Shown here piece by piece: positions 1 through 64,000 of a stretch of 64,000 nucleotides of DNA. This DNA is from Eledone cirrhosa (taxonomy: Eukaryota). The notes under the pieces were generated by a model. That model was not told where the DNA came from. It searched no databases and saw only the letters and a program-made list of their open reading frames with translations. Positions within the stretch are counted from its first letter, which is position 1, and each line of letters starts with the position of its first letter. The stretch is from contig OZ024745.1 of assembly GCA_964016885.1 (NCBI GenBank), forward strand, positions 131,068,001-131,132,000. The letters are read 5' to 3'. A program made the position numbers and the translations under genes.

Positions 1-97
1 GAAGAAGGAAGCATTTAGGAACATTGAAGTAAGCAAATGGAGAACCTTGAAAAAGAACAGAAAACTGTGGAAAAAAAACCACATACATAAGTCTTAC

Positions 98-426
98 CTG
101 AAATTATCTACCTGGTTAATAACAAATATCTGATGATTGACTTTCTTTAAGTTCAGGTAGCGGCCCATATGCGGTACAAAGTCCAATAATTCTTCAAACC
201 GGTTCCGGAATGGCACAATGATGGCCAGTTTATGATAAATAGTTTGCTTGGTAGAATTTGTAATGGTATTTCTGTTCTCATTTGTGGTTGAATAACACTG
301 ACAGTTGAGGCGACCATCCTGGAGAGGGCTAAGGCCTAAGTAAAAGGAGATTCCCAGTGTCACAATGATGCAGATTAAACAAAATTTCAAAATGGAATTC
401 CGTCTTAATTTTCCTACACATAACAT
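98..426 (-). CDS. B4GALT7: Beta-1,4-galactosyltransferase 7, first coding exon (gene continues beyond left edge)
   Basis: N-terminal TM segment followed by [23 protein letters not shown]...[11 protein letters not shown], matching the B4GALT7 motif [23 protein letters not shown]...NQVDHFR. Donor CAG|GTAAG at 98/97. Acceptor TTTCAG at 496 implies the exon spans 98-495 and that an upstream non-coding exon exists. Confidence 0.93.
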
Positions 427-561
427 TGGCTAAGATTGGCAAAGTTCTTTTTCCTACTCTTGCTGGGCTGGTGTACATCTACATTAAGCAGCAATCTGAA
501 ATATCATTAAAATATACATGTATAAATAAATATAAGTTAAATAAATAAATAGAAGAATATA

Positions 562-742
562 CTGTATTTCCTGGGATCAAAGACGCTACTTTTTTCCTAA
601 GATAAGTCTCAAAAATCTATTAAGTATCTTAGCGGCCGAAGGTTGCATTCTTATGTTTATTATCTTTTTTTATCAAAATTTTGGTTGTCAAAATTAGGGT
701 GTATCCTCGAGGGTGAAGCATCTTCGGCACCAGGAAATACAG
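562..742. mobile_element. Tc1/mariner (pogo/Tigger-like) MITE
   Basis: TIRs CTGTATTTCCTGG...CCAGGAAATACAG flanked by TA on both sides. Confidence 0.7.
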
Positions 743-784
743 TATATACTTTTATAGAATAATAATTCTTTCTAAATAAGGATA

Positions 785-1970
785 GGATGGAACAAGTTCA
801 GAGAGCTACTCCCACTGTTGACCACAAAAGGTTTCTCCCTACGTACAAAAGGATGACTGTGTGACGTCTGTGTGTGACGTGCAATGCTGTATGATAGTGA
901 AACATGGACTGACTACAGAGGACATGTGGTCCTACGTGGTAGTGAAACATGGACTGACTACAGAGGACATGTGGTCCTACGTGGTAGTGAAACATGGGCT
1001 GACTACAGAGGACATGTGGTGCTATGTGGTAGTGAAACATGGGCTGACTAGAGAGGACATGTGGTCCTACATGGTAGTGAAACATGGACTGACTACAGAG
1101 GACATGTGGTCCTACGTGGTAGTGAAACATGGACTGACTACAGAGGACATGTGGTCCTACGTGGTAGTGAAACATGGACTGACTACAGAGGACATGTGGT
1201 CCTACGTGGTAGTGAAACATGGGCTGACTACAGAGGACATGTGGTGCTACGTGGTAGTGAAACATGGGCTGACTACAGAGGACATGTGGTGCTACGTGGT
1301 AGTGAAACATGGGCTGACTACAGAGGACATGTGGTGCTACGTGGTAGTGAAACATGGGCTGACTACAGAGGACATGTGGTGCTACGTGGTAGTGAAACAT
1401 GGGCTGACTACAGAGGACATGTGGTGCTACGTGGTAGTGAAACATGGGCTGACTACAGAGGACATGTGGTGCTACGTGGTAGTGAAACATAGGCTGACTA
1501 CAGAGGACATGTGGTGCTACGTGGTAGTGAAACATGGGCTGACTACAGAGGACATGTGGTGCTACGTGGTAGTGAAACATGGGCTGACTACAGAGGACAT
1601 GTGATGCTACGTGGTAGTGAAACATGGGCTGACTACAGAGGACATGTGATGCTACGTGGTAGTGAAACATGGGCTGACTACAGAGGACATGTGGTGCTAC
1701 GTGGTAGTGAAACATGGGCTGACTACAGAGGACATGTGATGCTACGTGGTAGTGAAACATGGGCTGACTACAGAGGACATGTGGTGCTACGTGGTAGTGA
1801 AACATGGGCTGACTACAGAGGACATGTGGTGCTATGTGGTAGTGAAACATGGGCTGACTACAGAGGACGTGCATAGATTGGAGAGGAATGAAGCAACCAT
1901 GCTCTGTTGGATGTGCAATGTATGTGTGAGAGAGAGGCAGAGCTTGGATGAGTTGAATGAGAAGCTAGGT
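785..1970 (+). mobile_element. RTE-clade LINE fragment hosting an internal minisatellite
   Basis: Flanks translate to KFRELLPLLTTKGFSL... and RLERNEATMLCWMCNV, homologous to the RTE ORF at 18863-19855. Confidence 0.85.
885..1870 (+). repeat. 45-bp minisatellite (~22 copies) derived from RTE coding sequence
   Basis: Unit GTGGTGCTACGTGGTAGTGAAACATGGGCTGACTACAGAGGACAT, corresponding to the RTE 'MLHGSETW' region. Confidence 0.95.
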
Positions 1971-2380
1971 TTAACCCTTTAATGTTCAAACCAACCAAAA
2001 CCGCCAGAATTCTCTACCTTTTGCTGTTAAAACTGGCTGTAACTGGTCACTCCAACTGATGTTAAGGTATTGTTCTCAAAATAAATACATTCAAAATCTC
2101 ATAGATTCGATATTATGTGAGATAATTATGTGAGATAAAGCCTTTACCATGAAAATATAATAGTATATATAAAATAATTGTTTCTACTTTAGGCACAAGG
2201 CTAGCAATTACCCAGTACATTACTGGTACTTTATTTTATCGACCCCCGTAAGGATGAAAGGCAAAGTTAACCTCGGCAGGATTTGAACTCAGACTGTAAA
2301 GGGCCGTAACCATGCTAGAAAGCATAGCGTCCGACCCTCTACCGATACTGCCAGTTCACAATGTAAATGCTAAAGGGTTA
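1971..2380. mobile_element. piggyBac-like TTAA MITE with nested SINE
   Basis: TTAA|CCCTTTA...TAAAGGG|TTAA ends; SINE inserted at ~2175-2360; same family at ~12405, 42100-42314, 49240-49430, 51700-51918, 57650-57855. Confidence 0.75.
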
Positions 2381-2640
2381 AGAGGAATCTGAGATGATGT
2401 GCAGGAGAGAAGACTGCATTGGTTTGGACAATAATAAAGGTCTCTGATTGAGGCACAAGGCCAGCAATTTTAGTGGAGGGGAAAGTCGATTAAATCGATC
2501 CCAGTGTATTACTGGTACTATATTTTATCAACCCCCACAAGGATGAAAAGTAAAGCCAACCTTGGCAGGATCCGACCTCAGAACGGAAAGGGCCGTAACT
2601 CTATGCCACTAAGCATGTTGTCCGATGCTCTACCGATTAC
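2175..2640 (-). mobile_element. tRNA-derived SINE copies with Meta-like core (two here; many more across the window)
   Basis: Conserved GAGTTCAAATCCCGCCGAGGTTAACTTTGCCTTTCATCCTTACGGGGTCGATAAAATAAAGTACCAGT (B-box plus core). Further copies at ~3475, 4875-5440, 9750, 10650-10990, 11795, 21100, 26270-26600, 27615, 40320-40720, 45105, 50780, 53890-54320. Confidence 0.85.
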
Positions 2641-2849
2641 TACTAATGATAATAATAATTATAATAATCATTATTCCTTTTTGTTTGTGGAAAGAAGAAG
2701 AAGAAGAAGGCGGCGGCCAAGATAGGTATCTCTCCAGCTGACACTATATTCTGGAGAGATACAATTTACAATTATCTCCATTCCTGAGATACTGAGTTAG
2801 AAAATGACATCAATATTATGGAGTTGTAATAGAGCAGATCTTATAACAC

Positions 2850-3340
2850 GGGTGTCTGGGTATGTGTGGGTATGTGGGGGGGGGGGTATATCCGGGTATG
2901 TGTGTGTGTGTCTGGGTATGTGACTATGTATGTCTGTGTGTGTGTGTGTCTAGGCATGTGTCTATGTGTGTGTGTGTGTGTGTGTGTCTAGGCATGTGTC
3001 TATGTATGTCTGTGTGTGTGTGTGTGTGTCTGGGTATGTGTCTATGTATGTATGTATGTGTATATGTGTGTCTGGGTATGTGTGTATGTGTCTATATGTG
3101 TATGTGTATGGGTGTATCTGTGTGTGTCTGTGTGTATGTCTATGTGTGTATGTGTTCATCTGTGTGTGTGTGTGTCTGTATGTGTATGTGTGTATGTATG
3201 TGTATGTATGTGTATGTGTCTGTAATTGTGTATGTGTCTGTAAGTATATGTCTGTCTGTGTGTATGTATGTGTATGTGTCTAACTATATGTCTGTCTGTG
3301 TGTATGTATGTGTATGTAATTGTATGTCTGTGTGTGTGTG
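2850..3340. repeat. (TG)n/(TATG)n microsatellite
   Basis: Direct reading; source of the spurious C/V/Y/M ORFs. Confidence 0.95.
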
Positions 3341-3985
3341 ATTTTGCTGACTAAGGAACAAATAATGAATGTTTTACCATCAACATCAATCTAAACTATA
3401 AAGTAAGAAGTGCAGGACTGCGTACGGTTTATTTTTATCTCATTGGTAAAATAAGTTGGATTACTTTGAATAAATAATTGTTTCTACTTTAGGCACAAGG
3501 CCAGCAATGATCCAGTACATTACTGGTACTTTATTTCATCGACCCCTTAAGGATGAAAGGCAAAGTTGACCTCGACAGGATTTGAACACAGAATGGTAAG
3601 GGCCGTAACTCTATGCATCAAAGCATTACTTTGAATAAATAATGAATGAATATTACATAATTTATCTACTAAATTTCGTGGCTGTTGATTAAATATATTT
3701 TGTTTATTTAAAGATTCACTTCTTTAACATTTCTGAAATGTTAACACTTCCGGTTGGCATCACTTAAATAAACATACTAATTTTCTGTCACTAATTTTCA
3801 ACTAATGCAGTTTATATATAATATCATCTTTTTTAATGTATCATGGATTACGTTACTGATTACATAAGAGAGTGTAACGCAGTCTTCGTTCAATTTCTGT
3901 GTATATTGTCAATTACGATGTTATTTGATGTATCAGATCTACATGTATATATACCTGCGTATAATATCAATATACACACTACACA

Positions 3986-4023
3986 TGCTAGCAGAAAACC
4001 ACCCGTGGGTGGTTTTCTTCTAG
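3986..4023 (+). mobile_element. Helitron-like 3' end (hairpin + CTAG)
   Basis: AGAAAACCACCC-GT-GGGTGGTTTTCT hairpin followed by CTAG|T. Confidence 0.45.
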
Positions 4024-4349
4024 TTAATATAATATATCAACAGATCAGAATATTGCATAAAATGGAATTCAAGTAAATTTAAAAGAGGTATTCAGGACTT
4101 AGATAAGGGATCTGAGGAATGTGAAGAGAACAGGAGACAAGCGCCATTAGTGTAATAATTAGCATACTCTAATGGAGTCCAAAACTGTTTCCGTTCTAAT
4201 TCTAACAAATATCAACAAGCAACATATCTACATTTCTTGGAACTGTTAATATTCAAATAAGAGTACATTATATTTGAAATAGTAACACCTACTGGAAAGA
4301 AACAGCAATATTATACTTGATTATGATAAATATTTACTCATTTATTTAG

Positions 4350-4780
4350 TCATGTAGGTGTTACATTAAAAAGCACCCAGCCCACACTATAAAATGGTTG
4401 TGTAGGAGTCACGGCAAAAAGCACTCAGCCCACACTGTAAAGTGGTGGTGTAGGTGTCACAACAAAAAGCACCCAGCCCACACTGTAAAGTGGTCATGTA
4501 GGTCTCACGACAAAAAGCTCCCAGCCCACACTGTAAAGTAATGGTGTAGGTGTCACAACAAAAAGCACCCAGTCCACACTATAAAGTGGTCATGTAGGTG
4601 TCACAACAAAAAACACCCAGCCCACACTGTAAAGTGGTGGTGTAGGTGTCACAACAAAAAGCACCCAGTCCACACTGTAAAGTGGTCATGTAGGTGTGTT
4701 ACAACCCAACTTGCCTCAAATGGGATTACCTGTCTAACCCATGCTAGCATGGAAAGTGGACATTAAACGAAAAAATGATT
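4350..4780 (+). repeat. ~46-bp tandem repeat expanded from the RTE 3' UTR, followed by an RTE tail
   Basis: Unit AAAAGCACCCAGCCCACACTGTAAAGTGGTGGTGTAGGTGTCACAAC; the same motif occurs in the RTE 3' UTR at 17858-17900. Confidence 0.85.
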
Positions 4781-6122
4781 GACAATGTCCATCATTTTAC
4801 GTCCGCTTTTCTCTGCTTGCAAGGATAAATATTGCAGATTGTGTAGATAAATATTAACAAATAATAATAATAATAACTGTTTCTACTTTTGACACAAGGC
4901 CAGCAATTACCCAGTACATTACTGGTACTTTATTTTATCGACCATGTAAGGATGAAAGGCAGAGTAACCTTACGGAGTCGATAAAATAACAATAATAATA
5001 ATAATTGTTTCTGGTTTAGACACAAGGCCAACAATTTTCCAGGGGAATGGAAAGTCAATTAAATTGACCCCAGTACGTCACTGGTACTTTATTTATCGAC
5101 CTCATATGGATGAAAGGCAAAGCTAACTTCGGCGGGATTTGAACTCAGAATGTAAAGGGCAATAACACTATGCCATGAAGAAGAGTGTCCAATACTGCCA
5201 ATCCATTGCCCTCAATACTATTAGCAATAATAACGGTTTCTGATTTAGGCACAAGGCCAACAATTTTGGGGGAAGAGATGTCAATTAAATCGATCCCAGC
5301 ACATTACTGGTACTTTATTTTATCAACCCCCGTAAGGATAAAAGGCAAAGCTAACCTCAGAGGGATTTGAACTGAGAACGTAAAGGGACGTAACTCTATG
5401 CCGTAAAGCATGGTGTCTGATGCTCTACCGATACTGCCAATGATGATGACGTCGACACTAACAACGCTGATAGTGGAAATGATTATGATAATAGTTGCAA
5501 AGAAAAAAGCTAGCAGCCTATTTCATGTCTCAGGAAAGTTATAATTAATTGCCAGTGAGTGGCTGGGTATGTGGGTAGAGTCTGACAGTGGAAAAGAGAA
5601 ACCATTGAAGCCTTTTACACCCAACATCCTTAACAAGAAAACTTCTAGAGAAGTCCCACATTGCCACACATCATAAACAAACACCTTATTTACTATTTAA
5701 CATGTGTCAAACACTTTACAAGTGTAGGTCTTCAAGTAAGGTCCCACTCAGTCACTTTCAAGCCAATACCATAAAGAACCATTGCAGTTTCTTACACCAG
5801 ATGTGTACAAAGTATTTATATAAACACATCTTTATACACAAATTCACATCTTGCAATGTAAACCATATGTTTGTTTTAAGTCACAAATATTATGACTCAA
5901 TTACATCATAATCATCATCATCATCGTTTAACATCCATTTTCCATGTCTTACTCATACAGAACTGTTTCTGTCTAGGTTTCTATGGCTAGATGCCCTTCC
6001 TAACGCCAACCACATTTACAGTGGGTGCTGGGTGCTTTTTGTCCTGACTCCTACACCACAAGATGCAAAAACAAATGACCAAACGATAGTGGTGGCAATT
6101 GTAGGAGCATTGATAGATGTAG

Positions 6123-6856
6123 AGATGGTAGTGGTGGTGATGGTGGTGGTGGTGGTGGTGATGGTGGTGGTGATGGTAGTGGTGATGATGATGATGGTAA
6201 TGGTATAGTAGTCAGGACGACAGTGATGATGGTAATAGCAACATTTGTTATATTGGTGGTGGTAGTTGTTGCTATAGTGATGTTGACTAATGGTTGTGGT
6301 GGTGGTGGTAACGGCAGTAGTCATAGTAATGATAGTGATGATGATGATAATGGCGGGGAGGGGGGAGAGAATGAGGATGACAAAAGTGTCAATGGTGATG
6401 ATGATGGTAATGATGGTGATGATGGTGATGATGATGGTAATGATGGTGATGATGGTGATGATGATGATGCTGCATGAGGAAGAGGTGTTGATGGTGATGA
6501 CAGCAATGAAAACACCAAAAGTGATAGTAGTAGTGATGATGGCAATGATGATGGTGATGATAATGATGGTAATGATGATGGTGGTGGTGATGATGGTGGT
6601 GGTGGTGATGGTGATGGTGGTGATGGTAGTGATGATGATGATGGTGGTGATGGTGATGGTGGTAATGATGGTGATGATGATGGTGATGGTGATGGTGATG
6701 ATGGTGGTGGTGATGGTGATGATGGTGGTGGTGATGTTGGTAATGATGATGGTGATGATAATGGTAATGGTTATGATGGTGGTGGTGATGGCGGTGATGA
6801 TGACAATGATAATAATGATGATGATAATGATGATGGAGGTAATGATGATGATGATA
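6123..6856 (+). repeat. (GAT/GGT)n trinucleotide microsatellite
   Basis: Direct reading. Confidence 0.95.
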
Positions 6857-7040
6857 TAACAAAAGGTTATGTCAAGCCCCACACTCCCAGCCTCTGTAGT
6901 CACTGGTTTCCTATTTCCTGCCCCATTAGAAACAATTTATTCAACATTTCACTTGTTTCCTTCTCTCTTTTCTCGACTTTAAAACATTTACATTTCAAAA
7001 ACAAACAAAGACATAAAATCTGTTAGGTCTAAGTTCAATA

Positions 7041-7812
7041 CATCACCACCACCACCACCACCACCATCACCACCACCATCATCACCACCACCACCACCAT
7101 CATCACCACCATCACCACCATCACCATCATCACCACCACCACTATCACCACTGCCATCATCACCACCACCACCATCGTCACCACCATCATCACCACCACC
7201 ACCACCATCGTCACCACCACCACTATCACCACCGCCACCACCACCAACACCACCACTGTCACCACCACCGCCATCATCATCATCACTATAATCACCACCA
7301 CCACCACCGTCCCCACCACCACCAACACCACCGTCCCCACCATCACCGTCACCACCACCAACACCATCACCACCATCGCCATCATCACCATCACCACCAC
7401 CACTATCACCACCACCACCACCACCGTCCCCACCACCACCAACACCATCGTCCCCACCATCACCGTCACCACCACCACCATCGCCATCATCACCATCACC
7501 ACCACCACTATCATCACCACTATCGCCATCACCACCACCACTATCATCACCACTATCGCCATCACCACCACCACCACAATCACCACCGCCACCGCCATCA
7601 CCACAATCACCACCACAATCACCACCACCATCACCACCATCACCACCACCACAATCACCACCACCATCACCACCACAATCACCACCACAATCACCACCAC
7701 CACCACCACCACCTCCATCACCACCATCACCACCACAATCACCACCACCACCACCACCACCACCACCATCACCACCACCATCACCACCATCACCACCACC
7801 ACCATTATCATT
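7041..7812 (+). repeat. (CAC/CAT)n trinucleotide microsatellite
   Basis: Direct reading; complementary to the 6123-6856 tract. Confidence 0.95.
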
Positions 7813-7897
7813 ATATAATTCCTTCAGTCTAAATTAGCCGATCAGCTCAGTAAAACGTAACAGTGGACCAAGACAGATACAATAGATAGAGCCCTGC

Positions 7898-8295
7898 TAC
7901 TCTCAGGTCCCAAATAATAGGGGGAGGATAAGGGAGTGGTGGGGGTGGAACAAATGGGGGAATAAGGGAGAACAAGCGGGGAGGGGGGGAGTCGGTAATC
8001 TTTCTAGGTTGTCTCTGTTGACTTTAGTCATTTAGTTTACATACTGAGACCCCAACCCCTCCTATTTATTTTATAACCCATGGCATTTCTAATAATGTTA
8101 TATTTTTGTCAAGTATAATGGGTTTTTTTAATGTCTGAAAAAAATTAATTATTGCAGGAATACTAACACTGAAAATAAAACTTTGCCAGAGGTAGATGAG
8201 CAAAGTTTAATAAGCGAGGGTTTGGAATAAGAGCGGGAAGTTGAAAAAAATCTGAAATAATATGCGGGGGAGGAGGATTGTTCAAGACCCATTGA
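7898..8295. mobile_element. MITE family with TACTCTCGGGTCCCAAATAAT TIR
   Basis: Shared body (GTTTACATATTGAGAC...TTTGTCATGTATAATG...CAGGAATGCTAACACTTAAAATAAAA); other copies at 22844-23169, 27938-28105 plus 38701-38861, 40787-41200, ~62940-63270. Confidence 0.75.
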
Positions 8296-8464
8296 TATAT
8301 ATATATATCATCATCATCAACCTGACCGTTTTACGTCCATTTTTCCACGCTAGCATGGTTTAGTAGAGTCATCCTGTTTCTATCTTCCCACTTTTAAGAC
8401 TCAGTTTTATATATATAGATATATAGATTGACCAACAGTTAAAAATATAAATATAAATATAATT

Positions 8465-8510
8465 TATCAAAGTTCTTTCATCACACATTTCTGTGACATC
8501 TTCAGTGATA
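8465..8510 (-). ncRNA. Minimal type-I hammerhead ribozyme (Penelope-like)
   Basis: Minus strand reads UAUCA CUGAAGA U GUCACA-loop-UGUGAU GAAA GAAC UU UGAUA: intact core, 5-bp stem I, stem II, minimal stem III; same family as 56668-56708. Confidence 0.75.
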
Positions 8511-10029
8511 TTTTTAAAAGTACATACAAAACATGTAGGGTTTCCTCCAACACATGGGTGAGAGTCTACTGCTTATGTGAGGTTGGTGTACTTCAAATTT
8601 CTGCCCACCTATCATTGATAGCATTGCAAAAAAGTGCACCCAAAGGCACCCATAAACATTTTTAGTTTGAGTGTAGTGTTATCAACTACTGAATTTATGA
8701 AGGAAGAATGGCCAAGTTCACATCAACAGAATTTGAACTCAAAACAAAGAGGTATGCAACTAAATACTGCAATGTTCTTTTTGTTTTTTCCAATGCTCTC
8801 CAGATTTTTTTCCTTCACTACTCTGTATAATGATTCCTAACACCACCCAAAACACAGAAAGTAAATTGCCAAATGTTTTCATTTTACTATTAAATTTCAC
8901 CCATACAATTCTATAACACCTTGACATACATTATTTAAACATATCCGGTCATTCATTATAAAAGTACTAAAGATATTCACTACTTCAATAGAAACTGAAA
9001 AACGTAGCAGTGATAACATATCCTTTATCAAATTACATTTTCAACATTTTCCCATTAAACCTTTAGTTAACAACTGGGTCAAAAGTAGCTCTTGTTCTAT
9101 GAAATAAAACCACCTGTTTTAAAGGTTTCCAATTTAAATTAAAAATCTTCCAACATATTTTTATATAAGAGCCTTACGTTAAGTTTATTTTAGTAATGAA
9201 ATAATTAATAATTTTAGTAAATTCTTGAAATTCTTCAATAATTAATTAAAATAGAGTGTATTTCATTAGAAATGTGGTAATGAAAGGGTTAAACATTTAG
9301 TTACCACCCCGGCCAAAACAAGATCTGCTTCTATGAAATAAAACCACACATTTTAAAGAAATGCAGTTATGAAGGGGTTCATACATGACGATGATGATGG
9401 TTATCAAAAGTGATCAACATTTTTTATTTTTTCCAGTAATCTAAATGTTATTGCATGATTTCACTGAACAACCAAGTACTATAATATGTATCATCAAGTT
9501 TTGTGTATCAACTTTATTGCAAGTATTCTACATAACATGTACAAGGTGACGAATTAACCTACAAAGTACCAATAAATGTACTCGCAACTCCTGGTGATGG
9601 GGGCATGGTAATGACATGTAGCATTTCTTGAACATTTTATTTTAAACCTGGCTAATCCCATCTCCTCTCAAGGTCTGAATACAGCAGATTGCTTCCAAAT
9701 AAAGAGAGAGAGTGATAATGATGAAGTCAAAAAAAAGATATAGAGAAAGAATCTACCCAGTACTTGGCTGGTACTTTTTTTATTGACCTTGAAAGAATGA
9801 AAAGCAAAGTTGACCTCGGCGAGATTTGAACTCAATGTGTAGAGAGCCAGAACAAATACGACAAAGTATTCTATCAGACATTCTAATGATTCTGCCAATT
9901 TACAGTCTAGCCTACATAGTAGTATTAGATTAAATATCTTACATGTTTAATATTGTCCCACTATATTCTGAAGAGGCGGCGGGTGTAGTTTAATTGATTA
10001 TTCAACCCCCACATCCTCTCCTGTACAAA

Positions 10030-10360
10030 ACCCCCTTCGGTCACTAATAACCATGGGATTTGCACCTAGAAAGTTTCCCTCTGAGGCACAAGTTCAGGCA
10101 AGGTTGTTTGTGGAAGACCAACATTCGCCCATGCATACCAATCTCCCTTCTCCACTGATGATGACCAAGGGAAAGGCAATGGTCGATACAGTTTGGCACC
10201 AGTGACGTTGCAACTCATTTCTACAGCTGAGTAAACTGGAGCAATGTGAAATAAAGTGTCTTGCTCAAGGAAACAACACATCACCCGGTCCGAGAATCAA
10301 ACTCACAACCTTCCAATTGCAAGCCCAATGCTCTAACCACTAAGCCATACACTCTCACAT
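10030..10360 (-). mobile_element. tRNA-derived SINE (CORE-like head)
   Basis: Minus strand has tRNA-like head GGCTTAGTGGTTAGAGCATTGGGC...GAGTTTGATTCTCGG followed by TTGAGCAAGACACTTTATTTCACATTGCTCCAGT; related heads at 18335-18475 and 49920-50050. Confidence 0.75.
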
Positions 10361-12074
10361 CCTACTAACCTCTGAATAGCATAAATCTAATTGTTTAACT
10401 ATATTACAAAATTTAGTCTTGTCCATAATCATAAGAAATTATTGAATTAGTAGAATTGTTAGAGTATCCAATACCTTGTGGTGTTTATTCTAGCACTGTA
10501 TGTTCTGAATTCAAATCCTGCCAAGGTCCACTTTGTATTTCCTTGAGAAAATACAGTACCAACTAACCTACTTCTGCCCACCCCACCAAAAAGAATATTT
10601 CTGGCTTTATGCCTAAAGTAGAAACAATTATTATCATTATTATTATTAGGGCGGTGGTTTGGCAGTATCAGTAAAGTGTCAGACACCATGCATTGCAGCA
10701 TAGAGTTATGGCCCTTTATGTTCTGAGTTCAAATCCCGCCGAGGTTGACTTTCTCTTTCATCCTTACGGGGTCTATAAAATAAAGTACCAGTAATGCACC
10801 GGGGTCGATTTATTCGACTTTTCCTTCCCCTTAAAAAAAAATTGCTGGCCTTGTGCCTAAAGTAGAAACAATTATTACATGGGGGGGGGGGGGTCGATAA
10901 AATTAAATACTAGTAACGTACTGGGGTTGATATAATCAACTTCCCCTCCCACAAAAATTGTTGGCCTTGTGCCTAAATCAGAAACAATAATTATGTGCCT
11001 GTTGAACTATCTAGCACAAGGTGTACTGTAGTAGGCTGAAAGATTGAGGTCGACTATTGTTTTGTCCAACCAACAAAGCCATAATTCTCTCGTTTCTAAT
11101 ATTGCTTAAAGTGGGAAGTGAAAATGAAGAAAACTGTACTGACCTTCAGTAAAGGTTTTGTTTCTAGTTGGAAGTTGGCAATAGCATTTAACTTTGTTAT
11201 TTAGGGCAACAGGAATTTTGTGAAGTGCCCAGATTTTTTTTTTTTTTGTCTGTCTATCTCCCTTTTTAAGGATAGTATTACATATTTTTATATATCATTC
11301 TTTTGCTGGTTTCTGTCATTAGATTGTAGCCATGCTAAAATTGCCTTAAAATTACCTCAACCTATGGAATAACTTTGGGTATATTTTATATACTTTATAG
11401 GGTACACTACTTAATCCTTGGGCAAGTTACTGAGTCATCCTTCTGTAGAATACCTTAGACTTCTCTTCATCTTGGTTCCCTGGTGACTAGCTTTTCTTCA
11501 GGAAGTTTCAATTCTGCTAAGCATCAGGCATGTACTTAAAGTCAGTCCCCTAAGAATATCACTATGGCTCTCTTTGAGAAACTCTTCTACAACTTCCTGA
11601 TCACTTATCCAGATCTTGCTTCACTCAACAGATTTTTGGTGAACCTGTACAAGTTTTTATTTTATTTTTATGAACATCATTCTTCATCTTCAGTTTCCAA
11701 AAACTTTTAACCCTTCGATGCCTTCACAGTTGCCCTAAAAATACTCTGGTCAGCCATTTTATGTCATTGTTACGGTCACAAACAATGTCAATCAAATAAT
11801 TGTTTCTACTTTTGGCACAAGGCAAGCAATTACTCCAGTACATTACTGGTACTTTATTTTATCGACACCGTAAGGATGAAAGGCAAATTTAACCTCGGCG
11901 GGATTTGAACTCAGAATGGCAAGGGCTGTAACTCTATGCGTCAAAGCATGGTATCCGACCCTCTACCAATACTGCCAATCCACCACCCCTTTGCCAATCC
12001 ACCAATGGTAAGTTATATTCAGATTTGAAGCCTGCAACGCAAGCTCCACATTTTGGTGATGGATACAAACACAT

Positions 12075-12345
12075 ACACAATGTACCAGAGACTCCTGTAA
12101 TGATAGTTAAGGGTACAAATACATACAGTGTGTGTACTACAGACTCCTGTAATGATGAAGGGTACATATACACAGTGTACCAAAGACTCCTGTAATGATA
12201 GTTAAGGGTACAAATACATACAGTGTGTGTACTACAGACTCCTGTAATGATGAAGGGTACATATACACAATGTACCAGAGACTCCTGTAATGATAGTTAA
12301 GGGTACAAATACATACAGTGTGTGTACTACAAATGATGAAAGGCA
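12075..12345 (+). repeat. Dimeric tandem repeat (alternating 52/43-bp monomers, 95-bp higher-order unit)
   Basis: ACTCCTGTAATGAT recurs at ~12091, 12143, 12186, 12237, 12281. Confidence 0.8.
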
Positions 12346-12549
12346 CATCAGCTCCAGTGATGCAAATATTGAAAAGCCTATCTGTATATTAGGGTATTTC
12401 CCCTTAACTCTTTAGCATTTAAACTGGCCATATCCGGCCAGAATTCTCTCACCTCTTTCTGTTAAAACCAGCTATAACTAGCCACTCATATTGACTTAAG
12501 GTATTGTTCTGAAAATAAATAATATCAAAATCTCATAGATCCAATATCA

Positions 12550-12925
12550 TGTGAGATATTATGTGAGGTAAAGCCTTTACTGGGAAAATACAATAGTATA
12601 TAGAGAGTAATGTAAATGTTATGTGAGATATTATGTGAGGTAAAGCCTTTACTGTGAAAATACAATAGTATATATAGAGTAATGTAAATGTTATGTGAGA
12701 TATTATGTGAGGTAAAGCCTTTACTGTGAAAATACAATAGTATATATAGAGTAATGTAAATGTTATGTGAGATATTATGTGAGGTAAAGTCTTTACTGTG
12801 AAAATACAATAGTATATATAGAGTAATGTAAATGTTATGTGAAATATGTGGTAAAGCCTTTACTGTGACAATACAATAGTATATATAGAGTAATGTAAAT
12901 GTTATGTGAGATATTATGTGTGAGG
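12550..12925 (+). repeat. 72-bp tandem repeat (~5 copies) amplified from the subterminal part of a piggyBac-like MITE
   Basis: Unit TGTGAGATATTATGTGAGGTAAAGCCTTTACTGTGAAAATACAATAGTATATATAGAGTAATGTAAATGTTA; continuous with the MITE body starting ~12405. Confidence 0.85.
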
Positions 12926-13130
12926 TGTGTGTGGTGCAGTGTGGTGTGTGTGTCAGTGCTTCTGTTCAATGTATATGTGATTTACTTCCCAGAACCTCCC
13001 TCCTTATATTTTATTATATACACCACAGAAATATCCTGTATAAGAATTGTATATATTACTGTATTTCCTGTTTCACTATACATGAGCTCAACGAAGAATG
13101 GGATCGACTGACCTTTAACACATACCAGTA

Positions 13131-13183
<53 letters not shown>

Positions 13184-13448
13184 ATTATCGTTTTTATACC
13201 TGTTTTTCCATGCTTGGATGGATAAATAGGTGGATAGATAAATACATAGATATTTAGATCATCATCATCGTCATCATTTAATGTTTACTTTCCACCCTAG
13301 TATGAGTTAGATATAAATACGTCAATACTATAATGATGCCCGGCCCAGGTTGAATAAATTGGTCGTTATGAGCAACAAAACATAAGTACCTGGCATGGCT
13401 TCGTTGTAGTAATGAACTAAATATTTATATTCAAACTTACCCTACAGA

Positions 13449-13603
13449 CAGGGCCGTCTTAACGCATGGGCACGCTGGGCAGTTGCCCGGGGCCCCACGA
13501 AGATAGGGGGCCCATTTGTATTTTTATTCCTGTGAGTGGTAGGGACCCAGTACTCTGCTTTGCCCAGGGGGGGGGGGGCTATAATGCTGTTAAGACGGCC
13601 CTG
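13449..13603. mobile_element. hAT-type MITE
   Basis: TIRs CAGGGCCGTCTTA...TAAGACGGCCCTG; 8-bp TSD CCTACAGA/ACTACAGA. Confidence 0.85.
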
Positions 13604-13661
13604 ACTACAGACTTGAGTTGCTTTACACCTTGGATTTTTTTTTACCTATTACTATTATATA

Positions 13662-13950
13662 TGTGGGCGCATGTGGCCTAGTGGTAAGGGTGTTGGACTT
13701 ACCATCATAATGTTGCAGGTTTGATTCCTAGGCTGTGTGGTGTGTTGTGCTCTTGAACAAAACACCTCATTTCACGTTGCTCCAGTATACTCAGATGAAA
13801 AATGAGTGCCAGCAATAGCTGGGATTTAGCCCTGCGATGGACTGGCGTCCTGTCCAGGAGGAAGTCTTGTACTCTCAGTCGCTTCACGCCATGAAACCGG
13901 GATAAGCACCGGCCTAATGAGCCTTCTGGCTTAAGACAGACTTTAGCCTT
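13662..13950 (+). mobile_element. tRNA-derived SINE with V-domain-like core
   Basis: tRNA head GGCCTAGTGGTAAGGG...GGTTTGATTCC; core CCCTGCGATGGACTGGCGTCCTGTCCAGG...GAAACCGGGATAAGCACCGGCC; second copy at 41292-41572. Confidence 0.8.
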
Positions 13951-14203
13951 TAAACTACTCTATATATATATATATATATATTTTAAATTATTGATGTATT
14001 GTTTTATTGATATTTTTTATCTGATTGTCCCGAATCTTCTATTATCGATTTTTTATCGTATGGTTGATTTTAGACTTGTTCTATGTGTGACGGTATTTTA
14101 ACGATAGTTATAGCTCTGATTCATCTGAATTATTGAGCCCTCTGCCGCTCATTTCGAATATTGTTTATCGTGAACTCGTGCGCCGATTTTTCGATACTCG
14201 ATC

Positions 14204-14243
<40 letters not shown>

Positions 14244-14631
14244 AAAGACTATTTTGAGTTTATGACTCTATATATAATATTCTCGGCTCCATACATAGAG
14301 CCAATTTTTATTCCCATAAAACCGGCTGTTATTTTTAGTGGCACGAGTATGGGACGAGTTAGGCGCTGTAACACATGTGCGTTCAACAAGACATTTCTCT
14401 CAGTCTTCTAAAGTATTCTGAAGTGAAACTTACCAATTTCTGGATACCTGCAGAAGAGCACAGGAATAGTAACTTTCACTTAATTGTGGCGAAACAAATT
14501 TAAAATTTGTCCAGGTATCACGGCTATTGCCAATATAGGTTTGTTTTTATTGATTAATCAAGACAGGCAAACCGTATTATTTTAAATTAGTATTTTTCAA
14601 TCTAGCTAACTTGGTCATTTGCAATGCGAAC

Positions 14632-14800
14632 ACATGTATACTTGTATCAGTGTTTATCCCTATCACATGTATACTTGTATCAGTGTTTATCCCTATCATA
14701 TGTATACTTGTATCAGTGTTTATCCCTATCATATGTATACTTGTATCAGTGTTTATCCCTATCACATGTATACTTGTATCAGTGTTTATCCCTATCATAT
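14632..14800 (+). repeat. 33-bp minisatellite (~5 copies)
   Basis: Unit CATGTATACTTGTATCAGTGTTTATCCCTATCA. Confidence 0.9.
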
Positions 14801-15092
14801 ACTCATTTGTATTACACAGCTCAGAAATATTCCCTTCTTTGAGCTATTTAATTGTAAAAGACTATTTTGAGTTTATGACTATATATATATATATATATAT
14901 ATATATGCTGTGCTGAATAGGACCCGTCCCTCCCTTGCAAGCAGGGAAAGCAGATGTGTAATGATGATGATGATGATTACCTAAAATAAGTTGTCATCAT
15001 TGACTATGTTATTAGACTACGAAACACCTTGTATAAGCAATCCAAACCAAACAGTGAATGTGTTTTGAGTTCCGGTATAGATTAAAGGTAGC

Positions 15093-15356
15093 CCTCTCTC
15101 TATAATAGATCATTGCCCCTCTCTATAATTTAACTGCTTTACTCTCTCTGTCGCTCTTCACTCTCTATGTGTATTATGTATGTATGTATCCTACACACCT
15201 CCCTATAGTTTCTTAGCTTTACTCTCTCCATCGCTCTTCACTTTCTCTATAATAGATTCCACCTCTCTATAATTTAACTGCTTTACTCTCCCTGTCACTC
15301 TTCACTCTCTATATGACAACACTTTTAGTTTCCGTATCTCCCTTCAATATATACAC

Positions 15357-15390
<34 letters not shown>

Positions 15391-15610
15391 GGAAAACTAC
15401 ACACACATCTACAGAGGGAGACAGAAAAACAGAGGGAGGGGAAAAGAGGGAGATAGGCTGATAGACAGAGAGAGATACAATTAAAGTGTTAGTTATTCAG
15501 AGAGAGAGAGTTGGAAGGACAATGTGACACGGGAGGGTGTGTGGTATCTTTGCAGTGGAGTGGTGGGGGCAGGTATACCTAGCCGGGCGCCAGCCGGACG
15601 GGCCAGCTAG
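15093..15610 (+). mobile_element. Non-autonomous Helitron-like element
   Basis: 5' TCTCTCTATAATAG; 3' GC-rich hairpin (GCCGGGCGCCAGCCGGACGGGC) followed by CTAG|T. Confidence 0.55.
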
Positions 15611-15622
15611 TATATATATAAT

Positions 15623-15728
15623 TTGTTATATTTGGGGAGGGTCATATTGTTATAATTTTGCCAGAAATAATAATTGTTTCTACTTTTTGGCAATATTATA
15701 ACAATATGACCCTCCCCAAATATAACAA
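15623..15728. mobile_element. Short fold-back element with TTGTTATAYTTGGGGAGGGTCAT termini
   Basis: Arms TTGTTATATTTGGGGAGGGTCATATTGTTATAAT / ATTATAACAATATGACCCTCCCCAAATATAACAA. Confidence 0.8.
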
Positions 15729-16266
15729 TATATATAGATGTATATAAGTTGACAGGACTAGCATGGGTTTCACTGCTAGCACCGGTTGCATCTCAGCGTA
15801 TTCAATAGGTAATGTTAAGTAAACTCCCAGAGTAGACACATAGTTATTTGATTTAATACAACACATGTAAATAGATACCTTTTATCTATAGCAGAACTGA
15901 AAACACATTCACTGTTTCGTTTGGTTATATAAGGTGTTTCGTAGTCTAATAACATAGTCAATGATGACAACTTATTTTAGGACATCATCATCATCATCAT
16001 TACACATCCACTTCCTTGCTTGCAAGGGTGGGACGGGTCCTATTCAGCACAGCATATATATATATATATATAATTTGTGGTTAAACAACAACAGTAATCT
16101 GCAATGATTACACAAGTATGGTTGATATTTTATATTCAGTTTCTAACAGGTTGAGTAATGGAGTTAAATATTCCTTAGTTGTCTAGGGAGGTGCTCACAG
16201 TCAGCTGAAATAATAGAGACTACAAGCACGTGTGTGCATATATATATATATGCACGTGTGTGCATG

Positions 16267-16299
<33 letters not shown>

Positions 16300-16638
16300 G
16301 TGCATGGAAGGGAAGAAGAGGTATGCATGCAGTGGGTAAAATCTGTTTCTACAAAGGGAAACAGAAACCCCACCCAAAATATTAGTCTCTACTTTAGAAT
16401 AAAGAACATTATCAGCCATATGTAAGGCTGAGGTTTCTAATCTAGTTCACGCTAACACAGTTCTAAACAATATCTTGTAACTTATAAGAAAGAGTTTGTA
16501 CTGCAAAGCAATAAAGTGAGATAAGAAAGCAATACAGTCTCAAAGACAACACTAGATGTCTATATATATATGTAATAAATATTTGCTCTATGGGGTTTAT
16601 ATATATATATATGTATATATTATATAGATAATATATAT

Positions 16639-16670
<32 letters not shown>

Positions 16671-16690
16671 GCACATATACATATATAGAT

Positions 16691-18087
16691 AGCAGTCAGC
16701 AAAGTTAGGATTAGCAATGAGTATAGCGAGGAATTTAGCGTACAGGTTGGTGTCCACCAGGGCTCTGTTCTTAGCCCTTTCCTGTTCATCATAGTCCTGC
16801 AGGCAATAACGGAGGAGTTTAAGACCGGTTGCCCATGGGAACTCCTGTATGCAGATGATCTCGCACTTATAGCTGAATCTATGGTAGAACTAGAGAAGAA
16901 TTTCCAAACTTGGAAGCAGGGACTAGAAAGAAAGGGTCTCAAAGTCAACATGACAAAGACTAAGGTCCTTGTAAGTAGACGAGAAAACAGAACCCAGATC
17001 CCCTCAGGGAAATGGCCTTGCTCAGTATGTAGGAAAGGTGTAGGTAGGAACTCCATTCTCTGCCCCAAATGCAAACAATGGGTACACAAGAGATGTAGCA
17101 AGATCTCAGGAAGCTTAATTAAGAATGTAAGCTTCACATGTAGCAGCTGTGCTGGGACAGCAAGCAGCAAACAGCCACAGGAAACAAGCACCACCAATCT
17201 CTGGGCGGGCTCTGTAGAAACAGTAGACAGCTTCTGCTACCTAGGTGACCGAATTAGCAGCGGAGGTGGGTGTTCAGAAAGTACAATAATTAGGGTAAGA
17301 AGTTCAGGGAACTACTGCCACTGCTAGCTGCAAAAGGCTTCTCCCTCAAAATGAAAGGCAGACTGTATGATGCATGTATCCAAACAGCAATGTTACATGG
17401 TAGTGAGACCTGGGCGCTGAAGGACTTACGTAGATTAGAAAGAAACGAAGCCTGCATGCTCCGATGGATGTGTAATAGTAATATACGCAAACGGCAAAGC
17501 ATAAATGAATTGAGAGAGAGACTGAGCATCAGAGGAATCAAATGCTGTGTGCAGGAGAGGCGGATGCATTGGTATGGACATGTGATACATATGAAGGATG
17601 ACAGCTGCATAAAAAGGTGCAGAGCACTAGAAGTCAATGGAAGCCGCGGAGTGGGGAGACCCAAGAAGACCTGGGATGAGGTGATAGGGGCCGACCTTAC
17701 CTAGTTGCACCTCTCAAAGGCAATGACACACGACCGTGACCTCTGGCGTCACACAGTAATACAGAGTACCCGACCTCCCATGGGTACAAGCTGAAGCATA
17801 TAGACAATATGCCGCCACACCCTCCCACTGCAAAGTGGTGGTGGAGGTGCCACGGCCAAAAAGCACCCAGCCCACACTGTAAAGTGGACGTGTAGGCGCC
17901 ACGGAAAAAAAGCACTCACTGCAAATGAGGTTGGTGTTAGGAAGGGCATCCAGCTGTAGAAATCAAGCCAAAATCAGTTCCTGTATGAGCAAGGCATGGT
18001 CAGCCGACCAGACACTGCTCACAACAGGACAACCCGTCTAACCCATGTTAGCATGGAAGAACGGACGTAAAACGGTGATGATGATGA
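16691..18087 (+). mobile_element. 5'-truncated RTE LINE (frameshifted)
   Basis: RT motifs GVHQGSVLSPFLF and LLYADDL, Cys-rich insert WPCSVC..CPKC..WVHKRC, C-terminal GRPKKTW, (GAT)n tail. Confidence 0.93.
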
Positions 18088-18099
18088 TATATATAATAT

Positions 18100-18310
18100 T
18101 CATTTCATTTCATGTCCGCTTTTCCCTGCTTGCAAGGGTGGGACGGGAACTGATTCTGGCTTGATTTCTACAGCAGGATGCCCTTCCTAACACCAACCTC
18201 ATTTACAGTGAGTGCTGGGTGCTTTTTTTCCATGGTGCCTACACGTCAACTTTACAGTGTGAGCTGGGTGCCTTTTTACCATGGCACCTCCACGACTACT
18301 TTGCAGTGGA
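18100..18310 (-). mobile_element. RTE 3'-end fragment, tail-to-tail with the preceding LINE
   Basis: Reverse complement of ~17825-17980. Confidence 0.8.
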
Positions 18311-18561
18311 ATGATAGGGACCCTAGTCCTATCATCTCATTTCTACAGCTGAGTAAACTGGAGCAATGTGAAATAAAGTGTCTTGCTCAAGGAAACAACA
18401 TATCACCTGGTCTGAGAATTGAACTCACAACCTTTCAATTGCAAGGCCAATGCTCTAACCACTAAGCCATGTGCCTCCTTGTTTGTTTGGGCCCATAACA
18501 CCTGATGGAGTCATAGGGGTATATATATATATTATATAGATAATATATATATATATATATA

Positions 18562-18751
18562 TCATCATCATCATCATTGTTTAACGTCCATCTTCCACGC
18601 TAGCATGGGTTTGGACGGGAATTTTCCCACTTGAGGCAAGATTGGTTGTCTTGCTCGTATGGGACTGTCTGGTGGGTTTTCTACAGCTGGATGCACTTCC
18701 TAACACCAACCACGTTTACAGTGTGGACTGGGAGGTTTTTACCGTGTTACC
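18562..18751 (-). mobile_element. Inverted RTE 3' end fused to the 5' end of the next LINE
   Basis: Reverse complement of ~20050-20238. Confidence 0.85.
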
Positions 18752-20238
18752 AAGGTTAGAATTAACAACGAATATAGTGAAGAGTTTAGCGTAAAAGTTG
18801 GTGTTCATCAGGGTTCCGTTCTTAGCCCCCTACTATTTATTATTGCCCTTCAGGCTATAACAGTGGAGTTCAAGACCGGCTGCCCATGGGAACTCCTATA
18901 TGCAGATGATCTAACACTCATAGCTGAATCAATGGCCGAACTAGAGAAGAAATTCCAAATATGGAAGCATGGCCTAGAATCAAAAGGCCTTAAAATTAAC
19001 CTGTCTAAGACTAAAGTTCTAGTTTGTAGGAAGGAAAATAGGGCGCCGGTCCCTTCCGGCAAATGGCCATGCTCAGTGTGTAGGAAAGGAGTAGGTAGAA
19101 ACTCCATTTTATGTCCCAAATGCAAAGTATGGGTGCATAAAAGATGTAGTGGGATCACAGGTAAGCTAACTAAGAACATAGATTTTATATGTGGCCGGTG
19201 CTCTGGTGCAATAAGTAGCAGCAAGTGCCCACAGAATACTAGCTCATTCCATTGCACAGATGGTTCTATAGAAATAGTGGACAGCTTCCGTTACCTAGGT
19301 GACAAAATCAGCAGTGGGGGAGGCTGCTCTGAAAGTACAGTAGCTAGAGTCAGAACTGGATGGAAAAAGTTCAGAGAGCTTATACCACTATTAGCCGCTA
19401 AAGCGTTCTCCCTAAAAATGAAAGGCAGGCTGTATGATGCCTGCATACGAACAGTAATGTTGTATGGCAGTGAGACCTGGGCATTGTGTGCAGAGGATAT
19501 ACGCAGACTGGAGAGGAACGAAGCTTGCATGCTCCGCTGGATGTGTAATAGTAATATATGTGAACAGCAAAGCATAAACGAACTAAGGGAAAAATTAGAA
19601 ATAAGAGGGATCAGATGTTGTTTACTCGAGAGAAGACTACGTTGGTTCGGTCACGTGATGCGCATGAAAGACGACAGCTGTATAAAAAAGTGCAGGGCAA
19701 TAAAAATAGATGGTAGCCACGGAGTAGGCAGACCCAGAAAAACCTGGGACGACTTGATAAATTCCGACTTCACACACTTACACCTCTCCAAGACAATGTC
19801 ACTGAACCGAGATCTTTGGCGCTACACAGTAATAGAGACGACCCACCTTATCTAAGTACAAAGTGAAACCTACTACAGTCACTAGGCACCTCTAACAAAA
19901 TACACCCCCGTCCCACTACCCCCACCCCATCCACACCACCTCTTCCAATGTAAAGTTATGTTGGTACCACAACATCCAGGCCAAAACAAATAAGGACGTG
20001 TAGGTGTCACGACAAAAAAACACAGTCCACGCTGTAATGTGGCCGTGTAGGTAACACGGTAAAAACCTCCCAGTTCCACTGTAAATGTGGTTGGTGTTAG
20101 GAAGAGCATCCAGCCGTAGAAAACCCGCCAGACAGTCCTATGCGAGCAAGACAACCACTCTTGCCTCAAGTGGGAAAACTCCCGTCCAAACTCATGCAAG
20201 CGTGGAATATGGATGTTAAACGATGATGATGATGATGA
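18752..20238 (+). mobile_element. 5'-truncated RTE LINE with an intact C-terminal ORF (~370 codons to the stop at 19855)
   Basis: GVHQGSVLSPLLF, LLYADDL, FRYLG, MLYGSETW, RLRWFGHV, GRPRKTW; (GAT)n tail. Confidence 0.95.
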
Positions 20239-20329
20239 TTCCTTCCATATACTGTATCGATTGTGTTATTTCTGTTTTCCTTTTACACACACACATATAT
20301 ATATATATATATAATATATATATATATAA

Positions 20330-20408
20330 TTAAATTTAGCTCTGGTACTTACATAGAGCACTCTTCACTCCTATGACTTTTTCAATTTTCTACGGAAACT
20401 TCAATACT
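20330..20408 (+). mobile_element. Tail fragment of the Penelope-like family seen at 34122 and 46584
   Basis: Reverse complement of GTATTGAAGTTTCCG..GAAAATTGAAAAAGTCATAGGAGTGAAGAGTGCTCTATGTAAGTACCAGAGCTAAATTTA. Confidence 0.75.
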
Positions 20409-20455
20409 TATGTGTGTGTGTGCTTGTGTGTGTGGTAATGACAGAATACCACAGC

Positions 20456-20547
20456 AGAGGTCCGACGAGCTTTTGATTCCAGAGTCGGGCCAGATCGATA
20501 CAGATTGAACCTTGAGCTGATCAATAGCGAAACGCACGTCACTACTC
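20456..20547 (+). ncRNA. Type-I hammerhead-like motif (U4C variant core)
   Basis: GGU CCGACGA GCUUUUGAU...AUCAAUAGC GAAA C-GCAC-G UC ACU; GUC cleavage triplet, long stem II, AATAAA immediately downstream. Confidence 0.6.
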
Positions 20548-20579
20548 AATAAACGCAATGAAGACATAACAAATCGCCC

Positions 20580-20619
<40 letters not shown>

Positions 20620-21242
20620 TCTGCTTAGTTCTACCCCTCTAAACCAGAAACTACGCATCGGGTGCTCATTCTGGTGAACCTACAGTAACTGGATGTTACA
20701 TTCCATATATACCACGTGTGTGTGCGTCTGTAGTAGAGAGAGACAAATAGAGTGACAGAGGATCGGACAGATTCATCTTTTTGGTGTCAAATTGGTGCCT
20801 AGAATGTTTAATATTACTTGGGGGCCTTATGCGCAAAACATGATCTTCAGGGCTGCTTTCAGTCTCATACCGTGACATGTCCAACCTAGGGTTGCATAGG
20901 AAACCTTCATAAAACGATGACGGTGATTACATATACACATAAAGGTCTGAATATAAATAAATTATATAGGAGCTCGGTAAATGCCACAGGCTGTTTGTGC
21001 ATCTAAACATGCGGGACGAACTAGAGAGAAGAGATAAGCTGGATGCGAGGAGAAGATGGGCAGTAATTTGGTCAACATGACTGACCCACCAACGTGAGGG
21101 TCGGACGCCATGCTTTGCAGCATAGAGTTCAAATCCCACCGAGGTTAACTTTGCCTTTCATCTTTACGGGGTCGATAAAATAAAGCACCAGAAACGCACT
21201 GGGGTAATTGCTGACCTTAATTAACACCCAGCGAACATTCGA

Positions 21243-21308
21243 CACCGACTGATGACATCAATACCCCTTGATCAATCCTATGTTCACCGATGTGAAACAA
21301 TCTTTGTG
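21243..21308 (+). ncRNA. Possible minimal hammerhead ribozyme
   Basis: CACCGA CUGAUGA CAUC...GAUG U GAAA CAA UC UUUGUG; stem I pairs 5 of 6. Confidence 0.4.
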
Positions 21309-22594
21309 ATGTAATAATGCCTATACATTTGTAAATACTCTAATTGACGATGCTATATCATGTCATTTCATGTGTATAGATAAAAACGGTTTTGCTTGTA
21401 CGTCTAAACATACAGGGGAAAGAGTGTAAAATATACTATATAAATTGCGTATATTTTGGTGCGGTTCCCAGCAATAGTTAATTGTATTTATATCTTCATT
21501 CTGAAAGAATTGTGAACAATATATAATGTTATTTATAGAACTGTATAAAAATTGTATTAAATTGGTAAACTCTATGATGGTAATATGATATGGTTAGGTT
21601 CCGTGCGTAAACATCATCAAAGAGGGTTGACGCCTTTTATCAAACATAGATTTAACAAATTTAAACAACAATAATGGTACTTACCTCGTGTAAAATAAGA
21701 AATGTAAGGATCTAGAAATATAATAAACGGCAATTATTAAGACTGGACAATGTATCTTGTCACATATCTATTCTATTCCTGTATATAGAGAATGAAATAG
21801 CTGTATTTGATAGGGGTTGTTGTCATAGTCGTGGTACTTCCAGTGATAGTAGTGGTGATTACAAATCGGTGATCACAAATTGGTGATCGTTGATCCCAAA
21901 TTGGCCTCAAAAATTTCCGTTGACCCTTCTGGTGTGGTGTCTGACCGATTCTCGCACCTGCTGGTGAATTAAATAGTCGTTTTTGTTAATTTGTTTATTT
22001 TTCTTTCTTTTCTTTTCTTTTCTTTTTCTCTCGCTTTAATCATATATTTTAGTGCATTGTATTTGTAAGATTCCTAGCAATCATTAATTGTATTTATTAT
22101 GTGTGTTTATATATGTTTATATTTTCATTCTGAAAGAATTGTTAACAATTTGTAATGTTACTTATACAACAGTGAATGAAACTATAGGTAGCGGCGATCA
22201 TATTAACATGTGAAACAGTTGCTTCCCATGTTATTAATGGCAAAAATGTCGCTAATTATAGATTTTTTTAATTTAAGCGTCCGGACAAATAAGTTTTGTC
22301 AGTTGAGATGATGGTGCCGAGTATAATAATGATAATAATATTAATGGAATGAAATGAATAGAACGGAGAGTATGTACGTTGAGAAGTTATAATGATAAAA
22401 GAAAGGTGGACTAGGAAACAGTGAAAAACTGTGAGAAGCCGGCTGAAGTTTTATATTCCCCCCTTAGAATCTTGTGATAAATTATATTTACGTGGCGACT
22501 AAAATTTAAAATAGACTTCCGGCCGATTGTGGTTGAGAGAGTTACCTCCCATATCTATAGAATAAATCTTTATAATGTTTTTTCTTATACTTAT

Positions 22595-22820
22595 TCTTCT
22601 TCATCCACTTATTCCTGAGAGGGGGCTGGGTCCAGAGTCCTCAAATACACCTTCCAGTGGGTCCTGTCAGAAGCAACCGCCTTCAATTGACCCGGCTGAA
22701 TCTCCTAGCAAGACCAGCCAAGCTCATGGATGTTATCCAACAATCTTGCTCGGGGTCTACCCCTGGGTCACCTGCCGGTTAATTGTGCCCGTAAAATCTG
22801 TCCAGCGATTCTTTCCTGAT
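22595..22820 (-). mobile_element. RTE (Expander/Rex3-like) 3' fragment
   Basis: Homologous to 25385-26130 and 41675-41810; minus strand encodes a GRPRARL-type LINE C-terminus. Confidence 0.65.
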
Positions 22821-24049
22821 AATGTTTCACTTTTAAAATTAGTTACTCTCGGGACCCAAATAATAATTGGTTTTGGAATAATATCATGTGTGTGTGGAAA
22901 ATCGGTCGTTTTTCTAGGTTGTCTCCGTTGATATTTATAAAAACCAGAATTAGTCATTTAGTTTACATATTGAGATCACATCCATCTTATTTATTATATA
23001 ACGTATGGGATTTCTAGTAATATACTTTTTTTGTCATGTATAATGTTTTTTAATATCTAAATAAAATTAACTATCTCAGGAATGCTAACACTTAAAATAA
23101 AAATTTCGCCGGAGATTCATTAGCAAAATTTAATTAGTAGTGACGGGGATTATTTGAGACCCGAGAGTACATATCCTCAAACGAAAAATTATCATGAATT
23201 TTTTGAAGGGGCACAACTCTGTATAGAATTACATGAAGTTTGTATTTTACCACTTCTCTGCAACTCTTTTATAATACCAAGGAAACTGGGATACCTCCCT
23301 GTCTAACAAACCTCTTAACTTCTTTTAACCAAAGTTTTAAGTTATTGTTTTTTTTTCAAAACTATAAATACTCACATTTATTAAGGTGTTAGAAATAAGG
23401 AATTGAAATATCAATGTTCTCATGAAAGAAAATGGTAATTTTAGAATCGATTGAACGTTAAAAGAATTTAAATAAATATATAGATACACGGTCTCATAAT
23501 TGAAGTTATTTAGTTTTGAGAAGTAACAGATAAAATCACACAAAAGAAAAATTAAACGAGTTTCTAAGTAGTTGTTCGACCTGCTAGAAATAGCAGTCAA
23601 ATTTCATTCTAATTACTTCCAACCGTTTTAGAAAAAGAAACAATTGGATAATGTCACCCTGTATGCACTTTGCGTGGGGAGAAAGAGGGATGCTCATAGC
23701 TGGAATGTTTTTTATTACAAGTTCCGGTATATCAGGACCAACAGTTATTGGGAAATATAAAGAACCAATTATATATAAGCACCTGAATTTACGTTTACTT
23801 ACTTCAAAACAGGAGATTTTCACAAAGTTAGACAACCATGGTGAGTTTATTTGTTACAAGTGATACGTTCTCGTTGAATTATACGTTTAATTTATATTTT
23901 CTGCTCACAAGACTTTTTATTATTCAAAGTTGTATAAATAATATTACAAATTATTTTGATTTTTTTCTTACAGAATAAGAAAAATATAAACACATATATA
24001 ATAAACACAATTGATTTATTGCTAGGAACTTCACAATTATAATGGAAGA

Positions 24050-24301
24050 GGCTATGTAGCCGGTAAGAGTGTCAGCACAATGAGTTGTGGTCCGAGTTAA
24101 GACAATTTGAAATCTTTCCCACCAACAATTGTTAAAAAAACAATTTAAAATCCTTTAGTCGTCCATTCGTAACGTACATTACACTTTAGTTCATACACAG
24201 ACATCTACACGTAAATACATAAACAGAGACAACAGAAGGAGCTGGTGAAATGCTATAGCGATGTGTGTTGCACCCCTTTAGGGTTTACCGGCTACATAGC
24301 C
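24050..24301. mobile_element. Small TIR element
   Basis: GGCTATGTAGCCGGTAA ... TTACCGGCTACATAGCC, a perfect 17-bp inverted repeat. Confidence 0.55.
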
Positions 24302-25384
24302 GATTCGAATTAATAATGTACAAAAATATATATCCAAGTTAGAACACCATACAATTTCATGTCAGCAGCTAGCTATACGTGGCTTATGTAACACGTAAAC
24401 ACCTGTGTGTGGGGGAACGGGAGAGTTTTCATTCATAAAAATCTCTGACCCTATACTGTAAGCGTGTATTGAAAACTAATATATAAAAAAAAACACATGT
24501 GCCCCATCATGGCCTCAGAATGTCGGCTGGAACATGTAATAGAGTTATGACCGGTGCGTGTTTGATGGTTTCGACGTTGCATTCAATCAGCCGAAGTACC
24601 TACTCATTATATTAGGGTGCAAGTAGCTGAATATTCCTTTTTTTAATTCTCTCCTCCGTAATGGGGTTGTTGTAGTTTATGTGCATTTATAACGCAACAC
24701 TGATACTACCGAGTTGATAGCTTCCCTCATCATCGCCCTCCTCGTCTCCCACTATTATGAGCAAATGTGGTCCCACGCATTGGCCGCCCCAAGGTTCCGG
24801 CGGACAGAATAGAGAAGGTGTTTCCCCAGAGGATGGTGAGGGAGTTGCGCTGAAAGAGCCATTCCAGCTCATGTGTACAGTTCATTCGACAGGGTTTCCT
24901 TACGGGTTTCCTCTATCCGCTTTCATTCGTAAAACTTTGGTCAACTCGAAGCTCTGGAAAATACACTTGCCAAAGATGCCACGCTGTGATCGAACACGGA
25001 ATGTCATGATTGCAGCCTATGGTAGCCATCAAATATAAATTGAAAATTATACACGTTTAGTTTTTATGATGCTAGTTACTTTTGTCTTTGCTAACATTAG
25101 CTATATTTCTTTAATGCGGCTCCTTTGCTCAGTGGGGGGGGGGGGGGTGAATGTAAAAAACAATCGTGTATCAACGTTAAAAAAAAGATTGTTTATGTCG
25201 AACGATCATGGGAGCCAATATGTAGTCTGAGAGGAAAGACATTCAACATAGAAGGCACTATGATTTTGACACAGGTCTACTCAATCAGAGCTAGCTTGAC
25301 CTTAACATTTATTTATCTTCTGTCTGTCTCTCCAGCACATTATCAACATCTATATAAATAGGATATCTGAATCGTGAAAGTTTT

Positions 25385-26130
25385 TCTTCTTTTTCGCTCA
25401 CTTATTCCTGGGAGGGTCGTGGAGGCAGAGTCCTCAAATACTCCTTTCGGTGGGTCTTGTCCAGGGCCGGATTTAGATTTTATGAAGCCCTAAGCTATTT
25501 GAGATAATGGGGCCCTTTATATGTTATAAAAACTGCAAAACGTTCAATATTAAAGCAGAAAACTGTTTAAAACTATTGCATTATTTTAGTTCTTTTTATC
25601 TTATATTTTGGAAATGTTCACACCGTTTCTTTTTTTTTTCAATTTTTTCGGGGCCTTAAGCTTGTTTAGCTTATACGTAAATCCCTCACTGGTCCTGTCA
25701 GAAGCAACCGTCTCCAATTGATCCACCTGGATCCCCAAGCGAGACCAGCTAAGTTCATGGATGTTATTCAACTATCTTAATCGGTGTCTACCCCTGGGTC
25801 TCCTCCCGGTTGGTTTTTGCCCGTCAAATCTGTCCAGCGATTCATTCCTGAGACATTATAACCACATGTCCATAGAATCGGAGATGTGATATCGCAATTT
25901 GGAAAAGTAGCGGGTCTACCTGGAGTGACTCTCTGACCTCCAAGTACGGTGGAACCCCATTTCGGTTGCTTGTGTTCGCAATCGTATTCTTTCGGTCATC
26001 ACACAAGATTCATGACCATACATAGGTAAAAGTTGGCACGAAAACCGCATTGAAGATAGCGAGTTTGGCTTTTACACCTACCTCGCTTCTTCTTATGACC
26101 GAATTATGAAACTGGCGCATTGCTGCGTCA
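25385..26130 (-). mobile_element. RTE (Expander-like) LINE fragment interrupted by a MITE
   Basis: Minus strand encodes KAKLAIFNAVFVPTF..YGHESCVMTERIR..LRFYGHV. Confidence 0.75.
25462..25691. mobile_element. hAT-type MITE
   Basis: TIRs CAGGGCCGGATTTA...TAAATCCCTCACTG; 8-bp TSD GTCTTGTC/GTCCTGTC; empty site visible in the paralogous copy at ~22660. Confidence 0.85.
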
Positions 26131-28494
26131 AAATGCCTACAATATTTAGTTACATTCCTTTATGTTTTCGGTTCAAATCCGGCTGAGGTCAACTTTACCT
26201 AAGAAACTACTATTCAAGTAGTGCGTCCATTTCTGTAATAAATACATCCTACTTGTAAATGAAACTATAATTGTTTCTACTTTTGGCACAAGGCCAGCAA
26301 TTATACCAGGGTATTACTGGTACTTTATGTTATCGACCCCATAAGGATGAAAGGCAAAGTTAACCTCGGCGGGATTTGAACTCAGCTCTTAAAGGGCCGT
26401 AACTCTTTGCTGCAAAGCATGGCGTCAGACCCTCTACCGATACTGCCAATCCACCGCCTTGTAAATGAAACTATAATGATTTTTACTTTTAAGCACAATA
26501 TCAATAATTATGGGAAGAGGGAAAAGTCGATAAATCGAACCCAATACCTGACTGATATCTTATTTTAACGACTCTGAAAGGATAAAAGACAAAAGTGGCC
26601 TCTGTGGGGTCTCGGGACTTAAAGAACCGTATCAAAGACCGCTAAAGAAGATCTTTTTAGTAGAATTAAAGAGAGATAACTGTTGTCAAAACAACGGAAT
26701 GTTGTATAAGTATCATGGCCAGTTTTAAGTATAAAGGTAATTATTATGAATTTATATTTTAAAATCTAATTGTGATAATTGCAATGTCTATTTTGTTCAA
26801 TATATATATATATATAGCGTACAGTTTAGCGTACCATTCACTGGCTGTGTTTTCTCATAGCTTTCTTAATAATGAACGTATTATAATGAAATTTTGCAGA
26901 TCCGTTTTCGAAAATGTAGACTTCGGTTATGCTGTTGAAATTATATAGATATAGATATTCATTGTTATTTAAGCTAAAAAATGAGCCTTATTACTTTGGT
27001 GTTTCGCCTGTTTATTAAAACTCTACTTCGGTATTGAGTGATTGAATGCTCCTTTCACTCAGCCGTCAACCACATACGTATATATATAGAGAGAGAGAGA
27101 AATGACATTGAGTAGTGTAGAAAATGTATGCCATTATATATATGTGCGTGTGTGTATATTATTCATTTAACACAAGTCGGTATTATTCTATATCAAAAGC
27201 ATTAAGGAACAAAACCATGCAATAATATATTTATATTCCCTTCGTTTTCAAATAATCGTAATAAATTTTCATTTTCGGTTGATGAGCACCTGTGCTAAAT
27301 TAATTAGCTAAACTAGTTTAGTTAATCTGCGAACCATTTCTTTCAATTTTCGTTTGAATTTAATGTAACTAAAGGAGGTCATTTGTTAAAAGTGCATTTT
27401 GAAGCATTGCGAACCAACAAAGGGATCTATACGTGGTCATTAGACCTGCTTGAAGTAGCAGATAAATCTCCCTCAAATCAGTTTACCGACACATTAGCTA
27501 AATGTAGTCTATGGAACACTATGTCTTTCTTAAATATAACGGGATGGTCACGGCTGAAATACCTTTAATCATCGTTCTGCTCAGCTAGAGTTGATTTACG
27601 TTATATACAATAATATTGGTTTCTGATTCATCACACGGCCAACAAGTTTGGGGGAGGGAAAACTCGATTAAATCGACCTCAGTTCGTTACTGGTACTTCA
27701 TGTTATCGACCTGGTAGGGATAAAAGGCAGAGCTAACTTCAGCAGGGTTTGTTATATAATAATATTAATGAAGCTTATGTTAGCTTGTATTTAAATAGTG
27801 GAAATTGTAAAGTGTGACAACAATGGAATATACACACTCGACTGTACAAACAACTTATTTGAATAGTGTCAACAATAGAGATAAATATTACTATTTCAAT
27901 AATGTTAGTCCGTTCACTGATGGAGTTGTCAATTATGTACTCTCGGCTCCCAAATAATAGGGGTGGGTTGGTTAATCGGTACTTTTTCTAGGTTGTCTCC
28001 GTTGATTTTTTTAAAAACCAGAATTAGTCGTTTAGTTTACACATTGAGACCCCCTACCTATGGGGTTTCTAGTAATATACTTTTTTGACATGTATAATGT
28101 TTTTTGGCACTACAACGCTATTAGCTGTCAGTCCAGTGGAAAAGAGGCGAAGGTGACGCCTCTCGTCAACATCGTTTATTTCCGTATTACTACTACGCGT
28201 AAGTGGAGTTTTCACGCGTATTTTTTTTGAGAGAGAGAGGGAAGACTTAAAAAGGCCAAATTAGAAAACAAGTCATGGTTATAAAGCATATCGATGTAAG
28301 TGGAGTTACTTAAATGAAAATACAGGTGGCCCTTAAAAGGGCCAAATTAGAAAACAAGTCATGGTTATCAATGTAGAAAACAAGTCATTCATAAATTTAA
28401 GTTTTATAATCAAATTTTTTTCACCAACAAATATGACAGCTAATAGCGTTGTAGTACCCGCAATTCTGTATCTTTACGTATATTGCGCATAGAT

Positions 28495-28960
28495 ACGAGG
28501 GTTGACAAAGATACTCTCATGGAATGTGACCAAATGAGGTTTATTTTTCAACAGTCTCCCTTGCGTTCCACACACTTCTTCCATTGGTGTTGCAGTACTG
28601 AGATCAATGTTTTCCTCGGTAGTGGCAGTTGTAAGACGTCCAGAGACATTAGGTCATCTTCAAGAATCCCCCTATCCTTTCCTAAATTCGGCTGCCCACT
28701 TTTGCACAAAGGAAAATTGTGGTACAATATTGTAAGGTCTGCTTATAGCATTATCCATCTTTCAAAAATGAAGGTCCACATTTCGTCGACTTCAATACAT
28801 TTTATTGTATTGTAAACATTAACTTTTATGGAAATTTTATTACAAAATTTCAATTTAGTTCGATTTTTTGGAATTTATTTAACAAACATGGAAAAATAAG
28901 AAAAATAAAAAATAATTTGATTGCCTTTAATAAAGAAGATAAATAGAGTGGAACTGATTT
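28495..28960 (-). mobile_element. Mariner transposase remnant
   Basis: Minus strand encodes FSFVQKWAAEFRKG*GILEDDLMSGRLTTATTEENI (mariner N-terminal HTH); TACGAGGG terminus. Confidence 0.75.
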
Positions 28961-29384
28961 CCAGGTCATACTAATTAAACAAGGTTTTTTCCATTACTGA
29001 TATTATCTGTCTGCCGCAAGTCCTGGTAGAAGATGCTACACGAACTAAAGTATTTTACTGAAGGACGCAACATGCTGCAGGATCGAAGAAACGAGCCCAT
29101 GACTTTATAATGGTTAGTCCAGTACCGTAACCCCTAAAGCATGTGCCTTCACAGAGGAAAGGTAAATCATATAACAGATTAGATGGGTACTATGTTGGAT
29201 ATTACTGTGTCATATTATACCAAAGAGGAAGTGTGCTGTATAATAAACATTGATATCTAGTTGATTCAATAACTACCCGGTCCCAAATATGAACCCATGA
29301 ACTTATGGTCGTCAGTCAAACACTTTAACCATTGTATGTATACACGTATGGATGGATGCATGTGTATGTATGTATGCGTGTATG

Positions 29385-30450
29385 AGAACAACTGGAAGGA
29401 CTTCAGGAGCTCGGTCTATGAGGCTTCAGCAGAGGTCCTTGGCTTTGTCACAAGAAAACAAGGACTGGTTTGATGAGAATGACCAGGAGGTCAAGGCTCT
29501 GCTAGACAGAAAACAAAAGGCACTTGATGCAGTTCTTAAAGGTGATATCTCTGTTGGTGACAATTATGAGCGTTACAGACAGGTAAAGAAGGAAGTGCAG
29601 GTGAAACTCAGGGCTATGCAAAATACCTGGTGGAGCAACAAAGCAGATGAAGTTCAAGTGGCATCTGACGACAACAATGTGAAACTGCCGCACTTTCTAC
29701 TCACAGAAGTGTATGGCCCTTTCAGCTCTCCAGTGGCCCCTTTGAGATCGAAAGATGGCAAGCAATTACTGCGCGACCCAAAAGACACTCGACAGATCAC
29801 TTTGATGAGCTCTTAAACCAGCCATCCCAGGTTGATGATGATTTCATTTGTTCCATTCCTATTGAACCAGTGAAGCATATGAGATGGCTAATGTATCTTC
29901 TCTTGCAGAGGGGACTTCTGTTGTGCATAAGCTGAACTGTGGTAAGCCTCCTGGTATGGATGGTCTGAGTGGAGCGGTTTTGAAGTGTGGTGGTGAAAAC
30001 TTCACGCAGCGCCTGACTGACCTCATGAAAATGGTGTGGGAAGATGAGAATGTCCCACAAGAAGGATGCGTTCATGGTGATTCTCCATAAAGGAAAGGAC
30101 GGCAAGGACAAATGTGGCAATTATCATGTCATATCCCTTCTTTGGTAAAACCGTGTCGAATATTGATGGATAGATTGATCCCAAGAGTTGCTCTGAATGT
30201 GTTGCCTGAGTCGCAGTGTGGGTTCAGAAACGAAAGAGGAACAGTGGATATGATCGTTTCTGCTCGGCAGCTGCAAGAAAAGTGTATCGAACAATGTATG
30301 GACCTTGACAAAGGCCTTTGCCACTGTCAATCGAACTGCGTTGTGGGAAAAAAATCCAAGGTAGGGTAGAAGATTCTGCATCTTTTCCATGATGACATGA
30401 AGGCTTTGTGTCAGTATTGGTGGTAGCATCTCTGAACCAATATCAGTTGT
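29385..30450 (+). mobile_element. Degenerate RTE (BovB-like) LINE
   Basis: KDWFDENDQE, KLNCGKPPGMDGL, LPESQCGFRNERGTVDMI..RQLQEKCIEQ motifs with frameshifts. Confidence 0.88.
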
Positions 30451-32240
30451 CATTTTCGACAGATTTCCATGTCATAATTATAAGTGGAAAAAAAATAGTC
30501 AATTGAGAGCACCTTTAATATCAGATTGGGTGGTAAAAAAAAAGGAAACGGGAAGAAAATGTTTCACACCAAGATCAATAGCTTGGTGTGATGTAGTATG
30601 GTGTAACTTGGTTTGGTGAAGTTATGAAATGGAAATCAATTGTAAACGATAGATTCCCATGTCACATTCATTGATAATGTCTGGGAAAATAGTCATTTGC
30701 AAGCACCTTTGATGTTAGTTTGAGGTGGTAACCACAAAAAAAAAAAAAAAAAAGCAGGTAGCAAATTTGTCACATTGATGTCCATACCATGGTGTGATGT
30801 AAATGGTAGTAGGTGTTCTGTAATAAATTTACCATATAGTGAAGTATGGTTATGGTGAATTTATGGTGTGGAGTGCTTTGTTATAAGTGAGGATTTAAAT
30901 TTCCACTTTGATTTATGTTAGAAAAAAAATGTTTCCTTCATTTTTGCATGTGCTATCAACTTCCAAGATGCTCGCAGTGGACTATGCTTTTAGCATATTA
31001 ACAAAAAATATGACTTCCGCTGCAATAAAAAATGACTAGCTTTGTAAATGGTATTTCCACCCACATCCTCCCTCTTTTTTCTACAAAGCTAGTCATTTTC
31101 ATCAGGTTTCCATGTCATAACCATTGATAATATGTGCATAAAATAGTAATTTGCAAGCACCTTTTATGTCAAATTGGGTGGTAAGCACAAAAAAAAAAAA
31201 AAAAATGCTGGATGAAAATTTGTCACACCAAAATCAATATCTTGGTGTGGTTTGGTGAAGTTTCTACAAAGATAGTCATTTTCGACAGGTTTCCATGTCA
31301 TAATTATTGATAAGTGGAAAAAAAAATAGTCAATTGGGAGCACCTTTAATGTCAGATTGGGTGGTAAGCACACACACACACACAAAAAAAAAAAAGGAAA
31401 CGGGAAGAAAATGTTTCACACCAAGATCAATAGCTTGGTGTGATGTATGGTGTGGTTTGAAGTTATGAAATGGAAACCAATTGTAAACGATAGATTCCCA
31501 TGTCATATTCATTGATAATGTGGGAAAATAGTCATTTGCAAGCACCTTTGATGTTAGTTTGGGGTAGATTAATGTGGTGTGGTGTGCTTTGTTATAAGTA
31601 AGGAATTAAATTTACACTTTGATTTATGTAAGAAAAAAATTTCTTCCTTCACTTTTGCATGTGCTATCAACTAATACAACTTCCAAGATGCTCGCAGTGG
31701 ACTATACTTTTAGCATATTAACAAAAAATATGACTTCCGCTGCAATAAAAAATGACTAGCTTTGTAAATTTTAAGCTAGTCATTTTCGACAGTTTTCCAT
31801 GTCATAATTATTGATAATGTGCGAAAAATAGTCAATTGCAGCACCTTTATGTCAGATTGGGTGGTAAGAACACACACAAAAAAAAAAAAGAAACGGGAAG
31901 AAAATCTTTCACACTGAGATCAAAAGCATGGTGTGATGTAGAATGGTGCAGTTTGTTGTGGTGTGGTTTGGATTGTTGTAGTTACAACATGGGAACCTAT
32001 TGCAAATGATAGGTTTCCATGTTATATACATTGATAATGTGTAAAAAAATAGTCATTTGTGAGCACCTTTGATATCAGATTGGGTGGTAAGCACACACAG
32101 AAAAAAAAAAAAACAGGAAGAAAAATGTTCTCACTGAGATTAATAGCATGGTGTGATGTAGTATGGTGTAGTTATAACGTGGAAACCTATCATAAATTTA
32201 CCAAGGTATGGTATAATCTGGTTTGGTGTAGTGTAGGTTA
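30450..32240 (+). repeat. Degenerate complex satellite (~150-200 bp monomers with higher-order duplication)
   Basis: Recurrent TTCCATGTCATA..ATTGATAA...AATAGTCA.TTG..AGCACCTTT..TGTCAGATTGGGTGGTAAGCAC; block 30870-31050 repeats at 31585-31770. Confidence 0.8.
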
Positions 32241-32359
32241 GTGTGGTGTTATTGTGTTGCATCGTATAGCGTGATTCTCTTTAAATTAAAATCATTAAAA
32301 TGTAATGCCTATCTTCTATATCTTAAAGAGTGACCTTAAATGTGATTGCAAATGACTTT

Positions 32360-33330
32360 TTTCTCTGAGTTAATGTTAGATTTAGGGTTAGTGTTAGGGT
32401 AAGTTTTACTGTTAATGGTAAGTTTATTGTTAGTGACTGTGTTACTGTTAGTGTTACTGTAACTGTTACTCTTACTGTTACTGTTTGCGTTACTGTCTGC
32501 ATCAGCGTTAGCATTTGCATAAGCGTCTATGTAAGCTTTTGTGTTAGTGTCTATGTAGACTGGTGTTAGTGTAAGTGTCAGCATCTATGTCAGCGTTTGC
32601 ATTGGTGATAGTGATTGTGTCAGCATTTCCCTTAGCGTCTGAGTCAACATTAGTGTTAGCATTAGTGTTTGTTTCAGTGCCTACGTCTATGTCAGCTTCT
32701 GAGTCAGCATTATCATTAGCGTCCGTGTCAGCATTTCCCTCAGTGTCAGTGTCAGCATCTGCATCAGCATTCACATTAGCATTAGCGACAGCGTTTCCTT
32801 TAACGTCTTTGTCAGCATTTCCGTTAGCGTCTGTGTCAGCGTGTACGTTAGCTTCTACGTCAGCATTTCCATTAGCTTCTACGTCAGCATTTCCAACCGC
32901 GTGTGTCAGCGTCAGTATTTACATCTACATCAGCGTCAGCGTTTCAGTTAACGTCAGTGTTTATGTTAGCGTCTGTGTCAGCGTGTACGTTAGCTTCTAC
33001 GTCAGCGTTTTCCGTTAGCGTTTCCATTAACCTTTCCTGTGGCATCCGCATCATTGCAGCGTCTGCATATCCCATGTAAGCGTTAGCCTTAGCCCTAGCA
33101 TCCGCATCAGCATTTGCGTCAGCATACACGTCAGCGCCGGCAAAACTGCCTCAACATTTGCGTCAGCGTTAGCTTGGCTTTGGCTTCAGCAATCCGCATC
33201 AGCAATTGCGTTTTGGAGATCAGCTTCAGCGGTAAGGGTAAATGCTAACTTCTACGCCTGCTTCTACGTAACAACTACGTCAGCATCTACGTTAGCTTCT
33301 ACGTCAGCATCTACGTTAGCTTCTACATTA
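32360..33330. repeat. Hexamer-based low-complexity tract (GTTAGT/GTCAGC/GCGTTA)
   Basis: Direct reading; source of the spurious A/D/N/T or V/S ORFs. Confidence 0.85.
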
Positions 33331-33431
33331 CATAAAAACAAACTTAAACACTAACTAATTCCTCTAAATTCATCCACTCTTCTACTTCTTTTCACAATAT
33401 ATCCTTAATAACGTTAATATCTTTATTTTAA

Positions 33432-33672
33432 TAATACATATCAACAATTTCTTTCCATCGCACATATTATTAAACCCTTCAATATACAAACCTTAATTTA
33501 ATATTATTCTTAATACATATCAACAATTTCTTTCCATCGCACATATTATTAAACCCTTCAATATTCAAACCTTAATTTAATATTATTCTTAATACATATT
33601 AACAATTTCTTTTCATCGCACATATTATTAAACCATTCAATATACAAACCTTAATTTAACATTATTCTTAAT
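33432..33672 (+). repeat. 79-bp tandem repeat x3
   Basis: AATACATATCAACAATTTCTTTCCATCGCACATATTATTAAACC... at 33433, 33512, 33591. Confidence 0.9.
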
Positions 33673-34121
33673 TTTTTCTCTTCATTAATTTTCAAATTCT
33701 TTTAATTTATATATTATCTTCCAACGGCTTTTTAAGCTCTCTCTGTAAATAAATATATTTTTCTGTTATAAAGGCTATCTCTCTCTTTCTATCACCCATC
33801 TCTCCTCCTATCTCATCCTTCCTTATTATACTCCTCCCCCACCATTCTTTACTCTCATCTCTTCCTCTTTTTCATCCTTTCCAACCCCCCCCCCTCATTT
33901 TTTTCCCCATATCACACATCAATCTAAAACTACTTTTCATATGTTGATTTAAAACTGCACTATTCACAAGTGTTTTTTAACCTTCATATCATGTCTCCCA
34001 ATTTTATCTGACGAAAACGCAAATGTCATCGCATGATGATATTTGTTTTTGAAATGCGCATAATAAAATACATGGAACTCTTTTAACCATCTTTTGATCT
34101 TATATTATATATATATATATA

Positions 34122-34330
34122 AGTATTGAAGTTTCCGTTGAAAATTGAAAAAGTCATAGGACTGAAGAGTGCTCTATGTAAGTACCAGAGCAAAATTTAA
34201 TGGATAATAAACAATACAATATAATTACCTCATTACCAGAGGTTTCCCGAATAAGACGAATACGAAAAACGTCCTCATTCGTTCGTCGGACAAGGCAATT
34301 TAAAACATAGTGAAGTATTTGAAAAGTCTC
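34122..34330 (-). mobile_element. Penelope-like pseudo-LTR fragment containing a hammerhead (34228-34295, U4C core)
   Basis: Near-identical to 46584-46760; minus strand reads CCUUGU CCGACGA A-stemII-G GAAA CC UCU GG UA AUGAGG. Confidence 0.75.
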
Positions 34331-35350
34331 CTCAAGAAATGCAAAAAATATATTAATAAAAGTAATGCAAGAGATATATAAAAAAAATAAGGAAATATAG
34401 TTAGGGTATGTGTATATGTATGTATATACACTCACAAATCCTAAACGGATGGTAGTCCATTTAGTAATATTGTTGTGGTCGTGTTTTCGTTGGCAATCGT
34501 CTATTTACGACAGTACAGCGCGGCTCTACTTTATTTAACAGTAGATCATTACGCATCTTTTGGCTTAAAAATCTAGAAATTTGGTCCAGCGGGAAAAAGT
34601 TTATAATCAAAGTTTGCTGATAAATCTTGTGTTCAAGTGAGTGAGTAGTAAGCGTGACGCTAGGGGAGGTAATTACGAGTCTCTCTCTCTATTATCTAAT
34701 ATATTTCAAATTGTATTTTTAACTAAATTCATTTATCATAGTCTAATATTTTAAAAATAGTGAGTGCTCCACGATGATGACCCATGTCCCCGCCATGTGG
34801 AGGGGATGCTTAGGAGCCATCCAGATATCATGTGAACATTTTTGGTTCGCGGTGTCCACATGATGGCCCTTTATACTAATTAGTCATTAATCTGCCTAAA
34901 AATTATACCAGATCATTCTGATTATTGGCTTGAAATCTTTTACAAAATTAGTATGAGCAACTAAGAGGTCATCAATAGAAATAGAATTACTTTTTGAAGT
35001 TTTCATGCACAGCATTTTTGGGGATTTTAAATAAAAGTTAATATCATAATTCTTATTTTGTATACCCACATTGCAGATACAGAGAAACATGACAATCCTA
35101 TATAAAGGTCGTAGACAGCAGTATCAGTTTTTATCCGTAACACCATTGAAATGCACAAGTTTCACCAATTCACTATTATGCACTAATCATCTCAAATGCA
35201 TGATTTACTAGCTTTGTCATTAAGCCAGTTGCCTCAACTAGATTGCAATTATACTCAAAAGAACTTTAAAATGTCAATCACTTGTCAGTAATTCACTATG
35301 ATCCTTTAATTATTAGATAGTTGTTGCTTGCATTACCTTAAAAAATAGTA

Positions 35351-36339
35351 GACCAGATAGAAAAATGCGTACAGCAAAAAAAAGTAATATTGTTGGAATA
35401 TAAACCTTTAAAAATACAGGACAAGAAACTAAAATAAAACTTTAAAAGAATAGGACAAGAAACTAAGATAAAACTTTAAAGAATTGGACAAGAAATAAAA
35501 AATTTTACAATAATATTAGTGGCAAAATTTTTTTATTCGTTTCCTGTGCTATGCTCCAGTATCTTCTTGATTAGTGCATAATAATTGTCATGCTCTCATT
35601 GTGCGTTGCCCCTGAGCGGTTGGTTGGGTGAGCAGTTCTGCTCCGTCAGAATGACCAGTGCAAGAAGAATTGGCCGATGCAGCTGCAGGTCTCCTCCAAG
35701 AATCCACTTCTGGTCCCGCAACACCAGACGAAGATGGAGAAGATGACCGGGACAAGATGTCGACTCTGACCACCGACTACGGCACCTCCCTCAACCACCG
35801 GTCCTCTGTCCCGTCATCCCTCCAGTCCTCCTACTCCCCCTTCCTGTACCAGAAAGCTGTGGCACGCATTCATCTGGACTGCCGGACTTGAACTCAAGGA
35901 CAAGATGCAAGGAGAAGATGGACGGGTTGGTCAAGATCAAGGATGAGCGGGACGACAAGACCGTCCGCTGCTGCTTAAGATCTGTGCTCATGGGCCCATG
36001 GGTCCATTCACATTATGCATGACACGAGGCGTGTCGCCGAATGATGAAATAGGGGTATGGTTATGGCCCAATTGGTGTTCAAATGATCCCCCCGGTCTGA
36101 CGACGACCTCTGAATGTGGAACCCAGAGCCTATGAATGTGGAACTCGATTTTTTACCAATAAAAATTTTGCCACTAATATTATTGTAAAATTTTTTATTT
36201 CTTGTCCAATTCTTTAAAGTTTTATCTTAGTTTCTTGTCCTATTCTTTTAAAGTTTTATTTTAGTTTGTCCTGTATTTTTAAAGGTTTATATTCCAACAA
36301 TATTACTTTTTTTTGCTGTACGCATTTTTCTATCTGGTG
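35351..36339. mobile_element. Non-autonomous DNA transposon (CMC/EnSpm-like) with ~185-bp TIRs and a GC-rich interior
   Basis: TA|(C/G)ACCAGATAGAAAAATGCGTAC...GTACGCATTTTTCTATCTGGTG|TA; three subterminal GGACAAGAAA repeats per arm. Confidence 0.85.
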
Positions 36340-36540
36340 TACATATGTGTGTATGTACAAATGCATGTGTATGGTGAAAATGTGTGCATAAGTACATATA
36401 TGAGGGCAAGTATATTTGTGTATATGTGACCACAAATACGTATATACATACATACCCACATATATATGTATGTATGTATGAAACTTAATTATTCCTGTAA
36501 CGTTTTTCATGTCAACACTTTTTAATAATTATTTGATATT

Positions 36541-36726
36541 ACTTACCATGTTCTTATCTTTTGCTTTTACTTCATTTCTTCTGCGTTTGTTGACACTTGT
36601 TCTATTGAATGGATAAAAATGGCGCCAAACTTTTCCTTTTGAAAGAATAATGTGATTTGTCACGTGATATTACCTCTAAATATATAAATGTGTCTATACG
36701 TATATACGTATTTTTTCCTTGTAAGT
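36541..36726. promoter_or_regulatory. Candidate (bidirectional) promoter / first-exon region
   Basis: YY1-like AAAATGGCG (~36616), E-box GTCACGTGA (~36659), minus-strand donor ATG|GTAAGT at 36547/36546 and plus-strand GTAAGT at 36721. Confidence 0.3.
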
Positions 36727-37278
36727 TCGGAAAAATGATAAACTTGAATAATTCTAAAATCGAGAAAATGTTTTATATTACTCAAATGATGCTATTGCAT
36801 TGAGCATCCTTTTCACACTTCCAGTATTGATGGAAAATGGTGAGAGTAGTTTCTCAAAGCTGAAGCTTATAAAATTTTACATTCACTCTACAATGTTGCA
36901 AGAGAGTTTTGTTGATTGCATTTTAAACAATAATAAAGCGATTATTAATCATTGAAAGACTCAAAATAATAATACTATGGAATATTTTTACTTAGTCCGG
37001 AAAGAGTATAGTTCGGTTAAGAGTATACTATTTTCCATTCCCGAGGGTATATTCTTAAGCAGACTCGACTGTACCTGCGGGGCTAGACCGAGGGGGCGGG
37101 GAAAAGTCGGGTCCCATCACAATATTCCCATTCCATGATAGTAAAGCCCCTTCACCTGAGGGGTAAAGGTAAAACCTGCAACGATACATTTTCTCAAACG
37201 ATTCTGGAGGAGCGAATGATGGAGAAGAAAAAGCTCTCTGCCGCAGAATAAATGGTATTTAATTTTAATAATAATACT

Positions 37279-37340
<62 letters not shown>

Positions 37341-37595
37341 ATTATGTAATAAACAACATAAGGCAATTATAAAATAAATGGAATAATTGCCTTATGTTGT
37401 TTATTACATAATAATAATAATTAAGCTCTGTTGCCTACATAGAGCACTCTTTTTTCCAGGACTTTTCCGATGGAATTACTTCATTTACACATATATATAT
37501 ATATATATATATTTCTTAATTGAATTGATTATCATTATCGTTTTTGTGGCAAAAGATAGACAAAGAGGGAAAGAGATAGACAGAGGGAAAGATTT

Positions 37596-37635
<40 letters not shown>

Positions 37636-37639
<4 letters not shown>

Positions 37640-38001
37640 TTGCGAGGTTTTTGATATGAAATCGTGTGTCGAAACAAATATTGTTATACTTGGGGAGGGT
37701 CATATTTGAGTAATATTGCCAGAATTAATAACAGAACCCACTCACTGTTTGGTTGGTTTTCGCTTTTGTGTCTTTTATATCGGTAATCTAATTTATTCGG
37801 TCCTCAATGTTGCCATTGACTGACCAACGGTCAAAAATCATACAGATACAATTTTGACCGTTGGTCAGTCAATGGCAACATTGAGGACCGAATAAATTAG
37901 ATTACCGATATAAAGGACACAGAAGCGAAAACCAACCAAACAGTGAGTGTGTTCTGTTATTAATTCTGGCAATATTACACAAATATGGCCCTCCACAAGT
38001 A

Positions 38002-38005
<4 letters not shown>
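37636..38005. mobile_element. Fold-back element (~155-bp arms, ~15-nt loop) with a one-sided tail
   Basis: 37683-37836 is the reverse complement of 37852-38005; GTTATACTTGGGGAGGGTCAT termini; inserted in (TA)n. Confidence 0.9.
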
Positions 38006-38057
<52 letters not shown>

Positions 38058-38397
38058 AGAAAGAAGAGAAAAAAACGAGACCCTTAGAAACGAATAAGAG
38101 TCATCAAAGCGATCATATGTATTGCTTTAAACTGTAATGCGAAGGGATACACTAGTATTTGAGGTACCATCATTTGGGATTTTAACCCCGGACTTTCCCC
38201 TCCCGGTTTTGAAATTTAGGGGTGACTGGGAATATTACATAATGTAGGGATTTTCTTTTCCTTTTCTATCATTTCTTATTTATGTATTTATATATTTATT
38301 TATCTACTCTCGTGATTGATACTCCGACAAATGTTAGGGGTATATTTTGGTTTTTATTATGTCAGGTATAGCATCCAAAAATGTCTCCCTTCCCCCA

Positions 38398-38428
<31 letters not shown>

Positions 38429-38429
38429 A

Positions 38430-38512
38430 ACACAGTGTCCCAAAAAATGTATACACACTTCAACAGCAAAGTAATCAAAGTGTGTATATATTTTGGAGGG
38501 GACACCGTGTGT
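38430..38512. mobile_element. Tiny Tc1-like MITE
   Basis: CACAGTGTCCCAAAAAATGTATACACACTT...AAGTGTGTATATATTTTGGAGGGGACACCGTG inverted arms in TA context. Confidence 0.6.
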
Positions 38513-39194
38513 ATATATATATGTGTGTGTGTGTGTATGTGTAACTAGTAAAACTGTAAAAACGCAGCGGTATATTCTAATTTGGTCCTTAAAAGGACCA
38601 AATTAGAATATACCATTTAAGTAACTCCACTTACGCGTGGTAGTAATACGGAAATAAACGATGTTTTGCTTCGTCTAACAGCTAATAGTGTTGTAGTGCA
38701 TGTTTAATGTATAAAGAAAATTAATTGTTACAGGAATGCTACCACTTAAAATAAAATTCCACCGGAGATAGATTAGTAAAGTTTAATAAGCGAGGGGCTG
38801 GGAAAAAATGTGAAAAATTAATAAAAGGAGCAGAGGGAGGATTATTTAACACCTGAGAGTATGTTAAAGTAAAAGAAACCTGCTTTGTTCATTCATTCGT
38901 TATGTATGAATGACAGCACAGTTTCATTGACAGTCTGTGGGAATTAGGAAACGATATACTATTGTTGCGGTAAATATTTTATTATGGAGTTCTTGGAACA
39001 ATAGAAAGCTAGACATAAGTAATATATCACTTGTTTCAAGGCCATTTCCCTTCAAAATACATCAAATATAAGCAGGAAAACAATTTCGCCATCAAAATTC
39101 CAAGCAAACTTACTATCCTTAACTTACTACCTTTAAAATTATTTTCAAAGTTATTACACCTGTCTAGGAGGCGGTCGATTTTACTTTTTCCTGT

Positions 39195-39264
<70 letters not shown>

Positions 39265-39971
39265 CTGTTGGAAACTCCGGGAGCTTCCAACAGCAATGGT
39301 TGCATTCTTTAAGGGTATGTCAATATTTATTTGTAAAACTGATCTATATTATATTTTATATGATGAAAGCACACCATAATTTAACTTGGTGTCCTTGAAT
39401 ATGTATAATGAAATAAATATGGTTTTATAAATATAGTTTCCATTTGTTAATATATCGTATTTTATAAATATAGTTTCCATTTGTTAATATATCGTATTTT
39501 TACTCCAATAATTTGTTGAGTGCTTTATATCAGTTATAAAATTATTTGCTTGTTGTATCCCAACAATTTAAATAGAACTTCTACATATATATATATATAT
39601 GTGTGTGGGTCGATAAAATAAAATACCAGTAATACACTGGAGAATTGCTGGTCTTGTGCCAAAAGTAGAAACAATTATTACTGTGTGTGTGTTTCTGTAT
39701 ATGTGTATATGTGTGTATTTATTCTGCAAGATTCTTGATGTGAAATCGTGTGTTGAAACCGATATTGTTATATTTGCGGATGGTTATGTTGCCAATAGAA
39801 AGAAACACACACATATATATATAAGTTAAGGGCCGAAACACTCGCTTGCGGGAGGGTTTCTTTGAAGATCTTCAGCTGTCCAGCTCTCCTGAGACTTTCT
39901 TACCAACACACACATATAATTTTCTAATGATTTACCTTGTTCTTGAGGATGAAATCCTCGTGGAGTTAAGA

Positions 39972-40276
39972 TGTTAGTGTAATAAAAGTTGAATGTATTT
40001 TACGCGAAGAAATGGAGGAGGTCGTTCACCTTCACGCCTGAAAATTACATAATGTAACTCGCAGAACAGCGTCTTATAAGCAGTTAAATTGACTTTCTTT
40101 TTCATTTCGGTTATTTTTGAGTTGCATAAAGGAGTGAATGACCTCAAAGATATGCAACTTGGCAAGTAATTTTATTCTTCATACAAACTTATTCATTCGC
40201 TGGTAACTGAATATCGTAATAAATATCCCAAGTTAGTAGAGCACTGAATCTCAATCAGTTATTTATTACACTAACA
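39972..40276. mobile_element. Small TIR element
   Basis: TGTTAGTGTAATAAA ... TTTATTACACTAACA inverted termini. Confidence 0.55.
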
Positions 40277-42458
40277 ATTTATGCTCCTGCCAAGTTGATT
40301 TTTTTTATTTATTATTATTATTAGGCAGTATCGGTAGATCGTTAGACACCATGCTTTGGCAGCATAGTTACGCCCCTTTACGATCTGAGTTCAAATCCCG
40401 CCGAAGTTAGCTTTGCATTTCATCCTTACGGGGTCGATAATATAAAGTACCAGTCACGCACTGGGGTCGATTTAATCAACATTCCCCTCCCCCAAAATTG
40501 CTGGCCTTGTACCTATATAAGAAACCATTTTTATTTGGTGGTTTGACAGTATCGGTAGAGCATCAGACACCATGCTTTGCAGCATAGTTATGGCCCTTTA
40601 CTTTATGGGTTCAAATCCCGCCGAGGTTAACTTTGCCTTTCATCCTTACGGGGTCGATAGAATAAAGTACCAGCAATGCACTGGGGTAATTGCTGATCTT
40701 GTGCCAAAAGTAGAAACATTATTATTTGTCAATGAAACATGTGTCCAACATGAAGGTACACACATATCAATCTTGAATGCGTGACTTACTCTTGGGTCTC
40801 AAATAATCACTCCCCTCACTTCCTGCTTATTTATTTTTCAACCCCCTCTCTGCTTATTAAATGTTGCTAATCTATCTGCAGCAAAATTTTATTTTAAGTG
40901 GTCGCATTCCTGCGACAATTTTATTTAGACATTAAAAAACATTATACATGACAAAAAATGTACATTACTAGAAATCCTATACATTATAAAATAAACAGGG
41001 TGGGTTGGAGTCTCAACCCACCCTATTTATTTTATAACATATGGGATTTCTAGTAATGTACATTTTTGTCATGTATAATGTTTTTTAATGTCTAAATAAA
41101 ATTGGTGCAGGAATGCTAAAACTAAACGACTAATTCTGGTTTTTTAAAAAAAATCAACAGACAGCCTAGAAAAATTACCCATCCTCATCCCCCTTATATC
41201 ACGCCTGGAAGGACACATTAGTTAATAGAGTTCTAGATACCTTCACAAAAAATGTGATGGTCATAGCAAGAAAGCTTTTGATTATAAGTCTGTGTGGAGG
41301 CACGTGGCCTAGTGGTAAGGGTGTTGGACTTACGATCATAATGTTGTGGGTTTGATTCCTGGGCTGCGTTGTGTGTTGTGTTCTTGAGCAAAATACTTCA
41401 TTTCACGTTGCTCCAGTATACTCAGCTGAAAATGTGTATCACCTGCAATAGATAGGGGGTTTAACTCTGCAATGGACTGGCATCCTGTCCAGGGGGCTGT
41501 CTTGTACTTTGTCACTTCACAAAACTTAAACTGGGATAAGTACCAACCTGATGAGCTCGAGACAGACTTTAACAATCAGGGTTGTTCTGGGGCTAAACAA
41601 CTACAACCTGATGAATGGTAAAGTTAACCTCCATGTGATTTGATGTTAAAATAATGGAAAGGGATAGCTGCTGCTTCTTTGCCCACTTATTCCTGAGAGG
41701 GTTGTGGGGACAGAGTCCTCAAACACTCCAGCCAGTAGGTCTTGTCAGAAGCAACTGTCTCCAACGGATTTGACTGGATCCCCAAGTGAGACCAGCCAAG
41801 CTCATGGATAGCTGTAACTAAAATACTACAAGACTTCTTTATTCAGGACTTTAATGATTCTGTCATTTCTTCTGCCTTATATTAATAATTCTGTCATTAT
41901 ATCTCATTGATAATGACATTCTTAACTTCCTGTAATGATTCAGCAGAAAATATCTAAAAATGTCTGTCATTTCAAATGTTTACAGTATCTTTACAAATGT
42001 GAAAATTTGCAGTAAAATTTGTAATGAAGACTTTAATTTTTTAAATGATGCTGTCATAATGTTGTTTCTGTACTTTTCAAAAAAATTGTAATAAAGATTT
42101 TAACCCTTTAGTATTTAAACCAGCCATATCTGGCCAGAATTCTCACACCTCTTTCTGTTCAAACCAGCCATAACTGGACACTTATACTTATGTTTAGGTA
42201 TTGTTTTCAAAATAAATGATATCAAAATTTCATAGCTTCGATATTATGTGAGATAAAGCATTTATCATGAAAATACAATAGTAAATATAGCATAATCTAA
42301 ATACTAAAGGGTTAATTCTTAAAATGATATGGTCATAATGCTGTTTTGTACTTTTCAAGAAGAATGTCTTACTAATGCAGTTTCTTGTGGTACAGGATGT
42401 TAAGAATTATTATAATATTCTCTTGTTTTGCAGTAAAAGTTAGCACTTAGCATGACCA

Positions 42459-42609
42459 ATGCCGATTCAGCATTTTTCGGCTGTCCATTCTCAAGTAACT
42501 TACAAATGGCCCAAGAGCAGCAATTTCATTCTTCCCCGTCGACATTCATCTCAGTGGCTACAACAATGGGCCAGAAGAAGCAATCTACGCTCCAGGTTAA
42601 GAAAGATTG
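42459..42609 (+). CDS. SERAC1: SERAC1 coding exon 1 (acceptor at 42433, ATG at 42459)
   Basis: TTTTGCAG acceptor, in-frame upstream stop, basic presequence-like N-terminus ending ..RLRKI G|GTATGT; phase matches the next exon. Confidence 0.75.
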
Positions 42610-43577
42610 GTATGTACTTTTTTCCTTTTGATTTTTTTTTTTTAAAGATGATGTTTGCTTGAAGTATTGTGGAATATGAGATACAAATAGGACTAAGAAA
42701 TAAGTTTGATTACTTGGAAGCCTGACAATGTGTGTTTGGTAAAAATGCCACAGTAATAAGAATGTAGAAGAATAAAAAGAACACACAAATCAGTTCTGTA
42801 TGAGCAAGACATGGTCACGTGACCTGGCATTGCCCACAACAGGACAACTCATCTAACCCATGCTAGCGTAGAAGAATGGACATAAAACAGTGATGATGAT
42901 GATGATGACAGTGAAGTGAAGTAAAAGAGTGAGGGCGATAGAAAATTATATTAACAATTTTTAATGATCCCAAGTATTTTTGGATTTTCCATCTATTATG
43001 TAGAAGAGTCCGTACGGGGGAGGATCTCAGAGAGAAACCTGATAAATGATGTGGGTAGCTGGGAAGGGGGGGGGCTCAGAGAGAAACCTGAGAAATGATG
43101 TGGGTAGCTGCTCGATCTTTTTTCAAGTCTGCTAGGATGGAATATTTTTTGTTGGGGGAGGGGAGGGGGGTTGAAGTAAAGGTTGACTTTCTACAACTCA
43201 TCACTGAACTGGAGAAGTAGAAATAGGACCTGGTTTTAGCCAGTCAGTCAAAGCCTCCCAGCCCCTCCCCCTTTTTGTAGGGGTGGGGAGTTCCTGGAGA
43301 CATTAACTTGCAGATGTTTCAGCTAGACATTGACCAAATCAGTTTCACAAGTTAGGAGTTGCCTACAAAAATTATGGACACTGTCCTTCCCCCTTTTACC
43401 TGACTACCATATTTTGGAATAAAAATAAACATACAAACTTTAGGCTTTTTCTCTACATGATAGGATTTCAACCTTACTTAACCTTTTTGTTACCAATCCA
43501 GTCAAAACCAGCTCTGATTCCTATGAAATAAAACCACCCATTTTAAAGGTTTCCAATTTAAATAAAAAATCTTCCAG

Positions 43578-44757
43578 ATGTGCAAACAAATGAATACCCT
43601 CTATCAGGCATCTAACATACTGAATGCCTTGCTTCCCTGGGCATGGATACATTAAAGCTCCGACGTCTGGCAACTGACTTGGTAGACACCCACAAGATTA
43701 TTAACCATCTTTCCAACAACAACCCTGAGCATCTTTTTGAATTCCAAATGTCTAAAACCCGTGGACATGCCTACAAAGTCAGAAAACAATACAGTTCCCA
43801 TGACTTTCGGAAACATATTTTCATGCTCAGAGTTGCTGAAGCAGGGAACAAACTACCTGCATCAGTTGTTAGCTGTCAGGACACTGCATCCTTTAAAACT
43901 TCCATGGAACAAACTACCTGCATCAGTTGTTAGCTGTCGAGACACTGCATCCTTTAAAACTTCCATGGAACAAACTACCTGCATCAGTTGTTAGCTGTCG
44001 AGACACTGCATCCTTTAAAACTTCCATGGAACAAACTACCTGCATCAGTTGTTAGCTGTCAGGACACTGCATCCTTTAAAACTTCCATGGAACAAACTAC
44101 CTGCATCAGTTGTTAGCTGTCGAGACACTGCATCCTTTAAAACTTCCATGGAACAAACTACCTGCATCAGTTGTTAGCTGTCGAGACACTGCATCCTTTA
44201 AAACTTCCATGGAACAAACTACCTGCATCAGTTGTTAGCTGTCGAGACACTGCATCCTTTAAAACTTCCATGGAACAAACTACCTGCATCAGTTGTTAGC
44301 TGTCGAGACACTGCATCCTTTAAAACTTCCATGGAACAAACTACCTGCATCAGTTGTTAGCTGTGGAGACACTGCATCCTTCAAAACTTCCATGGAACAA
44401 ACTACCTGCATCAGTTGTTAGCTGTCAGGACACTGCATCCTTCAAAACTTCTATGGAACAAACTACCTGCATCAGTTGTTAGCTGTCAGGACACTGCATC
44501 CTTCAAAACTTCCATGGAACAAACTACCTGCATCAGTTGTTAGCTGTCAGGACACTGCATCCTTCAAAACTTCCATGCTTCCTGAAATTGGCCAACACTA
44601 CACCTGATATTCCCCTTCCATACACATACATGCATGTGTGTGTCTATGTATATATCATGACTCATACACTGTTCACTTTCCTGACATTTGTACATTATTC
44701 TATGTAATATACATGCACCTTTGATGAGTTGTAGTGCACCTGAGTAGTGTACACAAT
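43578..44757 (+). mobile_element. CR1-like LINE 3' end nested in a TTAA MITE (43478-44906)
   Basis: LKLRRLATDLVDTHKII..TRGHAYK...FMLRVAEA.NKLPASVV, a CR1/L2-type C-terminus. Confidence 0.8.
43846..44577 (+). repeat. 61-bp minisatellite (12 copies) derived from the CR1 C-terminal coding region
   Basis: Unit GGAACAAACTACCTGCATCAGTTGTTAGCTGTCGAGACACTGCATCCTTTAAAACTTCCAT. Confidence 0.95.
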
Positions 44758-45023
44758 TTCCATTCTCATAATTTTATATAAGAACCTTACATTAAGTTAT
44801 TAGCTTACTAATGAAATAATTAATAATTTTAGTAAATCCATCAAAATTCTTCATTAATTAATTTAAATAGTGTATTTCATTAGAAATGCTGACATGAAAG
44901 GGTTAAATCTTTAGTTACCAACCCAGCGTGGGAAGACATATATTCTAATTCCATATGGGAGCTGCATAAACTACTTTACATCTCATAAAGTTTTATAATT
45001 TACCATATTCTTTTGTCTTCCAG

Positions 45024-45051
45024 GAATTGCCTTGGGTGGAATTATAATGTG
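45024..45051 (+). CDS. SERAC1: SERAC1 exon 2 (28-nt micro-exon, TM segment GIALGGIIM)
   Basis: TTCCAG|...|GTAAGT; aligns to human TGSLILGG; phases 1/2 consistent. Confidence 0.8.
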
Positions 45052-45717
45052 GTAAGTACATCTCTCAAATTATATTTGGAGGGGGTGAGGGTTATATTAC
45101 TAATAATTGTTTCTGATTTAGGCATAAGGCCAAACATTTTGGGGAGGGGGAAAGTCGATTAAATTGACCCCAGTGCATTACAGGTACTTTATTTTATCAA
45201 CCGTAAGGATGAAAGGCAAAGCCAACCTCGGAGAGATTTGAACTCAGATCGTAAAGGGCCGTAACTCTATTCCATAGATCATGTTACCCAATGCTCTATT
45301 GATACTGCCACTAATATAACAACAACACCAACAATAACAATATTATTAGAAATGTCCCAGAGGCTCGAATGGAGGGTATATTACTGAACAATTTCCCCAA
45401 ATATGGTCATTTGAGAAAGGACTATATCTTGAGATCCATGAAAATATTTGACTGCAGTACAGTAAATTAGTTATTTAGATAGTGCTCCCCCTGGTTACAA
45501 TGATGAACTGCACTTCTTCATAGTATGGTTTCTGTTGATAACTGTTGGAACTGGACTATTGAAAGTTCAGTCTCCATCAAGGTTAACATGGGTGAGATAT
45601 GGGATGGATAAGTTGCTGAAGAAGAAGAATGTATAACAAAAAAACAAAAACTGAGAAATTAAAGTAAAATTGCTATTTCTAAATGTTAGGATTTTTTGCA
45701 ACCTTTTTTCTTTTTAG

Positions 45718-45836
45718 TGGATCAGCAGTCTACCTCGAGGTGAAGATGCTAGATGAAAATCTGCCCTCCTTTAATAATATTGCCAACATGGACCGTAGAT
45801 CTGAATCAAAAGTTCTTCATAGTTCCCCACGTATTG
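45718..45836 (+). CDS. SERAC1: SERAC1 exon 3
   Basis: TTTTAG|..CGSAVYLEVKMLDE..PRI|GTGAGT; open in the expected phase. Confidence 0.8.
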
Positions 45837-45947
45837 GTGAGTAAAAAATAATTGTCTTTCACTCACTTAACATAACCATTAGTTACTTTTATACAACATA
45901 GAAAAATTATCGATTTTCCACCCACCCCTCTTTCCAACCTCCACCAC

Positions 45948-46563
45948 ATCCATATTCCACGCTTGCATGGGTTTGGGCGGGAGTTTTCCCACTTGAGGCA
46001 AGAGTGGTTGTCTTGCTCGCATAGGACTGTCTGGCGGGTTTTCTACAGCTGGATGCCCTTCCTAACACCAACCACATTTACAGTGTGGGGCTGGGAGGTT
46101 TTTACCGTGTTACCTACACGGCCACATTACAGCGTCGACTGTGTGTTTTTTTGTTGTGACACCTACACGGCCTGGATGTTGTGGTACCAACATAACTTTA
46201 CATTGAAAGGGGTGGTGTGGATGGGGTGGGGGTAGTGGGACGGGGGGTGTATTTTGTTAGAGGTGCCTACTGACTAGTAGGTTTTATTTTTTATTTAGGT
46301 AAGGCGGGTCTTCTCTATTACTGTGTAGCGCCAAAGATCTCGGTCCAGTGACATTGTCTTGGAGAGGTGTAAGTGTGTGAGGTCGGAATTTATCAAGTCG
46401 TCCCAGGTTTTTCTGGGTCTGCCTACTCCGTGGCTACCGTCTATTTTTATTGCCCTGCATTTTTTTATACAGCTGTCGTCTTTCATGCGCATCACGTGAC
46501 CATACCAACGTAGCCTTCTCTCGAGTAAACAACATCTGATCCCTCTTATTTCTAATTTTTCCC
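45948..46563 (-). mobile_element. RTE LINE 3' fragment, antisense in a SERAC1 intron
   Basis: Nearly identical to 19588-20215 (EKLEIRGIRCCLLERRLRW...). Confidence 0.92.
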
Positions 46564-46688
46564 ATATATATATATATATATATGTATTGAAGTTTCCGTT
46601 GAAAATTGAAAAAGTCATAGGAGTGAAGAGTGCTCTATGTAAGTTACAGAGCTAAATTTAATGTATAATAAACAATACAATATAATTA

Positions 46689-46756
46689 CCTCGTTACCAG
46701 AGGTTTCCCGAATAAGACGAATACAAGAAACGTTCTCATTCATTCGTCAGACAAGG
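46689..46756 (-). ncRNA. Type-I hammerhead ribozyme
   Basis: Minus strand reads CCUUGU CUGACGA A UGAAUGAGAACG..CGUCUUAUUCG G GAAA CC-UCU-GG UA ACGAGG; intact core, 6-bp stem I, GUA site. Confidence 0.8.
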
Positions 46757-46762
46757 AAATTG

Positions 46763-46830
46763 CCTTGTCTGACGAACGAATGAGGACGTTTCTTGTATTC
46801 GTCTTATTCGGGAAACCTCTGGTAATGAGG
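46763..46830 (+). ncRNA. Type-I hammerhead ribozyme (sense to the SERAC1 pre-mRNA)
   Basis: CCUUGU(46763-68) CUGACGA(46769-75) stem II GAAA(46812-15) CC-UCU-GG UA (GUA at 46822-24) AUGAGG. Confidence 0.8.
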
Positions 46831-47849
46831 TAATTATATTGTATTGTTTATTATACATTAAATTATATATATATGGTAGTTAAGGGTTGAAACACTTGCT
46901 TGAGGTGGGGTTTCTTTTCTGAAGACCTTCTGCTGTCCAGCTCTCCTGACAGTTTCTTACCACTGATAAGGCAATCCTTCATATATAAGAAAAGATAAGT
47001 GCCTTTCATCACTGGTCTGCTCAGTTAGGACTAGCCTAGAGCTAAATAATAACAATAATGCATTTTAATAGACAATCAATTCCAATCTCAGTAGTTGAGT
47101 TAAATAAGAAAGAAATGTAAAGGCTTCATAAACCCTAAAGGGATTTTAAGATCCTGTAGCTTAACTTCAGTTCCTTGGATTTAATTTCATAAAAAGAACA
47201 TTCCTCTAAGAAATATTGTAAGTCAATGAGACCTCTATGCAGTCACTTGACTTGCTAGGAATAGCAGCCAAATCTTTCAAATTATACTCCCCTATCTTAA
47301 AAACAAAGGGAAGGGTACATTAGATAATGTTGTTTTAGAGATATATATGATTAAAAAAATGGATGGTCATGGCTGTAACACCTTTGATCATAGTTCAACT
47401 CAATTAAGCTTGACTCAGGGCTAAACAAGAACATGTAAAAATAACATTTCATCATCATCATTGTTTTAATGTTCACTTTCCTACTAGCAAGGGTTGGATG
47501 GGTCTACATAGACCAAGTGAGTACTGAAGCAGAGCCAATGATCTCCCAAGCAGGCCAGGGATCTATGTCTCACTTTATGTATGGTCAACGCTCCACCGAG
47601 TGTCATGTGTTTGACACAACTGAGGGTCTTCTCAACCCTCTTGTTTGGCAGGATTTCTACAGCTGGATGCCCTTCCTATCACCAACCACTTTATAGCATG
47701 TACTGTGTGTGTTTATCATATAAATCACCAACATGTATGGTCAATGCTGTTCCAAGTATACAGGAGAGGTTGACATGTCTTTGACACAACAGTTATATAA
47801 AATAAAAGTCTGTTTGATCGTAATTATCTCTTTTAAATGTGTTTTGCAG

Positions 47850-47900
47850 CTGACCTAAATACTGGCCCAGTGAAAGTAAAATCAAGAAATGATAAATTAG
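47850..47900 (+). CDS. SERAC1: SERAC1 exon 4
   Basis: TTTTGCAG|..ADLNTGPVKVKSRNDKL..|GTAAGA; phase 1/1 (symmetric, so could be skipped). Confidence 0.7.
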
Positions 47901-49018
47901 GTAAGAATAACGTCCTTATTTTGTCAAATGATAAAATTTACAACAAAATCTCTTTCAACATACGACAGTTTTAACAAAAAAATAATTGGAGTCCAAGAAA
48001 ACCTATGATTTGCAGGCACAAAATTTATACAGTAAATTTCACAAATCTGGATAAGTTTTTATGTTATGGGAAGAGAAGACTTGCTATGCCATACTAAACA
48101 AAGTCAAGTTTATTAAGCATACCAGAGTGCTGAAAGGTTCCTAGTTGTTGGTAAAAAAAAATACAGGGGATCAGTTAAAAGAAAATACAGGAGGATCAGT
48201 TAATTATGATTTTATTCAACATATTCCCCTCTCAGATTCACACACTTATTGCAGTGGTCCTACCTCCCCTGTTAAGATAACAGCTTTATCCTTTCGCGAC
48301 ACCCTTAAGCCAAGAACTTTTCAGCAACCCGGTACTAAATAAAGCTAAGTTTATTAAGTGTTATCAGTATTAGGCCTATCTTGAATTAACTTTTTTATTT
48401 TTAAAAATAAATATATATAGATATTTTTAATAAGGTTTCTGAAAAATCTTCTGCCATATATTGTCCTGTTCTATAGTTCTGTAATAGAATGGTTTGAACA
48501 CTGAAGGCAAGTGAATATGGTGTGAGAAATCTACAAATCCCAGAATTACTTGACCTCACAGATTAGATTGTCAGAATCTACAGCAGATCTATGCCAGCAT
48601 TGGAAAAAATAGACATTAAAATATTGATCTGGTACTTAACATTTAACATCCTGTACCACATGAAACCACATTAGCAAGATATTCTTGAAAAGTACAAAAT
48701 TGTACTATGACAGCATCACATTAAAAATGAAAGTCTACTTAGTTTACTGCAAATTTTATCCCATATCTCTCCACTAGTAAAAGTAAGATAAACATTTGAA
48801 TTAACAAAGCTGTTTTTAGAAATGTTCTGCTAAATCATTGCAGGATGTTAAGAAGTAAAGAAATAAAATAGAATAATTTTAAGTTATGATAGTTTTGATT
48901 CTAGACCAAATTTATTATTGTACCTTCTTTATCTCTCTCTCTCTCTCACACCCTCTCTCTCTCACCCTTTTTCTCTCTCTCTCCTATAATCTGCTTCTAT
49001 TTCTCTCTGTCTCCACAG

Positions 49019-49144
49019 CTGGTATTCTACCATGGCTTATGTCTCAGAGTAATGACCACTGGAATCTTCTGAAGTTGGCACAGTCAGAGAGTCGCCTTGC
49101 CCGAATTATTGGAGTCAAGAGACTTGTTCAAAAGACTTGGCAAG
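49019..49144 (+). CDS. SERAC1: SERAC1 exon 5 (end uncertain: 49144 with GC donor or 49147 with GT donor)
   Basis: CCACAG|..WNLLKLAQSESRLARIIGVKRLVQKTWQ, aligning to human [22 protein letters not shown]..HW. Confidence 0.85.
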
Positions 49145-49513
49145 GCAGTTATTATTTTTTTTTTTCTGTTGTTTGTTTATCTTTCTCTTTTGTTTGTTGT
49201 TTGACAACTTGAGCTTGTGACAATTAAGGTGCTGACAGTAGCTTTAGAAATTATGTTCAGGCTTTACCTCATAATTATCTCACATAATATCGAATCTATG
49301 AGATTTTAATATTACTTATTTTGAGAACAATACCTTAATGTCAGTATGAATGGCCAGTTACAGCTGGTTTGAACAGAAAGAGGTGAGAGAATTCTGGCTG
49401 GATATGGCCAGTTTAAATGCTAAAGTGTTAAAGTATCGCTAGAAATTATGGGGAACATCCAACCCTTGCTACCAGGGAAAGCAGACATTAAAATGACAAT
49501 GATGATCATCATC

Positions 49514-49730
49514 TCTCTATATATAAAAGCGAAACTGTCTGTATGTAGGCGATGCATTTCCACAGTTTCCATCCAATTTTGTTCAAATTTGATACATAGG
49601 CTATTTAGATCCCAGAGCATGTCAGCATATAGTTTAAATCTTTCTCTCCCCTAAAATACCAGAATTCTGGGGCTATTTAAAGCCGTGTTGAGAAGTGAAG
49701 GTGTGCCCAACAATGACAGTCTCTTGCTAG
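49514..49730 (+). mobile_element. Non-autonomous Helitron-like element
   Basis: 5' TCTCTATATATAAAAGCGAAACTGTCTGTATG; 3' ...TGCTAG|T. Confidence 0.55.
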
Positions 49731-50439
49731 TCTTCAATAAAAAGTGAATAGCATCCCAATTCCAATGTTTTAAGACTAAATTCCATGTGATACCCAGGTA
49801 TATGATAGTTAAGTTAAAGTCATCCCAACTTGTAAGGCCTCAGGCTAGAGCTTATCCCAGTAATTAAAAGTACAATATTCCCTTTTAAACAGGTCCCAGT
49901 TTCTGCAGTACTAATTTATTTTCAGCTGAGTGAACTAGAGGTATGTGAAAAAAGTGTCTTGCTCAAGGACACAATATGCCACTCATCCTAGAAATCAAAT
50001 CCATGACTTTATGATCCACACTTTATCCTAACCACCAGGCCACACACCTTCACTGATATGATAGTTTTGAGTAAAAATAATACTTCAACCTTAACTGCTT
50101 ACTTTGTCCAAAACTGAAGCTACATTGACAATGTAGTACTGCTCACATATGAAAGAGATATAAGAGGAAGAATGAACCTCAGTACTAAACTGGTACTATA
50201 TTTTTTATTGATCTTAAAATGATGAAAGGCAAAGTTGACCTCATTCTTACTACTTTATCATCTCTATATCAATTATCTTATCTAGTCATTCAGATGAAAG
50301 ACCCTGTCCAAAATATAAGATATTTTATTTTCATTGCAACTTAGAATATCTATTTTTGCTAACTTTTACTTCTACCTCTCAGCTATTCATTTTAATTTGA
50401 TGTGTCTTTTCTTATCTAAGAAATCTTTGTTTTATTCAG

Positions 50440-50558
50440 ACTATGAATATCGGGAGATTCGGCAAGCAGCTGACTACAGAACTTTCATTGGTCTTGCACG
50501 GTCAGAAAATGTTGATGGACGCTTTTTCCGGAAACCACCTCAGATTACTGATACACAG
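50440..50558 (+). CDS. SERAC1: SERAC1 exon 6
   Basis: DYEYREIRQAADYRTFIGLARSENVDGRFFRKPP vs human [36 protein letters not shown]/GT boundaries. Confidence 0.95.
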
Positions 50559-51191
50559 GTAATATTACGTTCTGGTTTGTTTGATTAGTCTTGGCCTGTT
50601 CTTATCCTATGTTCATTCTTTGCTAAACGTTAAAAGTTAAAGCCTTACAATGATCTACCTCAACGGGGTCACCGCTTCAGTACTTAATTCTAACTGCTGT
50701 AGAATTAAGCAGATAATGATTTCTAATTCAGATACCGTCTAACTGATGCTAGCATGCAAGATGGACGTTAAACGATGATGATGACACAAGGCCAATAGTT
50801 TGGGAGAGTGCTAAGTCAATTATATTAACCCCATTACTTAACTGGTATTTTATTTTATCAATTTCAGGAAGATCAAAGATAAAGTTGGCCTTGGCAGGAT
50901 TTGTACTCAGAATGTAAAGGGCTGTAATTAAATCCTTCCAAATTTACCATTAATAATTGAAATATAGTGTATTTCATTAGAAATGTGATGACAAAAGGAT
51001 TAATGTAGTCTTAGATACATTAACAACACTGTTGATCACTGCTGGAACGATTTGATCAAATCATAGACCAACTTGACCAGGTGTAACCTAGGGTTAAATA
51101 ATAACAACAACAATTTAATTTGAAAAAAAAAAAAACCGAACAAACAAAAAACACCATTCCTCAACAATGTACACTATTTTTTTTATTTTAG

Positions 51192-51308
51192 AAAGAACTT
51201 TTGACAGAACTACGAGAGTTGCTATCAAGTCTTCCTATTACAGAAGATCCTTGTGTCGGATACTTCACATCTGCAGGAATTCAAAAAAGGAAATCTAGAG
51301 ATTTGGGT
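51192..51308 (+). CDS. SERAC1: SERAC1 exon 7
   Basis: KELLTELRELLSSLPITEDPCVGYFTS vs human [25 protein letters not shown]; donor GTGAGT. Confidence 0.93.
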
Positions 51309-52245
51309 GTGAGTTTTTGAATCCTTTATTTGTTTGATATATTCTTTTAATCTTTTGCTGGTTTAACTCATAAGTCTGTAGCGAAGCATGGCCACAACCT
51401 TGAAGAAGTTTAGTCAAACATATCAATCCCTGTACAATGTTTTTCAAGTCTTGAAATTTATCTCTATTTGTAGACCTACTATATGTTACATAAACAATAG
51501 TAAAGTGTAAGAAGTCACCTGAGTGTGTATTTGTATGTTTGTGTGACTGTATGACTGTATGACTGTATGTTGTGTGTGTGTTTGTGTCTGTCTGTATGTG
51601 TGTGGTTTAGAATAGGTACACCACATATACCGGAATTGTTAACATAATTGTTTATCCATCATGATTGGCCTACAACACGATGTACTGAAAGTTCAATAGC
51701 CCTTTAACATTTAAACCAGGTGTATCCAGCCAGAATTCTCTCACCTGATTCTGTTCAAACTGGCTGTAACCCACTGCTCATACTGACATTAAGGTATGGT
51801 TCTCAAAATAAATAATATCAAAATCTCATAGATTCTATATTATGTGAGATAATTATGTAAGGTAAAATGTTTACCGTGAAAATACAATAGTAAATATAGA
51901 GTAAATACTAAAGGGTTAAGATGCCAAAAGAACAACAAACCTTCACACTAGATATAAACTGCAAATGTGATGGAATTGTCTGCTGGGATTGTCAAGCATT
52001 TGTGGGTAAGTCATTGAAGGAGAAAGACGCTGTCCTGGTGAGGGTTTATCTAACTCGTGCCAGCATGAAAAAAGGGATATAAAAACGACTATGATGATGA
52101 TGAGGAGGATGATGGCGATTGTGATGATTCTAAGTGAGACATGTCAGTTGTTTCGACTTGTTAGACATTTGTGTGCTTATCTGTAGCTGTTTGTAAACAT
52201 TTTGATATTGAATTATTGAATTATTTTATTTTTTTATTTTTTCAG

Positions 52246-52365
52246 AGATTGTTCTGGAATCTAGAAAACGCTGACAGTGTTGAAGATATAAATACAGATA
52301 ATGCTGCAAACTCTGAGCTGAACATCCTAGAGAGTCTTCTGGAGGCCATCTTGAGACAGTCAACT
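52246..52365 (+). CDS. SERAC1: SERAC1 exon 8
   Basis: TTCAG|RLFWN...LESLLEAILRQST|GTAAGT; aligns to EMFCLEAIVKHSE. Confidence 0.9.
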
Positions 52366-52747
52366 GTAAGTAGGCAATTGATACTCATGATAAAAAGCAC
52401 CCACACCACCTGGTAAGGTGGTTAGTGTTAAGAAGAACATCTGGCTGTAGAAAATCAAGCCAAAATTGGATCATATGAATATGACAATAGTCACCTGACC
52501 TTGCTAGCCTCGTAATGTGACAGCCTATCTAACCCATGCTAGCATGGAAATAGTTAAGCAGTGATGGTAATGATATATAAATTATTTTTTTCGTGTCATT
52601 ACTGGACCTTTTTTCTGTTTCTCTATTGTGATCATGTCTCTATTTGTGCCCCCGAAGAAGGGCTTAAGCCCAACACGTCAAACTTCTTTTCCTCTTTCCA
52701 ATATAAAGCGTGAAACTAAGACTTTTTGTACCTCTGTTGTCTCCTTG

Positions 52748-52797
<50 letters not shown>

Positions 52798-52807
52798 GTG
52801 TACACAC

Positions 52808-53572
52808 GTATCAGGGATCTGGTGTCGTATCAGAGATCTGGTGTCGTATCAGGGATCTGGTGTCGTATCAGAGATCTGGTGTCGGATCTGGTGTTGTATC
52901 AGGGATCTGGTGTCGTATCAGAGATCTGGTGTCGTATCAGGGATCTGGTGTCGTATCAGAGATCTGGTGTCGTATCAGGGATCTGGTGTCGTATCAGGGA
53001 TCTGGTGTCGGATCTGGTGTTGTATCAGAGATCTGGTGTCGTATCAGGGATCTGGTGTCGTATCAGAGATCTGGTGTCGGATCTGGTGTTGTATCAGAGA
53101 TCTGGTGTCGTATCAGAGATCTGGTGTCGTATCAGAGTTCTGGTGTCGTATCAGGGATCTGGTGTCGTATCAGGGATCTGGTGTCGTATCAGAGATCTGG
53201 TGTCGTATCAGAGTTCTGGTGTCGTATCAGGGATCTGGTGTCGTATCAGGGATCTGGTGTCGTATCAGAGATCTGGTGTCGTATCAGGGATCTGGTGTCG
53301 TATCAGAGTTCTGGTGTCGTATCAGGGATCTGGTGTCGTATCAGGGATCTGGTGTCGTATCAGAGATCTGGTGTCGTATCAGGGATCTGGTGTCGTATCA
53401 GAGATCTGGTGTCGTATCAGGGATCTGGTGTCGTATCAGAGATCTGGTGTCGTATCAGGGATCTGGTGTCGTATCAGAGTTCTGGTGTCGTATCAGGGAT
53501 CTGGTGTCGTATCAGGGATCTGGTGTCGTATCAGAGATCTGGTGTCGTATCAGAGATCTGGTGTCGTATCTG
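52808..53572 (+). repeat. 19-bp minisatellite (~40 copies)
   Basis: Unit GTATCAG(G/A)GATCTGGTGTC; open in all three + frames (spurious ORFs). Confidence 0.95.
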
Positions 53573-54355
53573 GAATCCTGGATCAGATCAGGTCTGAGAT
53601 CAGATAAACACAACTCTGTCTAACTGGAATGGTAAATGTGTCAGAAGCAGAAGCAGGAAACTTTAATTATAAGTACAATATTCCATTTTGGTAGTTACAG
53701 TAAAGTGTTAAATTTATCTCACTTATTGTATGTAATGGAGTACTACATATATTATTTGTGTGTATATATTTTAACTCTTTTAATACTAACCTACCTGAAA
53801 CCACTCCTCGTTCTCTGATAAAACTATTCGTTTCCAAGTGTTTATATCTAAATTAAAACCTTCCATCATAATTTTAGCCTCGAACAACATGTGTTGCAGC
53901 ATAGAGTTATGTCCATTTATGGTCTGAGTTCAAATCCCGCCGAGGTTAGCTTTGCCTTTTATCCTTATGGGGTCGATAAAATAAAGCACCAGTAATGCAC
54001 TGGGGGTCGATTTAATTGACTTTCTTCTCTCCCCAAAGTACCAGTAACACACACTAGGGTCAATTTAATCATCTTTCCCCTCCCCTAAAATTGCTGGCCC
54101 TGTGCCTAAATCAGAAGTTAGCTTTACTTTTCATCCTTACAGGGTCAATAAAGTAAAGTACCAGTAACATACTGAGGTCGATTTAATTAACTTTCCCCTC
54201 CACAAAATTGCTGGCTTGTGCCTTAATGAGAAACCATTATTATTATTACGGGGTCGATAAAATAAAGTACCAGTAATGCACTGGGGTAATTGCTGGCCTT
54301 GTGCCAAAAGTAGAAACAATTATTATTATTATTTTTATTGTCTCTTCACTAACAG

Positions 54356-54518
54356 ATTGGCAATAATACAGTAGAAATAGTAGAAAAAGATGGACTGGCT
54401 CTGTTAAGAAGATCCCTACTCAGTTATCCAGACAATGTCCATCTGCAGCAACTCTGTTCCCGTATTCTAGGCAACCTTGCCTTACTTCCAGAACTCCATG
54501 AGAAGATCGTCCAAAGTG
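54356..54518 (+). CDS. SERAC1: SERAC1 exon 9 (ARM-like region)
   Basis: GLALLRR...SRILGNLALLPELHEKIVQSG vs human GLQLLQR...[20 protein letters not shown]. Confidence 0.95.
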
Positions 54519-55016
54519 GTAAGTTCCATTTCTGTATTCCTTCTCTTCTCCTATTCTCTGTTTTATCACTTTCTCAAACTTGCAACTTTCTCTTCTCCTA
54601 TGATTGGCTACAGTAATAACCTTTAAATACTCAGCCATTTAGTCAGTCGGAAATAAACACACTATGCTAATTACTTTCACTTAGATATGTCGAAATTAAA
54701 ATTTCTCTCGTTTTTTTTTCCTTTTGATCCTAATGTAGCTAAGTACAATGTTAATTTAGACTTACTATGAACCATCATCATCATCATCATCATCATCGTC
54801 TGTCTTCCACACTAGCATGAGTTAGACGGGTTTGTCCCATTTAGAAGCAAGTTGGATCGAGTGACCATGTCTTGCCCATATAGGACTGTTTCTGGCTGGT
54901 TTTCTACAGCTGGATGCTCTTCCTAGCGCCAACCACATTTACTGTGTGGGCTGGGTGCTTTTTGTCATAACACCTACACTAACACTTTACAGTGGAAATT
55001 TTGTGGAACCAACATA

Positions 55017-55085
<69 letters not shown>

Positions 55086-55221
55086 CTCAACTAACAGACT
55101 AATTCTAAATTAGCATAAGCACATGTTACTACCTAATTTTCAAATTCACTAACTGTTTGTAAAGAAAGCCTGCTTTGTGTCTCCCTATTTGTATATATAT
55201 GTCTGTCTGTATGCATGAATG

Positions 55222-55254
<33 letters not shown>

Positions 55255-55304
55255 ACATATGGTGTATATATATATATATATATAAACAAAGGTGGTGTGG
55301 TAAG

Positions 55305-56015
55305 ATACCAAGTGGACCATAATGCACCAAAGTACTCAATACTTAGGGTAGTAGTAGAGTGGGTAATATGAAAAGAGTCAGTACCCTGGAGCTCAGCCGT
55401 CGGGGTCCTGACTCTTTAAATATATATACACACACACACGGGCGCGGTCCAGTTTATGATAATGTAGTGTGCACTCTACTAGCAGGCCTAACATCTTCAG
55501 GTCAACAGGTTTAATTAGCCACTTCCTCTGAGGAATCATTTGGTCTGGCTCTGGCCTTTCCTATGTTTTGCTGGTCTCAATATAACAAATCAAAATGCTG
55601 ACCACGTCATTAATGCTTTCATAGACTTGCCTACCCACAGCCTTAGATAAAGATAATTTAATACATTTATTGGGATAAAGCAGAACTAAAACAGCTGACC
55701 ACACGAGGACATTGGAATAAATGTATACCCCCCACCACCACCTCCACCAATCACTGACCACTCGCCGAAAAAAAACGAGAACTTTAAAGACTTTTTTTAT
55801 GTATAGACTGTCTGCCCATATATGGACTCTACTCTTCCCCTTCCTTACTCCCTGAGGATGACAGTTATGTTCCCGCCGCCTGAATACTGGCGATTCAGTT
55901 TGGATCTAGCTGTTGAAACGGCCGGAGCTCAGCCGTTGGGGTCCCAAATCTTTCATATTACCCACTCTACTACCCCAGGTATCGAGTACTCTGGTGAATA
56001 ATGGTCTAACTGGTT
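55305..56015. mobile_element. Penelope-like remnant with inverted ends and a hammerhead-like motif (55847-55928)
   Basis: 55305-55375 is inverted at 55950-56015; direct repeat GGAGCTCAGCCGTYGGGGTCC at ~55388 and 55924; CUCC CUGAGGA U GACAGUUA..UAGCUGUU GAAA CGGCC GGAG. Confidence 0.55.
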
Positions 56016-56200
56016 TTTACCTGCCTCCATTCTGATTTATATATGAATTTATAAGTATAATATATGAAAGGCCATATTGATCTTTAACACTTGTTGGTTG
56101 TTTCTAAATAAACTGGGTTCCCACATGGTCTGCTGGTATATATTGATGTCTGCCACATGGTCTGCTGGTATATATTGATGTCTGTGTATATTTGTTGCAG

Positions 56201-56351
56201 GTTGGGTGAGTATTCTTGTGGAATGGTTAAAATCTGGGGACATAGATGTTTGCCTCAATACAGCACGTGCCTTAGCCAACATGGATATTGACAATGCCTC
56301 TGCCATGTACCATGATGGTGTTTATGTCCTTCATCCCATACACCGATCCAC
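56201..56351 (+). CDS. SERAC1: SERAC1 exon 10
   Basis: GWVSIL..ARALANMD..YHDGVYVLHPIHRS vs human GWVSIM..ARILANLD..YQDGVYVLHPQYRT. Confidence 0.96.
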
Positions 56352-56419
56352 GTAAGTGACTACCTATTTTATTTTCTCCTCAATTAAAAAATATAAATAT
56401 TTATTAAATTTCTTTATTG

Positions 56420-56916
56420 TATTGTTATACTTTGGGAGGGTCATGTTGCCAATAAGAACACATGCACCAGTTCCTTTCACTTCAATTTATTATACTAAAT
56501 TTATAAATTTAGGAATTTATAAATTTCCGGTTGGTTGGTTCCACAACCAGCTGGTTGTTTATATATTGTCAAAGTTCTTTCGTCACACATTCTGTGACGT
56601 CACACAAAAACAAGATGGCGTAGGACAGAACAAAGGAGAGGCACAAAAACAAAGAAAAGAATCCCCAGTCACTGAAGAGGTCACAGAATGTGACGAAAGA
56701 ACTTTGACAATATATAAACAACCATCTGGTTGTGGAACCAACCAACCAACCGGAAATTTATAAATTCCTAAATTTATAAATTTAGTATAATAAATTGAAG
56801 TGAAAGCAACTGGTGCGTGTGTTTCTTATTGGCAACATGACCCTCCCAAAGTATAACAATATCGGTTTCAACACATGTTTTCAGATAAAGAATCTTGCTA
56901 AACAAATTCAGAAACG
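56420..56916. mobile_element. Penelope-like fold-back element (~180-bp arms) with a one-sided tail
   Basis: 56420-56600 is the reverse complement of 56678-56861; tail 56862-56916; flanking direct repeat AAATT(T)CTTTATTGTATT at 56406 and 56917. Confidence 0.88.
56668..56708 (+). ncRNA. Minimal type-I hammerhead ribozyme
   Basis: GUCA CUGAAGA G GUCACA-GAA-UGUGAC GAAA GAAC UU UGAC; intact core; stem I covaries with the copy at 8465-8510. Confidence 0.8.
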
Positions 56917-56961
56917 AAATTCTTTATTGTATTTATAGAGGAATATTCCATTATTTTGCAG

Positions 56962-57109
56962 AGAGCCCATATATGTAGATGTTGTGTTTGTTCATGGTTT
57001 ACTAGGAGGTCCATTTAAAACCTGGCGGCAGGGGGGTTCTGACCAGAGAAATGCCGCTGAACTAGAAGAGTTAATATCTAAAGGTCTCTATACACGATGC
57101 TGGCCAAAG
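56962..57109 (+). CDS. SERAC1: SERAC1 exon 11
   Basis: DVVFVHGLLGGPFKTWRQ...YTRCWPK vs human DVLFIHGLMGAAFKTWRQ...YTTCWPK. Confidence 0.97.
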
Positions 57110-57144
57110 GTAAGACACTCTTTTATTCGCCTCGGTCACCTCAC

Positions 57145-57395
57145 CTCTTCTCTCCCTCTCTCTATCTCTCATTCACTCTCTCTCTATCTCTCATTCACTC
57201 ACTCTCTCTCTCACTCACTCTCTCTCACTCACACACTCTCTCTCACTCACACACACTCTCTCACTCACTCACTCACTCACTCACTCACTCTCTCTCTCAC
57301 TCACACACACTCTCTCTCTCACTCACTCACTCACTCACTCTCTCTCTCTCACTCTCTTTCTCTCACTCACTATCTCTATCTGTCTCTCTCTCTCC
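57145..57395. repeat. (CT)n/(CACT)n microsatellite
   Basis: Direct reading. Confidence 0.9.
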
Positions 57396-57966
57396 TTTAC
57401 TGTTTTTAAGAGTTGTTATTTTATGGTTGATATGCAAACTTGTTTGTAATCAGCCCTGGGTTAACAATTAAGCAGAATATACACATTTTTAGGGCCTCAA
57501 GAAAAGAGGCACATAGTTTTCTTCAAGTACAAGATTTACATTGGTCCATGGAGCAGTGTTGCAGCTAAACCAAAGCCCATAAAAAGGGAGCTCAGCTTCC
57601 CCTAACCCCCTCCTGCCTTTCTTTTCAATGTTTAGTAGTTTTAAAGATCTTAACCCTTTAGGATTTAAACCGGCCATATCCAGCCAGAATTCTCTTACAG
57701 CTTTCTGTTCAAACTGGCCATAACTGGCCCCTCATACCAACTTTAAGGTATTGTTCTCAAAATAAATAATATCAAAATCTCATAGACTCGATATTATGTG
57801 AGATATTTATGTGAAGTAATACAATATATAGAGTAATGTGAATGCTAAAGGGTTAATCCTGTTTTCTTTGTAATATAGACTCTCTGCATATTTTTGAATT
57901 GGTGAGCATGAGTCTTTAACACACTGCACCATGTTGCCAACAGATTCTCTTGTCTCTTCTCTATGT

Positions 57967-58380
57967 CTGTTCTGTTGCTACTGTAATGGTGTCTACTCCT
58001 CCCCCACCACTCCCTTCCCCATCACAACCCTCCCCACCACTTCCCAACCCACCTCTTCCCCCTCTGTTCTGTTGCTACTGTAATGGTGTCTACTCCTCCC
58101 CCACCACTCCCTTCCCCATCACAACCCTCCCCACCACTTCCCAACCCACCTCTTCCCCCTCTGTTCTGTTGCTACTGTAATGGTGTCTACTCCTCCCCCA
58201 CCACTCCCTTCCCCCATCACAACCCTCCCCACCACTTCCCAACCCACCTCTTCCCCCTCTGTTCTGTTGCTACTGTAATGGTGTCTACTCCCCTCCCACC
58301 ACCACTTCCTTCCCCATCACTACCCTCCCCACCTCTTCCCTTTCTGTTCTGTTTCTACTGTAATGGCTTATACTCCTGCC
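57967..58380 (+). repeat. 97-bp C-rich tandem repeat (~4 copies)
   Basis: CTGTTCTGTTGCTACTGTAATGG at 57967, 58064, 58161, ~58259. Confidence 0.9.
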
Positions 58381-58451
58381 CACAACTTCCCTATCACTTC
58401 AGCTCCAATCACCACTACTGTGTCTCAGCCCCACACCCCACCCTTCAAAAC

Positions 58452-61400
58452 TTTAATCCTTTGGAATTCTCTCTTTAATCCTTTGGAATTCTCTCTTTAA
58501 TCCTTTGGAATTCTCTCTTTAATCCTTTGGAATTCTCTCTTTAATCCTTTGGAATTCTCTCTTTAATCCTTTGGAATTCTCTCTTTAATCCTTTGGAATT
58601 CTCTCTTTAATCCTTTGGAATTCTCTCTTTAATCCTTTGGAATTCTCTCTTTAATCCTTTGGAATTCTCTCTTTAATCCTTTGGAATTCTCTCTTTAATC
58701 CTTTGGAATTCTCTCTTTAATCCTTTGTAATTCACTCTTTAATCCTTTGGAATTCTCTCTTTAATCCTTTGGAATTCTCTCTTTAATCCTTTGGAATTCT
58801 CTCTCCAATCCTTTGGAATTCTCTCTTTAATCCTTTGGAATTCTCTCTTCAATCCTTTGGAATTCTCTCTTTAATCCTTTGGAATTCTCTCTTTAATCCT
58901 TTGGAATTCTCTCTTTAATCCTTTGGAATTCTCTCTTTAATCCTTTGGAATTCTCTCTTTAATCCTTTGGAATTCTCTCTTTAATCCTTTGGAATTCTCT
59001 CTTTAATCCTTTGGAATTCTCTCTTTAATCCTTTGGAATTCTCTCTTTAATCCTTTGGAATTCTCTCTTTAATCCTTTGGAATTCTCTCTTTAATCCTTT
59101 GGAATTCTCTCTTTAATCCTTTGTAATTCACTCTTTAATCCTTTGGAATTCTCTCTTTAATCCTTTGGAATTCTCTCTTTAATCCTTTGGAATTCTCTCT
59201 CCAATCCTTTGGAATTCTCTCTTTAATCCTTTGGAATTCTCTCTTCAATCCTTTGGAATTCTCTCTTTAATCCTTTGGAATTCTCTCTTTAATCCTTTGG
59301 AATTCTCTCTTTAATCCTTTGGAATTCTCTCTTTAATCCTTTGGAATTCTCTCTTTAATCCTTTGGAATTCTCTCTTAATTCGTTTGGAATTCTCTCTTT
59401 AATCGTTTGGAATTCTCTCTTCAATCCTTTGGAATTCTCTCTTTAATCCTTTGGATTTCTCTCTCCAATCCTTTGGAATTCTCTCTCCAATCCTTTGGAA
59501 TTCTCTCTTTAATCCTTTGGAATTCTTTCTTTAATCCTTTGGAATTCTCTCTCCAATCCTTTGGAATTCTCTCTTTAATCCTTTGGAATTCTCTCTTCAA
59601 TCCTTTGGAATTCTCTCTTCAATCCTTTGGAATTCTCTCTCCAATCCTTTGGAATTCTCTCTTTAATCCTTTAGAATTCTCTCTTCAATCTTTTGGAATT
59701 CTCTCTTTAATCCTTTGGAATTCTCTCTTTAATCCTTTGGAATTCTCTCTTCAATCCTTTGGAATTCTCTCTCCAATCCTTTGGAATTCTCTCTTTAATC
59801 CTTTGGAATTCTCTCTTTAATCCTTTGGAATTCTCTCTCCAATCCTTTGGAATTCTCTCTTTAATCCTTTGGAATTCTTTCTTTAATCCTTTGGAATTCT
59901 TTCTCCAATCCTTTGGAATTCTCTCTTTAATCCTTTGGAATTCTCTCTTTAATCCTTTGGAATTATCTCTTTAATCCTTTGGAATTCTCTCTCCAATCCT
60001 TTGGAATTCTCTCTCCAATCCTTTGGAATTATCTCTTTAATCCTTTGGAATTCTTTCTTTAATCCTTTGGAATTCTCTCTCCAATCCTTTGAAATTCTCT
60101 CTCCAATCCTTTGGAATTCTCTCTTTAATCCTTTGGAATTCTTTCTTTAATCCTTTGGAATTCTCTCTCCAATCCTTTGGAATTCTCTCTTTAATCCTTT
60201 GGAATTCTCTCTTTAATCCTTTGGAATTCTCTCTTCAATCCTTTGGAATTCTCTCTTCAATCCTTTGGAATTCTCTCTTTAATCCTTTGAAATTCTCTCT
60301 TCAATCCTTTGGAATTCTCTCTCCAATCCTTTGGAATTCTCTCTTCAATCCTTTGGAATTCTCTCTTTAATCCTTTGGAATTCTCTCTTTAATCCTTTGG
60401 AATTCTCTCTTCAATCCTTTGGAATTCTCTCTCCAATCCTTTGGAATTCTCTCTTTAATCCTTTAGAATTCTCTCTTTAATCCTTTGGAATTCTCTCTTT
60501 AATCCTTTGGAATTCTCTCTCCAATCCTTTGGAATTCTCTCTTTAATCCTTTGGAATTCTCTCTTCAATCCTTTGGAATTCTCTCTTTAATCCTTTGGAA
60601 TTCTCTCTTTAATCCTTTGGAATTCTCTCTTCAATCCTTTGGAATTCTCTCTCCAATCCTTTGGAATTCTCTCTTTAATCCTTTAGAATTCTCTCTTTAA
60701 TCCTTTGGAATTCTCTCTTTAATCCTTTGGAATTCTCTCTCCAATCCTTTGGAATTCTCTCTTTAATCCTTTGGAATTCTCTCTTCAATCCTTTGGAATT
60801 CTCTCTCCAATTCTTTGGAATTCTCTCTTTAATCCTTTAGAATTCTCTCTTCAATCCTTTGGAATTCTCTCTTTAATCCTTTGGAATTCTCTCTTCAATC
60901 CTTTGGAATTCTCTCTTTAATCCTTTGGAATTCTCTCTTCAATCCTTTGGAATTCTCTCTTTAATCCTTTGGAATTCTCTCTTCAATCCTTTGGAATTCT
61001 CTCTTTAATCCTTTGGAATTCTCTCTTCAATCCTTTGGAATTCTCTCTTTAATCCTTTGGAATTCTCTCTTTAATCCTTTGGAATTCTCTCTTTAATCCT
61101 TTGGAATTCTCTCTTTAATCCTTTGGAATTCTCTCTTTAATCCTTTGGAATTCTCTCTTCAATCCTTTGGAATTCTCTCTTTAATCCTTTGGAATTCTCT
61201 CTTCAATCCTTTGGAATTCTCTCTTTAATCCTTTAGAATTCTCTCTTTAATCCTTTGGAATTCTCTCTTTAATCCTTTGGAATTCTCTCTTTAATCCTTT
61301 GGAATTCTCTCTTTAATCCTTTGGAATTCTCTCTTCAATCCTTTGGAATTCTCTCTTTAATCCTTTGGAATTCTCTCTTTAATCCTTTGGAATTCTCTCT

Positions 61401-61595
61401 TTAATCCTTTGGAATTCTCTCTCCAATCCTTTGGAATTCTCTCTTTAATCCTTTGGAATTCTCTCTTTAATCCTTTGGAATTCTCTCTCCAATCCTTTGG
61501 AATTCTCTCTTTAATCCTTTGGAATTCTCTCTTTAATCCTTTGGAATTCTCTCTTCAATCCTTTGGAATTCTCTCTTCAATCCTTTGGAATTCTG
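58452..61595 (+). repeat. 22-bp minisatellite (~140 copies, 3.1 kb) in a SERAC1 intron
   Basis: Unit AATCCTTTGGAATTCTCTCT(TT/TC/CC). Confidence 0.97.
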
Positions 61596-61751
61596 TCTTC
61601 ATTTAAGTTTCTCCAGCGCCACACCCACTCTTCAACACTTCTATAGGTCACACCATTTCTCCACTGGCATGTACATAACAAAGAACTTATTTATTTAGTT
61701 GTTTTGCCTAATCATTCTTTTGTTTCTCTGTTCTTATTTTGTTCTCATCAG

Positions 61752-61852
61752 AACTGGTTACCTCAAGATTGTGCTAATATTCGAGTTCTTTCAGTAGAAT
61801 ATGACACCTACCTCAGTGAACTGTCAGCCACGTGCCCCTATGACAGAGAAAA
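61752..61852 (+). CDS. SERAC1: SERAC1 exon 12
   Basis: NWLPQDCANIRVLSVEYDTYLSE..CP vs human [23 protein letters not shown]..CP. Confidence 0.96.
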
Positions 61853-62083
61853 GTACGGATTTCTTTGAAAAATTACATTTTTCTTTTTTTTTTTCCTTCA
61901 TATTTTCTGAGGTCTATATAAGAATTGTTTCTACATTAGGCACAAGGCCAGCAATTTGGGGGGAGGGGAAAGTCAATTAAATCAACCACAGTGCATGACT
62001 GCAGAAGGGCACCCAGAAGTTATGACCTGGATGTGGCCCGGCCCCCTTAGAGTGTAAGAAGTTAAGGGCTGAAACACTCGCTT

Positions 62084-62578
62084 GTGGTGGTGATTGTGAT
62101 GATGATGATGGTAGTGGTGGTGGTGGTGATGATAATAGTGTTGGTGGTGGTGATGATAGTGTTGGTGGTGGTGGTGATGATGAGTTGTGTTGGTGGTGGT
62201 GATGATGATAGTAGTGTTGGTGGTGGTGATGATGGTAGTGGTGGTGATGACGATAGTAGTGGTAGTAGTGGTGGTGGTGGTGGTGGCAGTAGTAGTGTTG
62301 GTGGTGGTGATGATGGTGATGGCAGTAGTGGTGTTGGTGGTGGTAGTGGTGGTGATGATGGTGATGGCAATAGTAGTGTTGGTGGTGATGATGGTGATGG
62401 CAGTAGTAGTGTTGGTGGTGATGATGGTGATGGCAGTAGTGGTGTTGGTGGTGATGGCAGTAGTAGTGGTGGTGGTGATGATGGTGATGGCAGTAGTGGT
62501 GTTGGTGGTGGTGGTGATGGCAGTAGTGGTGTTGGTAGTGGTGGTGGTGATGGCAGTAGTGGTGTTGGTGATGATGAT
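62084..62578. repeat. (GGT/GAT/AGT)n microsatellite
   Basis: Direct reading. Confidence 0.92.
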
Positions 62579-62623
62579 ATTTTAACCATGCTGATTTTTT
62601 TTTCCTTTTGTTTTCATTACTAG

Positions 62624-62721
62624 ACGCTCATTATATATTCGAGCTAAGACAATTCTTCAAAAGTTGCGGAAAGCTGGTGTTGGGGAACGGCCTCTTATCT
62701 GGATTGGACATTCAATGGGCG
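62624..62721 (+). CDS. SERAC1: SERAC1 exon 13 (catalytic serine motif); gene continues past the window
   Basis: RSLYIRAKTILQKLRKAGVGERPLIWIGHSMG|GTAAGT vs human [23 protein letters not shown]. Confidence 0.97.
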
Positions 62722-63552
62722 GTAAGTTGAAATACTCACTTTTCTATCATCTTTTTTTTTTTTTTTCTCATTTTGAATTATTATTTTTTCCTGATAAAAG
62801 GCAATCATCATCATCATTATAATCACCATCCCATTACTGTCAAATATTTTCAATGGCGGTGCCCCAGCATGGCCTCAGCCTGTCAGCTGCAATACATAAT
62901 AGAGTAAGTAATACATGACCATAAAAGTACGTTACAAGAAATCCAAATGACTAATTCTGAATTTTAAAATAAAATCAACAAAGACAACCTACAAAAATTA
63001 CTGATTTTCCAACTCCCCACTTATTTCACCCTTGTTAGGGACCTTGTTAAAGTGTTAACTGCCCCTTTGCTTCCAGCTTCTTTATACTTGTCCAAAAAAG
63101 TACATTAGTAGAAATCCCATGTTATAAAATAAATAAGATGGGATGGGGGTTTAAATATGTAAACTAAATGACTAATTCTGGATTTTAAAAAATCAATGGT
63201 GACAACCTAGAAAAATTACCGATTTTCCAACTCCCTGCTTATTCCACCCTCCACCTCACCCCTCTCAAATATGAAGTAGGCAGTACAGAGTTATGTACCT
63301 TGTATTTTGTCACAAACTCAGTAAAGTCTGAGAATTATGAACATTGAGCTCTCTCTTCTGCACACACACACACACAACTTAACTCTAGCGCAATCAGCCA
63401 ATAAGGGAGTCTCTATGTGGTCGCTCAACCTGCTGGAAATAGCAACCATATTTCCCTCAAATCACATCCTACCTTAAAAGGGTGAGGGTATGTTGGATAA
63501 TGTGGTTCTAGATGCATACACTATGCTTAAAAAATACATGGGATGGTCATGA

Positions 63553-64000
63553 CAGTAAGTACCCATTCCACACTGTAAAGTGGCCATGTAGGTGTCACAA
63601 CAGTAAGTACCCATTCCACACGGTAAAGTGGCCATGTAGGTGTCACAACAGTAAGTACCCTGTCCACACTGTAAAGTGGCCATGTAGGTGTCACAGCAGT
63701 AAGTACCCTGTTCACACTGTAAAGTGGCCATGTAGGTGTCACAACAGTAAGTACCCATTCCACACTGTAAAGTGGCCATGTAGGTGTCACAACAGTAAGT
63801 ACCCATTCCACACTGTAAAGTGGCCATGTAGGTGTCACAACAGTAAGTATCCTGTCCACACTGTAAAGTGGCCATGTAGGTGTCACAACAGTAAGTACCC
63901 TGTCCACACTGTAAAGTGGCCATGTAGGTGTCACAACAGTAAGTACCCTGTCCACACTGTAAAGTGGCCATGTAGGTGTCACAACAGTAAGTACCCTGTC
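63553..64000 (+). repeat. 48-bp minisatellite related to the RTE 3' UTR motif
   Basis: Unit CAGTAAGTACCC(AT/TG)TCCACACTGTAAAGTGGCCATGTAGGTGTCACAA; runs off the window. Confidence 0.93.

What the first reader, a model, noticed from the sequence alone, without database searches (positions are those of the whole stretch)
15623..56916. Shared terminal signature TTGTTATAYTTKGGGAGGGTCAT on hairpins with different bodies
Seen: three fold-backs (15623-15728, 37683-38005, 56420-56861) and a solo fragment (~39722-39810) share the same ~23-nt terminus. Three of them also share a one-sided extension (GCAAGATTCTTGATGTGAAATCGTGTGTTGAAACCGATA-like), while the internal arms are largely unrelated. Inference: a conserved cis-element (endonuclease/RT recognition tail) used by a family of non-autonomous palindromic elements, mostly in TA-rich sites. 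This could be an undescribed Penelope-dependent mobile hairpin system.
Basis: partly seen in the sequence, partly recalled or inferred. Interest (0 to 1): 0.72.

Follow-up and report, generated by a model that had tools for sequence, protein, structure and literature searches.

The report
Penelope retrotransposon stumps in octopus microsatellites
The shared end of these hairpins is the first eight codons of the gene of two very abundant Penelope-type jumping-gene families, so the hairpins are ordinary truncated head-to-head insertions of a known class; their one-sided tail likely records two separate copying starts on the element's RNA.

Summary
The motif is real (7 window hits, 46,529 exact in the 3.0-Gb genome, controls 0). 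It is not the tag of a separate non-autonomous hairpin family. Read on the other strand it is the start of the ORF (MTLPKYNN) of two autonomous Penelope-like retroelement families, A (1,229 aa) and B (1,210 aa). Both have a telomerase-like RT, a Cys linker and a CCHH GIY-YIG endonuclease (Neptune/Nematis type), and family B has near-identical intact copies. The one-sided extension is the next ~20 codons, the published PLE 'tail'. Bodies differ because they are family-specific UTRs (39% alike) cut at variable points. All four window pieces map onto A or B. Hairpins resembling E3 have different junctions, so each formed anew. Inverted pLTR, tail covering the ORF start, hammerhead and (TA)n targeting are all published, and this scan has noted the same architecture before, in this genome and others. 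What the data add: 34 of 35 head-to-head units carry exactly one tail, ends sit at TAT/ATAT sites matching the target, and the tail-less arm is usually the longer. That favours two RNA-primed cDNAs over the published fold-back idea (inferred, untested).

The parts
15623..15731 (.). E1: short head-to-head pair of family-B-lineage pLTR stumps (arms reach about -28 and -21 from the ATG). Both ends are tail-less, an exception to the one-tail rule.
   Evidence: (88-89% to intact family B)
37635..37858 (-). E2 tailed arm, family B, from -170 through the ATG (37703) to +69; translates to ORF residues 1-23
   Evidence: 23 of 23 residues identical to P0061
37852..38010 (+). E2 tail-less arm, family B, -143 to +26, followed by (TA)n
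39714..39813 (-). Solo, decayed family-A-like tailed end (-23 to +74)
   Evidence: 84% to family A
56420..56601 (-). E3 tail-less arm, family A, -175 to +25
56601..56920 (+). E3 tailed arm, family A, -251 to +84
56837..56920 (+). Start codon and codons 1-28 of the family A ORF: the 23-nt motif (56837-56859) plus the 60-nt tail
   Evidence: 27 of 28 residues identical to the N-terminus of the intact ORF P0003
56667..56709 (+). Minimal type I hammerhead motif (CUGANGA, 6-bp stem II, GAAA, 2-bp stem III, short stem I) on the coding strand; activity not tested
   Evidence: not found by Rfam in other copies
56612..56620 (+). Short motif kept in the UTR of both families, resembling a YY1 site (label recalled, from no call). 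Many arms end just at or upstream of it; candidate internal promoter / RNA 5' end (inferred).
56410..56423 (+). Left copy of the target-site duplication of E3 (13-14 nt, partly shared with the element end)
56920..56933 (+). Right copy of the target-site duplication of E3

Best explanation
The four pieces are 5'-truncated insertions of two autonomous Penelope-like retroelement families whose ORF begins with the shared motif, and each hairpin likely forms when both cut ends of an AT-rich target prime reverse transcription on the element's RNA, one at +24 and one about 60 nt further on, and the two cDNAs are then joined head to head. Shown: identity with intact RT + GIY-YIG elements, fixed ends at +23 to +26 and +82 to +86 (A) or +69/+71/+84 (B), variable inner junctions, (TA)n targets, an occasional 10-14 bp duplication. 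Inferred: staggered cutting by the GIY-YIG domain; priming helped by 1-4 nt of TA microhomology; both cDNAs from the same source RNA or locus; most short arms are run-offs or early stops on the 5' part of the RNA, with a likely RNA 5' end near -240 to -254. The motif is conserved across families because it is coding and probably also carries the RT start sites; the bodies differ because the UTRs diverged.
For: Intact copy L083: (TA)n, inverted tail-less arm, partial upstream copy, a 1,229-aa ORF starting at the motif's ATG, UTR, motif + tail, (TA)n. Family B: 11 of 11 selected intact ORFs of 1,210 aa start at the motif and differ by 0-23 nt of 3,630, median 9. YVDD, DKSG, CX4CXXC and GIY-YIG with CCHH are present; the three linker Cys are invariant in 45 of 45 aligned proteins. 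RVT_1 and GIY-YIG match weakly (E 2e-4, 5e-4, below curated cut-offs). The model (pLDDT 89.9) has telomerase RT chains as its top 8 Foldseek hits. A versus B identity: 91% in the motif, 81% motif + tail, 39-41% in the UTR, 64% at the hammerhead; 9 of 14 differences in codons 1-26 are at third positions. In the sample around the first 100 hits, every motif-bearing arm is a colinear 5'-truncated piece of A or B; 31 of 86 A arms and 11 of 39 B arms reach into the ORF. 34 of 35 head-to-head units have one tail, and all 35 are one family on both sides. In a wider, overlapping and partly selected set 69 of 72 have one tail. The tail-less arm is longer in 17, the tailed arm in 4, equal in 8 of 29 simple units. 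The only two ATAT sites in the first 200 nt of ORF A (+23, +83) are the two main ends: 168 of 183 terminal A ends score +26 or +86. The arms of one insertion are more alike than arms of different insertions (A: median 4 vs 10 differences per 150 nt, partner nearest or tied in 16 of 40; B: 5 of 5). 13 of 52 A arms that end in the UTR end in a 19-nt stretch at -236 to -254, and none between -163 and -131 around the predicted hammerhead cut at -146. In vitro, PAc cuts and extends both strands and starts at two internal RNA sites that bound the tail (PMC11167929).
Against: No RNA or biochemical data, so the dual-priming steps are inferred from genomic copies only. Microhomology at the inner junction was not above control (6 of 31 with 2 nt or more, against 13% in control; noisy method), so how the cDNAs join is open. 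48 of 118 ends in the sample had no detected partner. Exceptions exist: E1 and two other pairs are tail-less on both sides and L098 has two tails. B has ATAT sites at +15 and +47 that are not main ends, so microhomology is not sufficient. PAc was reported to start without homology to the cut DNA. Likeness of arms could come from later gene conversion. An informative duplication was seen in only 6 of 31 non-TA pairs, some of them TA-like (shuffled mean 0.2, max 2). Ends of old solo arms may mark divergence from my two references rather than true stops.
Confidence: 0.93

Rival explanations
1. Same elements, but the palindrome arises by self-priming or fold-back of a single strand (antisense-template self-priming as proposed for rotifer Penelopes), so one arm is a copy of the other.
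For: Proposed in PMC3846280 (Discussion). The arms of one insertion are unusually alike. 8 of 29 units have arms equal within 10 nt, several turning at AT-rich palindromes near -50 to -78.
Against: A copied strand cannot gain the tail from a template that lacks it, so the tailed arm should be the longer. It is longer in only 4 of 29; the tail-less arm is longer in 17, by up to 3 kb (L031, L033). Some tailed arms stop inside the tail (+59, +67), short of the motif.
Confidence: 0.15
2. A separate family of non-autonomous palindromic elements is copied as whole hairpins by a Penelope protein in trans.
For: Short hairpins far outnumber full copies: 46,529 motif hits against 466 exact family-A read-through sites (different patterns, so only a rough ratio). 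16 other loci among the 30 fetched match E3 over nearly its whole length. PLE-derived non-autonomous retrozymes exist (bioRxiv 2026.07.22.740005).
Against: The 23 head-to-head units in the 30 best E3-like loci have different junctions, apart from one local duplicate. Arm lengths run continuously from about 30 nt to 4 kb into the ORF. No tandem hammerhead monomers of the retrozyme kind were seen in the window.
Confidence: 0.04
3. MITE or Helentron/HINE-type DNA transposon with (asymmetric) terminal inverted repeats.
For: Inverted ends, TA-rich sites and an asymmetric end resemble HINEs and MITEs (recalled).
Against: The interior encodes RT and GIY-YIG, not a transposase or Rep-helicase. The 'TIR' is the ORF start and recurs internally in direct tandem. 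Inverted arms vary from 30 nt to over 1.4 kb. Duplications seen are 10-14 bp.
Confidence: 0.01

Closest known systems
Endonuclease-bearing Penelope-like elements, Neptune/Nematis type (PMC8557442, passages)
   Same: Single ORF with RT then CX2-5CxxC linker then CCHH GIY-YIG; partial tandems; inverted 5'-truncated copy; tail at one end; hammerhead in the pLTR; (TA)n targets.
   Different: Tail is 58-60 nt (45-47 nt for a second B site) against the published 30-40 bp. ORFs are 1,210-1,229 aa with an Asn-rich insert. No tree with named references was made, so Neptune versus Nematis is not settled.
Pen2a_Av and related Adineta vaga Penelopes (PMC3846280, passages and Discussion)
   Same: pLTR includes the first codons of the ORF (12 aa, 22 with the tail; here 8 and 28); inverted pLTR; tail on one pLTR; 8-10 bp TSD; Asn-rich inserts.
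   Different: Few copies there, tens of thousands of ends here. The paper favours antisense self-priming, which the arm lengths here contradict.
PAc (Poseidon, Anolis carolinensis) in vitro (PMC11167929, parts 1-2 of 4)
   Same: Two RT start sites inside the early ORF bound the tail; both strands cut and extended; AT-rich target; hammerhead cleavage not needed.
   Different: PAc starts at +111 to +118 in an AC-rich stem loop without homology to the target. Here the ends are at +24 and +82/+83 on TAT/ATAT matching the (TA)n target, and no stable fold was found there (z -0.1 and -1.5). Poseidon lacks the Cys linker.
L1 twin priming (recalled; no call describes it)
   Same: Both target ends prime on the RNA and give a head-to-head inversion.
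   Different: In L1 the two cDNAs cover different parts of the RNA. Here both start 60 nt apart and overlap, which gives a palindrome.
Hypothetical protein of Octopus vulgaris P0004
   Same: 67% identical over 90% of the RT-EN region.
   Different: Unnamed as a transposon and cut short in the endonuclease. PMC13282606 lists 31 recently active Penelope-like families in O. vulgaris without clade names in its main text.

Membership tests
EN+ Penelope-like element | Single ORF with a telomerase-like RT | tested here: met
   1,229 and 1,210 aa ORFs with YVDD; top 8 Foldseek hits are telomerase RT chains, TM-score about 0.3 over the whole model; RVT_1 weak
EN+ Penelope-like element | GIY-YIG endonuclease in the same ORF | tested here: met
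   PF01541 E 1.4e-4 and 4.6e-4, just under the cut-off; conserved Tyr, Gly, His and Asn columns
EN+ Penelope-like element | pLTRs from partial tandems, inverted 5'-truncated copy | tested here: met
   L083, L151, L152, L167, L171 and others
EN+ Penelope-like element | Tail on one end, continuing the ORF | tested here: met
   34 of 35 units; longer than the published 30-40 bp
EN+ Penelope-like element | Minimal hammerhead motif in the pLTR | tested here: met
   192 occurrences upstream of the motif; in 14 chosen variants stem II is 98.8% paired, with 2 of 6 pairs swapped between A and B, essentially one event; Rfam did not detect it; cleavage not tested
EN+ Penelope-like element | Short variable TSD or microsatellite target | tested here: met
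   168 of 254 terminal ends flanked by 12 nt of pure TA; 10-14 bp duplications at E3 and two other clear non-TA sites
Neptune/Nematis | C-terminal EN with CX2-5CxxC linker and CCHH | tested here: met
   C1103/C1108/C1111; C1130, C1135, H1157 and a second His near 1173
Neptune (as against Nematis) | RT phylogeny with named references | not testable with these tools
   Homologues carry no clade names
Hydra clade | No CCHH, DKT in place of DKG, CxCX5C linker, under 3 kb | tested here: not met
   CCHH present, DKSG, CX4CXXC, unit 4.1 kb
Naiad/Chlamys | N-terminal EN, no canonical hammerhead | tested here: not met
   EN is C-terminal; hammerhead motif present
Penelope/Poseidon | No Cys linker before the EN | tested here: not met
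   Linker present
Non-autonomous family (MITE-like or retrozyme) | Dispersed copies share one fixed internal structure | tested here: not met
   Junctions differ among the 23 units in the best E3-like loci, one local duplicate apart
Catalogued Repbase/Dfam family | Match to a library consensus | not testable with these tools
   No such library here; supplements of PMC8557442 and PMC13282606 not seen

The most novel reading that the evidence does not exclude
These families record a coordinated PLE integration rule: the two target ends are assigned to two different start sites 60 nt apart in the first 28 codons of one RNA, each primed by TA microhomology, with an internal promoter about 240 nt upstream making short run-off cDNAs the main product. 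That would explain the inverted pLTR, the one-sided tail and (TA)n targeting together, and would contradict both antisense self-priming and homology-free initiation for this clade.
Probability: 0.45. Interest if true: 0.55.

Novelty: new member of a known kind. Interest (0 to 1): 0.3.

Why it matters
As an annotation it is ordinary, but it warns that tens of thousands of MITE-like palindromes in this genome are retroelement stumps. For specialists, how PLEs make inverted pLTRs and one-sided tails is named as an open question (PMC8557442). These two families give very many natural products with fixed ends, and family B has near-identical intact ORFs, so the dual-priming and TA-microhomology model can be counted genome-wide and tested in the published in vitro assay.

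Tried and rejected
Rfam scan of 9 loci: only microRNA-like noise on TA/CA repeats, no hammerhead. Pfam on the whole 1,229-aa protein: no family; sub-regions gave weak RVT_1 and GIY-YIG. PDB by sequence: two weak bacterial RT hits. Sequencing runs: no RNA holder listed. Laying contigs of four coded runs showed the depth drop past the tail end but nothing on transcription, splicing or RNA ends. Junction microhomology test: noisy and not above control; 18 of 49 junctions dropped as unresolved. RNA fold around the two start sites: not more stable than shuffles. The repeat finder on the whole window was swamped by simple repeats. Look-up of earlier findings by sequence: nothing. No exact genome-wide count of family-B read-through sites or of tailed versus tail-less ends was obtained; those ratios rest on samples. 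Seven paper searches showed no paper naming these octopus families or giving a one-tail count; subscription journals, Repbase Reports and supplements were not seen.
Full report
Observation. The motif is present 7 times in the window with up to 3 mismatches, against 0 in 100 shuffles. The three fold-backs E1 (15623-15731), E2 (37635-38010) and E3 (56420-56920) and the solo piece (39714-39813) are as described. The genome G000 (3.0 Gb) holds 46,529 exact matches and none of the reversed pattern. The closest named homologue of the encoded protein is from Octopus vulgaris (67%), so the host is probably an octopod (inference). Among the first 100 hits, 23 neighbouring pairs within 5 kb face inward, 3 outward and 3 the same way.

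What the motif is. Longer pairs contain pieces of an ORF that runs toward the motif in both arms. On the coding strand the motif begins with ATG and reads on through the extension. A search with an upstream piece of the ORF found many long open frames. L083 is an intact element: (TA)n, an inverted tail-less arm, a partial upstream copy, a 1,229-aa ORF starting at the motif, the UTR, the motif plus 60 more bases, and (TA)n. A second family, B, has a 1,210-aa ORF with the same start. The 11 intact ORFs that I picked from 20 fetched stretches differ by 0-23 of 3,630 nt. A and B are 65% identical over RT and endonuclease; monomers are 4.1 kb. Between A and B the motif is 91% alike, motif plus tail 81%, the UTR 39-41% and the hammerhead island 64%. 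9 of 14 differences in codons 1-26 are at third positions, and 21 of the first 28 residues are identical against 32 of the next 92. So the 'signature' is conserved coding sequence, possibly with a second role, and the 'different bodies' are family UTRs.

Protein. YVDD, DKSG, a CX4CXXC linker and a GIY-YIG with CCHH are present. Pfam matches are weak and absent for the whole protein. The predicted RT-EN model (pLDDT 89.9) has telomerase RT chains as its top 8 hits. By the features given in PMC8557442 (passages) this is Neptune/Nematis type and not Hydra, Naiad or Penelope/Poseidon. No tree with named references could be made.

Window pieces. E3 is family A (-175..+25 and -251..+84) with a 13-14 nt target duplication. 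E2 is family B (-170..+69 and -143..+26). The solo is a decayed A-like tailed end. E1 is a short B-lineage pair with no tail. E3's coding arm holds a minimal hammerhead motif. Such motifs precede the start motif 192 times in the fetched loci, which overlap in part. In 14 chosen variants stem II is 98.8% paired with two swapped pairs between A and B, while only 2 of 5 stem I pairs hold throughout. This fits the min-HHR features of PMC4209133 (passages). Rfam missed it.

Are the hairpins copied as such? The 30 best E3-like loci, E3 itself included, gave 23 head-to-head units, all with one tail, and their junctions differ apart from one local duplicate. In the stretches around the first 100 hits (494 kb) arms run continuously from about 30 nt to 4 kb; 31 of 86 A arms and 11 of 39 B arms reach the ORF. 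So each hairpin forms at insertion.

Mechanism (inferred). 34 of 35 head-to-head units carry one tail and all 35 are one family on both sides; 48 further ends had no detected partner. The one 'two-tail' unit there has an internal read-through end. In a larger, overlapping and partly selected set, 69 of 72 pairs have one tail (2 of these mix A and B), 3 have none, and none within 6 kb has two; L098 has two tails 7.3 kb apart. Ends are fixed: 168 of 183 terminal A ends score +26 or +86, and B ends +26, +84, +71 or +69. In A these are the only two ATAT sites of the first 200 coding bases; B has further such sites that are not main ends. 168 of 254 terminal ends have pure TA outside. The tail-less arm is longer in 17, the tailed arm in 4 and they are equal in 8 of 29 simple units. 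A fold-back copy cannot gain the tail, so single-strand self-priming (PMC3846280, Discussion) fails for most units. The two arms of one insertion are more alike than arms of different insertions, as expected from one RNA or one source locus, though gene conversion would do the same. 13 of 52 A arms that end in the UTR end at -236 to -254, beside a short motif kept in both families that resembles a YY1 site (recalled); none ends between -163 and -131, around the predicted hammerhead cut. The simplest reading is a staggered cut, priming from both ends at the two sites, and head-to-head joining, as allowed by the PAc data where both strands are cut and extended and two internal starts bound the tail (PMC11167929, parts 1-2 of 4). 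Against: junction microhomology was not above control, duplications were informative in only 6 of 31 non-TA pairs, PAc started without target homology, and there are no RNA data.

What is known. Inverted pLTR, one-sided tail, partial tandems and (TA)n bias are in PMC8557442 and PMC8969392 (passages). That the pLTR and tail cover the first codons is in PMC3846280 (passages). PMC13282606 (part 1 of 3 and passages) lists 31 recently active Penelope-like families in O. vulgaris; its library and supplements, which I did not see, may hold relatives of A and B. The retrozyme preprint 10.64898/2026.07.22.740005 (part 1 of 5) concerns tandem monomers, a different form. Seven searches showed no paper with a one-tail count or arm-length test. 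Earlier notes of this scan, read after my analysis, report the same architecture and a similar one-tail rule in this and other genomes; they are not independent support.

Verdict. New members of a known kind: identity about 0.95, dual-priming detail about 0.5-0.6. Interest 0.3, for the testable mechanism and not for the hairpins themselves.

Noticed in passing
window 8403-8508: Antisense piece of a related pLTR with most of the hammerhead motif, next to a short TA run; matches 69 of 214 fetched loci, best an older B-like copy (L127). A fifth stump that lacks the start motif.
   Followed up: partly
window 46655-46864, 40904-41116, 37334-37419: Other near-perfect palindromes without the motif, each found in 2-7 fetched loci, some beside (TA)n; possibly stumps of other PLE families or MITEs.
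   Followed up: partly
window 14888-15090 and 15876-16072: A 200-nt inverted repeat pair (91%) encloses E1; the left arm matches 21 of 214 loci.
   Followed up: no
window 15575-15612; L026 about 1450-1495: GC-rich short hairpin followed by CTAG and TA just outside the PLE end, like a Helitron 3' end (label recalled); different elements stack in the same TA runs.
   Followed up: no
L153 (G000:C1:132947045-132947576): A 46-nt piece spanning the family A tail end is amplified as a tandem array of at least 12 copies.
   Followed up: no
G000:C4:94669431-94807807 (L088, L090): Several near-full family A units in direct tandem over about 140 kb; candidate source cluster.
   Followed up: no
L090 9716, L096 7821, L172 1302, L034 5821: Further lineages with the same ORF start but different tails and UTRs; more than two families share the motif.
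   Followed up: no
P0003 residues about 245-435; P0061 about 245-410: Long Asn/Thr/His-rich low-complexity insert before the RT in both families, like the Asn-rich inserts of rotifer Penelopes.
   Followed up: no
window 16689-17701 and 18704-19852: Fragments of another, LINE-type RT family, abundant in the fetched loci (RTE-like by recalled motifs).
   Followed up: no
coded runs X5, X6 (organisms B and C): Family B sequence, including a tail-less end running into TA, is present in two other organisms.
   Followed up: partly

What the first reader, a model, noticed from the sequence alone, without database searches (positions are those of the whole stretch)
56406..56933. Ribozyme-containing fold-back element with apparent target duplication occupies most of a SERAC1 intron
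Seen: ~180-bp inverted arms; a minimal hammerhead (56668-56708) at the inner start of the right arm; the left arm truncated inside the ribozyme; a ~55-nt tail on one side only; a ~17-bp direct repeat (56406-56423 / 56917-56933) on both flanks. It fills about 500 of the 610 nt between exons 10 and 11, and the ribozyme is in the sense orientation. Established: a one-sided tail plus an inverted pseudo-LTR is Penelope architecture, and Penelope minimal hammerheads can cleave as dimers. Inference: the hairpin brings the splice sites together and masks the ribozyme.
Basis: partly seen in the sequence, partly recalled or inferred. Interest (0 to 1): 0.75.

Follow-up and report, generated by a model that had tools for sequence, protein, structure and literature searches.

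The report
Ordinary Penelope jumping-gene end in intron
The fold-back, the one-sided tail, the flanking duplication and the hammerhead motif are all real, but they are the usual insertion footprint of a jumping gene with thousands of copies in this genome, and the ribozyme is predicted to be locked shut by the hairpin and is likely a harmless passenger in the host gene.

Summary
Observation confirmed. 56420-56916 is a solo pseudo-LTR of a young Penelope-like element: RT plus C-terminal GIY-YIG, Neptune-type motifs, 5,770 exact hits of a 31-nt pattern in this octopod-like genome. The layout is the family norm. Head-to-head arms occur in 27 of 85 sampled loci, and 23 of those 27 carry the 55-nt tail on one arm only. 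The family normally lands in (TA)n (101 of 113 ends). This copy hit unique AT-rich DNA, so a 14-bp target duplication is readable. The minimal hammerhead (56668-56708, predicted cut after 56704) is intact and shared with a sister family. It folds alone but is predicted to cost about 33 kcal/mol inside the intron, so masking is predicted, as a by-product: 15 of 27 inverted loci do the same. Bringing the splice sites together looks unnecessary, since this is the shortest of 11 mapped SERAC1 introns. A spliced contig joins the flanking exons, but it comes from another sample and has G for A at 56962. No empty site was shown. The scan already noted this family and layout elsewhere in this genome. 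Ordinary.

The parts
56201..56351 (+). SERAC1 coding exon upstream of the insertion; donor GT at 56352
   Evidence: tblastn with P0001-P0003; spliced contig of X4
56410..56423 (.). Left copy of the 14-bp target-site duplication; its last 4 nt (TATT) also match the start of the inverted arm
   Evidence: (D6)
56420..56598 (-). Inverted, tail-less, 5'-truncated pLTR copy ending inside the hammerhead; family positions 1561-1744 of L016
56593..56604 (.). 12-bp perfect palindrome at the junction of the two arms
   Evidence: read directly; palindromes at inverted junctions are described in PMC3846280
56601..56861 (+). Sense pseudo-LTR, starting at family position 1482, inside the cluster of 5' ends (likely the element's transcription start)
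56612..56620 (+). AAGATGGCG word just after the 5'-end cluster; resembles a YY1 site (label recalled, untested)
56668..56708 (+). Minimal type I hammerhead motif; predicted cut after 56704
56837..56916 (+). Likely start of the element ORF (ATG 56837, MTLPKYNN...), running through the pLTR end and the tail; truncated here
   Evidence: the same frame runs on as an 875-residue stop-free stretch into RT in L097
56862..56916 (+). 55-nt tail, on the sense arm only; the element match extends to 56920 by microhomology (AAAT)
56920..56933 (.). Right copy of the target-site duplication
56962..57109 (+). SERAC1 coding exon downstream (DVVFVHGLLGG); acceptor AG 56960-56961

Best explanation
This is one insertion of a Penelope-like retrotransposon, a solo pseudo-LTR with tail plus an inverted tail-less copy, whose hammerhead is predicted to be base-paired shut in the SERAC1 pre-mRNA and is likely an inert passenger. 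Shown: family membership, copy number, two fixed 3' ends 55 nt apart, the duplication, and a shared source for both arms. Inferred: the GIY-YIG endonuclease nicked both strands of AT-rich DNA about 14 nt apart. Each free end primed reverse transcription at one of the element's two start sites, using about 4 nt of AT-rich microhomology. The tailed cDNA ran through the uncut hammerhead to the RNA's 5' end, the other stopped inside the hammerhead, and the two were joined at a short palindrome. A fold-back (self-primed) origin of the second arm would give the same picture and is not excluded. Inferred for the host: the antisense arm is transcribed first and captures the ribozyme strand as it emerges, both splice sites stay outside the hairpin (68 and 100 nt away), and the intron is spliced normally.
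For: Longer copies continue upstream into RT and GIY-YIG (Pfam E 7e-5 and 3e-4, below the curated cut-offs), and L097 is a tandem pLTR-ORF-pLTR. There are 5,770 exact pattern hits and 0 for the control. 111 of 115 3' ends fall in two narrow bins around family positions 1745 and 1800; 27 of 85 loci are head-to-head; 23 of 27 are tailed on one arm. Arms of one insertion differ at 5 of 95 subfamily-diagnostic sites, against 43% in permuted pairs (minimum 18% in 2,000 permutations), and both window arms share a variant seen in 1 of 105 copies. 20 of 61 5' ends lie in the 19 nt at 1479-1497 and only 1 lies at 1583-1592 around the cut site. Stem I pairing probability is 0.94 for the motif alone and about 1e-23 in the intron; the penalty is 33 kcal/mol, and 26 kcal/mol in the nascent RNA. 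Published precedent: inverted pLTR, optional tail, 8-10-bp duplications and junction palindromes (PMC3846280); two RT start sites bounding the tail, cleavage and extension of both strands, a protein-assisted hammerhead, and uncut RNA as template (PMC11167929).
Against: No empty site was seen, so the duplication is inferred from the flanks alone. The tail (55 nt) and duplication (14 bp) are longer than the published values I read (30-40 nt; 8-10 bp). The spliced contig comes from a different sample (S2) that reads G at 56962 and may not carry the insertion, so normal splicing of the filled allele is not shown. Stem I pairing is only 0.17 even in the unmasked sense pLTR. Folding is equilibrium prediction and cleavage was not assayed. 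No phylogeny was built, so the clade rests on motifs.
Confidence: 0.9

Rival explanations
1. The insertion has been co-opted: the hairpin helps splice the intron, or is a selected safety lock, or gates a ribozyme that tunes SERAC1 output.
For: The complete motif is on the sense strand, masking is predicted, and the hairpin would cut the effective intron from 610 to about 170 nt.
Against: This is the shortest of 11 mapped introns. The shorter arm reaches the hammerhead in 15 of 27 sampled inverted loci, none chosen for gene context (counted by hand). The arms carry uncompensated mismatches at the family rate. A contig of organism B matches the upstream exon and 30 nt of intron and then has no further listed match over 325 nt, a weak hint that the insertion is not shared.
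Confidence: 0.05
2. It is a non-autonomous DNA transposon (MITE or fold-back) with terminal inverted repeats, and the hammerhead is a chance match.
For: Long inverted arms and a flanking duplication. The loose core pattern gives 7 hits against 4 expected in the window. No Rfam hit.
Against: 58 of 85 sampled loci showed no opposite arm within the DNA fetched, 5' ends are ragged while 3' ends are fixed, and longer copies run into RT and GIY-YIG. A sister family with a 43-56% identical endonuclease keeps mainly the hammerhead (82-92%) and the terminus (about 80-85%) of the pLTR.
Confidence: 0.01
3. The ribozyme does sometimes cut the SERAC1 pre-mRNA, for example when the element's protein is present or by pairing in trans with other family RNAs, making the insertion mildly harmful.
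For: The core is intact. The anole PAc hammerhead cleaves only when the element protein is added (PMC11167929). Family-matching contigs are abundant in X4.
Against: The predicted penalty is 26-33 kcal/mol. Minimal hammerheads were inactive as monomers and weak as dimers in vitro (PMC4209133). No genomic excess of 5' ends at the cut site (1 of 61).
Confidence: 0.04

Closest known systems
Insertion units of endonuclease-bearing Penelope-like elements, e.g. Pen2a_Av of Adineta vaga (PMC3846280, passages read) and the general scheme in PMC8557442 (passages and section 11 read)
   Same: Inverted 5' pLTR, tail on one arm, short duplication, junction palindrome, ORF start inside the pLTR and tail, solo pLTRs, an Asn-rich stretch in the ORF (L097), and (TA)n targeting linked to the Cys linker.
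   Different: Tail 55 nt against 30-40 nt and duplication 14 bp against 8-10 bp. Here the whole unit is only pLTR plus inverted pLTR. I found no description of this octopod family in the searches run.
Minimal type I hammerheads of metazoan PLE pLTRs (PMC4209133, parts 1-2 of 4 read)
   Same: CUGANGA and GAAA core, one extra base before stem II, G10.1-C11.1 pair, 4-bp stem I, minimal helix III, dispersed mostly as single motifs, some in close opposite-strand pairs.
   Different: Loop 3 (AA) is not palindromic. Stem II is 5-6 bp, against 7-8 bp in Schistosoma.
PAc (Poseidon) of Anolis carolinensis in vitro (PMC11167929, parts 1-2 of 4 read)
   Same: Two RT start sites bounding the tail, AT-rich targets, both strands used, and uncut RNA as the dominant template, which fits the 3'-end and 5'-end distributions here.
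   Different: Different clade. In PAc the ORF starts within the hammerhead; here the likely ATG lies about 130 nt downstream of it.
Conserved intronic hammerheads of amniotes (RECK, CTCL, DTNB; review PMC6155905, passages read)
   Same: A type I hammerhead inside a host intron.
   Different: Those are single-locus motifs conserved across birds or mammals. This is a minimal motif in a young multi-thousand-copy repeat, with no conservation at this locus shown.

Membership tests
EN+ Penelope-like element | Single ORF with RT and GIY-YIG endonuclease in the parent element | tested here: met
   L121 has a 660-aa open frame with RT (YVDD) and C-terminal GIY-YIG; Pfam RVT_1 E 3e-4 and GIY-YIG E 6e-4, both below curated cut-offs. 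The window copy itself is non-coding apart from the ORF start.
EN+ Penelope-like element | pLTRs in tandem or inverted arrangement with 5' truncation | tested here: met
   L097 is a tandem pLTR-ORF-pLTR; 27 of 85 loci are head-to-head.
EN+ Penelope-like element | Optional tail on one end | tested here: met
   62 tailed, 49 tail-less and 4 other 3' ends; 23 of 27 inverted pairs are tailed on one arm. The length of 55 nt exceeds the 30-40 nt described.
EN+ Penelope-like element | Hammerhead in the pLTR | tested here: met
   The strict motif is intact in 54 of 87 copies; variation concentrates at tolerant positions (6.5% against 1.3% in the core); position 17 is U, A or C and never G.
EN+ Penelope-like element | Target duplication proven by an empty site | tested here: inconclusive
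   A 14-bp repeat is present. There is no second copy of the locus in G000, and the contigs laid showed no empty allele.
Neptune clade (versus Nematis, Penelope/Poseidon, Hydra, Naiad) | C-terminal EN with CX2-5CxxC linker and CCHH motif | tested here: met
   CIDKKCITC linker, two Cys inside the GIY-YIG core and two later His. This rules out Hydra, Poseidon and Naiad as defined in PMC8557442; Nematis is not excluded.
Neptune clade (versus Nematis, Penelope/Poseidon, Hydra, Naiad) | Placement in an RT phylogeny | not tested
   No reference PLE sequences were fetched.
Minimal type I hammerhead ribozyme | Conserved core and stems I and II | tested here: met
   All 11 pairs are Watson-Crick; stems I and II form at 0.94 and 0.997 in the isolated motif.
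Minimal type I hammerhead ribozyme | Palindromic helix III or loop 3 allowing a dimer | tested here: not met
   The segment has an AA loop, with a predicted self-duplex of +1.4 kcal/mol.
Minimal type I hammerhead ribozyme | Self-cleavage | not testable with these tools
   Needs an assay; contigs cannot show RNA ends.
Non-LTR retrozyme | Two or more tandem units, each with a hammerhead (definition in 10.64898/2026.07.22.740005) | tested here: not met
   One complete motif, in an inverted rather than tandem arrangement.
Domesticated intronic hammerhead (RECK type) | Conserved at the orthologous intron across species | tested here: inconclusive
   One contig of organism B diverges 30 nt into the intron. 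No orthologous genomes could be fetched.

The most novel reading that the evidence does not exclude
The 180-bp transposon hairpin recruits ADAR in this cephalopod and drives A-to-I editing of the first base of the next exon (56962, read as G in the spliced contig). That would turn CAG|A into the preferred CAG|G acceptor, so that a young Penelope insertion both silences its own ribozyme and retunes the neighbouring splice site. A plain allele in another individual explains the G more simply.
Probability: 0.06. Interest if true: 0.65.

Novelty: new member of a known kind. Interest (0 to 1): 0.17.

Why it matters
As a host feature it likely does not matter. Its modest value is as a clean specimen: about 9 in 10 family ends sit in (TA)n, where junctions cannot be read. 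This copy shows a 14-bp duplication, 4-nt microhomology at both reverse-transcription start sites, a junction palindrome and two arms from one source. Collecting such non-(TA)n copies would test how Penelope elements nick, prime and build inverted ends, a step that PMC11167929 and PMC8557442 describe as not yet worked out.

Tried and rejected
Rfam scan of the window: no hit, so the hammerhead call rests on manual pairing and family comparison.

Empty site: no second copy of the right flank in G000. X1 has one contig running unbroken from the exon into the left arm (56155-56444). X1, X2, X3 and X5 had no cover on the right flank, which proves nothing because of the tool's filter. No RNA holder was listed; X4 is treated as an RNA assembly only because it skips the GT-AG intron. 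Editing in the arms could not be tested, since other family copies swamp the contigs and the joint and loose-end tables were cut.

The idea that cut RNA serves as template was raised by two inverted arms ending at 1585-1586 in the first, best-score set of 30 loci. It was rejected in the position-ordered sample: 1 of 61 ends near the cut site, about what an even spread gives.

A compensatory change in stem I between the two families: some sister-family copies have A-U in place of G-C and others an A/G mismatch (20 of 25 loci printed), so I do not count it. A pattern count of this was not run, so the question stays open. The sister-family loci were selected by likeness to a hammerhead-containing query, which inflates conservation of that motif.

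Sample caveats: the 85 loci come from the first 100 of 5,770 matches (first 64 Mb of C1). 88 loci were fetched and 3 duplicates dropped. Flanks were short, so 27 inverted is a lower bound (L051 and the L053/L054 pair were scored single).

Organism C (X6) holds near-identical element pieces but no SERAC1 exon. Trace DNA and horizontal transfer cannot be told apart, so this was not used. Literature searches listed no paper on this locus or family. Most hits were seen as listings only, figures were not visible, and the bioRxiv supplements were not consulted.

Full report
Observation. The inverted arms are 56420-56598 and 56680-56861 (fold z -35.7) and differ by 3 substitutions and 3 indels. A minimal hammerhead lies at 56668-56708 with all 11 expected pairs and a predicted cut after 56704; Rfam gave no hit. 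A 55-nt tail (56862-56916) is on the right arm only. The flanking repeat is 14 bp exact (56410-56423 and 56920-56933), matched by 7 of 20,000 flank shuffles. The host gene is SERAC1 of an octopod-like cephalopod (88% to Octopus sinensis, 86% to Argonauta), and the intron is 56352-56961.

What it is. The right arm has at least 40 near-full-length matches at 96-100% among 1,875 candidates, and a 31-nt pattern has 5,770 exact matches against 0 for the control. [quoted passage not shown] L097 is a tandem pLTR-ORF-pLTR in which the tail continues into the ORF. The CX4CxxC linker and CCHH motif fit Neptune (or Nematis) and exclude Hydra, Poseidon and Naiad as defined in PMC8557442; no tree was built. 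Copies differ from the majority letter by 1.3% on average (97 copies), so the family is young.

The layout is the family norm. In 85 loci from the first 100 pattern matches, 27 are head-to-head, and 23 of these have the tail on exactly one arm. 111 of 115 3' ends fall in two narrow bins 55 nt apart, and 101 of 113 abut (TA)n. The window copy is one of the minority in unique DNA, which is why its duplication is readable. The same layout, with 8-10-bp duplications, a 31-nt optional tail and junction palindromes, is published for rotifer Penelope elements (PMC3846280, passages). The window junction has a 12-bp palindrome at 56593-56604.

How it arose (inferred). Both arms come from one source. 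Arms of a pair differ at 5 of 95 diagnostic sites against 43% in permuted pairs, and the two window arms share a variant found in 1 of 105 copies. Both outer junctions have about 4 nt of AT-rich identity between element and target. This fits nicking of both strands and priming at the two start sites that bound the tail, as shown in vitro for anole PAc (PMC11167929). Self-primed fold-back, the reading in PMC3846280, is an alternative. 20 of 61 5' ends cluster at family positions 1479-1497, where this copy also starts (1482), and only 1 lies near the cut site. The template was therefore likely uncut RNA starting at an internal promoter, as is known for Drosophila Penelope (PMC2377424, passages).

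The ribozyme. It is real at family level. The strict motif is intact in 54 of 87 copies; variation is 1.3% in the core, 1.5% in the stems, 6.5% at tolerant positions and 1.7-2.5% in the flanks; and position 17 is never G. The contrast with the flanks is small because the family is young. A sister family (658 candidates; endonuclease 43-56% identical in 2 of 25 loci) keeps mainly the hammerhead and the terminus, with the caveat that it was found through the motif. Alone the motif folds (stem I 0.94, stem II 0.997). In the sense pLTR stem I falls to 0.17. In the intron the fold costs 33 kcal/mol, and 26 kcal/mol in nascent RNA. Loop 3 is not palindromic and the dimer helix is predicted unstable. 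Published minimal hammerheads were inactive as monomers and weak as dimers (PMC4209133), and the PAc one needed protein.

Effect on the host. Masking is predicted but is a by-product: in 15 of 27 inverted loci the shorter arm reaches the hammerhead (hand count). A role in bringing the splice sites together is unnecessary. By tblastn block edges the other 10 introns are about 0.67-4.6 kb, and this one, at 610 nt (100 nt without the insertion), is the shortest. A 2,028-nt contig of run X4 joins the two flanking exons across the intron. It is from another sample than X1-X3 and reads G instead of A at the first base of the downstream exon, a synonymous change. This is an allele or an edit, and it means that normal splicing of the insertion-bearing allele is likely but not shown. 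No empty site was found. In organism B one contig matches the upstream exon and 30 nt of intron and has no further listed match over 325 nt, a weak hint that the insertion is absent there but also that its intron is not a simple 100-nt empty site.

Comparison and verdict. It is a member of the endonuclease-bearing Penelope-like elements and carries their minimal hammerhead. It is not a retrozyme (no tandem units) and not shown to be a domesticated intronic hammerhead like that of RECK (PMC6155905, passages). My searches listed no paper on this family, and the supplement rows I saw for PMC8557442 (first places only) were octopus Naiad and Hydra families. Earlier unchecked notes of this scan report the same family and layout elsewhere in this genome; they agree but are not independent support. 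New member of a known kind; interest 0.17.

Noticed in passing
window 8458-8508, - strand: Hammerhead of a second, related Penelope-like family (658 candidates in G000). It shares mainly the ribozyme and the terminus with the family studied.
   Followed up: yes
window 56962: The spliced contig of X4 reads G where the window has A, at the first base of the exon (synonymous, Thr). Allele or A-to-I edit, unresolved.
   Followed up: partly
window 37637-37706, 39714-39813 and 15702-15746: Older fragments (81-89% identity) resembling the pLTR end or tail.
   Followed up: no
window 56121-56184: Exact tandem duplication of 32 nt ending 16 nt before the acceptor of the preceding intron, in the likely branch-point region.
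   Followed up: no
family positions 1479-1497 of L016 (window about 56601-56616): Strong cluster of 5' ends (20 of 61) around an AAGATGGCG word; likely the element's transcription start.
   Followed up: partly
L097 851-3475: The element ORF carries a long Asn/Thr-rich low-complexity stretch before the RT, recalling the Asn-rich inserts of Adineta Penelope ORFs (PMC3846280).
   Followed up: no
run X6 (organism C) laid on window 56600-56920: Element pieces with 0-2 differences over 67-95 nt but no SERAC1 exon; trace DNA or horizontal transfer.
   Followed up: no
window 57130-57400: Long (TCAC)n/(TC)n microsatellite directly after the downstream exon.
   Followed up: no
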